Positions 1 to 64,000 of a stretch of 64,000 nt of DNA are shown in pieces (within the stretch, counting starts at the first letter, position 1; each line of letters starts with the position of its first letter). This DNA comes from Macrostomum hystrix. Lineage: Eukaryota > Animalia > Platyhelminthes. Both the position numbers and the translations under genes were made by a program. The notes beneath the pieces were generated by a model, which was not told the DNA's origin, did not search any database, and saw only the letters and a program-made list of their open reading frames with translations. Where the stretch lies: positions 17,918,001 through 17,982,000 of the forward strand of contig CATNEN010000038.1 in assembly GCA_950097015.1 (NCBI GenBank), given 5' to 3'.

Positions 1-530
1 ATCCAGTGACTCTATCCAATCACCTCTATACAATGACCTATATCCAATTACCTCTATCCAATTACCTCTATCCAATGACCTATATCCAATCACCTCTATA
101 CAATGACCTATATCCAATTACCTCTATCCAGTGACTCTATCCAATCACCTCTATACAATGACCTATATCCAATTACCTCTATCCAATGACCTCTATCCAA
201 TGACCTATATCCAATCACCTCTATACAATGACCTATATCCAATTACCTCTATCCAGTGACTCTATCCAATCACCTCTATACAATGACCTATATCCAATTA
301 CCTCTATCCAGTGACTCTATCCAATCACCTCTATACAATGACCTATATCCAATTACCTCTATCCAATGACCTCTATCCAATGACCTATATCCAATCACCT
401 CTATACAATGACCTATATCCAATTACCTCTATCCAGTGACTCTATCCAATCACCTCTATACAATGACCTATATCCAATTACCTCTATCCAATGACCTCTT
501 TCCAGTGACCTCTATCCAATGACCTCTGGC
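1..530. repeat. Intronic minisatellite, 13-14-bp monomer (ATCCAATGACCTCT) with a ~55-bp higher-order unit
   Basis: Recurring order atccagtgactct/atccaatcacctct/atacaatgacctat/atccaattacctct. Decays by ~650 and lies upstream of the HAT1 acceptor at 905. Confidence 0.95.
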
Positions 531-905
531 GGATGAACACCATCCAATGACCTGTATTCAAAGAGCTCTATCCAATCACATCTATCCAATGGCCATTACC
601 TATTGAACACTATCCAATTATCTTAATCCAATGGCCTCTGTTGAAACCGACAATAAAAGTTTACTATCCAGTAACTCTATCATAAAACATGCTTCCTATT
701 AACCACGTGGGCAATAGAACTGAATCTTTTAAACACTTACGTAATCAAACGCAATTTGAATTTGGCAATTAACTGATATATAGCTAAATATGAGAGACAC
801 TGGAGACAAAAATTATAAAAGTCTAAGAAACTCTGTTATTTATACTTTTGTTTTCCAAGTTTTAAAATATTAAGTTTGTTTATCCGAAAAAACTGGCCTA
901 CTCAG

Positions 906-1842
906 GTACTACGCCTACCCAGATAAAGTGCGGCCTCGAATCAGCCAGTTCATTGTCCTGCCGCCCTACCAGCGCCGCGGCCAAGGTGTCCGTCTACTGG
1001 AGGCGTTCTACGCCGACTGCCTCGCCGATCCACGCGTTCTAGACGTCACAGTTGAAGATCCCGTTGACACATTTCAACGCCTGCGTGACTTTGTTGACTG
1101 CCGCAACTTGCTCTCTATTGCTCCAGAGCTTTTTGCCAACCCGGCTGTGCTGTCTGCCGGCTTCACAGAGACCATGGCAACTGTTGCTAGGGAGCGACTG
1201 CGTCTGAATAAACGACAGGCCAGGCGATGCTATGAGATTCTGTGGCTGCGGTGTACCAACAGGTTTGAGAGCACTACTGATTCTAGTATTATGTGATTTT
1301 AAAAACATTTAAAAGTGAATACAAAGTACATTCTAATGTACATTTAAGAGACATTTAAATTACATTCTAAAGTACGTGTTAAAACTAACTTTTAAAGTAC
1401 ATGTTAAAAGTACATTTCAAAGTACGTGTTAAAAGTACATTTCAAAGTGCGTGTTAAAAGTACATTTCAAAGTACGTGTTAAAAGTACATTTCAAAGTAC
1501 ATTCATTCGCCCAGGTCTGATCCGGCAGCCTGGCGCTCCTATCGCCTATCGGTAAAGAGCCGACTAAATCAGCCGTTTCGAAAGTCAGGCCGCGAACTTG
1601 AACGCGCCAAAGCTGCCCTGGAATCCGACGAGCTGCAGGCCGTGATGGGCGGCCTGAGCCGGCAACAGCGGATCAGCCACCTTGCCGAGGCCTTCGACCA
1701 GCTCGCCGCCGACTATGGCCAGGTGCTAGATCGGCTAGCAGCTTCCTGCCCGCATCCCGGCGTCTGCACCGTTGGTAATGGCGACGGCAAAGAGAAGACT
1801 CAAAACGGCAGCGCTGACTCCTGCCCAATCGACTGCCGTTGA
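906..1842 (+). CDS. HAT1: Histone acetyltransferase 1 (type B catalytic subunit), last two coding exons 906-1262 and 1515-1842; 5' part is outside the window
   Basis: YYAYPDKVRPRISQFIVLPPYQRRGQG (GNAT motif A), VLDVTVEDP..FQRLRDFVD, RLNKRQARRCYEIL and YRLSVKSRLNQPF match HAT1. Sites ctcag|G (905/906), AG|gtttga (1262/1263) and ccag|G (1514/1515) are phase-consistent. Confidence 0.92.
1320..1500. repeat. Short intronic tandem repeat (AAAGTACATTTCAAAGTACGTGTTA-like)
   Basis: Visible repeats inside HAT1 intron 1263-1514. Confidence 0.85.
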
Positions 1843-1927
1843 TGTGGACTGTTGAGAAAGATTCGACTTCTTGTCTGTCGGCAGCTTGCGTCATTTGTAG
1901 TAAGCAGAAAAATTGTTTTTAGCCTCC

Positions 1928-2575
1928 CATGACTTTAGATTGATTGGTCATAGTCACCTATGACTTTAGATTGATTGGTCATAGTCACCTATGACTTTAG
2001 ATTGATTGGTCATAGTCACCTATGACTTTAGATTGATTGGTCATAGTCACCTATGACTTTAGATTGATTGGTCATAGTCACCTATGACTTTAGATTGATT
2101 GGTGATAGTCACCGATGACTTTAGATTGATTGGTCATAGTCACCTATGACTTTAGATTGATTGGTCATAGTCACCCATGACTTTAGATTGATTGGTCATA
2201 GTCACCCATGACTTTAGATTGATTGGTCATAGTCACCTATGACTTTAGATTGATTGGTCATAGTCACCTATGACTTTAGATTGATTGGTCATAGTCACCC
2301 ATGACTTAAGATTGTTTGGTCATAGTCACCTATGACTTAAGATTGATTGGTCATAGTCCCCTATGACTTTAGATTGATTGGTCATAGTCCCCTATGACTT
2401 TAGATTGATTGGTCATAGTCACCTATGACTTTAGATTGATTGGTCATAGTCACCCATGACTTAAGATTGTTTGGTCATAGTCACCCATGACTTTAGATTG
2501 ATTGGTCATAGTCACCTATGACTTAAGATTGATTGGTCATAGTCACCCATGACTTAAGATTGATTGGTCATAGTC
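1928..2575. repeat. 31-bp minisatellite ATGACTTTAGATTGATTGGTCATAGTCACCT, ~21 copies
   Basis: Near-perfect tandem units. Each junction can form the hairpin GTCATAG-tcac-CTATGAC. Confidence 0.97.
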
Positions 2576-3264
2576 TGCAATCAATTTTCCTGCACTCCAT
2601 TATTCCAGGCCGGACGTGTGGACACTCAGCTTAGTGTCCGTCAGCCAGTCGTCGATGATTAATATTGAACTGAATTAATCGCAAGACAATGATAACAATG
2701 GCTCAGTAAGCCAGTTTTTATTTTGTTCCTAATTAGTATGCTTCGCATTTCATACCCATCATTTTAAGCAAGCAGTCGTATTTATTACTAATAGAAAAAA
2801 TATTTTTGTCGAAAACACATTTCATCTATTTTTAGTTTTTTCCTATACTCGTATCTGCTACTGAATACTAATGGTTAGTAAGTAGTAGCATCGTTTGGAT
2901 AAAGTTATTACAAGCAGGTTTTAATTGTTTATTTAGATTTGCTTTTATTTTAGCAAACAAATATTAAGTTATTCGCGCATTCTATATATTTTAAATAATA
3001 GTATATTTTCCTATCGCATTTCTAATAGTTGTGTGCTACTTTCTTCGTAATAATACATTTTAGTACCTAACTTATTATAAGTTACCCTACTAAATGCTTA
3101 ACAACTGTTTGTGACTGGGTTTTTTCGTTAAAATACATAATGTCAACAGTGCCACAAACATTTGTTCATATCGTCGTAATCAAAGTTAAGCACGAAACTT
3201 TTAACAGAGTGCTAAAAATTTAACTTTGTTTTCTGCTAAAAATAATAACCACATGTCCGTTTCA

Positions 3265-3915
3265 AAGGTTTAAGCAGTTGTTTAGTAGGTAGGGGCCTTG
3301 TTAAACAGTTCTGTTAGAGAGGTTTGAGCAGTTGTTTAGCAGGTTGGGGAGCCTCGTTACACAGTTCTGTTAGAGAGGTTTGAGCAGTTGTTTAGTACGA
3401 GTAGGTTGGTGAGCCTCGTTACACAGTTCTGTTAGAGAGGTTTGAGCAGTTGTTTAGTAGGTTGGGGCCTTGTTACACAGTTCTGTTACAGAGGTTTGAG
3501 CAGTTGTTTAGCAGGTTGGGGCCTTGTTACACGGTTCTGTTACAGAGGTTTGAGCAGTTGTTTAGTAGGTTGGGGAGCCTCGTTACACAGTTCTGTTAGA
3601 GAGGTTTGAGCAGTTGTTTAGTAGGTTGGGGCCTTGTTACACAGTTCTGTTACAGAGGTTTGAGCAGTTGTTTAGTAGGTAGGGGCCTTGTTACACAGTT
3701 CTGTTACAGAGGTTTGAGCAGTTGTTTAGTAGGTTGGAGCCTTGTTACACAGTTCTGTTACAGAGGTTTGAGCAGTTGTTTAGCAGGTTGGGGACTTGTT
3801 ACACAGTTCTGTTACAGAGGTTTGAGCAGTTGTTTAGTAGGTTGGGGCCTTGTCACACAGTTCTGTTACAGAGGTTTGAGCAGTTGTTTAGTAGGTTGGG
3901 GCCTTGTTACACAGG
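3265..3915. repeat. 54-bp minisatellite, ~12 copies
   Basis: Unit AGAGGTTTGAGCAGTTGTTTAGTAGGTTGGGGCCTTGTTACACAGTTCTGTTAC. Confidence 0.97.
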
Positions 3916-4499
3916 TTCATGAGCTGTGACCGCTGGTCTGTCGCCACTAGACTGCCCAGAGTTAATGGGCAGGTTTAAAGCAGTTTATAATTCTAGAAAG
4001 AATCTTGGCAACTGTCATTTATTTAATGCGAACAGTATATTACTCAAAAGCCCTTCAATTCCATTCTCTTCCATTGCATTGCATTCTATAATATAGAGTG
4101 GAAATATTCGCTTGTGGCTACAACTGTATATTGTTATTTGGTCACTCAGGCAGCTCAGTCTTGTTTCGAGTCTAATTGAAAAGAAACTAAAGTAAGAACA
4201 AACTTTTCATTGGTTTCCTCTAAGGCTGGTTGAAACCAGCTTTCTTATCATGAGTCCCGAATTCATGCCTTGTGAGTATTTCAGACGCATTCATCGTGGA
4301 CATGAAGTGAAAATGCTAGCAATCAAATCATTAATTTATTATTAGTTTGTTATATACACTAACTTAAAAATGAGCAGTCATTTAAACTAGGTTATCTGCG
4401 CCAACTACGAGATTTATAGTGCCTAAGCATTGGATCCAGGTTGTAATTCGAAGGGTCAAGGTTAGATTCCATTGGGTATAAATAAAAACCTTATAAAAA

Positions 4500-4845
4500 C
4501 TATTGCAGGAGGGCTTCGGGCAACGGCACATCATTTTGTGACAGTAGACCTGCAGCCAGCGAGGAGGCAATTCTGCTCATTTCGCTGACTCCTGAGCACA
4601 CACGCACACAGATACTGTACGCAGGTGCACACTCACACAGGTGTGTACATCTGCCCTGACTTTCTCGCCGTCAAGCAGTGTACACTTTCACAGCATAACG
4701 TCTCAAGGGCATAAACTGCACGACAAGCCCCCAAGCCTTCTCTTCGCGGCTGTGCCCCAAATGAATGTGGCCTTGTCGCGGAATCGAGCTCAGGGACCTT
4801 GGTGAGAGAGGCAAACACGATAGACCGCTCGTCCACTGACCCCCA
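4500..4845 (-). mobile_element. tRNA-derived SINE, family 1 (~350 bp), near full length
   Basis: The minus strand has an A-box-like GTGGACGAGCGG and a B-box-like GAGCTCGATTCC. Homologous to the copy at 53150-53505 and to several other dispersed copies. Confidence 0.85.
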
Positions 4846-4867
4846 ACAAAGACCTTAGCTCTGTAAA

Positions 4868-5880
4868 TCTTCAATTATACCAAAAATGAAAAATATATAT
4901 ATATATACAAAATACTAAAATATAAATTTTGTTTGTTTGTTTGCAATCGATTAGCTCCGATCTTCATAATACCGATTTTCATAATTCCTTCACCAAAAGA
5001 TGTCGAATGGGCCCGAAACGGTACACATTTTTATTAAGCCTTACTTCATAACTTTAAGATTACTATGTTAACTATGTAAACTATGACTATGCTAGATTAT
5101 GTTGATAATGTTATGTTGATCAGATAAACTGATAGACATCTGGGCACAACATTTAGGCAAACGAATGATCTCGTTGTAAGCGCTTGAAATGCTATGAAAT
5201 TCTATACGCTCAACTGGAATGGCCCCAAAACTGGCCATGCAGTTCAACCCAGCGGTTTAGTTAAACTCGACCTCCTGCGAACAATGAAGCTGAGTCCGAG
5301 GGGTCAACAGGTCTAAGCTGCGTGTCAAAAGCACACGGACCATACTTGGTTGGACAGAGAAGATGCGTAGCGACACAAGAAGATACTAATTCCGCTTATT
5401 TTTACTAGACTAAACCTAACCATCTTACAATGAATGAGTTTGTCTGTTAAATAATATCTGAAAAGCTATTTTCTGCACACTCAGAATTCGGCCTCGGGCC
5501 CCAGTGCGTTAATTTTAATACGTTGCTGTCGTTGGAAAATAGCAGGAGAAAAAACATTTTATACTCGGCACTAGACTGACAGATATTAGCACAAAACACT
5601 GACACTTATCAAGGCACAACAGTGTCAGATATCGAGGCTGACAGTCAAAGCACAGCACTGACAGCACTTACAAAGGCGTAGCAGAAGATGATATGAACAA
5701 GAACCAACATGAATGTTGCCGATGGATAGATAAATTTCTCACCGATAAACAATAAGAATTACCGAGCTTGGTCAGCATTTGAATAAAACTGGTGCATTGG
5801 TCGATGCTACTTTAGCATCGGGCACTAATAAGATTCCGATTTTCCGCTTACCCTCCCCCTAAGGGGGTAGCAATTGCTAG
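4868..5880 (+). mobile_element. Non-autonomous Helitron 1
   Basis: 5' TC...TCAATTATAC followed by (TA)n and TTTG repeats. 3' hairpin CCCCC-TAA-GGGGG ~10 nt before the terminal CTAG at 5877-5880. Confidence 0.7.
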
Positions 5881-6693
5881 TCAATTATACTAAAAGGATA
5901 AGTGTCTAGATATGTCGATTCACATTCACAAAGTGTAAAAAAGTGGTCTTGTCGTTGAATATCGGATAGCGAATGCGCTATCCAATTTTTGCGCATTAAT
6001 TTTTCTAAATTAGTTTCCTTTTTAAATAGGATGGTGCAAGTTAATTTTCAATTTAATTTCTTCATTCTATGGCATTAAATAATCGAAAAAGCTGCTATTT
6101 TCTGCAATACCTTTAGGTCTTTTTTCATCTTTCGAATGGGGCCCAATGCAGCCAGTTTTATTAGATTGCATCGGTGCTTTTCTCGCCCGCGAGTGTGTTC
6201 ACAGATCAGAGAGCCCGATGCTCTCAGTTGAATGGGATGGCTCGTACGTGAGTTATAGCTAGTCTCAGAGTCATAGCTGATCGAGTGATTTGATTTTAAT
6301 AAAACGTTCATATAGCAGATTTAAATGATTATGCTTTTATATTCCTCATCTCTCCTCCTCGTTTCTATCCATGAAAACTGCAGCCTATATATTGTCAAAA
6401 CTTTTCTCGATTTCGATCATTGTGCCGCTTTCTTTTCTTCTAGCTCCGAAGTTTAGTACTTTTGTGTTTTGCAGAATGCAAGTAAAATTTCTGCATCCCG
6501 TTTTTTACTGCTTCTTTTTCTTCTAATCTTCTATCATCAACAGTTAAAAACGTAAGTAACTGTTTTCTATTTTCATTTTTAAGCTCTTTTTGGGTAAGAA
6601 AAACGTTTTTCATGTGTATCAGCAAGCGTTATTCAATACAAAACTAAGGAAAGATTTTTCGAGCACAGCTGCAAGATTCAGAACTGATACGCG

Positions 6694-7240
6694 TAGTTTT
6701 TTGCGTTCAAGTTCAGAAACTGCATTCAATTAAAGAATTTGAAGAGAACATCGCCACACTGGCTGCAAGTGGCGGCTGGCAGAGACATTGCTCCAATGCT
6801 CAACGTGAATGTTGAGACAGTATGCCATTCGACGGACATTCGAAGCGACAGGAAGAAGAGAGCGTCTGCCACGTGGTAGGAATAAGCACGTCAAGTTGAC
6901 TGACCAAATTGTGGAATTCCTGGTCAACCTGGTTGAAAAAAATCCGCTGCTGACAACTGTTGCAGATGCGGGTTGTCCTTGGTTGATCAGTTTAGTGTTG
7001 AATTTCAGAACATTGTCCAATCAAGCATCTCACTGGCCCTTGATCGCCAACTGATCTCGCTAAAGATGCTTACAAAGGGATCTGATGTGCTGGAAGTGAG
7101 GATTCCCCAGACAACAACAACAACAATCTTTGATCGCTGTTCGATCCTTCCTGCAATCCATCTGTCAGGTAAATTGTTATTTCAAATCAGCGCGATCTTA
7201 AACTGAACGCAACTTTTCTGAACTTGAACGCAATAAGCTA
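6694..7240 (+). mobile_element. Internally deleted Tc1/IS630-like transposon remnant nested in Helitron 2
   Basis: 19-bp inverted repeat TTGCGTTCAAGTTCAGAAA (6701-6719) / TTTCTGAACTTGAACGCAA (7215-7233). The internal peptide TFEATGRRERLPRGRNKHVKLTDQIVEFLVNLVEKNPLLT resembles the Tc1/IS630 HTH linker region. No DDE domain. Confidence 0.65.
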
Positions 7241-7294
7241 TATTTTAAGCATAGTTATTAGTGTTATTGTTTATTTTTAACTTTAACGTTTTTA

Positions 7295-7870
7295 GCATGG
7301 CTGTTATCATTATCCAGGGATAGCATGAGATTTCCAGGGTTTAGCATGATATATCCAGGGGATAGCATGGGGTTTGGAGGAGAAAGCATACGATTTTCCA
7401 GAGGGAAGCATGAGTTTTCCAAGAGAAAGCATGCATTATCCAAGGGAAATCATGAATTACGGAGGGGGAAGCATAAATTATAGTTGAGAAGCATGTCTTA
7501 TCCAGAGGGAAGCATGAATTATCGAGTTGGAAGCACGAAATAATTGAGGGTTCGCATGATTTATTACCCAAGCGTAGCATGATTTATCAGGGAGGCAGCA
7601 TTATCTATCGAGAGTGTAGCACAAAAGTTTCGATAGGACAGTATAAATTATCGAGGGGCACAGCATTATTTTTTAGGGGGTTGCAAATATTAACGACGGC
7701 ATTGAATGCTTTTTCAAGGGGGTAGCATAGCGTATTGACTAGGTAGCAAAAATTATCGAGGGGTAGCAGGAATTTTCGAGTGGTAGCTTAATTCATCGAG
7801 GGGGTATAATGAGTTATCAAGAGATTATTGAAAATTAGCATGATTTATTTATGGAAAGGGTAGCTTACAT
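7295..7870. repeat. Degenerate ~21-bp tandem repeat (ATCCAGGGGTAGCATGATTTT-like) inside Helitron 2
   Basis: Periodic AGCATGA/GAGGGG motifs. Confidence 0.75.
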
Positions 7871-7995
7871 ATTTGCACAGATATTTCCATGCAAGTTTAA
7901 GCTCCCTAAAGGGGGGGCATAGTTGCTAGTTAAAACAAAAAAGTAAGGCCTTTCGCATGCATGAACAAGTAATTGTACAAAACAACTAGTGCACA

Positions 7996-9938
7996 TCAAA
8001 ATATTTCGTCAGACATAAAAACATTCGGCAGAACATCGCGAATGTCTAGGGCGCTATAAAAAAATTGTGTGGAATTTTTCGGATCGTAAGCACTTCGCAG
8101 CTTCATAACGTCATGAATAGCGTACGGTATGTCTCTTCTATCAGTGACAGGATCCAGATTGTCCAAATCCTTGCAGTATTCTTTGAACTGGTTCGCAGCA
8201 TTAGCAGATTTCCTGACGTCTTGGCACGAACTATTTAGCTGGGAGATCCAGTAGGGCTTGTGCAAAGTGGTGATGCCGCTGAAACTGTTGTTAGGAAAGG
8301 CGTCAAAGGTCCTGGATGGCGGTACGAATACCATGCCAGCAGGGTTGCTCTCCGCTGGGAAGTCAGTGGAGTACAGCTTCAGCATGTTCGTTAGTCCCAA
8401 TGGTCCGGCGAATTCCATAGCAGTTTTGGCTGGATTGGCGGCCAGTTGTAGGAGGCAGAATAGAAAGAACGGGTGTTTCGGCTCGGAGATCATGAACGCA
8501 GGATTGCTTAGCGTCTGCGGAGGCCACTGCTTCATGCCGAAATGAACCATTCCGATGGCCTCATTGGTTATGGGTACAACAGCCGGGTACTTCAGAAAGT
8601 AGTCCAACGGTCGCACCAGTACATAGTCCAGGTCAGCGTAGACGCCTCCGAACTGTACAGAGCGAAGTGGATAATTACATGCGGATTTAATTGGTTGAGC
8701 ACGCACTCTCACAGGTGTATATACGAGTATGTTCAATGTTTAGACTGCTTCTCTGGGGATTGGCCCTCATGTGCGTAAAAAATCAGCTAATCATATTTCA
8801 AGTCGGCACTTCCATATTGACTGAAGAAGTAAATAATTTGTTATACTGTGATGACTTTAACATACAACATTGAATTATACTCGAGTCGTGTAGTGACTGA
8901 TCGTCTTGAGCGAATAACTTTAAATGGCCATGGATAATGACTTAAGCCCTGATGGCATGCTTCTAAAGGGTGGGATGGTAGATCAAAACCATTGTAGAGC
9001 GATGATAGTAACTTAGTAAGTAACTTACAAGATTAATTTTTATGTTACAGCCGTTTGCATCCGAAGGCTGCGTACGGCTGTTGGGGGGATGCCATGCACC
9101 CTCGATTACCCCAGCAGGATGAATTGAAGCAAAGCAAAATGTGCACTGTACTGATTTCCAGTTTCTTGCCAAAGGGCACAAATTTTTCTAGTGGATTCAG
9201 GAATGGAACCCGCGACCTTCAAATCGTGAGTCAAGGCTATCAAGACTTGAGGATATTTGTGCAAAGTCGCTGTATTTCCAGCGAATCGACCCGTTTCCAT
9301 TTTTTAACTTGAATTTTACGTCGTTATTTGTGTATTTTTATCTAGTCTGTTTGTAGCGAAAAATAGAACAAATTTCTAGTAAAAATGAAATATTTGAAAA
9401 GTGCAAAATAAAACAAGAGGCCACTCACAAAGTGCAGAATCATGTAGCGAACCATGTCCACCCGCATGATCTGCTCATTAATAGATTTTAGCTTACGCAG
9501 CATGCCAGAATAGTGCTTGGTAACAAACTTTTCCATGTCTTGATCGCGCCACAAAACGTACTTCCAATCGGGCTGAATTGCAGTCCAGGTCTTGAGCTGT
9601 TTAGCAAAGTAGGCCGACACTCGATCGGACTTCCACTGGATGTGTCGGATTCTAGGAACTCGCTCCACTCCATCTGTCAGCGATTCGAATGCTCGCAGGC
9701 ACTCTCGTGTTCGGCACACAGTGCCGAAGCGGCGAGCAAAGGCAACCATATCTTTCCCAAGTCTTGCCGCTGGTCCCGATTCTTTCGATGCTTCATGTTT
9801 CGCCTTGCCAAGTCTCAGTGATGCTTCATTCCAAGCTTCTGAGCTACTTTTCTGACTCGGATTGTCTAGTACGAGAAAAGCTGCCGATACAAGCAGCGCT
9901 ATCACGATGCAAAACATACACGCTCTGCATTTTCGCAT
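7996..9938 (-). CDS. GT32 family DXD glycosyltransferase (SUR1/OCH1-like, Gly_transf_sug), type II membrane protein, ~388 aa; exons 9938-9429 and 8652-7996
   Basis: N-terminal TM (CMFCIVIALLVSAAFLVL), VPRIRHIQWK, PDWKYVLWRDQD, RVDMVRYMILHF|FGGVYADLDY, NPAFMISEPKHPFF, FAGPLGLT. Phase-0 intron gtgagt...ctgtacag. Confidence 0.88.
9045..9250 (-). mobile_element. tRNA-derived SINE family 2, degenerate copy in the GT32 intron
   Basis: Minus strand reads TTGAAGGTCGCGGGTTCCATTCC and AACAGCCGTACGCAGCCTTCGGATGC, shared with the copies at 17752 and 20772. Confidence 0.7.
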
Positions 9939-9992
9939 GGTTGACGATAATTCTGAAAAGAAAATTAGATTTACTTGGCTATTCAAATTTTC

Positions 9993-10182
9993 GTGACTGA
10001 AAAGTGTTCTTAAGCATGCTTCAAGCGTACATTTACTCGCAAAAGCGTGAGAAGCGGGGGGGTTAACGTTACAGTAATTCCACTTGCACTGACTGATTCC
10101 ACTTCCACGTGACTGAAAAGTGTTCTTAAGCATGCTTCAAGCGTACATTTACTCGCAAAAGCTTGAGAAGCGGGGGTTACAA
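9993..10182. repeat. ~116-bp direct tandem duplication; second copy interrupted by the P-like element
   Basis: GTGACTGAAAAGTGTTCTTAAGCATGCTTCAAGCG... occurs at 9993 and 10108. The continuation TTACAGTAATTCCACTTGCACTGA resumes at 12910. Confidence 0.9.
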
Positions 10183-12907
10183 CAAGGACTTACTAAACAA
10201 CACAGGACGTTGCAATCGCGTTTTGTGCAAATTTTTCAGAAGGCTGGCTAACTGATACTAAAAGTCTATGGCATATGCTTTATTAAAATATGCACGTAGC
10301 TCAATACGCTCGTAGGAACTTTCAGGCAAATATTTTAGGAGTCAAAATGTGTATCTAAATGAACATTTTTACGAATTCTGTGCAGTATCCGTCGCACAGA
10401 TTGCAGTATGGAGTGTTACAGGTATTAAATGAAGCAGACACAAGAAACTAAAGTATATACTGTACTAACATATGGCACTACCAAACAAAAAACTAAACCA
10501 AACAAGGAAATCAGAACCAAACATACGGCATATTTGCAACGGACTTAGTTTTGAATGTACAATCTTGCGTAAAACTACCAAGGCTGTCATAATATTTAAT
10601 GTAGCAAAACTAGCGTGTTGACAGCAACTTTCTCAGTCTTCTTTCATTAGCTCCTGTTTGTAACCTGGGTACTTCAGTCTCTCTACGCACGAATCCCTTA
10701 AAAAAACAATTTGATAGTCTTCGAGAAACTTGATCCAGCTTTATTGGACCAACCGGTACGTCAAGAAACGACTCGAAAATAAGCAAAAAGACTCGAACGA
10801 TGTAATTGACGCATTGCTGCTTGTCAAGAAATACGTTTAGCAAAAGCAGGCGTACACTACCAGCCATTCCGGTGGATATCTGAGTCTGTCTTCAGGTAGG
10901 CTATCTCGCCCCGGCTCCGGCATCCTTGGAAAGTTTTCCTTATGTGCTATGTAACCACAAATGTAGTAGATGGATGCCCTCTCTTCTGAACTTAGGTGGT
11001 CGACTCGGATATGTAGATCATAAAATTTCCTCACGTCAGCATCTGCTCCGCAACACTCGGACTCACCGTGGTCAACCTGATCGCATTGAAGCTCGCTGTA
11101 GATCTGCATTCGACGTGAGCGTGCACTAGAGAGAATTTGCTGGATGGCATGATGCTGGCTTCAGTGTTGTTGGTCATACAATGTGATTGCGCGACTGTTC
11201 TTCGATCTCCACAATGTGCCTCCACTTAGCTCTGAGTTGAGCTTTATCTTCACATTCAACGAAATCTATTTCCCTGTAGGCTTTTGTGTACCAGTTGTTT
11301 CTTATGTTTTTTAGCAGGTGCACAGTGTCAAATAAAAGAAATAGCGGTTGGTTCGCGTCTATCGGATTTTGCACTATCCATGGCGTCGAATCGCCAGATT
11401 GGAACAAGCGAAAGCACCGCTGATTGGTAAAGTGGTTGTCGCAAATTAGGCTGACTACTGTGCCTCCGAATTGCTTAATGATTCCAATGAGGCGAACCAC
11501 TTGATTGTGCAAAAATTCTGCCTGTAGGCTGAAGATTGGTACCAACCGGGCAACAAATGCAGATGCACCCGTGAATGGCTTCACCATTATAGGCTGAACA
11601 GTTCGTGCTTTCTGGTCAGGGGCATCCTCTGCAGAGCCAATGACATGACAACCTCGGAGGCGTAGAGATGGTTTGACATAAACCTCGTCAAAAATGATTG
11701 AGCAGTATCGCTGGTTTAGTGTATAGTGCTGAAATTGAGCCTCAATAGTCTTTATACAATCACTGTCTGATCCCACTGTGCCGAGACCTCCAAGGTGTCT
11801 TCTCAATGTCGCAGGATGCGGTAGGTGTAAGGTTTTTCTGCAGACACGGTAGCTCTGACGGCTTGAAAAGTACAAAGTTGCAGACATTAGAATGTCTTTA
11901 GATTCATATCTTGTGTTGGCAGACGACGTAAAACATAGCTCAACTTGCCTAGCAATGAACACACACGGACTGCTGAACTTGTCGTTCTTGTACAATGAAG
12001 AAATTGACTCTGAACTCCTCCCGCTGCGCCATCCATTCTCCACTCGAAACAAAACTGAGTGTAAAAGCAGTCAGGAGGAAATTCGCCCATGAGACGATTT
12101 TATCAGCAGCATTGAATGTAGAGAGCTCATCAGGCGAGCGATTGCGCTCATTTATAAGAACGCTGCGCTGCTTTGAGCGCCTCAATTTTTCTGAAAGGTA
12201 ATATTAGTCACGTAATAGGCGAACAGTATAACTCAACTCATGTCAGTAGTAAGAAACCTTGTCCTAACTTACTGGACACCGTCTGACGAAAGGAACTGGC
12301 TGGAGCGCAATGAAACACAGATGGTGGATCAATCGGACGTGTGTGATTCTTCACCTTGAGCATCCGTGCGTTCTCCGGCCAGTGCTTTTTACAAACACCC
12401 ATCTACTTTGTTGCTTTCTGTGTACGATTAACACTGCAACGGTCAATTACAAAAAAGGTTGACTTAAAAAACATTCCGTTTACACATTAAGTTTATATAG
12501 TTGACATTTTGATGCTCACCGATGAGTACGTCGGCATAGCCATCATCCAAATGCTCGCTTCTCGTTCATCCCGCGGGAAACTATATACAGTACATCTTTC
12601 TCCACTGTCGTAGTTGCTCTTGCAGCCTTACACGCAGCACTTTCTTGTCATGATGCGAAAACCAAAGAAATCACGCTAGCATCTGTCTTCTGCAGGACTA
12701 AGAAAACTAATAACGAACTGAGATAGAAAAGCAGACTTGGACAACTAAAAGTAAAAGGCTAAACTATAAATATGCGTTCCTTTTGAGGTACGTGAATTTA
12801 TTATATAATAAAGCATATGCCATAGACTTTTAGCATCATTTAGCCAGCCTTCTGGAAAATTTGCACAAAACGCGATTGCAACGTCCTGTGTTGTTTCGTA
12901 GTCCTTG
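10183..12907 (-). mobile_element. P-element superfamily (THAP9-like) DNA transposon with decayed transposase
   Basis: ~100-bp TIRs (CAAGGACT...CATATGCTTTATTA) at 10183-10285 and 12806-12907. 8-bp TSD GGTTACAA/GGTTACAG. THAP-like N-terminus from ATG 12651 (MTRKCCV*GCKSNY..FP..W; VCKKHW..PSVF). Transposase motifs LHLPHPATLRR, IIFDEVYVKP, LICDNHFTNQ, LFDTVHLLKNIRNNW, IYYICGYIAHK. Confidence 0.92.
10610..12651 (-). pseudogene. THAP9/P-transposase pseudogene
   Basis: In-frame TAA at 12628-12630 and several broken frames (11174-12052, 10837-11109, 10610-10867). Confidence 0.85.
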
Positions 12908-14104
12908 GGTTACAGTAATTCCACTTGCACTGATACTGTATGCACATTCTGCGAACGGCAGGTTCTAATAGTAAAAATCTCCAATATTATTCAAACGCAA
13001 TGATACCTCTTTTTTAGCCTGACTCAGTATTAGAGTGACATCTGCAGGGCATGCTGCACAGCTCAAATATAGATTGTAGGTTTGTTATTCACCTTCACTA
13101 AATATGGTGATAATGCGATTAATAATCAAGAATAGTATATGATGCCGAAACTATTTTCCTATTCTGTCATTCAACGAAATATCTGCACCTTATGATAATA
13201 ACCTCTGATTGGTTAGGTGCAGTCATACTATGAAAACAATCAATATGAAGCTAAGAATTTGAATAAATGGTCAAATTGCCCCTTTTGCACGCTTGTGACT
13301 TTGACCATTGGTCTAATTCTCGCTTCATATCAACCTTCCACATTGTTTGGACAAGATTAGCCAAGCTTTAGACAAATATTACAAACTGACCATTCTGGAA
13401 GCTCAATTATTTTCCCGGACCTCCTCCCCGAAGTAATCGTCACTATAAGCTGTGTATGATCTCATTGCGCCTGGGTAATTTCCGCGACAAGCTAACGAAG
13501 CGCCCTAAATGCGGCCTCGCCGCCGAGTCGAGCTCTGCTACTCAATCCACTTTTATATTCACCTGTGAGTTAATCAGTCGTGGTCGCTGTTGATCAAACG
13601 TCCAAGAAAGTGATTCAATGGCTCCTTTGATTGTGACCTTGCCTTCCAGGTTAAACGCAGAAAAGGTTCTAGTGAAATGGCCGCATGCAATTTGGTCTCT
13701 CAAGTAATAGTAAGTGCTTGTTATCAAGATTGCGATTCTGCATTGTTCATGGCTGGACCGAATGAACAATTGCAAGCTGCAGTCCAATTGAGCCTATGGG
13801 TAGAATATTCTGAGAGTGGACGCCTCAAACCATTGGACAATGCAAAGAGTTACTTATTAGAAACTATACTCTTGGATGCAATTGTGGTCTAGCACACAAA
13901 CAATTGAGTTCCCAATTATTTCTGCAAGCCATGGACACACATTAAACCCAAGCCGCATTGCTATGAGGGCGACTAGTGCGACTAGTGACATGTTTCACGT
14001 GAATTTCGTTTCAAAAATTTTAACAAAGCTACAAGTTCCTAAAATGATGACCTGCTATTGTAGAGCTTCTATGCGAATTTAACAAAACGAAGTTTTATGG
14101 TGGA

Positions 14105-14690
14105 AGCATATATTTGATGGAATAGCACCATGGATTTGACGGGATGGCACCATGGATTTGATGGGATGGCACCATGGATTTGATGGGATGGCACCATGGA
14201 TTTGATGGGATGGCACCATGGATTTGATAGGATGGCACCATGAATTTGACGGGATGGCACCATGTATTTGATGGCACAACCATGGATTTGATGGTATGGC
14301 ACCATGGATTTGATGGCACAACCATGGATTTGATGGGATGGCACCATGGATTTGATAGGATGGCACCATGAATTTGACGGGATGGCACCATGTATTTGAT
14401 GGCACAACCATGGATTTGATAGGATGGCACCATGAATTTGACGGGATGGCACCATGTATTTGATGGCACAACCATGGATTTGATGGTATGGCACCATGGA
14501 TTTGATGGCACAACCATGGATTTGATAGGATGGCACCATGAATTTGACGGGATGGCACCATGTATTTGATGGCACAACCATGGATTTGATGGTATGGCAC
14601 CATGGATTTGATGGGATGGCACCACCATGGATTTGATGGGATGGCACCACCATGGATTTGACGGGATGGCACCATATATATGATGGGATG
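14105..14690. repeat. 20-22-bp minisatellite GATGGCACCATGGATTTGATGG with higher-order variants
   Basis: Tandem units are directly visible. The ORFs over it are repeat artefacts. Confidence 0.97.
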
Positions 14691-15105
14691 CACAAAAACC
14701 TTGGATTTTTTATGTAGAAGTTTTTTTTCTAAATGAATTCTTAAATGCGATAAAAAAATTGTGAGAATCACTCCGCAGTTCCATACTACTTGCCGCTGCA
14801 AAGTTAGTTTTAATAGGTATTTTTAGAATACAAATACGCTCGTAGTAAGTTATTGCGGCAGAAATGATTTAAAAGACTTATTCATTCCAATCTCAAGTTA
14901 TAGAAGCAGATTGATTTGCGCAAAACAGTATTTATTTCAAGAGGAAAGAGCAAGACGAAAATTATTTAACAATAATGCATGACGATTTAGTTGATGACTT
15001 GCATTATTACTTTGTTTATAACTGGCAACGTTAAGACATAGGCGAGTAGGGCAATAAATTGGTTGACTTATGGAGCACAAAATTTGAGACCTCTCGCGCC
15101 AAAAC

Positions 15106-18100
15106 TCAGGTCTGATAATGAGTCCTAATCCTGGCGAAGTCATTGAGCAAGTTGAAGGTGTTGGCGTGTCCCTGATTGCCGTAGCCCATGTGCAAGAATC
15201 TGTGCACAGCCACTGTGGCATTGTTAGTCTCGTCGTAGTTCCAACCGTTAGCCACAAGCTGCGAGCAGCCGACAGCTCTCCAGCGTTTGCTGTCGTCTGT
15301 CGACTTGGCCATCGATTTCTTGGAGACTGCAGAAGTGTGAGTGCGAATGTCAAAGAATATTTTTCCGACTAAAAACTTAAACGGGACTTCAAGATTTCCA
15401 ATATCAGCCCGTCTTTCACTAAATTCCCTTTTACTTCAGTACGTCCAGTTGAGAATGAGTAGCAGCATTTACGCAGTAGACTTACAGTAGGGTTGACACT
15501 TTTTTTCCCAGTTCACTAGTGAGGTGTCCATCAGCGGCGACGTCAACCTAGCCGGGTACAGCAGGACAGGCTCAGTGGCCTGGCAGTCTGGTCCAGCAAC
15601 TTTCGCACAGTTAAGCCAGTCCCTATAGAGACCGGTGAGGAAATCTGGCCCGGTAGTCAGTCTGGCGTGACTGATTGACGGCATGCCCAGCATCCTGTTG
15701 ATGGCCAGCTTGAAGAACGGATGTCCAGGCCTTGAGCCCATCATTGAGTTCATGGCGCAGTAGGAATAGCCGTACAGGATGCGGGTCTGCTCGCGTCGCT
15801 CTTCTGTCAGGAAGGCTTCGGCTTTGGCGTCCGTTTTGATACCCTCGAGGCTCTCCACCACCGATGCCTGGCCGAAAAGCTGGCTCATTGGTCGGCGGCA
15901 TTCCACGTCCATGTCCAGATAAACACCTGCGTGATTCATTCATTCATTAATGAATAGAATATGCATTGGATTGAGATATCTATTTTTTACACAGATTCTT
16001 AATCGACCAGTTACAGAAAAATACCGATAAGCTTTACTTCATAACTACCGAAAATAAGGAAGACACGGCAGACATAAGAACGGGATAGAGATAAGACAAT
16101 AGAGACGAGATGAGACACGGGAAATATGAGACCCGAGAGAGATGAGACTCAGGAGAAATAAGACATGGAAGAGATAAGACATGGAAGAGATGAGACACGA
16201 GAGAGATGAGACACGTGAGAGATGAGACACGGGATAGATGAGACACGGGAGAGATGAGACACGGAAGAGATGAGACACGGGAGAGATGAGACACGGGATA
16301 GATGAGACACGGGATAGATGAGACACAGGAAAGATGAGACACGAGAGAGATGAGACACGGGAGAGATGAGACACGGAAGAGATGAGACACGGAAGAGATG
16401 AGACACGGGAGAGATGAGACACAGGAAAGATGAGACACGTGAGAGATGAGACACGGGATAGATGAGACACGGGAGAGATGAGGCACGGGATAGATGAGAC
16501 ATGGGAGAGATGAGACATGGGAGAGATGAGACACGGGAGAGATGAGGCACGGGAGAGATGAGACACGTGAGAGATGAGACACGGGATAGATGAGGCACGG
16601 GATAGATGAGACATGGGAGAGATGAGACATGGGAGAGATGAGACACGGGAGAGATGAGGCACGGGAGAGATGAGACACGGGAGAGATGAGACACGGGAGA
16701 GATGAGACACGGGATAGATGAGACACGGGAGAGATGAGACACGGGAGAAATGAGACACGGGAGAGATGAGATACGGGAGAGATGAGACCCGGGAGAGATG
16801 AGACACGTGAGAGATGAGACACGGGATAGATGAGGCACGGGATAGATGAGACATGGGAGAGATGAGACATGGGAGAGATGAGACATGGGAGAGATGAGGC
16901 ACGGGAGAGATGAGACACGGGAGAGATGAGGCACAGAAGAGATGAGGCACTGGAGAGATGAGACATGGGAGAGATGAGACACGGGAGAGATGAGACATGG
17001 GAGAGATGAGACACGGGAGAGATGAGACACGGGAGAGATGAGACACGGGAGAGATGAGACACGGGAGAGATGAGACATGGGAGAGATGAGACACGGGAGA
17101 GATGAGACACGGGAGAGATGAGACACGGGAGAGATGAGACACGGGAGACATGAGACACGGGAGAGATGAGAGGGGGGGGAGGCTGCACACTGCTGTTCTC
17201 ACCCCCGAGTTTGTGCAGAATCATGTAACGAATCGAGTCGGATTTCTCCAACCTGTCTCGGTAGCTCCGATACTTGTGAATAAACTGTCCATAGTGCTCA
17301 GCTATAAACCTGTCGCTGTCATCATCGCTCCATAGCATCACCTGCCAATCAGGATTCTGGTCTAGACAGCTTTTAATATGCGACCGGTACGTTGCAAACA
17401 CCTGACTATTTTTAAACACATAGTGCAGTAATTTTGGTATGCCTTCAACTCTAATGCCTCCTTCTGTGCTTGTTGCTGGAATCGCTGCAGGTAGTACTGA
17501 TGGCTGGTTTCCTGCGGTCGCATTTTGCATCTTTTTTGGACAAGGCAGATATGTCGAGCACTGACAAATGGTCTTCTTTTCTTGACCGCCACTAGTTGAG
17601 TTTATCATGTGGCTCTGTGAAAGTCAAATGAAATTATCACTACTTCAATATTTGAATATTGTTTCAATTGCGAGCGCTTCCAAACGCCATGTACAGCTGT
17701 TCAGTCCGTGGACAGCTACCAGCTCTAACTGTGCTTGGCTTACAAGGATTTGGGGATTGTAGTCTAGTGGTTGGATTGTCGCACTTGCGTCTTGAAGATC
17801 GGGGGTTCGATTCCTCACTCCACTGTAAAATGGGTACCAGCATCATGTAGGGTAACTGAGGGTGAGTGTTAACCCCCCCCCAGTCCATGGACTGAACAGC
17901 CGTAAGCAGCCTTCAGATACGCCACGCAATAGCTGCGGCTGTGCTTTCGGCTGCACATCTGGTTCAATGAGGACAGGTGTAAAAAAGTAATTATTACCCT
18001 GCAATTGGCATCAATGGAAAGCTGAGGTCAAGGTTACTGTATTCATTTTATTACAGCCTCCGGTCTCCCCAGTCCATGGACTGAACTGAATACACAGCCT

Positions 18101-18360
18101 TTGGAAGATTCTGACACTGCCACTAGCTGTACTACCACTACTAAATATTCAGATTTCGGTTTGTTACTGCGGTTTAGGGAATGTTCAGTTTATGAATGTC
18201 CAAGTTAAGGAAATGTTTATTTTAGGGAGTGTTGAGATTAGGGAATCGGAGAGTTCAGGAATGTCCCGTTTATATCACTTACCATGTAGAGAAGTCCTAG
18301 ACAAACCACGATAAGTGAGATTAGACGCAATAGTCGTGCCATGTTGCGCCGTAGCTCCAT
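15106..18360 (-). CDS. Second GT32 family DXD glycosyltransferase, ~383 aa; exons 18360-18283, 17614-17203, 15926-15486, 15326-15106
   Basis: TM exon MELRRNMARLLRLISLIVVCLGLLYM, IPKLLHYVFK, NPDWQVMLWSDDD, EKSDSIRYMILHKLG|GVYLDMDVEC, MNSMMGSRPGHPFF, TTGPDFLT. All four exons join in phase through GT-AG introns. Confidence 0.9.
16060..17172. repeat. 17-bp minisatellite GAGAGATGAGACACGGG in intron 2 of the second GT32 gene
   Basis: About 60 tandem units. Same family as 31610-32140. Confidence 0.97.
17752..17990 (+). mobile_element. tRNA-derived SINE family 2 (internally deleted)
   Basis: GGGGATTGTAGTCTAGTGG (A box), GGTTCGATTCC (B box), CTGTAAAATGGGTACCAGCATC, and a 3' region shared with 20772-21065. 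Confidence 0.8.
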
Positions 18361-20169
18361 TTGATTTGAACTGTTGTCTTGTTCTATCGGTTACAATCGT
18401 TATAATTAGCCTTTAAATCGATAACAAATGTGTCGTGCTTATATTTGTGCCACGACCATAGACTAAAGATCTCGGGTTCTGTTTATTTATCACAAGCCAA
18501 TATACACAAGTGCCATTTATTTAAATTTAAATTGCAATTCTTTGCTATTGCATGGGTTGTTCACGCAAAGTCACTCTTTTCTAAAATACAATTTCCTCAC
18601 TGGCCATTGTTACAAAGTCCAAAATAGGGACGGCGACTAGCTCTGTCTTATACAAGGTCTGTGAAGCCTATGGCTGTACATGTTTGTGTTGGTTCTCGCG
18701 TACACGCTTCTGAGAGAGAGAGAGAGAGGAGGAGGGAATGTTGGCAGTTTCTGTCACTTGAAAAGTAAGCTGAATAAGAGAGGTAGAACGAAGAACAGGG
18801 GCAACACAGGTTTAGGTCTGTTTGCTATTGCCTGCAGTTCCAAGCGTTGTCATATGGGCTGTAGAGTTTTTTACATACCAATAAGAGCTACTCTTTCTAG
18901 CTTTTAGAGGAGGACCTGAAAAAAGTTATGCTTCGAGTGAATGTGGTCGGTTTGGCTCCCGGTACTTGGCACTTCGATCAGTAATTGCTAAACCAAGGCG
19001 TTAGGACGCTCATTCAGTACTCCTGAGTCAATAGTTAAACATTTTTGCACTATAGTTAAATATTAAATAGTTAAACCTCTATAATCAAGTTCAATAAAAC
19101 TGCATTCAAATTCGGACAACCTCTTTGGCTATAACTTGTGAACTGCATTGAAAAACGCTGAGCAAGGGTTAATAAACATCGTTAAACTATGTCTATGGGG
19201 ATTCCCACAGGGAATTCCCTTTGGATTCTTGTATTTCAAACGTTAAGTGTGCATTTTCAGTCTTATTTGAGCCAGCGTGCGGGAATGAAGGCAGTCGTGC
19301 AGGAATGAAATAATCTATGGCCAAATCTCCACTGTTTTACACATGGACATCGTGCAGGAATGACACTCTCCGTTCCTGCACGCAAACAATTTATTTATAT
19401 GTATTTGATTTATTTTTAACCCCCTCTCTCTTTCCTCCCTCCACACTTTATTCTTACTATGAATTTTGTCTATGGTTAGAATGGCTCTATAAGAATGAAA
19501 TTCATGAACGCCTACTCGTGCGTCTATGGCCGAAGCACTCGTGCTTTTCCCATTGACGCACTCGTAAGCGTTCAAGAATTATACATTGTCCAGTGCAGCC
19601 GATGAGGATGAATGGCATAACTTCATAACTTAATGTCGAATTTGCTAGCATTTTGCCAAATTTAAATGCAGTTGGATCAACATTCCTTCACCAGTTTTTG
19701 CCCAGGTATTATAGCAAGTGTTATGGACGCTCTGGCAGGTCCCAATGCAAGTCGCGCTTACCGGTCGAGACGCGGGCTGTTGAACAGGTAATAGCTTGGT
19801 CTGACGAATTTTGTCAATTTGGTTGTGGCTGTGCATAGCATGAAATAGATTGAGCGGCGATATTAGAAGTGCCCTGGCAAGGGCAGAGGCGTTATGCACC
19901 AAAAAGCCAAGGTCAAGCCAGGGTTGGATATGGTTGCACACTTGATAATATGGTAACATGAAATGGCTAAAAAAATACAGGTGATGCGACTTATAACCAA
20001 TGATTTGTGTTTATCTTAAGTGTATTTTCTACATCCTGGCAGAAAATGTTAAAACCGGACAGGAAAACTTTTTTTAATGCGTGTTTACACTGTCACTGCA
20101 AGACTCATGTTTTGGTGCTGTATATATCAGTATTAATTTATATTCAAGTGAAGAGGGAAAAAAGCATAC

Positions 20170-20788
20170 TTGTAGCCTAATGGGGGTTGTTGCCAAGTGG
20201 GGGGTTGTAGCCTAGTGGGGGTAATTGTAGCCTAGTGGAGGGTTGTAGCCTAGTGGGGGTTGTAGCCTAGTGGGGTTGTAGCCTAGTGGGGGTTGTAGCC
20301 TAGTGTGGGTTGTAGCCTAGTGGGGGTTGTAGCCTAGTGGGGGTTGTAGCCTAGTGGGGTTGTAGCCTAGTGGGGGTTGTAGCCTAGTGGGGGTTGTAGC
20401 CTAGTGGGGGTTGTAGCCTAGTGGGGGTTGTAGCCTAGTGGGGTTGTAGCCTAATGGGGGTTGTTGCCAAGTGGGGGGTTGTAGCCTAGTGGGGGTAATT
20501 GTAGCCTAGTGGGGGTTGTAGCCTAGTGGGGGTTGTAGCCTAGTGGGGGTTGTTGCCTAGTGGGGTTGTAGCCTAGTGGGGTTGTAGCCTAGTGGGGTTG
20601 TAGCCTAGTGGGGGTTGTAGCCTAGTGGGGGTAATTGTAGCCTAGTGGGGGTTGTAGCCTAGTGGAGGGTTGTAGCCTAGTGGGGGTTGTAGCCTAGTGG
20701 GGGTTGTAGCCTAGTGGGGGGGTTGTAGCCTAGTGGGGGTTGTAGCCTAGTGGGGGTTGGAGCCTATAGTTGGGGGTTGTAGCCTAGT
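20170..20788 (+). repeat. 17-bp G-rich minisatellite GGGGGTTGTAGCCTAGT (~35 copies) identical to the head of the adjacent SINE
   Basis: The last unit runs directly into GGTTAAAGCGTCTCGGACTCG..., the tRNA-like body. Confidence 0.95.
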
Positions 20789-21065
20789 GGTTAAAGCGTC
20801 TCGGACTCGCAACTTGAAGGTCGGGGGTTCGATTCTCGACTCCTCTGGGACAATTTGTGGTTTTTAGCAAAACACTTAACTCTGGTTTGCCTTAGTTCAC
20901 CCAGCAGTTAAAAGGGTACGTACCAGCATCAGGGTGTGTGTGGTCTCCTGCAGTCATTGATTTAACAGCTGTACGCAGCTTTCAGATGCACCGCGCAATA
21001 GCTGCTGCTGCAGTGCTGACTGCTGAACATCTAGCCCGATTGGGGCAGGTGGAATCAATAATCAA
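20772..21065 (+). mobile_element. tRNA-derived SINE family 2, full length, with a CORE-like central domain
   Basis: A box TAGCCTAGTGG, B box GGTTCGATTCT, central TGTGG..AGCAAAACACTTAACTCT..GCCTTAGTTCACCCAGCAGTTAAAAGGGTAC resembling CORE-SINE domains, (AAT)-rich tail. Confidence 0.8.
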
Positions 21066-22274
21066 TTATTATGAATAATTAATATGTTAACTACCAACCA
21101 ATAGTTTAGCAGAGATTCCGTTGTATACCATTCTCTAACAGGCACCTTATATGCATTATAACTCACTATTTTCAATCGCAAACAAAGTAAACTTTAATCT
21201 GCGTACTTTTAAGCAGTTTGTTGCCCAGCTGAATAAGCTAAAATCCTTTTACAGATGATTTCAGCTAGGTCGCGGCAGGTTTTCTAGGGCCATCCAGAGT
21301 TCGTATTGTTATGAGTACATTTTTATTTCACAAATCGATAATTGCTCATGTGGAAATCGAGATTAAGTTTTCTCAATAGCATTACGCTGTTGAGAATTTA
21401 GATAATGGTAACCTCAAATCAACTAAATTTTAACGAAAAATTCACAAGGTATCGATTGTCCATGTAAACTATTTGTCTATTTTATTTACTTTATGAAAAT
21501 TCAACAACTTCTATTTTGTCTGGCTATAGAAATATTTGATACACTGGAATGTGGATAAGTGCGACGTTTAGTTTGATCCTATAGATCTCTGACACAAGCT
21601 CAAAAGGAGGCCAGCTTATCTGCCAGGGCCTATACCGCGGCTGCCTAGTTTTCTTCACCAGCTTCGAGGTTTGGTCTCGGCATGCTGGAACCAATGAACC
21701 TGATTTGATCCAGCACAGTACGCGATGGTGACTTCCATTTTTGAAGCGGCACGAAATGGATATTAACGACACTAAATATCAGAGCGGGTAATAGTGGACA
21801 ACCCAGTACTGTAAAAGTTGCCGAATGTGTTCTGCTGGAACTGTCGCCGCCACAAGTACTCCTCCTGCAGGTGCGATTCGAACAGTCCGATCAGCCGTAT
21901 TCTCAGCTCGGCTTGAATCCATCCCAGTATTCTCAGCTTGGCACAAGCGTTTCTAGAAAACGCTCATCACAAATGCATGAACTAGTATAACTTAAAACTG
22001 CTAAATCTATAATTAGGACCTGGTTTGGTTAACATGTTAAGTATGACTGGCGCCTAGCTTTCAGCAGCTGTCTGATCGTAAGGAATGAAGACATAATAAG
22101 ATTTTTATAACGCTTATAGTTGTACGATTCGACAGGAAATGTTAAGATTTTTCGACATCGGCTCACGAGACTCGATGGATCAAAGAAACTGCAAATTTTA
22201 TGCAAAAATATGTTACAACTAACGTATGGCTGTGCATGTAAAAATTGGATGTCGATCAAAATCTGCAGTAATCT

Positions 22275-22420
22275 CGCAAAACCATGCTGCCAAAAGTAAC
22301 GGACTTGGCAGAACCAGCGGTAAAGAAGACCCTGTTAAGCTAGACTAGTCCGAATTTGTGAAGACAACGTGAGAGATGTAGGCAGTACAGGTTGGAGAGC
22401 GCATAAAGCGACTGTGAAAT
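22275..22420 (+). pseudogene. Degenerate 28S rDNA fragment
   Basis: CTTGGCAGAACCAGCGGTAAAGAAGACCCTGTTAAGCTAGACT..TTGTGAAG..GTGAAAT matches, with several indels, the conserved eukaryotic LSU stretch GCTTGGCAGAATCAGCGGGGAAAGAAGACCCTGTTGAGCTTGACT. Confidence 0.85.
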
Positions 22421-22641
22421 CGCTTGTCAACTAAACGTAGTCAACACGAGGACTACGTAATTGATCAATATTAGTAATACGTAAATAAGTTACTTGAGTC
22501 GTCTTTCTGTAATCAAATACTATTGCATAAAAATCAGCTAAAAATAAAATCCTCTGCCATAAAAAGATATGATTTCTTAAATATAACGAACAAAATCGTT
22601 TTTTCTCTTGTTGCATAGAAGGATTATTGCAGAATGACCAG

Positions 22642-22961
22642 CCGTGTTGACGACTCTTAGGCTACATCGAACATGCGCGACGGTCGCCTAATAGGCAACT
22701 CCGAACATGTTATTTGTTCCGAGAACATGTTCTTTTAAATTAATAAGGCTACTTAATGTATATTAATAAATTAATAACATGAAGAAAAAACTATGCATTC
22801 CTTGGCATGAGGTCAACAGACAAGACAGAGTTAAACCATGTGTGTGTGTGTTAAACCATACTAGACATAGTATGGGTTTGTTATTATTATTAGGCTTGTT
22901 ATTAGGCGACCGTCGCGCATGTTCGATTACTGTTTCTTAGACCCTATCTCTGTCAACACGG
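22642..22961. mobile_element. MITE-like element
   Basis: Perfect 28-bp inverted repeat 22666-22693 / 22900-22927 plus outer 10-bp IR CCGTGTTGAC (22642) / GTCAACACGG (22952). AT-rich non-coding core. Confidence 0.7.
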
Positions 22962-24789
22962 GTGCAATGACATAGCGGCTTGATAATTTTTTTTCATGCC
23001 TCAGCTGAATTATATTTTAACGTTTATTTTCACTTTATGTCTGCGCCTATTGTGTTTTTTAGTTCGTTTCAACTGTTTTAAACAATCCAACTTTTGTTAA
23101 ATTGTTTTATTGGGTCGACAAGGTTATTGCGGCAAGTTCTTAGAATTTTCCATGAATGGAAAAACCCAGAACTTTTTGTTGACAGGGTGGGAGAAAACTG
23201 TAAGCTTACATAGCCTATGGTCTATAGAATTTTACTATTAGGTTCAAAATACTAGGTATTTTATTTGCATTTTTCGATTTAAGACTTAATAAATTTAAAA
23301 CAAATTTTGTCCAAGACTTAATGATGCACAACAATTCTCGATCGGTTTTGACCAAACTTTAACCCTAAAATAAAATAGTCAATTGGCCTAACATTTTTCT
23401 GCTGTACTAAGTCCAGTTAAACAAAATTCTTATCAAAAAAACTTTTTTACTGCTTTAAAGTGTATTAGTTTTTATTTGAAGAGTAGGCCTAGCTAAAATT
23501 TACTGAGGGAGGGAATATATAACCAGTTGTATGTCTAGATCTATCATTCTATTCCCTGTCCATTAGGCCTATTTTTTAGAAGATAGTCTAGACTCTAGAG
23601 AGTAGATACATTATTTATTTTGCTTGCATCTTAGTAAAATTTTTCAATATTGCAGTCAATTTTGGGCTATCTAAAAAGTAAAATATTTTATTTGAAGTAG
23701 GCTATCTTAGCTAATAACAGGTCTACACATTAGGCTTGTTTGTTTTGTAAAGGCATAACTGTCACACTATGTTCTATCATTTTGTCTAGGCCAACTGCCT
23801 TTTGCTACTGCCAGTTTGTCTGCAGTAATTTCGTGGGGTCATTTTGTCTATCCTGGTCCTCTATGCATGAATAGGCCTACACAAGCTGATATCCAAATAT
23901 TCTATGTACCTCTGCAATAGTCTTAGCTGGTTAGTCAGTAATACAGTTTGGTTGTGAAATCAAGACATAGGCCTACACTGACCTAGTAGGCCTAGCACAA
24001 ATTGGTGCCTATTCACAGCATATCTGAGTACACCAGTGCAACCAGTGCTAGGCCTAATAACTAGGCATATCAGCTCAATAGGCCCTAATTAATTAGAACA
24101 TAACATAGCTAGGGCCTAGTATAATTAACAAGGCTGAAGCATCTGTTGACTTGTGCTTGCACATATTTGCATAATAAGGAAAGGAAAGCCTTGAATTGGG
24201 CTTTTGAAAAATTAGACAAACATACTAGAGTTAATCTTTTATCTCAAATTGAAACATTTAAGTTTAATTGTTTAAGTTATAAGAGCTATAAAGTTTCACA
24301 TATCTCTCACATTTTGCTTGTCTGCCCTGTCATTCATTATTAGTTTTTTCTTTAGTTAATTTAGTTCATTTTTAATATAAGCATAGGAACTAATAAAATA
24401 AATTTTCTTAAACTGCTAATAAATTTTATTTATTCACTAGCACAATTTTTCACTAGCGCACTGGATGCTGTCTGCAAAAACCCCTTTTGGCTCCAATAGG
24501 GATCATTATATGGCCAATTGACTAGACTTTTGTTTTGGATCTAATCACAAGTAATTACCTGATTTGTTTATTTACCTTAAACATTGAATTTAGGAACAAT
24601 TAAAAATGTTATACTTAAACATATATTTTGGCAAATTTGCTTTAGAAATTCATTCAAATCATAGGTTGATACTGTAATAACATTTATAATGTTTCTATAA
24701 AGTGTGAACATTTACATATTCTAATTTTTCTTAATGCCTCTGTAAGCATAGAGTGCACTAAGCTACAAAAATATTATTGTTCTGTGAGG

Positions 24790-25050
24790 GACTTAACACA
24801 CATGCACACAAATACCATACACGGGCTTATACTGGTGTGAACATCGGCCCTGACGTTCTTCATTGTCAGCCAGTGTACACTCTAACTGTGCCTTGGAGTT
24901 TGGCCCTCAAGGGTGTGAATTGCACGACAAGCCACCAAGCCTTCTCTTCGCGACTGCGCCCCAAATGAATGTAACCTCGCTGTGGAATCGAACTAAGGGA
25001 CCTCAGTGCGAGAGGCAAACGCGTTAACCACTCTGCCACCGACCCCCCTT
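24790..25050 (-). mobile_element. SINE family 1, 5' two-thirds
   Basis: Minus strand GGGGGTCGGTGGCAGAGTGGTTAACGCG...TAGTTCGATTCC. Confidence 0.85.
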
Positions 25051-25193
25051 TTCCAGATGCTTATCTTAGGCCTCAAACCCATTAACTTGTATGCTGCTTC
25101 TTTTTATTGGTAAGATTCAACTAAACATAACCAAAACAGAATAATAAAAAATGAAATATGCGACAAACATTCCAGCTTTTTTCGATACCTAGA

Positions 25194-26383
25194 ATGAGCT
25201 CGAGTCTGTATGACAGCCACAAATTCTCCGAGGACATTAGCAGGGAGATGCGAATTCCTGAACGCATCGGGGCCCAGGGCGCTCTTGACAGCTCTTCGAA
25301 AGGCTTCGCCGTAGGTGCTGACTATCCTGGATTTAGTCGGGTAGTTGTTGATATGAGCATCCCGGACAGAATCCTGGCTACTGGCGAGGCAGGGGATGCT
25401 AATACTCCCACCTACGATCCACTGGATCCCAGCATGCAGGTCCGGCCTAGTGACGTCATCTCTGTGGAGTCTTTGCCAGAGACTATTACACTGGACCGAC
25501 TGCGCTATCCGGATATTCAACCGGATCAGCCTGATGCGTGAGTCTTCTTTTTAGCTACTGGTTTTTTACCTGATGTCGGCAATTAAGACCGTCGGAAAGA
25601 AACACATTGCTATGTATAAACCTCTATGGCGAACCCATATTGGTTCAACAATATAATTAACAATAGCCAAGTAATTATGCCTATATTGGCAGTTTTTGCC
25701 ACCAGACACCCCGACAAGAATCTTTGAATATCTCGTCGATGCCGATGTCTTGTGATTCAGGAAGTTGTTTCATGCGGATGGGGCGAAATTCATTATTCAT
25801 GTATTTCATGGCGATTGGTTGAATATTTTGCAGATGCAAAAAAATAACTTGGCTACAAGCTCCCGTGAAGTCTATTTCATTGACATTTAGACTCCTAAAC
25901 GAGAGGTCACAAGTTCGAATCTGTAAACCAATTTGCGTCCTTCAACAGGCATCTAGTCAGTGATTTTAAAGCAAATAAAATCAATACTAACACTGACTTT
26001 CTAGTATAGTGAATGCAGCTGTGCTCAAGTCCCTAATCTTGCCATCGGCCTGAGTAGACTCAGATGCAGCCGTTACTCGCGCCTACCTAATCTTTCACAG
26101 CGATAAGCCTCGCAGAAGACGCAATCCGGGCGGCAGCGACGCGTCCGACTCTGGCGCAGTCGCTGTCGGCTCGACAATTCCCGCAGCCCCGGCTGGCAGC
26201 TCAGGCAACCTCACAATGGCCGTGCTGCGTCTACAGAAACGTTTGGAAGCTCTGGAGGCTGAAAATGAGCAACGCAGGCGCAGAGAGCTCGTGCTCTATC
26301 CGGCTATTGGACTGTACTTTCTCTTCAAAATTGTGGGCTGGTTTATGCGACCCCGGCGGCTGGTTGGCGGCGGTCAGTTTTAA
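25194..26383 (+). CDS. MFF: Mitochondrial fission factor (Mff/Tango11), ~208 aa; exons 25194-25537 and 26101-26383
   Basis: Two N-terminal repeats (EDISREMRIPERI, VDMSIPDRILATG) and LPETITLD. Exon 2 gives the coiled coil LRLQKRLEALEAENEQRRRRELVLY and tail anchor PAIGLYFLFKIVGWFMR. Phase-2 intron gtgagt...tttcacag. Confidence 0.9.
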
Positions 26384-26439
26384 GTAAGGCTTTGAACCCC
26401 GTTTGCGCTTCTGCTCACTGGGCCTCATTTTCCTGGGCC

Positions 26440-27750
26440 TCAGATTGAACAGTCATTCACTCCCAGATCCTTTGATTAAGCAGTAATTAACCCCAAGATC
26501 CTCAGATTGAGCCGTCAAAAACTCCCAGATCCTCAGGTTGAGCCGTCAAAAACTCCCAGATCCTCAGGTTGAGCCGTCAAAAACTCCCAGATCCTCAGGT
26601 TGAGCCGTCAAAAACTCCCAGATCCTCAGGTTGAGCCGTCAAAAACTCCCAGATCCTCAGATTGAGCAGTAATTCACTCCCAGATCCTCATATTGAGCAG
26701 TAATTCACTCCCAGATCCTCATATTGAGCAGTAATTCACTCCCAGATCCTCATATTGAGCAGTAATTCACTCCCAGATCCTCAGATTGAGCAGTAATTCA
26801 CTCCCAGATCCTCAGATTGAGCAGTAATTCACTCCCAGATCCTCATATTGAGCAGTAATTCACTCCCAGATCCTCAGATTGAGCAGTAATTCACTCCCAG
26901 ATCCTCATATTGAGCAGTAATTCACTCCCAGATCCTCAGATTGAGCAGTAATTCACTCCCAGATCCTCAGATTAAGCAGTAATTCACTCCCAGATCCTCA
27001 GATTGAGCAGTAATTCACTCCCAGATCCTCAGATTGAGCAGTAATTCACTCCCAGATCCTCAGATTGAGCAGTAATTCACTCCCAGATCCTCAGATTGAG
27101 CAGTAATTCACTCCCAGATCCTCATATTGAGCAGTAATTCACTCCCAGATCCTCAGATTGAGCAGTAATTCACTCCCAGATCCTCATATTGAGCAGTAAT
27201 TCACTCCCAGATCCTCATATTGAGCAGTAATTCACTCCCAGATCCTCATATTGAGCAGTAATTCACTCCCAGATCCTCATATTGAGCAGTAATTCACTCC
27301 CAGATCCTCATATTGAGCAGTAATTCACTCCCAGATCCTCATATTGAGCAGTAATTCACTCCCAGATCCTCATATTGAGCAGTAATTCACTCCCAGATCC
27401 TCAGATTGAGCAGTAATTCACTCCCAGATCCTCATATTGAGCAGTAATTCACTCCCAGATCCTCATATTGAGCAGTAATTCACTCCCAAATCCTCATATT
27501 GAGCAGTAATTCACTCCCAGATCCTCATATTGAGCAGTAATTCACTCCCAGATCCTCAGATTGAGCAGTAATTCACTCCCAGATCCTCATATTGAGCAGT
27601 AATTCACTCCCAGATCCTCATATTGAGCAGTAATTCACTCCCAGATCCTCATATTGAGCAGTAATTCACTCCCAGATCCTCAGATTGAGCAGTAATTCAC
27701 TCCCAGATCCTCAGATTGAGCAGTAATTCACTCCCAGATCCTCAGATTAA
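26440..27750. repeat. 31-bp minisatellite ACTCCCAGATCCTCAGATTGAGCAGTAATTC (~41 copies), two sequence blocks
   Basis: First units end GCCGTCAAAA and later units end GCAGTAATTC. Small CTCA-nnn-TGAG hairpin in each unit. Confidence 0.97.
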
Positions 27751-28439
27751 CTCCCTGATAGATGTAGCAAACAAACGCATAGCGGAAATTTGTACTGAAA
27801 AATGCTGATCGTTAGTTGCATTTCATTTCGTTCATAAATTAGTTCTTTAAGGTAGAACACGGCCCTCTCCCTACTACCAATGAACTGCAAAGTTACTAAA
27901 GGTAAATTAGGTTGACTTGATTGTATTTTTTCACTCTCAAATACTGTGCAGTGCTGAATGCCAGTATTCCATTGGGAGGCTAATTGTTTCGACTAATTGC
28001 TTCTTTAGTAGCAATCTTTTCTCCTTTCGTCATCTGACGGCTAGTTGTTATTTGGCTCGTTAAAATCGATTATGGACTGACAAAAGAAGCTATTGTGTAT
28101 ACTCGTATTTTACTTTTTATAACATATAAAACATCTATTATTACGGACTGCTGTAATATGCTTCTTTGCTAGTTTATATTATTCATGCAATTTAAAAGAT
28201 TGTGTAAGTATATTGTATTAGTACACTATAAGCTGACGCGTACCTATTTTTAATATTGTTAATAAATAGTGATCTGTATGTCGATCTCCCGTTTAGGCAA
28301 TATCGAGGATTCTACTATCACATTTTTTCGCTAAAATGCCTTAAGCGTTCCTTATTATTAATTTTTTTATTGCTAAAGTCGCTAACTGCCTAATTAACGA
28401 CTGCCCAATTATAACATCCACTATAACTATTTTATAAGT

Positions 28440-28950
28440 CACCCACCCCCTCCAGTTTATCAGCCACCCCTCCAGTTTATCAGCCACCCCTCCAGTTTAT
28501 CAGCCAGCCCTCCAGTTTATCAGCCACCCCCTCCAGTTTATCAGCTACCCCTCCAGTTTATCAGCCACCCCCTCCAGTTTATCAGCCACCCTTCCAGTTT
28601 ATCAGCCAGCCCTCCAGTTTATCAGCCAGCCCTTCCAGTTTATCAGCCACCCCTCCAGTTTATCAGCCACCCCCTTCAGTTTATCAGCCACCTCCTCCAG
28701 TTTATCAGCCACCTCCTCCAGTTTATCAGACACCCCCTCTAGTTTACCAGCCACCCCTCCAGTTTATCAGCCACCCCCTCTAGTTTATTAGCCACCCCTC
28801 CAGTTTATCAGCCACCCCCTCCAGTTTATCAGCCACCCCCTCCAGTTTATCAGCCACCTCCTCCAGTTTATTAGCCAGCCCTTCCAGTTTATCAGCCAGC
28901 CCTCCAGTTTATCAGCCAGCGTTCCAGTTTATCAGCCAGCCCTCCAGTTT
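28440..28950. repeat. 20-22-bp C-rich minisatellite CAGCCACCCCTCCAGTTTAT
   Basis: Tandem units with a variable C-run. Confidence 0.97.
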
Positions 28951-29050
28951 TATACTAACGTCATAGAGTAAATGCTTCACTGGCTGTCACTTAGGCAAAG
29001 AACTGCAATCGCAAAAGTCATGACTGACAAACACAACTTGCAGAATTACA

Positions 29051-30332
29051 TTGCTCTTCATCATGGTCCTGCTGCTTGACGAAATCGTAACTGAAATATT
29101 TCTAAATCTGGATCAAAGCAGTCTTGCCCGTTGCTCCCAGGTTAACAAGCGTTGGCAATGCGGCTTTCCGATATTGACTATTCTGGCTGCACGTGCGAGA
29201 TGTATCAGCGACTGGAATGACGACCAGGTCCTGTGTCTGTTTCGCAAGCTGGTGCGCTGTCTTGTCTGTTTTGTCGCTGGAATTCCAGTCTGCTGCTCAG
29301 CTTCTAATAGCTAGACTCTAGACTCTACACTAGACTCGCAGCCAGCGTGAAGGCGATTCTGCCCATTTCGCTGACTCCTGAGCATAAGCTCACACAGACA
29401 CAGGTGTACATCTGTCCTGACTTTCTCATCGGTCAGGCAGTGTGCACTCTCACTTGCACGACAAGCACCCAAGCCTTCTCTTCGCGGCTGCGCCCTAAAT
29501 AAATGTGGCCTCGCCGCGGAATCTAACTCAGGAACCTTGTTGCGAGAGGCAAACGCGTTTAACATTCGGTCATTGTTCGGAGATGCCTATCTCAACAGCT
29601 TAGCATGCATTCAATGTCTCTGATTGAATGCTAAGCAGCACACCTATATTGAAAAATGAACACCAAGTTCCAGGCTATTGTCGGCGCTGCCAAGACGTCA
29701 AATCGTCTGCTTATCGTCGAATCGTCTGCTTGACTCCCTGACGCCCTTGACGGCTGACTGCTCGTGTACCATAGTGCACGGTGAGCAATTAAATGATCAC
29801 GGGCTAATTTAAATAGCCACATTTATTTTCTGTATCTACCAAAATATTCAACCAAGAGAAGGCTTCCATCATGCAGACAATCATTCACCTGCGACATTTG
29901 AGTTGGCTTCCATCATGCAGACCATCATTCACCTGCGACATTTGAGTTGGCTTCCATCTGCCTCTTAATAAATGTGGCTCCTCTGCGGATTCGAGCTCAG
30001 GACATTGGTTCAAAGTATGCCTACTGTAGAAAATATCAGTTGCTGTAAACGATTCACCTGGGTATAATGGACGCCGCTGTCTGAGCCAACAGGCCTGGTC
30101 CATTCTTGCTCGCCTGTCTAGAGTGCCTCTACCCGACGTTCTTGAGTTCCAAGCCCGCCTGTGCATCACCAGCATGAATGACGCGTCTCTAGCCAGCCTG
30201 TTCTCTAGCCCACTGGCCAGGTCTTGCCGTCGGGGGTTTCTAACCTACTGCTCAAGGCTGAGCACAGCCGCTCTGGCTAGCATGGAAACAGGCTGCCATG
30301 TCACTCACCTGGCCTTAATTGTTAGTTGCTGA
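29051..30332 (+). pseudogene. F-box (probably F-box/LRR) gene, likely degraded
   Basis: F-box motif LLLDEIVTEIFLNLDQSSLARCSQVNKRWQ and LRR-like MNDASLASL..LTYCSRLSTAALASM. The putative middle exon (~29673-29780) has stops in the frame examined, and SINE pieces interrupt the locus. Confidence 0.55.
29330..29565 (-). mobile_element. SINE family 1, internally deleted
   Basis: Shares AACGCGTTTGCCTCTCGC, GCAGCCGCGAAGAGAAGGCTTG and CTCAGGAGTCAGCGAAATGGGCAGAAT with other copies. Confidence 0.85.
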
Positions 30333-30594
30333 CTACTACGTTAATGATAGCTAAAATTAATTTTATTTTAGTTTTAAAATCCTTCAAAAATCGGTGCATT
30401 TGTCTGCTTCAGACTTTATATTTTTTATTTCACTGTTTTTTATTGCGTCAGTTTTGAAAGAATTCAGTCTTTATAGTGAATTTTTAATTGAAGAAATAAA
30501 TAAAGGCACTGATTTATTAGATATGGATTGTGTCGTCATTGCGTTCTTAATTTTTCAGCCAGTGATTAGTTAATCTATAGTCTATTCGACGCTG

Positions 30595-30906
30595 ATTGGT
30601 TAGCGCACTCTAAGCCAATAGAATCGCGTCATGTTTTTTTTGTAGCCTGTTTACCCTCTTGGCTAACAGTCTCAGCCAATAGCAATGCCTCGGAAGCTAC
30701 CCAGACTTGTTATCTGTTAGCCATTTCACCCGAATAAGCTCTAATTGGCTAAGTCAGTCTGAGCCAATAGAATCGCTTACCCTTGAAATTTTGGATTGGC
30801 CAACAGATTCAGCCAATAGAAATCTCAGAACCTATCCAGAATTTTGTAGTCTATTAGTCGTTTCACCCTAAATAAACTCTGGTTGGCTAATGCCGTCTCA
30901 GCCAAT
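30595..30906. promoter_or_regulatory. Five (A)TTGG-N13/15-CCAAT dyads upstream of MTRR
   Basis: Dyads at 30595-30619, 30658-30680, 30744-30768, 30795-30817 and 30882-30906. Regulatory role is inferred. Confidence 0.5.
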
Positions 30907-30957
30907 GGCGTTGATTTCAAGCGCATTCTGATATTGTTTGTTATCAATTTTTCAGCA

Positions 30958-33900
30958 ATGCCATCACCCACGTGGCACATTCTGTACGGCAGCCAAACTG
31001 GCCAGGCGCAGGCCATTGCAGAGGACATCGCATCCGAGTTGCAGTCCACAAGGCCGCATTATCGCGTTGAATTGCGTAGCCTATCAGAGCAGGCCGATCT
31101 AAATAGAGTTCGCCGACTAATCATTGTCTGCTCGTCAACTGGCGACGGTGATGCGCCGGACAATGCCGCCAAGTTTGTGCGCCATCTTAACAGACCAGAA
31201 CTGCAGAGCAATGCCTACAGCCAGGTGCGCTTTGCACTGCTAGGCTTGGGCGATACAAACTACACTAGCTTTGGCAAGTGTCCGAATACTATCGACTCTA
31301 AGCTAAGGGCGCTCGGTGCCCAGTCTTTTCTGCCCACTGTCATTGCTGACGATGCTGTGGGACTGGAGCTGACTGTTGGGCCGTTTCTAGAACGACTATG
31401 GCCTGCCTTGGATGCTGTCGTTGCTGCTGACGCTGCTGCTGCTGCTACTGCTGAACCAATCAGCATTCTTCAAGATATTGAGAAGCTGAACTTGACTAAC
31501 CTGACTTCTGAAGCAGTGGACAATGCTGATGTTAACGATGATGGACCAGTGAGTTTTCTATTCACTACACAATGTCTGGCCTGCTAGCCCCTTCCCACAG
31601 CTTTCCCCTGTCTCATCTCTCTCTGGTCTCATCTCTCCCGTGTCTCATCTCTCTCTGGTCTCATCTCTCTCTGGTCTCATCTCTCTCTGGTCTCATCTCT
31701 CTCTGGTCTCATCTCTCTCTGGTCTCATCTCTCTCTGGTCTCATCTCTCCCTGGTCTCATCTCTCCCGTGTCTCATCTCTCCCGTGTCTCATCTCTCTCT
31801 GGTCTCATCTCTCCCGTGTCTCATCTCTCCAATGTCTCATCTCTCCCTGGTCTCATCTCTCCCGTATCTCATCTCTCCCGTATCTCATCTCTCCCTGGTC
31901 TCATCTCTCCCTGGTCTCATCTCTCCCGTGTCTCATCTCTCCCGTATCTCATCTCTCCCGTGTCTCATCTCTCCCGTGTCTAATCTCTCTCTTTGTCTCA
32001 TCTCTCTTTGTCTCATCTCTCCCTTTGTCTTATCTCTCCCGTCTTATCTCCCCCTGTCTCATTTCTCCCGTCTCATCTCCTCCCTGTTTCATCTTTCCTC
32101 CGTCTCATCTCCCACTGTCTCAATTCTCCCAGTCTCATCTCTCGATATCTTTTTCCGTACTAGCTTTTCTGTCAAAAATCTTTATAAGCTGATTAGGTCC
32201 ATCACTCACCCCTATCACCAGGGTCACAGCTGCCTTGTCACAGTGCCTACAAGTGTTGACGTCACTTGATCACTTCGTTTGTTCCTCTATGACTCAAACT
32301 AAACTGACATTATAAAAACTCCCAAAAACCATCAGATTTTCGGCGACGATCTCGAAGGTATCGAGTGGCCAGACGAGGCCGGCTTAAGCGTTCCGCCCCT
32401 GCCGGCCCGCTATTTGACACTGCACGACGTTGGCGACACTTCAAAGGAGGCCGCCGACTCACTCGATATTCAATTATGCGCCGACGGTGGCGCCGGTGGC
32501 GTTTTCGGTCGACCGCCTGGCGCCAAAGACGGCGCTGGACTCCAGCTGGCGCCACTGCTAGCGCTAGACGAGCTCTCCTCACCGGAGGCGCCTAAACGAG
32601 TCTGGCGCGTCGCTCTAGACCTGTCCGGCGCCGATTGGTCCAAAGATTTAGCGCCCGGCGACGCTGTGTCGCTCTGCCCGGCCAACTGTCCGGACGAGGT
32701 CGCCGAGCTGCTTAGCCGACTTGGCGTCGACGGCAATCGGGTGGTTCGCATCGCTGCCGCAGCCGGCAAGAGGGCGCCGGACCATCTCCCGCCTGCCGAC
32801 CGGCCTGTGAGCATAGAAAGCCTTCTTCTGCGCTACTTGGACATTCGCCAGCCGCCAAGCAATCTGCTTCGTCGAGTGCTGGCCGAGTATGCCAGGGGGC
32901 CGAGAGAGCGACTCAGGCTGCGGCAGCTGTGTGCCAGGTGAGTCTGAGATCAGGCTGCTCTATTAACTACTCTGACTAGTGCAGATCTGGGTGTAATAGC
33001 CCAGTGATTAGAGCTTTGGATTTTTAACTCTGAGGTCGGGGGTTCGAAACCGAATCTAAAATTGCTCATTAACCTTTAATTTGCCCAGTTGTAAATCTAC
33101 CTTTCCAACGTCTAGATCTACAGATCTCATGTATAGATCTACTGATATCATGTATAGATATACAAATTCCATGTCTAGATTTACAGATATCATGTCTAGA
33201 TCTACAGAGTCCATGTCTAGATCTATAGATCTTTCATCTGGATCTGCAGGTAACCTATCTCTAGACATTTTGTTGCCTTGACTGAACCTAAAATCTGCAC
33301 TACTCAGGCAAACTGGCGAAGCCAAGACCAAGCTGCTGCTCGCGCCCCGGCTGTCACTGCTGGATTTGCTGCGCCAGTTTCCAACTTGTCAACCGCCGCT
33401 AGATCACCTGCTACCCTACCTGCCCAGGTAAGTATCAAATCTTGCCAGCTTCGGCAAAGCAAACTCAACCGTTTCAAACTGGATTACCCACTCGCAGGTT
33501 GCAGGCCAGGCCCTATTCTCTGGCCAACTACTCTACGCCAGCCTCGACTCAGTTGTACTTTAGCGAGGTCAGCCTCCAGGCCGAGTCCGGCCGCACCGCC
33601 CATCGCCTCGGTGTCTGCACCGGCTGGCTGAGGCGCCTCTCGCCCGGCTGTCGGGTGCCAGTCTACGCGCGCGAGAATTGCAGCTTCCGTCTTACCGACG
33701 ACCAGATGAGGCTGGGACCCCTGCTGCTGATTGGACCCGGGACTGGGTGCGCTCCTCTGTGCGCCTTCCTAGACTGGCGCCGGCAGTGGCTGCTGCGGAA
33801 ACAGCAATCCGCGTCTGCCGGGTTAGGCTCCTTGATCCTTTTTATTATGTCTATGGCTTCTTGACCTATTCAGCCACAGACCAATTCTACCTATATTATC

Positions 33901-34759
33901 CTCTTGACCCATTTTAGCTACCAACCCATTTAGCAACTTGACCCATTTAGCAACTTGACCTGTTTAGCAACTTGACCCATTTAGCAACTTGACCCATTTA
34001 GCAACTTGACCCATTTTAGCTACTTGACCCATTTAGCAACTTGACCCATTTAGCAACTTGACCCATTTTACATTCTTGACCCATATTAGCTACTTGACCC
34101 ATTTTAGCTACTTGACCCATTTAGCAACTTAACCCATTTTAGCTACTTGGACCCATTTTAGCTACTTGACCCATTTTGGCAACTGACCAATTGCCCTACT
34201 TGCCCCTTCGACCACTGACTTCCTTCAGTCACTGGTCCTTACTGCTGACCCAATTGAGACACCGACCCCCTCACCACAATGGCGTGTTGCTAGGCTAGTC
34301 TGTCAAATTGATTCAATAATTAGGCATGAGGACCCAGCTGATCAGCTTGGCGAAGCCTGGCTCCTCCACGGCTGTCGCCGGCCCGATTGGGACTTCGCCT
34401 TTCGTTCGCCCATCGAAGCTGCCCAAGCTGACGGCGCCGTTCAGCAGGTTCGACTGGCCTTCTCTCGGCTCCAGCCGGGCTGCGCTGAGGCTGCTGACAA
34501 TCGTCGCTACGTCACCGACTGGATCGCCGCTGAGGCTGGCGAAATTCGTCGCCTACTGTTGCTAGGCAACAACAAGTCAACCAGCTGCGTACTGGTTTGC
34601 GGCGACGCCAACAGCATGGCCAAGGATGTCCTGGCTGCGCTGGAGGCCGCGTTGGCGCCCGGCCTCACCGGGGAGGCGTCGTCAGGCGCGGCTGCAGCCA
34701 CTCAGCTCCTGGCCAGGATGCGAATTGAAGGCCGCTACAAAGAGGACGTTTGGTCATGA
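30958..34759 (+). CDS. MTRR: Methionine synthase reductase (diflavin reductase); exons 30958-31548, 32336-32937, 33308-33427, 33498-33821, 34324-34759
   Basis: Flavodoxin motifs ILYGSQTGQAQAIA, CSSTGDGDAPDNA, LGLGDTNY. MTRR-typical ADDAVGLELTV. FAD motifs LQARPYSLA and GVCTGWL. NADPH motifs IGPGTGCAP, HGCRR, LVCGDANSMAKDV. C-terminus RYKEDVWS. No N-terminal TM (unlike POR). Splice phases are consistent. Confidence 0.9.
31605..32140. repeat. 17-bp minisatellite TCTCATCTCTCCCGTGT/TCTCATCTCTCTCTGG in MTRR intron 1
   Basis: Reverse complement of the 16060-17172 unit. Confidence 0.95.
32988..33095 (+). mobile_element. Degenerate SINE head (tRNA-like)
   Basis: TAGCCCAGTGATT (A box-like) and GGGGTTCGAAACC (B box). 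Confidence 0.6.
33105..33265. repeat. 21-bp repeat TCTAGATCTACAGATATCATG in MTRR intron 2
   Basis: Tandem units visible. Confidence 0.85.
33903..34200. repeat. 17-18-bp repeat TTGACCCATTTAGCAAC in MTRR intron 4
   Basis: Tandem units visible. Confidence 0.92.
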
Positions 34760-35542
34760 ATACCTGGATAACAAGCTGGCGGAATTCTCGCGTTTTGAGA
34801 AGCGTTTGAGACGTTTGAAAAAGCTTGTCACGCCACCGTTTTTATCGATTTAGTGATGGGATAAAATAAAACACTTCATATCCTACTATTAGTCTCCCCT
34901 AGTAGACAAGTAGTATCTAGTGCACCAAAATTCACGAAAAAAACAAAATAAATCATAAAAAACAGTCGAAATCTACACATTTAATCTTGTACGGCAACCA
35001 ATGACCATTTAAGGAGATTATAACAAATTATTATATTGCTAATTTCCTAATCAAATAGGCTTTGCTGCTATCATTATTTATCTACTATCTTTATTCTTTC
35101 TCAATGTTAACAAAACTGTCTTGTCTTGTCTGTGATTTTCAATAGTAAATTTCTACGCATACATATGTCCCGCTTTTGTTAACTATTGTGCTCTGTCCCA
35201 ATTCACCACAATGCTCTGGTGGCGCATTTGCCTATGCTGCATTCCCAGCTTCAACTTTAGTGTTGAGTTAATTTATTATATGGTGAGCTATTCGTTTGCT
35301 AACAATGTGCCTTAGCTATGCCAATTCTATATTTATCCTAGTTCAATAAAGCATACTTCTATCATGACTAATTGATGCATAAGATCTCTAATTGGTAAAT
35401 TTCTCAGGTTTTTGTCATTTGTTTACATTTTTTCTAAGGATTAAAGAACTGACTTTTTGAAATCTTGTGAATAAGTGGGTTATATTGATTATATTATCAA
35501 GTCACCTTGAAATTGGCAGCTAAGACAAAACACCACCGATCA

Positions 35543-35699
35543 GGGGTGATTGGCAGAGCGGTCTAACGCGTTTTCCTCTCGCACCAAGGTCCCTAAGCTC
35601 GATTCCGCGGCGAGGCCACTTTCATTTGAGGCGCAGCCGCCGAGAGAAGGCTTGGGGGCTTGTCGTGCAATTTACGCCCTTGAGGGCCAACCTCCAAGG
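35543..35699 (+). mobile_element. SINE family 1, 5' half
   Basis: TGGCAGAGCGG (A box) and AGCTCGATTCC (B box). Truncated at CCAACCTCCAAGG. Confidence 0.85.
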
Positions 35700-36522
35700 C
35701 TTGGTTGCCTACTGAGGGGACATTGGTTGCCTACTGGGGGGACATTGGTTGCCTACTGGGGGGACATTGGTTGCCTACTGAGGGGACATTGGTTGCCTAC
35801 TGACGGGACATTGGTTGCCTACTGAGGGGACATTGGTTGCCTACTGGGGGGACATTGGTTGCCTACTGAGGGGACATTGGTTGCCTACTGGGGGACATTG
35901 GTTGCCTACTGGGGGACATTGGTTGCCTACTGGGGGACATTGGTTGCCTACTGAGGGGACATTGGTAGGCTACTGTGGGGACATTAGTTGCCTACTGAGG
36001 GGACATTGGTAGGCTACTGTGGGGACATTAGTTGCCTACTGAGGGGACATTGGTAGGCTACTGTGGGGACATTAGTTGGCTAGTGAGGGGACATTAGTTG
36101 CCTACTGAGGGGACATTGGTTGCCTTGTGAGGGGACATTGGTTGCCTACTGTCGGGACATTGGTTGCCTACTGTGGGGACATTAGTTGCCTACTGTGGGG
36201 ACATTGGTAGGCTACTGTGGGGACATTGGTAGGCTACTGTGGGGACATTGGTAGGCTACTGTGGGGACATTGGTAGGCTACTGTGGGGACATTGGTTGCC
36301 TACTGTGGGGACATTGGTTGCCTACTGTGGAGACATTGGTTGCCTACTGTGGGGACATTGGTAGGCTACTGTGGGGACATTGGTAGGCTACTGTGGGGAC
36401 ATTGGTTGCCTACTGTGGGGACATTGGTAGGCTACTGTGGGGACATTGGTTGCCTACTGTGGGGACATTGGTAGGCTACTGTGGGGACATTGGTAGGCTA
36501 CTGTGGGGACATTGGTAGTCTA
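35700..36522. repeat. ~22-bp G-rich minisatellite GGGGACATTGGTTGCCTACTGT
   Basis: About 37 tandem units starting at the SINE truncation point. Confidence 0.97.
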
Positions 36523-37015
36523 CTAATAAGACATGCGAAATGCTAAATAAGAATGGCTCAGCTGTTTGTGAAATTCAAGATTTTTTTATGGTTAGCAACG
36601 ACCAGATGAAGATCGCAAAACAGTAAATAAAAAACTAAAACTAAAACTTTAAAGAATACTTCCGTAAAGAGTAACTAGGAGTCTAAAAAGCTATCACAAA
36701 AGACACTCAAAAAATTCGAAGCCGTTTTTCAATTTAATCTTTGACTGAAGTTCAAGACTATTAATAATTTCTGACTATTCCACTACACAAGAAAGTCTTA
36801 ACAAAATCCTAAAACAAAGAATACTCACAACAGAAACGTCTTCATTGAGATTAAACTGTCATTTTTCTAATGTCTTCAAGTTTTTCTCAGCCTTTTCTAG
36901 GTCGCTTTTACCAGAAACCAACACATAAGAACCTTCAAAAAATTATGTACTTAAAAGTATAAATTTTGACTAAACAAACAATCCTTATCTCATCATCAAT
37001 GCATCAGCATCAGCA

Positions 37016-40000
37016 TCAAAGCAGCTCGCACGTCTTCGACCTCCCAGCAGCGCTATGAACCCTCGCCAGCTTCTCTCGCTTCTTTTCGCTCATCGGAGGT
37101 CCATGGTTCGAGATGCCACCATCGTCATCTGCCATTGAGTTTGTTGAGACATTGGTCGCGACTTCTGGCAAAAACTGCGTCAGTCTGGCATGGATCTCCT
37201 GGAACTTCTCTCCTCGCCACGTCAGCTGATCGTCCGCGTCCTTGTACATCTGGACGTAGATGAGCTGAGTGAGCGGCATCGACATCGGACCCTCCGGAGG
37301 CCAGGTCATCTTCTCCAGCATCACTGGCACAATCGGCTTGCGGATGGCGTCAGCGAGACTCACCTCGCGCCTGCAGTTGGGCGAGGCGGCGTACTTGGGA
37401 GTGACGAAGGCCAGCAGAACGCTGCAGCCGCGAACGCCGCGGTCGATCTTCTCGTACAGCGAGTCGCCTCCGCCCATCTGGAAGATGTCCATCCAGCAGG
37501 TGAATCCCAGACTGCTGAGTCGCGAGTAGAGCGCCTTCACCTCTGTCTGCTTTGCCCACTGGTACGAGAGAAACACCTGACACGCTGCTTGAGGTGCAGC
37601 CGACTGTGCGGAGCTGTCACTTCCGCCGTCTTTGCCGGCCGACTTGTCGGTTCTGGCATCCCCCTTCCGGTCCGGCAGCACGATGATCTCGTCAGCAATG
37701 GGCGGCTGCCACCAGTTTGCGTACTCAGCAGCCACCGAGTCATAGTCGGGCGCAACGGCCAACCGAATTTGAGCCAGCAGCTCTGAGAACTTGTCCGGCG
37801 GCCAGAACACTCCGCCGGCTGAGCCACCGGCCTTGCCACCACTCCGATCGAACATGCGGATGTACAGGTACTCTGTGAGCAGAGGACCCATGGCTCCCTC
37901 AGGAGGCCAGGACACTCGCTCCAGCTGCACAGGAATCAGGTGCTTGTTCAGCGACACCGACAAGTTCAGCTGCAATGGAGAAATCATGCATTTCAGCCAA
38001 ATATGATTGTACTTTAGCACCTTTAGCACTCGTCATGACCGATCACTCACCTCTCGTCTGCAGTTGTCCGACTTTGAGTACTTCTCAGTCACGCACGCGA
38101 TCACCACTTTTGCGGATCGAATTCCAGCATCGATGGCTGAGAACAGCTTGTCTCCGCCTCCCATCTGACCAATGTCCATCCAGCAGCGATATCCGGCCTT
38201 CTCAAGGTGCTGCTTGAGCATCTTCACCTCCGCCTGATGCGCCCACTGGTAGCTGAGGAAGACGTTGCGAGGAGCCGTGAATTCGACCGGATCGTCCGAT
38301 GCAGCCGACTCTGCAACCAAATGGGACGAATCATTTATTCAGACGACACCGCAACAGCAGCTCACGTGACACTCACCTGCGTTGAGAATGGACGCCTCGA
38401 CTATGGCTGCTGCGTCGAGCCGATTCATCTCCTTGAGCTGCTGAAGCACTGCCTTGGACGCCTCTGCTGCTCTGTTGTTTGCGTAGAACTCAGCCAACAG
38501 ACTCATGCACGGGTCCGGAGTCGTCGTCCATGCTCGAATGTCATCAGCTGTGAAGTTGAGCCTCTGAGCCAGCAGTCGCCAGTCAGTGTCGGACTCCGGA
38601 TTCATCAGGCGCGAGACCTCGCGAGACCACGCGGGAGCCGCACTCAGAGTCTTCAGGATGCAGTTTAGGTGAAGAGCGACTGCACTGGACTCGGAGTATG
38701 CTCAAAATGATGCAAATGACAGCTCACCTTCAGGTCGATCTCCTCCACCTTCTCGCCCAGCACTCCCACAGTCACATTCAGGTCGTCAACACGTCCTTCG
38801 GTGACCTCCACGCGTCCACGAACTTGACCGAGCTCGTCTCTGGTCTGATCCACGCGACCCGACACGTCGTCCACCTTGTGGGCGGTCTCGCTCAGGCCTC
38901 GCTCGAGTCCTCCGATCTTGCCGCTCTGCTCAGTGACCTGGCCTTCCAGACCGACCAGCGAGCGGTTCGCAATCACATCGAGCAGGTGGTTGCAGGCGTC
39001 GAGCAGTGCGGGACTCGACTTCCACCGCTTGATGTCGGACTCTCGCTCGGCCAGCAGCTGCGGACTGTCAACTCCGACGCGTCGCATCAGCGCGAGGCAG
39101 CCGGCGAGCTTGTCCGGAGCCGAGTCCAGCGACAGGTGGTGGTTCACGATGTCACAGATGGCCGTCATTAGATGAGCAGTATTAAAGCCGCACTTTCCCA
39201 TAGTCGTGATGACTTGTGCGACTAGATCAATGCTAGATTTGGCTGCATCCGTCAGCTGGTCCATGCAGCTGGACATGAGCTGTTGTTGATTGTCTGCGAG
39301 AGACGCTAATCCATTAAGTACAATCTGCTGGAAGGGATTGGGAACCTGCAGCATTGACAGGAGGAAGTCGCGCATCCTTCCTGCATTGAACTTGCAGTTT
39401 AACTTGCACACGTTGCATACCAAATGGATCAAAACTGGCTGTAGGACCTCTTCGCTTTCAATGAGATCCATGATTGCCACGACTTGAGCAGCCAACTCAT
39501 CAGGTACCTCAGTTGCTGTCACGCCTATCAAACAACCTGTTTTAGATAGAAAGATATGACAAGCTACTTCTCTTACCCGATGGTATTACGCAGCCTTTAT
39601 CTACGATATTCTTACCTGTCAGACTGGATGCGAGTGTGAGAAACTCTTGAGATCCTTTTGCCTTGCTTATCAGCTGCAGAAGCAGTGGGAAGTGCGACAG
39701 GAACTTAAACATTGTTTTGCCCGTTGTTCCCATGCAGCTGATTAAGCCGTAGTTAAGCACAGAAGCATAGGATTCGGGATTATCCAGAGCTTTTTCTACG
39801 ACCCTGATGTAGAGCGGGTACAGCTGAACATTGACTGGCAGCATCTGCAATGCCGTTTAGTAGCGATAGTACACTGAAGTAGGAAATGCGAGACCATTGT
39901 ATCTTGCATGCATGAAACTATAATCTCTAGAAAATGGCACAAGACTCACAGTCTCTGGAGACTGGGAACCCAGCAGGTAGCTGGACAGGCTGACCAGTAC

Positions 40001-43000
40001 TGAGCCCTCTGGAGAAAGCGATTCATTGCCCGACATGTCATTCAGCATTAAGTCGCGCTCGAGGCAGATCTCATAGATTGTCCTCAGCTTGTCGACACTG
40101 TTGTGGATCTCAGTGGCAGGCTTGGATGTGCTGATATTCGCGTCGTTTCATCGAATGCGTTGAGAACAGTTTGAGAAGTTTTCACGATATTTTTAATGGT
40201 TAAATAAAGAGACATTTCCAAGCTTGCTAACGTAACATCAAATTATAAATTAAAGTTAAATGGGAAGCAATAGGTACTGAAAAGTGCATCCCATGGGCTG
40301 GGAGTCGATCTCCCGACCTCTTGGTCAGTAGTCAGAAACTGAAATGTCCGAGACTCGTTTTACCGAGTCTCACAATGTGCTATTTGCACTTTACCAGTTT
40401 ATTAGTCAGCCAAAATATCTAGCCCATGTTGATATCCACTTGCTTTGATTTACTAAACGTCCAAAGTCCATTTGTTAAAGAATCCTACTAATCTAGTAGT
40501 TATATCGGGTATCTGAGTGCAGCTCGTACTTACCTCATAAAGCTCACGAAGTTTAAAAGTACACAATGGTAGTTGAAAGATTCGCGGAAGTTTTCCACAG
40601 TTGTCAACGGATTTCGCAGCGACTCGATCAGGGTGTCCAACACGGACTGGAACTGGTCGACAAGAGTTGGCCAGTAGAAAAGGCTCTCATTCCACCAGCT
40701 GACGCAGGTCAGCAAGCAGATGCTGCGCGCAGACATCACCTTGTACAGGAGGCTGAGCAGCTTCAGTTGAAGCTCTCTCTCCTGCATGACCTTCTTGGCT
40801 GGTGACTCGCTGCAGTTGCGGGATTAAGAAGTTAAAGCTGATTAAATATGTTTGTGTAAGCCATCCCAAATATATAATTGCGTTAGTGTTGTACTCTAGA
40901 TTAGTATTGGTATTGTGAAAGTGAAAATCTTAAACATCGTTCAGAATAAATTGAATTCTATTTCTAATTAAGCGCTTATATAGTTAAAAATAGCAATGGC
41001 CAATGAACAATGCCAGTCAAAAATACTGGGATTTCCGATTCGTGTCTCACAATACATCCTTGATGAAATCCCGCAGTACCCTGCTGATTTTGCTGAAGGA
41101 TGTGCATAGCTCCGGATTCACTCTCTGCTCTTCATTCAGCCTGCTATCAAGCTGGACTAGTCTCTCTGAGCACTTGTCTATGAACAGCATAATGCTGGGT
41201 TGAAACTTCTGCAAATATAGAAAAAAACTATAAACAAACATTGTTTTGAATTCAAAGTCACATGACTGAAAGTGACCAGAATATCTTCAATGACCTTAGC
41301 ATTCAACTGAATCTTCTTCATTGCCTGTTCGTCCATAAACATTCGCCGAAAGTAATCGTCGAACTGTTTGCAGGAAACAGTCAGTATTCTGAGGTACCCT
41401 GGCAGGCACACGATCAGGTCGTCAATTGTGGCCTGCAGCACTGGCAGAAGCCTATCAAAGATCCTCTCACGGGCTTCCTTGTACAGGGTGTCTATCGGCC
41501 CCAGCCTTTTGTTATTTTCTTTCACCGGCTTGCTGAGTAGACACTTGGTGTCCGCTGGCTCCTTCAGCTCGGACTGGATGCAAGGAAAATCCTACAATGT
41601 CCGATAGTTGTTAACGAGTTCGATTGTGACTGCAAAATCCTATGCCATACTATCGAGTGCACATATCTATAGCTTTGGATGCTTGTCGTGCAATTGAAGC
41701 CTATCAGGGCAACCTACAAGGAACAGTGAAAGTGTACACTGGCTGACAATGAGAAAGTCAGGGCACATGTACACACTTGTATACACTTGTGTGAGGATGT
41801 GCCTGCGTACATTACGAGCAATCTGTGTTCATGTGAACCCAGTAGTCAGCGGAGTAAGCAGAATTGCCTCCTCGCTGGCTGCGTATTGTAACTAAATAAA
41901 GTGCCCACAGCCCTCCTGCAAATGTAACGAATAATAATAGTACTATTATTATGTACTCTGCTAAAGCTAGACTGCAAAAGGAGTTGTCGGTCTGTCAGTT
42001 CAGAAAGGTTTTGCCAGCTCGTAGCTTTTAACTTCCTAGTTTAGACGATGATAGAGTCGAGTACATCTCAACTCTGGATTGCATTTTACTTTTTTGGCTG
42101 AAGGCCACACGTTGGCCCGATTGGAACAAACAAATTTTTAAGCAACTAAACAGGAAATTTTTAGAAAAACAATATTAGCGACTCGTACCTTAAAGGTCAA
42201 CTTCCTGCTTATAGTTAGATCGTAGATTCGATTGATCAGTGTGACGGCTGGTTTGAGGACACCTTCGCTCTTGGCTACCCTGATGCGCTTCAGACAAAGC
42301 CGCAATGCCTGATCGGCCAGGTAAGAGAAGCTTGTATCCGGAAAGGTACTGCAATGTTTGCAATATTAATCACCTGCAGTCACACTCGGAATTTACCAAT
42401 CAATAGAATCATAAGACTCAAGTTTAAAGACTCACTCAAACGTGTGACCGATGCTTCTCAGAGCTGCGTCCGTCTCCTCAACGCAGTCTGCTGACATTTC
42501 TTCGTCAGCCAGCTTGTCAACAATGTCCAGCACCGCTTTCATGAAGCTCTCATCGTCGGCAAAGTGCTTAAGAGATCAAAAAAAGATTGGATGAAGAAGA
42601 ATCTTATTTGGAGATTTTGCTTAAAGCAAAAAATATCGCTTCACTCACAAGCACTGCAGATGTCAGCTCAGAGCTATTCTTATAGTCCTTGAGTTTTTCT
42701 ACCACACTGCTTATCACGTGACTCCGGTATTGAATTGTATGAACACTTTCCGAGTTGCACTTCTTTAGAAAGTCCAAATAGATGTCCTTGATCAAGCTTG
42801 ATTGATCGAAAATCATATGATTGCTAAAACATTTTTACCGAATAAATATATAATCTTGGAGGCATAAGCTACTCAAGTTGAAACCTAGACTTGCACTCAC
42901 CTGAAACTTCTAATGAATACAGACGTTGTCCTGTGCTGAAGTGTGTACCGAGCGTGCGATGCGTCGTCAGAGTCGACTACCTCGTCAATTTTTGCCTTCC

Positions 43001-43995
43001 CCATTGCGAGCAGCAGCTGTTTTAAGCTAGTCGGATCCTGTGGAAGCATTAAATTTTTTTTTGTTTTATTGTTAGTTAAAATTTTCTTTTAATAGAAGGA
43101 ATCCGAAAATACCTCGAAAACCGATTCATCCAAGAACTGCGACAGCCTGTCGAGAATGTCTGCACTGAAGCCGGTGCAACCGTGGGCAAGGCAAGCGCAG
43201 ATGACCTTCCAGAGAATTGGCTTCAGTTTCATTTTCCACTCTTCGTTTTCCAATCTGGAAAGGCAGATGTGCAGATCTTTCACGCGTGCTCATTTTGTAC
43301 TGAGTCATTAGTTACTAGGCTTAGCAGCCAGTTCCCACTCTCTGACTAGTTAGCCATTGCCGCTGTATGGCCAAGCATAGTCCTATCCAATTAGTTAATT
43401 TAGTTAATTAATTAGAGGTTGAGCTAAAGATTTCTAGTAGCTTTTGTCCTTTGGAAACCGTTGGTTCGTATTCCCATTGTTTTTTTCACCGCTCTTCTGG
43501 GCCACCCGCGGAATTTCTGTCAGTGAGTTCATTCCAGCAAATCGGAGAGTTCAAATGAGCCCAGCCAATCGTATCGATGTTGTGACGTCGGCGTCTTCGC
43601 CGGACTTTATCGGAGCGTGCAAAACGAACGAGAAATTCAGGACTCTCTTGGATAATAGATTCCTTCTAGACTCAGGCATAAGAAATGAGACGAGACAAAA
43701 CTTTAAAAAGTACAAAACTTATGATTAAATTATACCAGAACTGAAATTCATCTCACATGGGACCTCGTACGTGATCAATGAACCGATTCACACAGTTGTC
43801 TCCAGGAGAGTTCCTTCTGGGCCACTGTTTGCTCTCAGTCTTGTCGAACAGATCCCCCATGGCTTGCATCAAAGCAATGACATCAGTTGCAGTCATGGCC
43901 TCGTGAGGAAAGTGCTTTCTGCAGTGATCTTGCACAGCATCGTCCGCATTTTCCGCAGTAGTTTGAAAATTTAGACTTCGAAAGTAGGCATCCAT
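37016..43995 (-). CDS. Death-TIR-TIR protein copy A1: helical N-terminal region (type A), coiled coil, Death, TIR, TIR, CaaX-like end; ~15 exons
   Basis: 3' exons: 39536-38728 (coiled coil), 38650-38377 (Death: AWSREVSRLMNPESDTDWRLLAQRLNF..LQQLKEMNRLDAAAIVE), 38310-38051 plus 37969-37016 (two TIRs: VFLSYQW..CWMDI.QMGGGD.L...ID.G.R...KY..S.NCRRE). Upstream exons include 39844-39616, 40130-39950, 40809-40534, 41208-41051, 41591-~41290 and six more up to ATG 43995 (MDAYFRSL). Some 5' boundaries are approximate. Confidence 0.85.
41675..41925 (+). mobile_element. SINE family 1, 3' part (intron of copy A1; duplicated at 60715-60970)
   Basis: CTGACAATGAGAAAGTCAGG, GCAGAATTGCCTCCTCGCTGGCTGC, GCCCTCCTGCAA. 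Confidence 0.8.
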
Positions 43996-44057
43996 TCTGC
44001 TGAAGACGGAGTTTTAAAAACAGTTGTATATATAAGCACCAATATCAGCCCTTTTAA

Positions 44058-44220
44058 GGCAGTGTACACTCTCCTAGAAGGTTAGCTTTCAAGGGCGTAA
44101 ATTGCACAACAAGCCACTAAGCTTTCTTTTCACATCTGCGCCCCAAATAAATGTGGCGTCGCCGCGGAATCGAGCTCAGGGACATTGGTGTGAGAGACAA
44201 ACGCGTCCTACCACTCAATC
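44058..44220 (-). mobile_element. SINE family 1, 5' part, just upstream of the A1 start (duplicated at 63101-63263)
   Basis: GAGCTCGATTCCGCGGCG on the minus strand. Confidence 0.8.
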
Positions 44221-44691
44221 CCATTTTACCGGATTTCTAACCGATGACTCTACTGGGCTATGTGTAACTTGTGTGTATTCTAATGTCCACAAGAAAGGAA
44301 AATGACTGACGTAGGCTGTCGGCTTTGTGAGCGTAGAAATCACGGAACTCAAACTCTGGAATCTAAGTAGTTTTAATATATTTGGTACTGCTTGATTAAC
44401 TGTCATTTAGGCGCAGAATGCTCATTCGACTATAAATACTCTTTATAGTGGAATATAAAATCATTAATCAGAAATAAATTAGATGGATTTTGTCTGCGAC
44501 GATCGCAAAACAGTCGTCGCAAGACCATGTGTAAAGCATGTACATTGAAGGAGACAGAGATATCTACGATATAGTACTTTAAATTTTAGTGTGATTGAGA
44601 ATATATGACGAATTTATGTATATCAATTATGTATAGTTTGATTAATTAGAATTTAGTCGATGGTATTACTCCTGAAGTATCAGCATTGAAA

Positions 44692-47600
44692 TTAAAGCAG
44701 CTCGCACGTCTTCGACCTCCCAGCAGCGCTATGAACCTTCGCCAGCTTCTCTCGCTTCTTTTCGCTCATCGGAGGTCCATGGTTCGAGATGCCACCACCA
44801 TCGTCATCTGCCATTGAGTTTGTTGAGACATTGGTCGCGACTTCTGGCAAAAACTGCGTCAGTCTGGTGTGGATCTCCTGGAACTTCTCTCCTCGCCACG
44901 TCAGCTGATCGTCCGCGTCCTTGTACATCTGGACGTAGATGAGCTGGGTGAGCGGCATCGACATCGGACCCTCTGGAGGCCAGGCCATCTTCTCCAGCAT
45001 CACTGGCACAATCGGCTTGCGGATGGCGTCAGCGAGACTCACCTCGCGCCTGCAGTTGGGCGAGGCGGCGTACTTGGGAGTGACGAAGGCCAGCAGAACA
45101 CTGCAGCCGCGAACGCCGCGGTCGATCTTCTCGTACAGCGAGTCGCCTCCGCCCATCTGGAAGATGTCCATCCAGCAGGTGAATCCCAGACTGCTGAGTC
45201 GCGAGTAGAGCGCCTTCACCTCTGTCTGCTTTGCCCACTGGTACGAGAGAAACACCTGACACGCTGCTTGAGGTGCAGCCGACTGTGCGGAGCTGTCACT
45301 TCCGCCGTCTTTGCCGGCCGACTTGTCGGTTCTGGCATCCCCCTTCCGGTCCGGCAGCACGATGATCTCGTCAGCAATGGGCGGCTGCCACCAGTTTGCG
45401 TACTCAGCAGCCACCGAGTCATAGTCGGGCGCAACGGCCAACCGAATTTGAGCCAGCAGCTCTGAGAACTTGTCCGGCGGCCAGAACACTCCGCCGGCTG
45501 AGCCACCGGCCTTGCCACCACTCCGATCGAACATGCGGATGTACAGGTACTCTGTGAGCAGAGGACCCATGGCTCCCTCAGGAGGCCAGGACACTCGCTC
45601 CAGCTGCACAGGAATCAGGTGCTTGTTCAGCGACACCGACAAGTTCAGCTGCAATCGAGAAATCATGCATTTCAGCCAAATATGATTGCACTTTAGCACC
45701 TTTAGCACTCGTCATGACCGATCACTCACCTCTCGTCTGCAGTTGTCCGACTTTGAGTACTTCTCAGTCACGCACGCGATCACCACTTTTGCGGATCGAA
45801 TTCCAGCATCGATGGCTGAGAACAGCTTGTCTCCGCCTCCCATCTGACCAATGTCCATCCAGCAGCGATATCCGGCCTTCTCAAGGTGCTGCTTGAGCAT
45901 CTTCACCTCCGCCTGATGCGCCCACTGGTAGCTGAGGAAGACGTTGCGAGGAGCCGTGAACTCGACCGGATCGTCCGATGCAGCCGACTCTGCAACCAAA
46001 TGGGACGAATCATTTATTCAGACGACACCGCAACAGCAGCTCACGTGACACTCACCTGCGTTGAGAATGGACGCCTCGACTATGGCTGCTGCGTCGAGCC
46101 GATTCATCTCCTTGAGCTGCTGAAGCACTGCCTTGGACGCCTCTGCTGCTCTGTTGTTTGCGTAGAACTCAGCCAACAGACTCATGCACGGGTCCGGAGT
46201 CGTCGTCCATGCTCGAATGTCATCAGCTGTGAAGTTGAGCCTCTGAGCCAGCAGTCGCCAGTCAGTGTCGGACTCCGGATTCATCAGGCGCGAGACCTCG
46301 CGAGACCACGCGGGAGCCGCACTCAGAGTCTTCAGGATGCAGTTTAGGTGAAGAGCGACTGCACTGGACTCGGAGTATGCTCAAAATGATGCAAATGACA
46401 GCTCACCTTCAGGTCGATCTCCTCCACCTTCTCGCCCAGCACTCCCACAGTCACATTCAGGTCGTCAACACGTCCTTCGGTGACCTCCACGCGTCCACGA
46501 ACTTGACCGAGCTCGTCTCTGGTCTGATCCACGCGACCCGACACGTCGTCCACCTTGTGAGCGGTGTCGCTCAGGCCTCGCTCGAGTCCTCCGATCTTGC
46601 CGCTCTGCTCAGTGACCTGGCCTTCCAGACCGACCAGCGAGCGGTTCGCAATCACATCGAGCAGGTGGTTGCAGGCGTCGAGCAGTGCGGGACTCGACTT
46701 CCACCGCTTGATGTCGGACTCTCGCTCGGCCAGCAGCTGCGGACTGTCAACTCCGACGCGTCGCATCAGCGCGAGGCAGCCGGCGAGCTTGTCCGGAGCC
46801 GAGTCCAACGACAGGTGGTGGTTCACGATGTCACAGATGGCCGTCATTAGATGAGCAGTATCGAATTTGCACTTCTCGATGGTGTCGATTGCGTGAACAA
46901 CAAGATTGATGTTGGATTTTGCGGTGGCTGTTAGAGGGTTCAGGCAGTCATTCATGACATGCTGTTGTGTTGCAGCAAGAGAGGCCAGTGCTGCCATGGA
47001 CGGCACTTGGTGGTCTCCCTGCTTCTGCAGAATCTTCAGCAAGTAGTCTCGAAGGAACTCTGGATGGTGTTTGCTGTTCAATTTGCAAGCATTGTTAATC
47101 AAATATGTAAGCTGACTATCGCTGTTTGGAACACCTTGAAATAAGTCAACCAAGTTCGGAATTTCGGCAGCCAAGTTATCCGGCATTTCTTCTTTTGAGC
47201 TGTTGTACAGATTGTCTGGAAAGATTAGCTCATAGACATGTAGGTTAACACTCGTGATTCATAATAAAATGACGATGTGCAACTTACACAAAAGTCCCGC
47301 TGCTATTCCCGCATACAATTGTGGCTGTTTGTTTTTCGTTTTCTTGAAGGCTTCAATTAGCTGCGGTAGGTGAGGAAGCGAAGGAAACACTGTTTCCGGG
47401 CTGTTTCCAAGGCACAAGCTGAGGCCCATTACGAGGCCCGTAGCGGAATCGGCCTTTGCGCTGCTTTGAAATTTATTGGCTGCCACAATGTACAAAGGAA
47501 GCAGCTCTTTGCTGACGTCAACTAGCTATGAAAAATTGGAAGGACGTGTGGGATTAGCATAAAATAAAGATAGGCATTTTAAGCAACTAATTTCCTACCT

Positions 47601-50600
47601 TTGCGGCCTGCTGGAATCCGGTAGTCAGACTAATTATAACAGAATGTGCAATTTGGCCTTCGATAGACATTGTGTCTTGCCCAGAATCGTCCACGGTTGC
47701 CACTTCACCAGCGAGACAGGCTTCAAGCAGGCTGTATAGTTGTTTCACTTTGCTGCAAATTACTTCCGGTGAGTTGCTTCTGAAAGTCCATTGATTTTTT
47801 GCAGCTGATAGATTACATTTTCCGTTTACTACTTTTAATGAAGCATTGCATGCATTATACGAGTTTCACGGCTAGAGACATGAAAATACTGTCGTCTGAG
47901 ATGCAGCACAATATTTTTTGGACATTGTGCCGCTCTTAGGGTTTCTGTTTTACGAATTTCCGAAAAACGAATGTTAGTGTGCAAGAACTATTACTGAACC
48001 TGACTGAATCTGCGAGGCGACAACACAAAATTGGCTGAGGATCTTCGGGCGGGGTGATAGACCCGGAAGTCCCAAAAGGTTACAGATATCCTGGTTACAG
48101 AAAACGGAGACTCGTTTTTCATCTTCAAATTAGTTCTTAATCAGTAGAAAGACCATCTCAGATGTTTTTATTCAGACTTAATTGGCGATTCGGTTTTATT
48201 GATATTTTAGGAGATGCAGAAACGATAATTATGTGGGTATTTGAAATACCCCCCAAATGTCTTTCTATACTTTTAAAGCCTTTAAAGTTTTCCGTGTTGG
48301 AGCCCCTATCACTTCTAAACTGTACACTGGGTTTGATTATTGAAATGATAGTTATTTCGTACGTTATTAAAATTCTTACACAACGGTGCTGACGAAGTTC
48401 AATGGAATATTTAGATAAACAGAGCCTCGGTGCAAAGTCTCTAGAGTAATGATCGGTTGTTGAACGTATTCTGTCAGTGCGTCGAGAACTGCGGGCAGCT
48501 GGTCGATCATGTCGGACCAGTTGAACATGTCCGCTTGCCAGCCACTGACGAGAATAGTCAAACTGATGCTTTTCACAGCTCGGAGCATGATTCCGAGTAG
48601 CTTGAGCTGCATTGGTTTCTGCCTGAGCATAGTCTTGCCTGGCGATTGGCTGAAATGTTTTTGGTTTGCTAGACGCGAAAATTGGAAGCGAAACAGCTTG
48701 AGAAGATGCATCTTTTGTTTAAATCCAGTAGATTGTACATCCATATACTCACTAAATGCTCATAATCAGCCTGTTAAATAGATCGCTAGAGTTGGCATCA
48801 ATTGAAGGATCCGCAGACAAGCGCTTCGCTTCCTCATCTGCCAGCAGTTTGGCTAGGTAAGTGTCCATGAATAGCAACAGGGCCGGACGGAACGTCTGCA
48901 GTGTGTTGATTCAATCCGTACTTCAGTTGATGCTTTGTGAGCAGATTTTTACGGTAACGTTAGTATAATAATTTCCATTGACAAAAAGAACGACTTTATA
49001 GTGTGTGTTTTGTCAGCACCAATCCACAAGCTGCGGTTCTGGTGAATCCTTCATCTCTCATGCCGTAACAATCAATTATTAAAATGCACTAAAGCCTGAC
49101 AACAAAGTATATTTCAAGTATATTTAAAGGAATCCTGAAACTGAGAAAATTTACCGTGGTCTATCAAATTAGAGCGAATAACGACTGTCACATTTTTTTG
49201 GAAAACACTTATTATGCGAGTATTGCCTTAATCTCACAACTGGGACGTTGATGCGCTAACAGTTTATAGGAGCTCGATTTATATTCAACTGTAGCTAGTA
49301 GGGGGTGAGTAGCAGAGCGGTTAACGTGTTTGTCCTTTCGCACAAGGTCCCTGAGCTCGATTCCGCGGCGAGGTCACATTCATTTGGGGGTGCAGCCGCT
49401 GAGAGAAGTCTAGAGGCTTGTCGTGCAATTGGTGCCATTAAAGGCCAACCCACAAGGTACAGTGAAGTGTACGCTGCCTGACGATGAGAAATTCAAGGCA
49501 GATGTACACACCTGTATGAGTGTCTGCTTGCGCTCAGCTGTCTGAGTGCGTGTGTGTGAGGTACAGCTTTTGGAAAAACATTATCCAATGCCTGAGCTGC
49601 TCAAAATAGCTATTTTTACATATGCGTCTTGCTTTATCATCCAATAATATACACGCGGACTTTCCATCCAATCAACGCGAACTAAGAGCATGCTATTTAA
49701 TCAGACGCTGAGCGCAAGAGTAAAGTGCATCCTTTTTTCCCATCCAGACTAGCTATCAGGCTTCTATGACAACCCTGATATAGCTTTACTCTTCCTGTCT
49801 AACAGGACTGTTGAATTCTAAACTCTGAGAATTTGAGAGAACTCAAATCTGCAGCATTCGAGTAACCGCTCCTACTTGACCGGCAGACCTCCAGGCTCCA
49901 GTCTTCGGAGACTCACTTAAGATAAGTCGGACAATACTCTTGTTGTCTAATTAATATCTTTGCGTGATCCAACATCCATGCGTATTTGACAACATTGCTG
50001 ATTGCGAAATATAACGTCTAAGTTGAAGGGTACAACATCAAGGTAAACAGTCGAACCGGCCTCCTGTCTCCTTACTCAATAATGGGAGAGATAACTAGAC
50101 CCTTAGTCCTAGACCTAGACCTAGACCTAGACCTAGTTCTAGTACTATTTTTAATTATTTCATGTGCCCAGGAGTCAGCGGAATAGCCTCCTCGCTGGCT
50201 GTGGTTCTAGTGTCACCAAATGATGTGCCTTTGTCCGCAGCCCTCCTGCAATTATTTTTAATATATAATATTATTGCTCATAGCTCGTACTTTAGGAGCT
50301 TCTTACTTTTAACTGAGATCGGAAGTTTGAATCCCAGTCGAATGATGACAGCTGCTTTGTCATTTGAATGATGACAATAGGCCCTATCAAATTATATTCC
50401 ACTTTTTAATTAATTGGGCATAATAGGCCCTATCAAATTATATTCCACTTTTTTAACTCAAATGGTCCGGATTCGGTTGATTCAAAAGCTTACCTCCGCG
50501 TCCTTCTGAATCAGCTTCTGATTCTGGCTGTCGAGAAACATCGATCTAAAGTACTGGTCGAACTCCTCAGCAGACACCGACAGCAGGTCCAGGTAGACAG

Positions 50601-53600
50601 GCATGCATTTGCACAGCTCTTGAACGCTGAGCACCAATTTGGGTAAAAATCTGCGGAAAATCTGTTCGCGAATGTCTCTGAGGAATTTCTGACAAGCCGG
50701 CAGCTTTTCGCCATTTTCCTCAATGAACGGCTTCAGCAGAAACTGAATGGTGTCTCGGTTAGTCAAAGCTTCATCGATGCTTGGAATATTCTACGTGGAA
50801 AATGGATTTAATTAACAGGCAATCAGTTTAGTGAGTTTAGTGAGAGGCATTTTTTAATGCTCAATCGAGACAAGGGTTAACTGCGGAGTGGCATCGCGTC
50901 AAACGGTTCAAAAGGGTCCCCGAGCTCGAATCCTGCCTGCCTGACGATTAAGAAATTCAGACAGAATGTATGTCAGACAGACATACCCGTGTGTATGTGT
51001 GATTAAAAGGTCAGTTGATTGCATGGACTTCCTTGCTGCTGTGGGTCAGCTGAGGGGCGAGTGGGTCAGCGGCTAACGTCGCTGCCTCGCACTCCAAATG
51101 ACGCTAGTTCGATTCACCCTTCAAGTCACGATTAATTTCGGTACTTGTTGGGGGGGTTTGGACAGTAGCGACCGGCGGAGGTGCACCATATTTCGTGCAA
51201 TCAAAGCTTGAAATAATAGCTTCGCTCCTACCTTCTGTGTGCCTGTTCTGCGTTGTATGAGTTATGTGCGTTGGCGCTGGGGCGTTAGACCTTGCGGGGG
51301 GTGGCTGGAGGGCGGGTGTACACCGCCGCGCGCTCCCTGGAATTCCGTCAGCGCGATTGGATAAGTGTACACTCATCACCCGGCCCCCCCTGAGGACTGA
51401 TTTCTTATCAGCCTTCCGCCCCGGCCTGGTCTGCTCTGTGCGTGTGGGGCTGGGGTGGGGGACACTGCTGCCTATTCTGGGTGCCTCCTGCCCTCCCCGG
51501 CTGGTCTGTGCTGTTGTGTGTGGTGCCTGCTCAGGGGAGGCGGCGCGATGGGCGCTAAAGCGTCTAGTTCGCCGGTCTGGGGGCGTGCCGCTCCGTCGCT
51601 TGTGCGACAAGTGCCCCGGGCCCCCCCTGCAGATAGATAGATAGAGAGTGGGTCAGCTGTCCCCCGAAATGATGCAATAAAGACCTCAGCCCTGTTCAAA
51701 TCTTAAATTTTTTGCTCGATTAAAAACCAAGGATCGCGTTTATTTTACGCGTCAAATAACGCACCGGAAGGCCCATCTTGGTTCGAATAGCGCATTCGTG
51801 CAGCCGCACAAGCAAGTATTTTCCTCGATCAAGCAGCCGCTCATTGTCAGTATTGCTAGACAAAAGGCGCAGGCAGATTCTATTCGCATCGTTCACTAAA
51901 CCGGTGAAATCCACGGCTTTTAAATCGCTGGAATATGAAAATAACAAGTTTAATCAGTCTGCAGTGTTTGCGGTGTTTGTGGCCGCCAGTCTGTTGTATC
52001 AGGCCGGTTTGGTTGTCTCGGCCTTGGCCTCGCCCTCTCACCCTTCTCCCCCGTCCCTGCTCTGTGTGCCCTGAGCCGCCACCTGATTGGTGGCTGGGCG
52101 CGGGAGTTGTCTGTAAATCCTTACCCCAGCCCTGCGTAGCTTTGCCCGTCCACCCGGCCAGCCCGTACAACCCTACCCCTCCCTGCGCGCTGTTGGCTTG
52201 ACTTTGGTAGTTTTTGCACCGCCTTCCCTGTCTGCCCCCACCCCCAGATAGGTGTCCTATTTTTTCATTGTCTGCCCATGCCGGGGCACCTCTCGTGCGC
52301 TCCTGCAATAGCGTTTGACCTTTACGATTCGAGCCGCAAAGACGGCTGTTACCGCGAGGACTCAATTTATTTCATGAAATCAAATAAATACACCGAACTC
52401 GTCAGAGAAGCCACCTGCGTCATCTTCCGTTCCGACTGGTAAGCGCTGCATTCGTGTTTTTCTTTTCGGAGTGCCAGGTCCGTACTGTACAATCTTACTT
52501 AGCAGTACTGCGTCCTGACGCATAGCTCAGTTTACTTAATGCTACTGTGGGCGGGTATCCCGAACTGACCACAGTCACTACACTTACTAGGAGCTTTAAT
52601 TCAAACTTACTCAACACTTACTCAACTGCCGCCCCAAGCCGGATCAGCATCATGCCCAGAACGTCTGCCGTCTTCTTGGGTAGCGCTTTTCCATGTTGAC
52701 ATTCAACCAGATCGTCGAATGTCCTTATCAGAGATTGCATGAACGATTGGTCACTCGAGTACATCTGAAATGTGTTTAATGGGAAAAGTCGTTTAAAACA
52801 TAGTAAAGTTTTGTGCTCCAGCAATTAGCTAAGCAGCCTACGTGAATGATGGAACTGCTCAGCGGTCGGTCTACGTAGTAAGCGAGCTTTCGAACCAGCG
52901 CTGCCATGACATTCTCTCTGAACTGCGCAGTCGCTTCATTTGTGGCGTCACAGGTAGCCAAATTGCTCAAGTAGAGCGCTTTCACTGAGTCTGGTATGTG
53001 GTCAAAAAATATCTTCTCGCTGAAATTCAATGTTTAAAAATTGCTTTATGTGTTCGCAAGGGACTCTGCATGGCAAATAAAACGTAGGTTAAACGACTGA
53101 ATAAGTTTAGGCTATGCCCAGAAAAGTTGCAGTTAGCTTGGCCTCAGTTTGGGGGTGGGTGGCAGAGTGGTCTAACGCGTTTGCCTCTCGCATCAAGGTC
53201 CCTGAGCTCGATATCGCGGCGAGGCCAAATTTATTTGGGGGGCACAGCCGCGGAGAGAAGGCTTGGGGGCTTGTCGTGCAATTTACGCCCTGAGGGCCAA
53301 CCTCCAAGGCGCAGTGAAGTGTACGCTGCCTGACGATGAGAAAGTCAGGGCAGATGTAAACACCTGTGTGAGCGTATGCCTGCGTACAGTATCTGTGTGC
53401 GTGTGTGCTCAGGAGTCAGCGAAATGGGCAGAATTGCCTCCTCGCTGGCTGCGGGTCTACTGACACTAAATGATGTGCCCGAAGCCCGAAGCCCTCCAGT
53501 AAATGTTACAATTATTGGTCTCAATTCGTTTTAGGTACGATAATAATTTCTGCAAAGAGTGATGCTGATTCCGATTTATAATTCAGAGTTCGAACCTGAA

Positions 53601-54329
53601 ATTAGACAGCTTGAATGTCACAGTCAAGTCGTTAAGCCGAGATACCGCGTAAGCGTGATCTTTCTGATCAGCCGCCTCGGCCGGTGCCTCGATGCGCAAG
53701 TCTTGGACAGCTAGGAGAAGCTTTCTGGCGCACTCGGGGTCCTTTTGTGAGCATGAAAAGTAAACGAAAAATGTACTTTTTATTCAACATGAAATGGATC
53801 AACAATATTTTTTGCCATAAATTGAGGACACACCTACAGAAGGGAAATTAACGTATCTCACCTCATACTTGCCTCGGTCATCTTTTCCAAGCTGTGTCAG
53901 GTCACTTAGCACATCTACTGTGAATCCGTTCAGCTTTGGAGTCAAGGTGCACACGCAGTAGGTGTCCCATAGGATCTGTCGCAGCTCTGTCTGCCACTTC
54001 TCATTCATATGCCTAAATTTGAGTTTTTCAAATTAGGTTGCTTGTCTGCCAAGGTTCAGCTAAAAACTAACTTTTTAGTTTTCTATCTCTTACATGACAT
54101 CTCGAATATGCACTAGGAACCGATTCACAATGTAGTGACCAGGAGAATTTCGTGCCGGCAGGGGCTGGCTGAGGTCCGAGAAGCGCTCTCGAATGGCTAG
54201 GAGCAGTTTGACAATGTCCTCCTGACATAATGACACCGAAGGAAATCTGCTGCCCAGCTCGTCAAGCACTTTGTTGTTCAGTTGGGCATCGCTGGTTAGC
54301 AAATCAAGCGATTTAAAGTAAACATCCAT
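44692..54329 (-). CDS. Death-TIR-TIR protein copy B: same C-terminal cassette, highly diverged (type B) N-terminal region
   Basis: Exons 45648-44692, 45989-45730, 46329-46056, 47215-46407, 47525-47288, 47779-47599, 48649-48380, 48895-48753, 50790-50494, ~51928-51730, ~52766-52621, ~53020-52842, ~53740-53596, ~54012-53862, 54329-54093. The first exon MDVYFKSL..ARNSPGHYIVNRFLVHIR aligns with A-type MDAYFRSL..RRNSPGDNCVNRFIDHVR. One donor near 51730 is uncertain. Confidence 0.8.
49300..50232 (+). mobile_element. SINE family 1 copy split by a ~600-bp insertion
   Basis: Head and body at 49300-49557. Tail TGTGCCCAGGAGTCAGCGG...GCCCTCCTGCAA resumes at 50163. Confidence 0.85.
49558..50160 (+). mobile_element. 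Probable 5'-truncated LINE 3' end with (CTAGAC)n tail
   Basis: Degraded coding-like sequence, terminal stem-loop TCTCCC-N12-GGGAGA and a simple-repeat tail. Sits inside a SINE. Confidence 0.5.
51053..51647 (+). mobile_element. tRNA-derived SINE family 3 (~595 bp), intact with TSD
   Basis: 12-bp TSD GTGGGTCAGCTG at 51041-51052 and 51648-51659. A box GTGGGTCAGCGG, B box AGTTCGATTCA, (AGAT)n tail. The 3' end resembles family 1 (GTGCCC..GCCC..CCTGCA). Confidence 0.88.
51955..52595. other. Unclassified GC-rich, highly structured insertion in an intron of copy B
   Basis: The corresponding A-type intron is ~40 bp, whereas this one is ~690 bp. Multiple perfect helices at 52500-52575. Confidence 0.5.
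53150..53505 (+). mobile_element. SINE family 1, full-length reference copy
   Basis: GGGGGTGGGTGGCAGAGTGGTCTAACGCG (A box), GAGCTCGATATC (B box-like), hairpin CCTGAC-GATGAGAAA-GTCAGG, 3' GCCCTCCAGTAAA. Confidence 0.9.
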
Positions 54330-54519
54330 GCAAGCTGAAGTAAGAGTACGGGATGGCAGTTTTGGAATTACATTTTTCGATTTTTTGGTGTTTAGTTGCA
54401 TTTTAAACTAGAAACGTAATAGGTAAAAACGTAGTCGGAAAATACCTATGCAGTTGAAGGCATATGAGTAATACTAGACAATACCCAGTCCTGTCCTATA
54501 CATAAGACACACAAGAGGT

Positions 54520-55625
54520 CCTGCTGAAGACACAACAGAAGTCAATACCCTAGCTAGACGCACAACAGAAGTCAATACACTAGCTGAGGCACAACATAAG
54601 TCGATACATTAGCTAGAGGCACAACAGAAGTCAATACACTAGCTGAAGACACAACAGAAGTCGATACCTTAGCTAGAGGCACAACAGAAGTCGATACATT
54701 AGCTGAGGCACAACAGAAGTCGATACCTTAGCTAGAGACACAACAGAAGTCAATACCCTTATAGCTGAAGACACAACGGAAGTCGATACATTAGCTAGAG
54801 GCACAACAGAAGTCGATATACTAGCTAGAGGCACAACAGAAGTCAATACCCTAGCTGAAGACACAACGGAAGTCGATACACTAGCTAGAGACACAACAGA
54901 AGTCAATACCCTAGCTAGAGGCACAACTGAAGTCAATACATTAGCTAGAGGCACAACAGAAGTCGATACCTTAGCTAGAGACACAACAGAAGTCGATACA
55001 TTAGCTAGAGGCACAACAGAAGTCGATACATGAGCTAAAGGTACAATAGAAGTCAATACACTAGCTAGAGGCACAACAGAAGTCGATATATTAGCTAGAG
55101 GCACAACAGAAGTTGATACACTAGCTAGAGGCACAACATTAGTCAATACACTAGCTGAAGACACAACAGAAGTCGATACATTAGCTAGAGGCACAACATT
55201 AGTCAATACACTAGCTGAAGACACAACAGAAGTCAATACCCTAGCTTAAGGCACAACAGAAGTCGATACTTTAGCTGAGGCACAACAGAAGTCGATATAC
55301 TAGCTGAGGCACAACAGAAGTCGATACATTAGCTAGAGGCACAACAGAAGTCGATACACTAGCTAAAGGCACAACAGAAGTCGATACATTAGCTAGAGAC
55401 ACAACAGAAGTCGATACCTTAGCTAGAGACACAACAGAAGTCAATACACTAGCTGAAGACACAACAGAAGTCAATACCCTAGCTGAAGACACAACAGAAG
55501 TCGATACCTTAGCTAGAGACACAACAGAAGTCGATACCTTAGCTAGAGACACAACAGAAGTCAATACCCTAGCTGAAGACACAACAGAAGTCAATACCCT
55601 AGCTGAGGCACAACTGAAGTCGATA
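54520..55625. repeat. ~30-bp minisatellite AGCTAGAGGCACAACAGAAGTCGATACATT between copies A2 and B
   Basis: About 37 tandem units. Confidence 0.97.
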
Positions 55626-56056
55626 AAACAAGTCGAGTAAAATATTATTACTTCAGTATCTAAAAACAAACTTTAGGTCGCCGTTAAAGTGCACTAAAGA
55701 CTAATGTAGAGAAAAAAAGCTTAAAACCAACGTTAGTTCTATCACTAAAAGTAGAAAGTCGGATTCGACCACGTACGAGGTATATATAAATGTCTTCATA
55801 CGAGGTCGTAATTGTAAAAATGATCAAAGAATAAATAAATAAGGAAAAAATATATACGATTGTAAATCATGATAAAAATCATTAGTACGCTCGGATACTA
55901 TAGATTTTCTAACAGGTGAGTAAATATATTCAGAATTTTAGAGAAGGACTTGTTTAAGACGAGCTAAAACATGAGGAATCTTGAAACAATTAACTTGAAG
56001 GACCTATTGTTAAAATATGTCTAAACACTAGAACTGAACTGATGCACAGATCGGCA

Positions 56057-59000
56057 TCACAGCAGCTCGCACGTCTTCGACCGCCCAGCAGCGCTATGAA
56101 CTCTGGCCAGCTTCTCTCGCTTCTTCTCACTCAGAGGGGGTCGCTGGTTCGAACCGCCACCGGAACCAGTCGGGTTGCCAGCAGTGATGGTCGTGGAGAC
56201 CTCTTTGATGCTTACGCTTTCTTTAACAGCCGCTTCGGGCACAAACTGCGTCAGTCTGGCATGGATCTCCTGGAACTTCTCTCCTCGCCACGTCAGCTGA
56301 TCGTCCGCGTCCTTGTACATCTGGACGTAGATGAGCTGGGTGAGCGGCATCGACATCGGACCCTCTGGAGGCCAGGCCATCTTCTCCAGCATCACTGGCA
56401 CAATCGGCTTGCGGATGGCGTCAGCGAGACTCACCTCGCGCCTGCAGTTGGGCGAGGCGGCGTACTTGGGAGTGACGAAGGCCAGCAGAACACTGCAGCC
56501 GCGAACGCCGCGGTCGATCTTCTCGTACAGCGAGTCGCCTCCGCCCATCTGGAAGATGTCCATCCAGCAGGTGAATCCCAGACTGCTGAGTCGCGAGTAG
56601 AGCGCCTTCACCTCTGTCTGCTTTGCCCACTGGTACGAGAGAAACACCTGACACGCTGCTTGAGGTGCAGCCGACTGTGCGGAGCTGTCACTTCCGCCGT
56701 CTTTGCCGGCCGACTTGTCGGTTCTGGCATCCCCCTTCCGGTCCGGCAGCACGATGATCTCGTCAGCAATGGGCGGCTGCCACCAGTTTGCGTACTCAGC
56801 AGCCACCGAGTCATAGTCGGGCGCAACGGCCAACCGAATTTGAGCCAGCAGCTCTGAGAACTTGTCCGGCGGCCAGAACACTCCGCCGGCTGAGCCACCG
56901 GCCTTGCCACCACTCCGATCGAACATGCGGATGTACAGGTACTCTGTGAGCAGAGGACCCATGGCTCCCTCAGGAGGCCAGGACACTCGCTCCAGCTGCA
57001 CAGGAATCAGGTGCTTGTTCAGCGACACCGACAAGTTCAGCTGCAATCGAGAAATCATGCATTTCAGCCAAATATGATTGCACTTTAGCACCTTTAGCAC
57101 TCGTCATGACCGATCACTCACCTCTCGTCTGCAGTTGTCCGACTTTGAGTACTTCTCAGTCACGCACGCGATCACCACTTTTGCGGATCGAATTCCAGCA
57201 TCGATGGCTGAGAACAGCTTGTCTCCGCCTCCCATCTGACCAATGTCCATCCAGCAGCGATATCCGGCCTTCTCAAGGTGCTGCTTGAGCATCTTCACCT
57301 CCGCCTGATGCGCCCACTGGTAGCTGAGGAAGACGTTGCGAGGAGCCGTGAACTCGACCGGATCGTCCGATGCAGCCGACTCTGCAACCAAATGGGACGA
57401 ATCATTTATTCAGACGACACCGCAACAGCAGCTCACGTGACACTCACCTGCGTTGAGAATGGACGCCTCGACTATGGCTGCTGCGTCGAGCCGATTCATC
57501 TCCTTGAGCTGCTGAAGCACTGCCTTGGACGCCTCTGCTGCTCTGTTGTTTGCGTAGAACTCAGCCAACAGACTCATGCACGGGTCCGGAGTCGTCGTCC
57601 ATGCTCGAATGTCATCAGCTGTGAAGTTGAGCCTCTGAGCCAGCAGTCGCCAGTCAGTGTCGGACTCGGGATTCATCAGGCGCGAGACCTCGCGAGACCA
57701 CGCGGGAGCCGCACTCAGAGTCTTCAGGATGCAGTTTAGGTGAAGAGCGACTGCACTGGACTCGGAGTATGCTCAAAATGATGCAAATGACAGCTCACCT
57801 TCAGGTCGATCTCCTCCACCTTCTCGCCCAGCACTCCCACAGTCACATTCAGGTCGTCAACACGTCCTTCGGTGACCTCCACGCGTCCACGAACTTGACC
57901 GAGCTCGTCTCTGGTCTGATCCACGCGACCCGACACGTCGTCCACCTTGTGAGCGGTGTCGCTCAGGCCTCGCTCGAGTCCTCCGATCTTGCCGCTCTGC
58001 TCAGTGACCTGGCCTTCCAGACCGACCAGCGAGCGGTTCGCAATCACATCGAGCAGGTGGTTGCAGGCGTCGAGCAGTGCGGGACTCGACTTCCACCGCT
58101 TGATGTCGGACTCTCGCTCGGCCAGCAGCTGCGGACTGTCAACTCCGACGCGTCGCATCAGCGCGAGGCAGCCGGCGAGCTTGTCCGGAGCCGAGTCCAA
58201 CGACAGGTGGTGGTTCACGATGTCACAGATGGCCGTCATTAGATGAGCAGTATTAAAGCCGCACTTTCCCATAGTCGTGATGACTTGTGCGACTAGATCA
58301 ATGCTAGATTTGGCTGCATCCGTCAGCTGGTCCATGCAGCTGGACATGAGCTGTTGTTGATTGTCTGCGAGAGACGCTAATCCATTAAGTACAATCTGCT
58401 GGAAGGGATTGGGAACCTGCAGCATTGACAGGAGGAAGTCGCGCATCCTTCCTGCATTGAACTTGCAGTTTAACTTGCACACGTTGCATACCAAATGGAT
58501 CAAAACTGGCTGTAGGACCTCTTCGCTTTCAATGAGATCCATGATTGCCACGACTTGAGCAGCCAACTCATCAGGTACCTCAGTTGCTGTCACGCCTATC
58601 AAACAACCTGTTTTAGATAGAAAGATATGACAAGCTACTTCTCTTACCCGATGGTATAACGCAGCCTTAATCTACGATATTCTTACCTGTCAGACTGGAT
58701 GCGAGTGTGAGAAACTCTTGAGATCCTTTTGCCTTGCTTATCAGCTGCAGAAGCAGTGGGAAGTGCGACAGGAACTTAAACATTGTTTTGCCCGTTGTTC
58801 CCATGCAGCTGATTAAGCCGTAGTTAAGCACAGAAGCATAGGATTCGGGATTATCCAGAGCTTTTTCTACGACCCTGATGTAGAGCGGGTACAGCTGAAC
58901 ATTGACTGGCAGCATCTGCAATGCCGTTTAGTAGCGATAGTACACTGAAGTAGGAAATGCGAGACCATTGTATCTTGCATGCATGAAACTATAATCTCTA

Positions 59001-62000
59001 GAAAATGGCACAAGACTCACAGTCTCTGGAGACTGGGAACCCAGCAGGTAGCTGGACAGGCTGACCAGTACTGAGCCCTCTGGAGAAAGCGATTCATTGC
59101 CCGACATGTCATTCAGCATTAAGTCGCGCTCGAGGCAGATCTCATAGATTGTCCTCAGCTTGTCGACACTGTTGTGGATCTCAGTGGCAGGCTTGGATGT
59201 GCTGATATTCGCGTCGTTTCATCAAATGCGTTGAGAACAGTTTGAGAAGTTTTCACGATATTTTAAATGGTTAAATAAAGAGACATTTCCAAGCTTGCTA
59301 ACGTAGCATCAAATTATAAATTAAAGTTGAATGGGAAGCAATAGGTACTGAAAAGTGCATCCCAGGGAGTCGATCTCCCGACATCTTGGTCAGTAGTCAG
59401 AAACTGAAATGTCCGAGACTCGTTTTACCGAGTCTCACAATGTGCTATTTGCACTTTACCTGTTTATTAGTCAGCCAAAATATCTAGCCCATGTTGATAT
59501 CCACTTGCTTTGATTTACTAAACGTCCAAAGTCCATTTGTTAAAGAATCCTACTAATCTAGTAGTTCTATCGGGTATCTGAGTGCAGCTCGTACTTACCT
59601 CATAAAGCTCACGAAGTTTAAAAGTACACAATGGTAGTTGAAAGATTCGCGGAAGTTTTCCACAGTTGTCAACGGATTTCGCAGCGACTCGATCAGGGTG
59701 TCCAACACGGACTGGAACTGGTCGACAAGCGTTGGCCAGTAGAAAAGGCTCTCATTCCACCAGCTGACGCAGGTCAGCAAGCAGATGCTGCGCGCAGACA
59801 TCACCTTGTACAGGAGGCTGAGCAGCTTCAGTTGAAGCTCTCTCTCCTGCATGACCTTCTTGGCTGGTGACTCGCTGCAGTTGCGGGATTAAGAAGTTAA
59901 AGCTGATTAAATATTTTTGTGTAAGTGTTGTACTCTAGATTGGTATTGGTATTGTGAAAGTGAAAATTGTAAACATCGTTCAGAATAAATTCAATTCTAT
60001 TTCTAATTAAGCGCTTATATAGTTAAAAATAGCAATGACCAAAGAACAATGCCAGTCAAAAATACTGGGATTTCCGATTCGTGTCTCACAATACATCCTT
60101 GATGAAATCCCGCAGTACCCTGCTGACTTTGCTGAAGGATGTGCATAGCTCCGGATTCACTCTCTGCTCTTCATTCAGCCTGCTATCAAGCTGGACTAGT
60201 CTCTCTGAGCACTTGTCTATGAACAGCATAATGCTGGGTTGAAACTTCTGCAAATATAGAAAAAAACTATAAACAAACATTGTTTTGAATTCGAAGTCAC
60301 ATGACTGAAAGTGACCAGAATATCTTCAATGACCTTAGCATTCAACTGAATCTTCTTCATTGCCTGTTCGTCCATAAACATTCGCCGAAAGTAATCGTCG
60401 AACTGTTTGCAGGAAACAGTCAGTATTCTGAGGTACCCTGGCAGGCACACGATCAGGTCGTCAATTGTGGCCTGCAGCACTGGCAGAAGCCTATCAAAGA
60501 TCCTCTCACGGGCTTCCTTGTACAGGGTGTCTATCGGCCCCAGCCTTTTGTTATTTTCTTTCACCGGCTTGCTGAGTAGACACTTGGTGTCCGCTGGCTC
60601 CTTCAGCTCGGACTGGATGCAAGGAAAATCCTACAATGTCCGATAGTTGTTAACGAGTTCGATTGTGACTGCAAAATCATATGCCATACTATAGAGTGCA
60701 CATATCTATAGCTTTGGGTGCTTGTCGTGCAGTCGAAGCCTATCAGGGCAACCTACAAGGAACAGTGAAAGTGTACACTGGCTGACAATGAGAAAGTCAG
60801 GGCACATGTACACACTTGTATACACTTGTGTGAGGATGTGCCTGCGTACATTACGAGCTATCTGTGTTCATGTGAACCCAGTAGTCAGTGGAGTAAGCAG
60901 AATTGCCTCCTCGCTGGCTGCGTATTGTCACTAAATGATGTGCCAGTGCCCACAGCCCTCCTGCAAATGTAACGAATAAAAATATTACTATTATTATGTA
61001 CTCTGCTAAAGCTAGACTGCAATAGGAGTTGTCGGTCTGTCAGTTCAGAAAGGTTTTGCCAGCTCGTAGCTTTTAACTTCCTAGTTTAGACGATGATAGA
61101 GTCGAGTACATCTCAACTCTGGATTGCATTTTAATTTTTTGGCTGAAGACCACACGTTGGCCCGATTGGAACAAACAAATTTTTAAGCAACTAAACAGGA
61201 AATTTTTAGAAAAACAATATTAGCGACTCGTACCTTAAAGGTCAACTTCCTGCTTATAGTTAGATCGTAGATTCGATTGATCAGTGTGACGGCTGGTTTG
61301 AGGACACCTTCGCTCTTGGCTACCCTGATGCGCTTCAGACAAAGCCGCAATGCCTGATCGGCCAGGTAAGAGAAGCTTGTATCCGGAAAGGTACTGCAAT
61401 GTTTGCAATATTAATCACCTGCAGTCACACTCGGAATTTACAAATCAATAGAATCATAAGACTCAAGTTTAGAGACTCACTCAAACGTGTGACCGATGCT
61501 TCTCAGAGCTGCGTCCGTCTCCTCAACGCAGTCTGCTGACATTTCTTCGTCAGCCAGCTTGTCAACAATGTCCAGCACCGCTTTCATGAAGCTCTCATCG
61601 TCGGCAAAGTGCTTAAGAGATCAAAAAAAGATTGGATGAAGAAGAATCTTATTTGGAGATTTTGCTTAAAGCAAAAAATACCGCTTCACTCACAAGCACT
61701 GCAGATGTCAGCTCAGAGCTGTTCTTATAGTCCTTGAGTTTTTCTACCACACTGCTTATCACGTGACTCCGGTATTGAATTGTATGAACACTTTCCGAGT
61801 TGCACTTCTTTAGAAAGTCCAAATAGATGTCCTTGATCAAGCTTGATTGATCGAAAATCATATGATTGCTAAAACATTTTTACCGAATAAATATATAATC
61901 TTGGAGGCATAAGCTACTCAAGTTGAAACCTAGACTTGCACTCACCTGAAACTTCTAATGAATACAGACGTTGTCCTGTGCTGAAGTGTGTACCGAGCGT

Positions 62001-63038
62001 GCGATGCGTCGTCAGAGTCGACTACCTCGTCAATTTTTGCCTTCCCCATTGCGAGCAGCAGCTGTTTTAAGCTAGTCGGATCCTGTAGAAGCATTAATTT
62101 TTTTTGTTTTATTGTTAGTTAAAATTTTCTTTTAATAGAAGGAATCCGAAAATACCTCGAAAACCGATTCATCCAAGAACTGCGACAGCCTGTCGAGAAT
62201 GTCTGCACTGAAGCCGGTGCAACCGTGGGCAAGGCAAGCGCAGATGACCTTCCAGAGAATTGGCTTCAGTTTCATTTTCCACTCTTCGTTTTCCAATCTG
62301 GAAAGGCAGATGTGCAGATCTTTCACGCGTGTTCATTTTGTACTGAGTCATTAGTTACTAGGCTTAGCAGCCAGTTCCCACTCTCTAAATAGTTAGCCAT
62401 TGCCGCTGTATGGCCAAGCATAATCCTATCCAATTAGTTAATTTAGTTAATTAATTAGAGGTTGAGCTAAAGATTTCTAGTAGCTTTTGTCCTTTGGAAA
62501 CCGTTGGTTCGTATTCCCATTGTTTTTTTCACCGCCCTTCTGGGCCACCCGCGGAATTTCTGTCAGTGAGTTCATTCCAGCAAATCGGAGAGTTCAAATG
62601 AGCCCAGCCAATCGTATCGATGTTGTGACGTCGGCGTCTTCGCCGGACTTTATCGGAGTGTGCACAACGAACGAGAAATTCAGGACTCTCTTGGATAATA
62701 GATTCCTTCTAGACTCAGGCATAAGAAATGAGACGAGACAAAACTTTAAAAAGTACAAAACTTATGATTAAATTATACCAGAACTGAAATTCATCTCACA
62801 TGGGACCTCGCACGTGATCAATGAACCGATTCACACAGTTGTCTCCAGGAGAGTTCCTTCTGGGCCACTGTTTGTTCTCAGTCTTGTCGAACAGATCCCC
62901 CATGGCTTGCATCAAAGCAATGACATCAGTTGCAGTCATGGCCTCGTGAGGAAAGTGCTTTCTGCAGTGATCTTGCACAGCATCGTCCGCATTTTCCGCA
63001 GTAGTTTGAAAATTTAGACTTCGAAAGTAGGCATCCAT
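56057..63038 (-). CDS. Death-TIR-TIR protein copy A2: type A N-terminus, distinct C-terminal linker
   Basis: Nearly identical to A1 over 58252-63038. Last exon 57040-56057 has QFVPEAAVKESVSIKEVSTTITAGNPTGSGGGSNQRPPL in place of QFLPEVATNVSTNSMADDDGGISNHGPPM. Confidence 0.85.
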
Positions 63039-63734
63039 TCTGCTGAAGACGGAGTTTTAAAAACAGTTGTATATATAAGCACCAATATCAGCCCTTTTAA
63101 GGCAGTGTACACTCTCCTAGAAGGTTAGCTTTCAAGGGCGTAAATTGCACAACAAGCCACTAAGCTTTCTTTTCACATCTGCGCCCCAAATAAATGTGGC
63201 GTCGCCGCGGAATCGAGCTCAGGGACATTGGTGTGAGAGACAAACGCGTCCTACCACTCAATCCCATTTTACTGGATTTCTAACCGATGACTCTACTGGG
63301 CTATGTGTAACTTGTGTGTATTCTAATGTCCACAAGAAAGGAAAATGACTGACGTAGGCTGTCGGCTTTGTGAGCGTAGAAATCACGGAACTCAAACTCT
63401 GGAATCTAAGTAGTTTTAATATATTTGGTACTGCTTGATTAACTGTCATTTAGGCGCAGAATGCTCATTCGACTATAAATACTCTTTATAGTGGAATATA
63501 AAATCATGAATCAGAAATAAATTAGATGGATTTTGTCTGCGACGATCGCAAAACAGTCGTCGCAAGACCATGTGTAAAGCATGTACATTGAAGGAGACAG
63601 AGATATCTACGATATAGTACTTTAAATTTTAGTGTGATTGAGAATATATGACGAATTTATGTATATCAATTATGTATAGTTTGATTAATTAGAATTTAGT
63701 CGATGGTATTACTCCTGAAGTATCAGCATTGAAA

Positions 63735-64000
63735 TTAAAGCAGCTCGCACGTCTTCGACCTCCCAGCAGCGCTATGAACCTTCGCCAGCTTCTCTCGCTT
63801 CTTTTCGCTCATCGGAGGTCCATGGTTCGAGATGCCACCATCATCGTCATCTGCCATTGAGTTTGTTGAGACATTGGTCGCGACTTCTGGCAAAAACTGC
63901 GTCAGTCTGGCATGGATCTCCTGGAACTTCTCTCCTCGCCACGTCAGCTGATCGTCCGCGTCCTTGTACATCTGGACGTAGATGAGCTGGGTGAGCGGCA
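63735..64000 (-). CDS. 3' end of a fourth Death-TIR-TIR copy (continues beyond the window)
   Basis: YKDADDQLTWRGEKFQEIHARL...RSKTCELL*. Same 3' flank as copy B, offset 19,043 bp. Confidence 0.88.
   Translation of the reverse strand, partial: PLTQLIYVQMYKDADDQLTWRGEKFQEIHARLTQFLPEVATNVSTNSMADDDDGGISNHGPPMSEKKREKLAKVHSAAGRSKTCELL

Follow-up and report, generated by a model that had tools for sequence, protein, structure and literature searches.

ecTIR-DC 6 is an invertebrate-only family whose members comprise Armadillo-like repeats, a Death domain, and two TIR domains, and have neither a signal peptide nor a membrane segment, according to the accounts of the family in PMC6836662 and PMC5549309. 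The classification is that of Gerdol et al. 2017 (Dev Comp Immunol 70:145), as related in the same two papers, which also describe high expression of family members in bivalve gills. As Kruithof et al. 2007 (PMC2077338) describe, mammalian TLR1 and TLR6 are tandem paralogues with partial gene conversion, which affects the signalling part only. Orthologues are closer to each other in the N-terminal, ligand-binding part, and paralogues are closer in the C-terminal part, which contains the TIR domain. The conversion tract recurs with almost identical borders (PMC2077338).

The array in the flatworm Macrostomum hystrix consists of five head-to-tail genes in the order A1, B1, A2, B2, and C. The window, i.e., the whole stretch of 64,000 nucleotides that was analysed (contig CATNEN010000038.1, here C38), contains three complete minus-strand genes (A1, B1, and A2) and 266 nt of a fourth (B2). 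The rest of B2 and gene C lie beyond it. The genes and the repeat between them are as follows.

37016-43995, minus strand: gene A1, 15 coding exons, 1473 aa, from spliced RNA contigs and an open frame
43995-43757, 43254-43113, 43037-42901, 42823-42649, 42566-42436, 42348-42189, 41591-41295, 41208-41051, 40809-40534, 40130-39950, 39844-39616, 39536-38728, 38650-38377, 38310-38051, 37969-37016, minus strand: exons of A1
44692-54329, minus strand: gene B1, 15-exon model, 1481 aa, from homology to A, C, and the M. lignano protein and from GT/AG, with an open frame
54329-54094, 54012-53862, 53741-53596, 53019-52842, 52764-52622, 51927-51765, 50790-50494, 48895-48753, 48649-48380, 47779-47599, 47525-47288, 47215-46407, 46329-46056, 45989-45730, 45648-44692, minus strand: exons of B1
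54520-55625, no strand: 30-bp minisatellite between B1 and A2, with a longer copy in the second unit
56057-63038, minus strand: gene A2, 15 exons, 1483 aa, from exon-by-exon mapping to A1 (99.2-100% identical), with an open frame
63735-64000, minus strand: 3' end of B2, which continues to C38:17991323, outside the window
C38:17994702-18003371: gene C, next after B2 in the array, outside the window

Each of the five gene models comprises 15 exons with an open frame and encodes 1473-1483 aa. In gene A, 12 GT-AG introns are confirmed by spliced RNA contigs, including the borders of the 809- and 181-nt exons, and the remaining two cassette introns of A1 were placed from a loose end and GT/AG. The exon borders of B and C come from homology and GT/AG with assumed intron phases, and the transcription of gene C likewise rests on homology. 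The joined models entered the frame checks, the local alignments, and the dN/dS calculations; searches and folding were run with single exons or database orthologues as queries. A B-specific 13-mer extends RNA contigs beyond the cassette edge, and A2-specific letters are present in RNA contigs. For gene A, a spliced model of the kind that an initial annotation of this DNA had envisaged was obtained from RNA, with 12 of its introns seen and its frame open; the frame of B is open in its homology-based model.

Self-BLAST places the shared cassette at 37003-39182, 44679-46861, 56044-58253, and from 63722 to 64000 and onward (to 65904 past the window), with 98.8-99.75% identity among the copies. 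The DNA between the cassettes is unalignable and comprises region A (39183-44678 and 58254-63721) and region B (46862-56043). The 19-kb units A1-B1 and A2-B2 form a tandem duplication (97-99% identity), and the window therefore has two N-terminal types, each present twice. The initial annotation had described at least four minus-strand genes with a common cassette of ~2.2 kb, and N-termini in two versions, A and B, on the same exon scaffold. The cassette sharing stands, with three complete genes and 266 nt of a fourth in the window. The two versions hold for the window, but a third type, C, lies outside it. The 809- and 181-nt exons occur both in A (from RNA) and in the B model, but the matching intron phases are not independent evidence, since the phases were assumed for B and C.

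Each protein of about 1475 aa has an ARM/HEAT-like solenoid (~830 aa), a coiled coil, one Death domain, and a pair of TIR_2 domains, and its tail is a polybasic CaaX sequence. The order Death-TIR-TIR holds in the spliced A model. The following features are given for gene A1; the Death and TIR assignments of the initial annotation were borne out by the Pfam search.

38731-38958, minus strand: coiled coil, a single 76-residue helix in the AF2 model of exon 12, within the constant tract
38377-38650, minus strand: Death domain, exon 13 (Pfam Death 7.9e-8)
38051-38310, minus strand: first part of TIR domain 1, exon 14 (Pfam TIR_2 1.3e-19), which goes on in exon 15 to about 37840
37229-37576, minus strand: TIR domain 2 (Pfam TIR_2 2.5e-24)
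37019-37030, minus strand: C-terminal C-E-L-L (CaaX box), preceded by basic residues and predicted to be geranylgeranylated

The AF2 model of exon 12 consists of helical repeats with a pLDDT of 80-94. Foldseek on this exon gives ARM/HEAT proteins as the matches of top probability, but at E-values of at least 0.08, which are not significant. The family profile matches CAND1 and the AP-3 delta HEAT repeats at 6e-5, and 104 ARM/HEAT matches at E ≤0.001 were obtained with the model of an orthologue from amphioxus, the N-terminus of which can scarcely be aligned with those of the flatworm proteins. The exon 12 fold, the profile, and the amphioxus model agree with the ARM/HEAT-like N-terminus proposed earlier. 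Among coiled coils, the family profile matches the trimeric Lpp (2e-6) and P22 gp26. A three-copy model of the coiled coil scores 0.84 against 0.01 for the best control, a score that may reflect memorised solved coiled coils. The best solved Death match of the family profile is the death domain of p75NTR (2.6e-7). The top PDB matches of TIR domain 1 are PdTIR, Cat1, AbTir, and SARM1, and those of TIR domain 2 are bacterial TIRs, among them the NAD+ hydrolase AbTIR. Among solved structures the TIRs are thus nearest to SARM1 and bacterial TIRs, in line with the relation to SARM1 suggested at the outset. The motif S-x-N-C-x-x-E is invariant in both TIRs across nine orthologues, and exon 14 terminates on its Glu, which presumably corresponds to SARM1 E642. 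The Cat1 alignment ends at ...SDWCW / SDNCR, two residues before this Glu.

Like SARM1, the array proteins have an ARM-type solenoid ahead of a putative oligomerisation module and of a bacterial/NADase-type TIR, in which a Glu lies presumably at the expected motif position. The family profile matches the SARM1 TIR at 8e-4, and the orthologue model matches inhibited SARM1 (7djt) at 6.5e-5. In contrast to SARM1, they have two TIRs in place of one, an extra Death domain, a CaaX tail, and a coiled coil instead of the SAM domains; Pfam found no SAM domain in the window exons or in eight orthologues, and the coiled coil is at that place. The presence of Death and TIR within one cytosolic protein is in line with MyD88. 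The MyD88 family, however, consists of short adaptors with one N-terminal Death domain and one C-terminal PF01582-type TIR, and the array proteins (1473-1483 aa) are outside it. They differ in length (~1475 versus ~300 aa), in their tandem TIR_2-type TIRs, and in a Death domain nearest to p75NTR. PF01582 remained below its cut-off in the window, and MyD88 lacks the N-terminal solenoid and the coiled coil.

By a crude test, in which the highest 19-residue Kyte-Doolittle mean was 1.5-1.7, a signal peptide or membrane segment is absent, and the proteins are predicted to be cytosolic. The tail ...RSKTCELL is common to all five array genes; the basic stretch and the CaaX box read ...EKKREKLARVHSAAGRSKTCELL, with L as the X residue. 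Among 32 family proteins, which come from six phyla, 30 have a C-x-x-(L/I/S) terminus. Judged from this terminus, the proteins are probably prenylated and attached to the membrane.

By their domain content, the array proteins fit the already catalogued ecTIR-DC family 6 (PMC6836662), with which they have in common an ARM-like helical N-terminus, a central Death domain, two TIRs, and a cytosolic location. Flatworm members, a five-gene array, and a conversion tract are not mentioned in the passages on ecTIR-DC 6 in PMC6836662 and PMC5549309. Database relatives with the same architecture come from Saccoglossus, Branchiostoma, Dimorphilus, Tubulanus, Haliotis, bivalves, Owenia, and Antedon; the expected homologues in other invertebrates are therefore present, in six phyla. 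The core has about 100 invariant residues across nine sequences. Tandem multi-copy loci are seen in bivalves. Argopecten paralogues are 48.8% identical in the N-terminus and 98.0% in the core, while orthologue cores are 90-92% identical, and Ruditapes paralogues likewise have a variable N-terminus and a constant core.

The N-termini of the flatworm genes are 32% (A-B), 37% (A-C), and 34% (B-C) identical, with saturated synonymous sites, and are taken from this divergence to be old paralogue types, long separated. A and B align over their full length and have the motifs quoted earlier in common, which agrees with the protein-level homology first seen by eye. The whole genome (220 Mb) has just these five genes and three N-terminal types; the earlier alternative of only two types is not the case. 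Type C is 64.5% identical in the N-terminus and 89% in the core to the M. lignano protein Mlig018443, and these values mark it as the orthologue of the M. lignano gene. No M. lignano protein of type A or B was found by a search of limited reach, in which the query, either the full M. lignano protein or its residues 1-976, gave only itself and a 97% copy. A and B may have arisen after speciation, with very fast divergence. The flatworm N-terminus profile barely finds other phyla (best full-sequence E 6.5e-4, 7.6 bits, in a 13-sequence set), which leaves the N-terminal tree unrooted and the duplications undated relative to the species split. Pairwise dS among A, B, and C is saturated at 3.7-4.7, and dN/dS among them is therefore unusable. 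The recent duplicates have an N-terminal dN/dS of 0.19 (A1/A2, 5 changes) and 0.39 (B1/B2, 7 changes). Invariant positions are scattered over the entire N-terminus, and a hypervariable block is absent.

The last ~2 kb of the genes is at least 99% identical, including three introns, and has a sharp edge within exon 12, where homology stops. The tract encodes the end of the solenoid, the coiled coil, the Death domain, and both TIRs. Its copies in the window are the following.

37003-39182, minus strand: homogenised tract copy 1, with an abrupt edge at 39182 and 99.0% identity to 44679-46861; it runs from the final 455 nt of exon 12 through exons 13-15, with three introns, to 13 nt beyond the stop
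44679-46861, minus strand: homogenised tract copy 2, from self-BLAST and window-by-window differences
55641-58253, minus strand: homogenised tract copy 3, with a 3' tail and 400-nt 3' flank like gene C, not A1

Between A1 and B1, dS is 0.015 in the cassette versus 3.7 in the N-terminus. The three cassette introns have nearly zero differences, and divergence at the tract edge falls from about 50% to about 0 inside 100 nt. Variant patches are distributed as a mosaic among the copies, e.g., B2 and C have some in common. The core is 97-99.4% identical between the paralogues versus 89% to the M. lignano protein, and an excess of paralogue over orthologue identity in the core only is the signature of gene conversion. 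This pattern indicates that conversion between neighbours keeps the last ~2 kb of every gene uniform. Purifying selection alone was rejected as the cause of the cassette identity, because introns and synonymous sites are identical as well. Alternative splicing onto common constant exons, as in protocadherins, was also rejected, since a separate cassette belongs to every N-terminal region and the variable/constant border lies inside exon 12. The array resembles TLR1/TLR6 in its tandem paralogues with a paralogue-like core and an orthologue-like N-terminus. It differs in that the proteins are cytosolic with an ARM/HEAT part in place of LRRs, the contrast is far stronger (dS 0.015 versus >3), three gene types are involved, and introns lie inside the tract. 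The novelty once ascribed to the variable/constant organisation is not upheld, as the same is found in mammalian TLR1/TLR6 (PMC2077338) and in bivalve family members.

A2 is a recent duplicate of A1, but its C-terminal tail is C-type. The segment 55641-58242 matches 76286-78887 (extended coordinates, on the gene C side) at 99.4%. From these matches, the A-B pair appears duplicated by unequal recombination between the A and C cassettes, which gave A2 a C-type tail and 3' flank. It is very unlikely that A2 and B2 are an assembler's false tandem duplication of two haplotypes, with a real locus of three genes (A, B, and C). The two units differ by just 0.5-1.7% in introns, near-identical cassettes of 2.2 kb are the kind of repeat that misleads assemblers, and A1- and A2-type letters are mixed inside single RNA contigs, as alleles would be. 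The joint, however, has exactly the structure that unequal crossing-over between A and C cassettes predicts, with a C tail and 400 nt of C 3' flank on A2. Moreover, the minisatellite is of unequal length in the two units, the assembly is chromosome-scale with 42 contigs, and both A1- and A2-type variants occur in all four RNA samples.

The reading that we consider likely comprises a five-gene array of three old ecTIR-DC 6 paralogue types, a converted 3' tract, an A-B pair duplicated by recombination, and a mechanism with a shared output. Parallel oligomers, likely trimers, would probably form through the coiled coil, as the model of this segment suggests. By analogy with the ARM domain of SARM1, the solenoid would be the regulatory or ligand-binding part. 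The output would be that of the Death domain and the tandem TIRs, each with what is presumably the Glu used by NAD-cleaving TIRs. The paralogues would have one output in common and different inputs, and homogenisation would preserve their fit to partners they have in common or to one another. Core-only homogenisation in bivalves as well suggests a general constraint on how ecTIR-DC 6 proteins cooperate. A bolder proposal, speculative and rather unlikely, regards the ecTIR-DC 6 proteins as SARM1-like TIR switches that cleave NAD, form trimers on a lipid anchor, and have exchangeable ARM/HEAT sensors. Their paralogues would co-assemble via the coiled coil, Death, and TIR modules; selection, beyond proximity, would then preserve core identity through gene conversion, independently in flatworms, scallops, and clams, as the sensors drift apart. 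If true, this would be a compact sensor system without NLRs or TLRs, testable in Macrostomum.

The role need not be in defence. The proteins could have a conserved cell-biological job in membrane-proximal signalling or NAD metabolism, with paralogues subfunctionalised by tissue or endogenous partner and core conversion as a passive by-product of proximity and strong constraint. This is a possibility of some weight, though we do not expect it to be correct. The extreme conservation of the core across phyla, and at 89% between Macrostomum species, points to a fixed set of endogenous partners; the family is mostly low-copy; and the tract edge is the start of deep conservation, as expected if conversion merely persists with homology. 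On the other side, TIR and Death domains are overwhelmingly linked to immunity and cell death in other systems, and core-only homogenisation in three lineages hints at selection over accident. The initial annotation had proposed a candidate diversified intracellular immune-receptor system. In such a repertoire, a solenoid pathogen sensor under diversifying selection would be joined to a fixed output, as in NLR/R-gene clusters. The variable/constant layout is genuine, and ARM/HEAT solenoids are able to bind ligands and have a regulatory role in SARM1, itself among the top structural matches of the orthologue model. The N-termini also evolve ~3 times faster than the core, even between orthologues, the limited-reach protein search found no A or B orthologue in M. 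lignano, and bivalves have tandem multi-copy loci and, by the accounts in PMC6836662 and PMC5549309, high gill expression. Nevertheless, a genome-wide total of five genes and three types, a type C stably conserved with M. lignano, and duplicates with low dN/dS on very few changes and no hypervariable block make such a repertoire quite improbable.

The array is a clean example of a known process, partial gene conversion, and not a large diversified immune-receptor repertoire. It is a natural experiment: at a single position within an exon, the synonymous divergence of a gene pair rises from ~0.015 to saturation. On one side of this position lies the ARM/HEAT half, which evolves fast, and on the other the signalling half, which hardly varies across Bilateria. 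To a named family without a known function it adds testable features: a coiled coil modelled as a parallel trimer, a p75NTR-like Death domain, two SARM1/bacterial-type TIRs with the presumed key Glu, and a CaaX box conserved in six phyla. RNAi and transgenesis are established in M. lignano, which has the C orthologue (Mlig018443), and the mechanism is therefore directly testable there.

The 5' end of A1 has a trans-splice site.

43999-44001, minus strand: trans-splice acceptor with its AG at 44001-44000, 5 nt before the start codon of A1

The Macrostomum spliced leader is present on RNA contigs at this acceptor, and each of the four runs has a loose end of 23 nt at 44000. Rfam matched no family at the spliced-leader loci. 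The spliced-leader 23-mer has 33 copies in the genome, and at one locus (L005) it is followed by G/GTAAG.

The array comprises five head-to-tail genes on the minus strand, A1, B1, A2, B2, and C, of which C and most of B2 lie beyond the window. Its layout was derived from self-comparison of the window, and of the window extended by 38 kb on the same contig. Five sites hold a 2.2-kb cassette, encoding a coiled coil, a Death domain, and two TIR domains, and the copies are 98.8–99.75% identical. The regions between them belong to three N-terminal types, A, B, and C, and show no alignment between types at the DNA level.

Cassettes and N-terminal regions from the self-comparison (all minus strand; positions above 64000 are extended coordinates)
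37003-39182, cassette copy 1
39183-44678, type A region
44679-46861, cassette copy 2
46862-56043, type B region
56044-58253, cassette copy 3
58254-63721, type A region
63722-65904, cassette copy 4
65905-76700, type B region
76705-78887, cassette copy 5
beyond 78888, type C region

A search of the assembly (220 Mb, 42 contigs) with the exon spanning the cassette edge returned exactly these five copies, and an N-terminal exon returned the same five only. The genome has 33 TIR_2 matches, 10 of which are within the array.

Spliced RNA contigs, placed on 38301-44300, cover gene A and show 12 joints, each of them GT-AG in minus-strand orientation. They come from four small public runs that contain about half of the words sampled from 38300-44300. 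Two further cassette introns were placed from a loose contig end and GT/AG sites. Gene A1 has 15 coding exons with an open frame of 4422 nt (1473 aa), and the 809-nt and 181-nt exons noted in the initial annotation are both present in it. The models of B1 and C were built by tblastn with A exons and an M. lignano protein, with GT/AG sites and the intron phases of A assumed, and those of A2 and B2 by exon-by-exon mapping. All five are open (1473, 1481, 1483, 1481, and 1476 aa), and an acceptor-like ...ttcag occurs a few bases 5′ of the ATG in B and C, as in A. The joined models were used in scripts only; search and fold queries were single exons or database orthologues. RNA contigs of gene A stop at 39153-39164, adjoining the variable/constant edge, like de Bruijn contigs at a branch. 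Loose contig ends at 39182 run on into 13 B-specific letters (46862 and 65905), which indicates that B is transcribed too. In intron 9 of A1 (40195-40563), low-depth RNA contigs (about 4) carry a 6-nt deletion and several differences; these may be intron retention, unspliced precursor, or transcripts of the A2 copy.

The mRNA of gene A is trans-spliced. Its contigs open with 23 letters not found at the locus, and this leader, ...TGCGAAGACTCAATTTATTGCATG, is joined at an AG 5 nt upstream of the start codon (43999-44001). Across the genome there are 33 copies of the leader, some of them in regular arrays, and the copy at one locus (L005, 1490-1530) reads ...CGGTCTCTTACTGCGAAGACTCAATTTATTGCATG/GTAAG. 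We take it to match the M. lignano spliced leader, which, together with the nearest database protein (below), places the window in a Macrostomum flatworm. Leader copies are partly spaced about 11.6 kb apart on contigs C15, C17, and C42, with GTAAG coming next. On the gene A mRNA, the ATG within the leader starts a short upstream ORF that is out of frame.

The N-terminus (residues 1–827) and the core differ sharply in identity. N-terminal identity is 32% for A–B, 37% for A–C, and 34% for B–C, whereas the core ranges from 97 to 99.4% among paralogues. Type C and the M. lignano protein share 64.5% of the N-terminus and 89% of the core; for A or B, the values are about 34% and 89%. The paralogues are thus closer to each other than to the orthologue in the core only. 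Within 100 nt, A1–B1 DNA divergence drops from near 50% to near 0, and is then about 0.5% over about 1950–2180 nt, three cassette introns included. The A1–B1 dS is 0.015 in the cassette versus 3.7 (saturated) in the N-terminus. Purifying selection alone is ruled out as the cause of cassette identity, since introns and synonymous sites are identical too. The edge falls within exon 12 and within the helical domain, at neither a domain nor an exon border, and coincides with the start of a block conserved across phyla. Variant patches are shared as a mosaic, one cluster being common to B2 and C and missing from A1, B1, and A2. Gene conversion, bounded upstream by loss of homology, explains the edge, the mosaic, and the cassette identity. 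GC3 is 0.73 in the cassette versus 0.57–0.64 upstream, which fits biased gene conversion without proving it.

The intervals 37162-55625 and 56233-74610 (extended coordinates) form a 19-kb tandem duplication of 97–99% identity, A1-B1 and A2-B2. In the A2 cassette, the C-terminal tail is of the C type, a 10-residue insertion included, and 400 nt of the 3′ flank of C are present as well (55641-58242 versus 76286-78887, extended coordinates, 99.4%). This is the expected product of unequal crossing-over between the cassettes of C and A. Codon differences comprise 7 synonymous and 3 non-synonymous for A1/A2, and 6 and 5 for B1/B2; the N-terminal dN/dS is 0.19 and 0.39, respectively. At three A-specific sites in the RNA contigs, A2-type letters are mixed with A1-type letters, so both variants exist in the sampled animals, as two loci or two alleles.

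From the sequence, the initial annotation had proposed a diversified repertoire of immune receptors, with variable N-termini on a constant module. The fast evolution of the N-terminus favors this, as does the failure to detect orthologues of A and B in M. lignano by protein searches, for which annotation gaps or limited search reach may account. However, the genome has just three N-terminal types, of which C is a stable orthologue; amino-acid change is not in excess between the recent duplicates, and conserved positions are distributed along the entire N-terminus. A diversified repertoire is therefore a weak explanation. Three old paralogue types, a 3′ module subject to conversion, and a recent duplication through non-allelic recombination are well supported.

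The tandem paralogues TLR1 and TLR6 of mammals diverge in the ligand-binding part but remain similar in the C-terminal part, TIR domain included, through independent gene conversion (PMC2077338). The flatworm array has the same pattern of a converted signalling part and a divergent N-terminal part. Several bivalves have two to four family members per contig. Between Argopecten paralogues a and b, identity is 48.8% in the N-terminus and 98.0% in the core; with their closest scallop orthologues it is up to 71.8% in the N-terminus but just 90–92% in the core. In Ruditapes, paralogue a versus b or c gives 53% and 96–97%. At the protein level, these two patterns indicate that core-only homogenisation recurs in the family; other bivalve pairs (Mizuhopecten, Pecten a/d) show none. 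The flatworm array is its most extreme case.

The nearest database protein is an M. lignano "Death domain-containing protein" (P0001/P0023), and Pfam identifies Death and two TIR_2 domains. The same order of long N-terminus, coiled coil, Death, and two TIR_2 was recovered by an exhaustive HMMER search with exon 12 in M. lignano, Saccoglossus, Branchiostoma, Dimorphilus, Tubulanus, and Haliotis, and a second search extends it to many bivalves, Owenia, and the crinoid Antedon. The family is already known by name (ecTIR-DC family 6, PMC6836662), and a mussel atlas reports its expression in gill (PMC5549309).

The predicted fold of exon 12 (pLDDT 80) consists of helical repeats followed by one 76-residue helix, and its high-probability Foldseek matches are ARM/HEAT proteins, though at E 0.08 or more. 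The profile of nine orthologues matches HEAT repeats of CAND1 and AP-3 delta (about 6e-5). In the model of the amphioxus orthologue, residues 30–500 form about 30 short helices, and its ARM/HEAT matches at E 0.001 or better number 104, inhibited SARM1 among them. For the M. lignano N-terminus, the language-model neighbours are HEAT families (0.90–0.91), a lead only. Coiled-coil matches of the family profile are trimeric: Lpp (2e-6), P22 gp26, reovirus sigma-1, and trimeric adhesins. Three copies of exon 12 residues 186–269 model as a parallel in-register bundle, at 0.84 versus 0.01 for the best control, a score that may reflect model memory. Three copies also depart from the calibration set, in which 21 of 30 proteins solved as pairs, but 0 of 23 solved as single chains, passed the mark. 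Contact agreement between runs is 100%, with partner pLDDT 91 or more.

By family profile, the Death domain is closest to p75NTR (2.6e-7), not MyD88. Both TIR domains are nearest to bacterial TIRs and SARM1, and S-x-N-C-x-x-E is invariant in both in all nine orthologues; to judge from this motif, its glutamate may be the catalytic one. All five array genes end in ...RSKTCELL. A CaaX box, mostly with X = L and preceded by basic residues, ends 30 of 32 family proteins; in the other two the conserved tail is missing, and these seem to be incomplete models, P0001 ending well before its 97% copy P0023. No membrane-like segment was found. The array proteins may be lipid-anchored oligomers. The solenoid would be the regulatory or sensing part, and the output would be tandem NADase-type TIRs with the Death domain. 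Some scallop members (P0028, P0030, P0037, P0039) additionally have a WW domain (PF00397) at the N-terminus and, upstream of the CaaX box, a long stretch rich in Gln and Pro. They form a separate subfamily, with a core just 76% identical to other scallop paralogues.

Other features of the window
30883-35000, plus strand, gene with Flavodoxin_1 (1.9e-26) and FAD_binding_1 (4.3e-18) exons
11174-12052, minus strand, ORF with P-element transposase-like HTH and TNP-like RNase H domains (1.8e-7)
1920-2575, 16060-17171, 26438-27748, 31598-32143, 35584-36568, 54520-55625, minisatellites
41669-41899, 49298-49556, 53149-53497, 4508-4846, 24834-25047, dispersed repeat copies

The plus-strand gene, to judge from its domains a diflavin reductase of the cytochrome P450 reductase kind, adjoins the array on the downstream side and is convergent with A1. 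The minus-strand ORF is probably a transposon remnant. Long minisatellites with periods of 16, 22, 30, and 31 nt are abundant, and the 16-nt array of 16.0–17.2 kb reappears inverted at 31.6–32.1 kb, overlapping ORFs of the reductase gene region. The dispersed repeat (about 250–350 nt, 77–85% identity) has copies within A and B introns as well as in other parts of the window, and the very high RNA-contig depth over 41701-41900 indicates an abundant, transcribed element.
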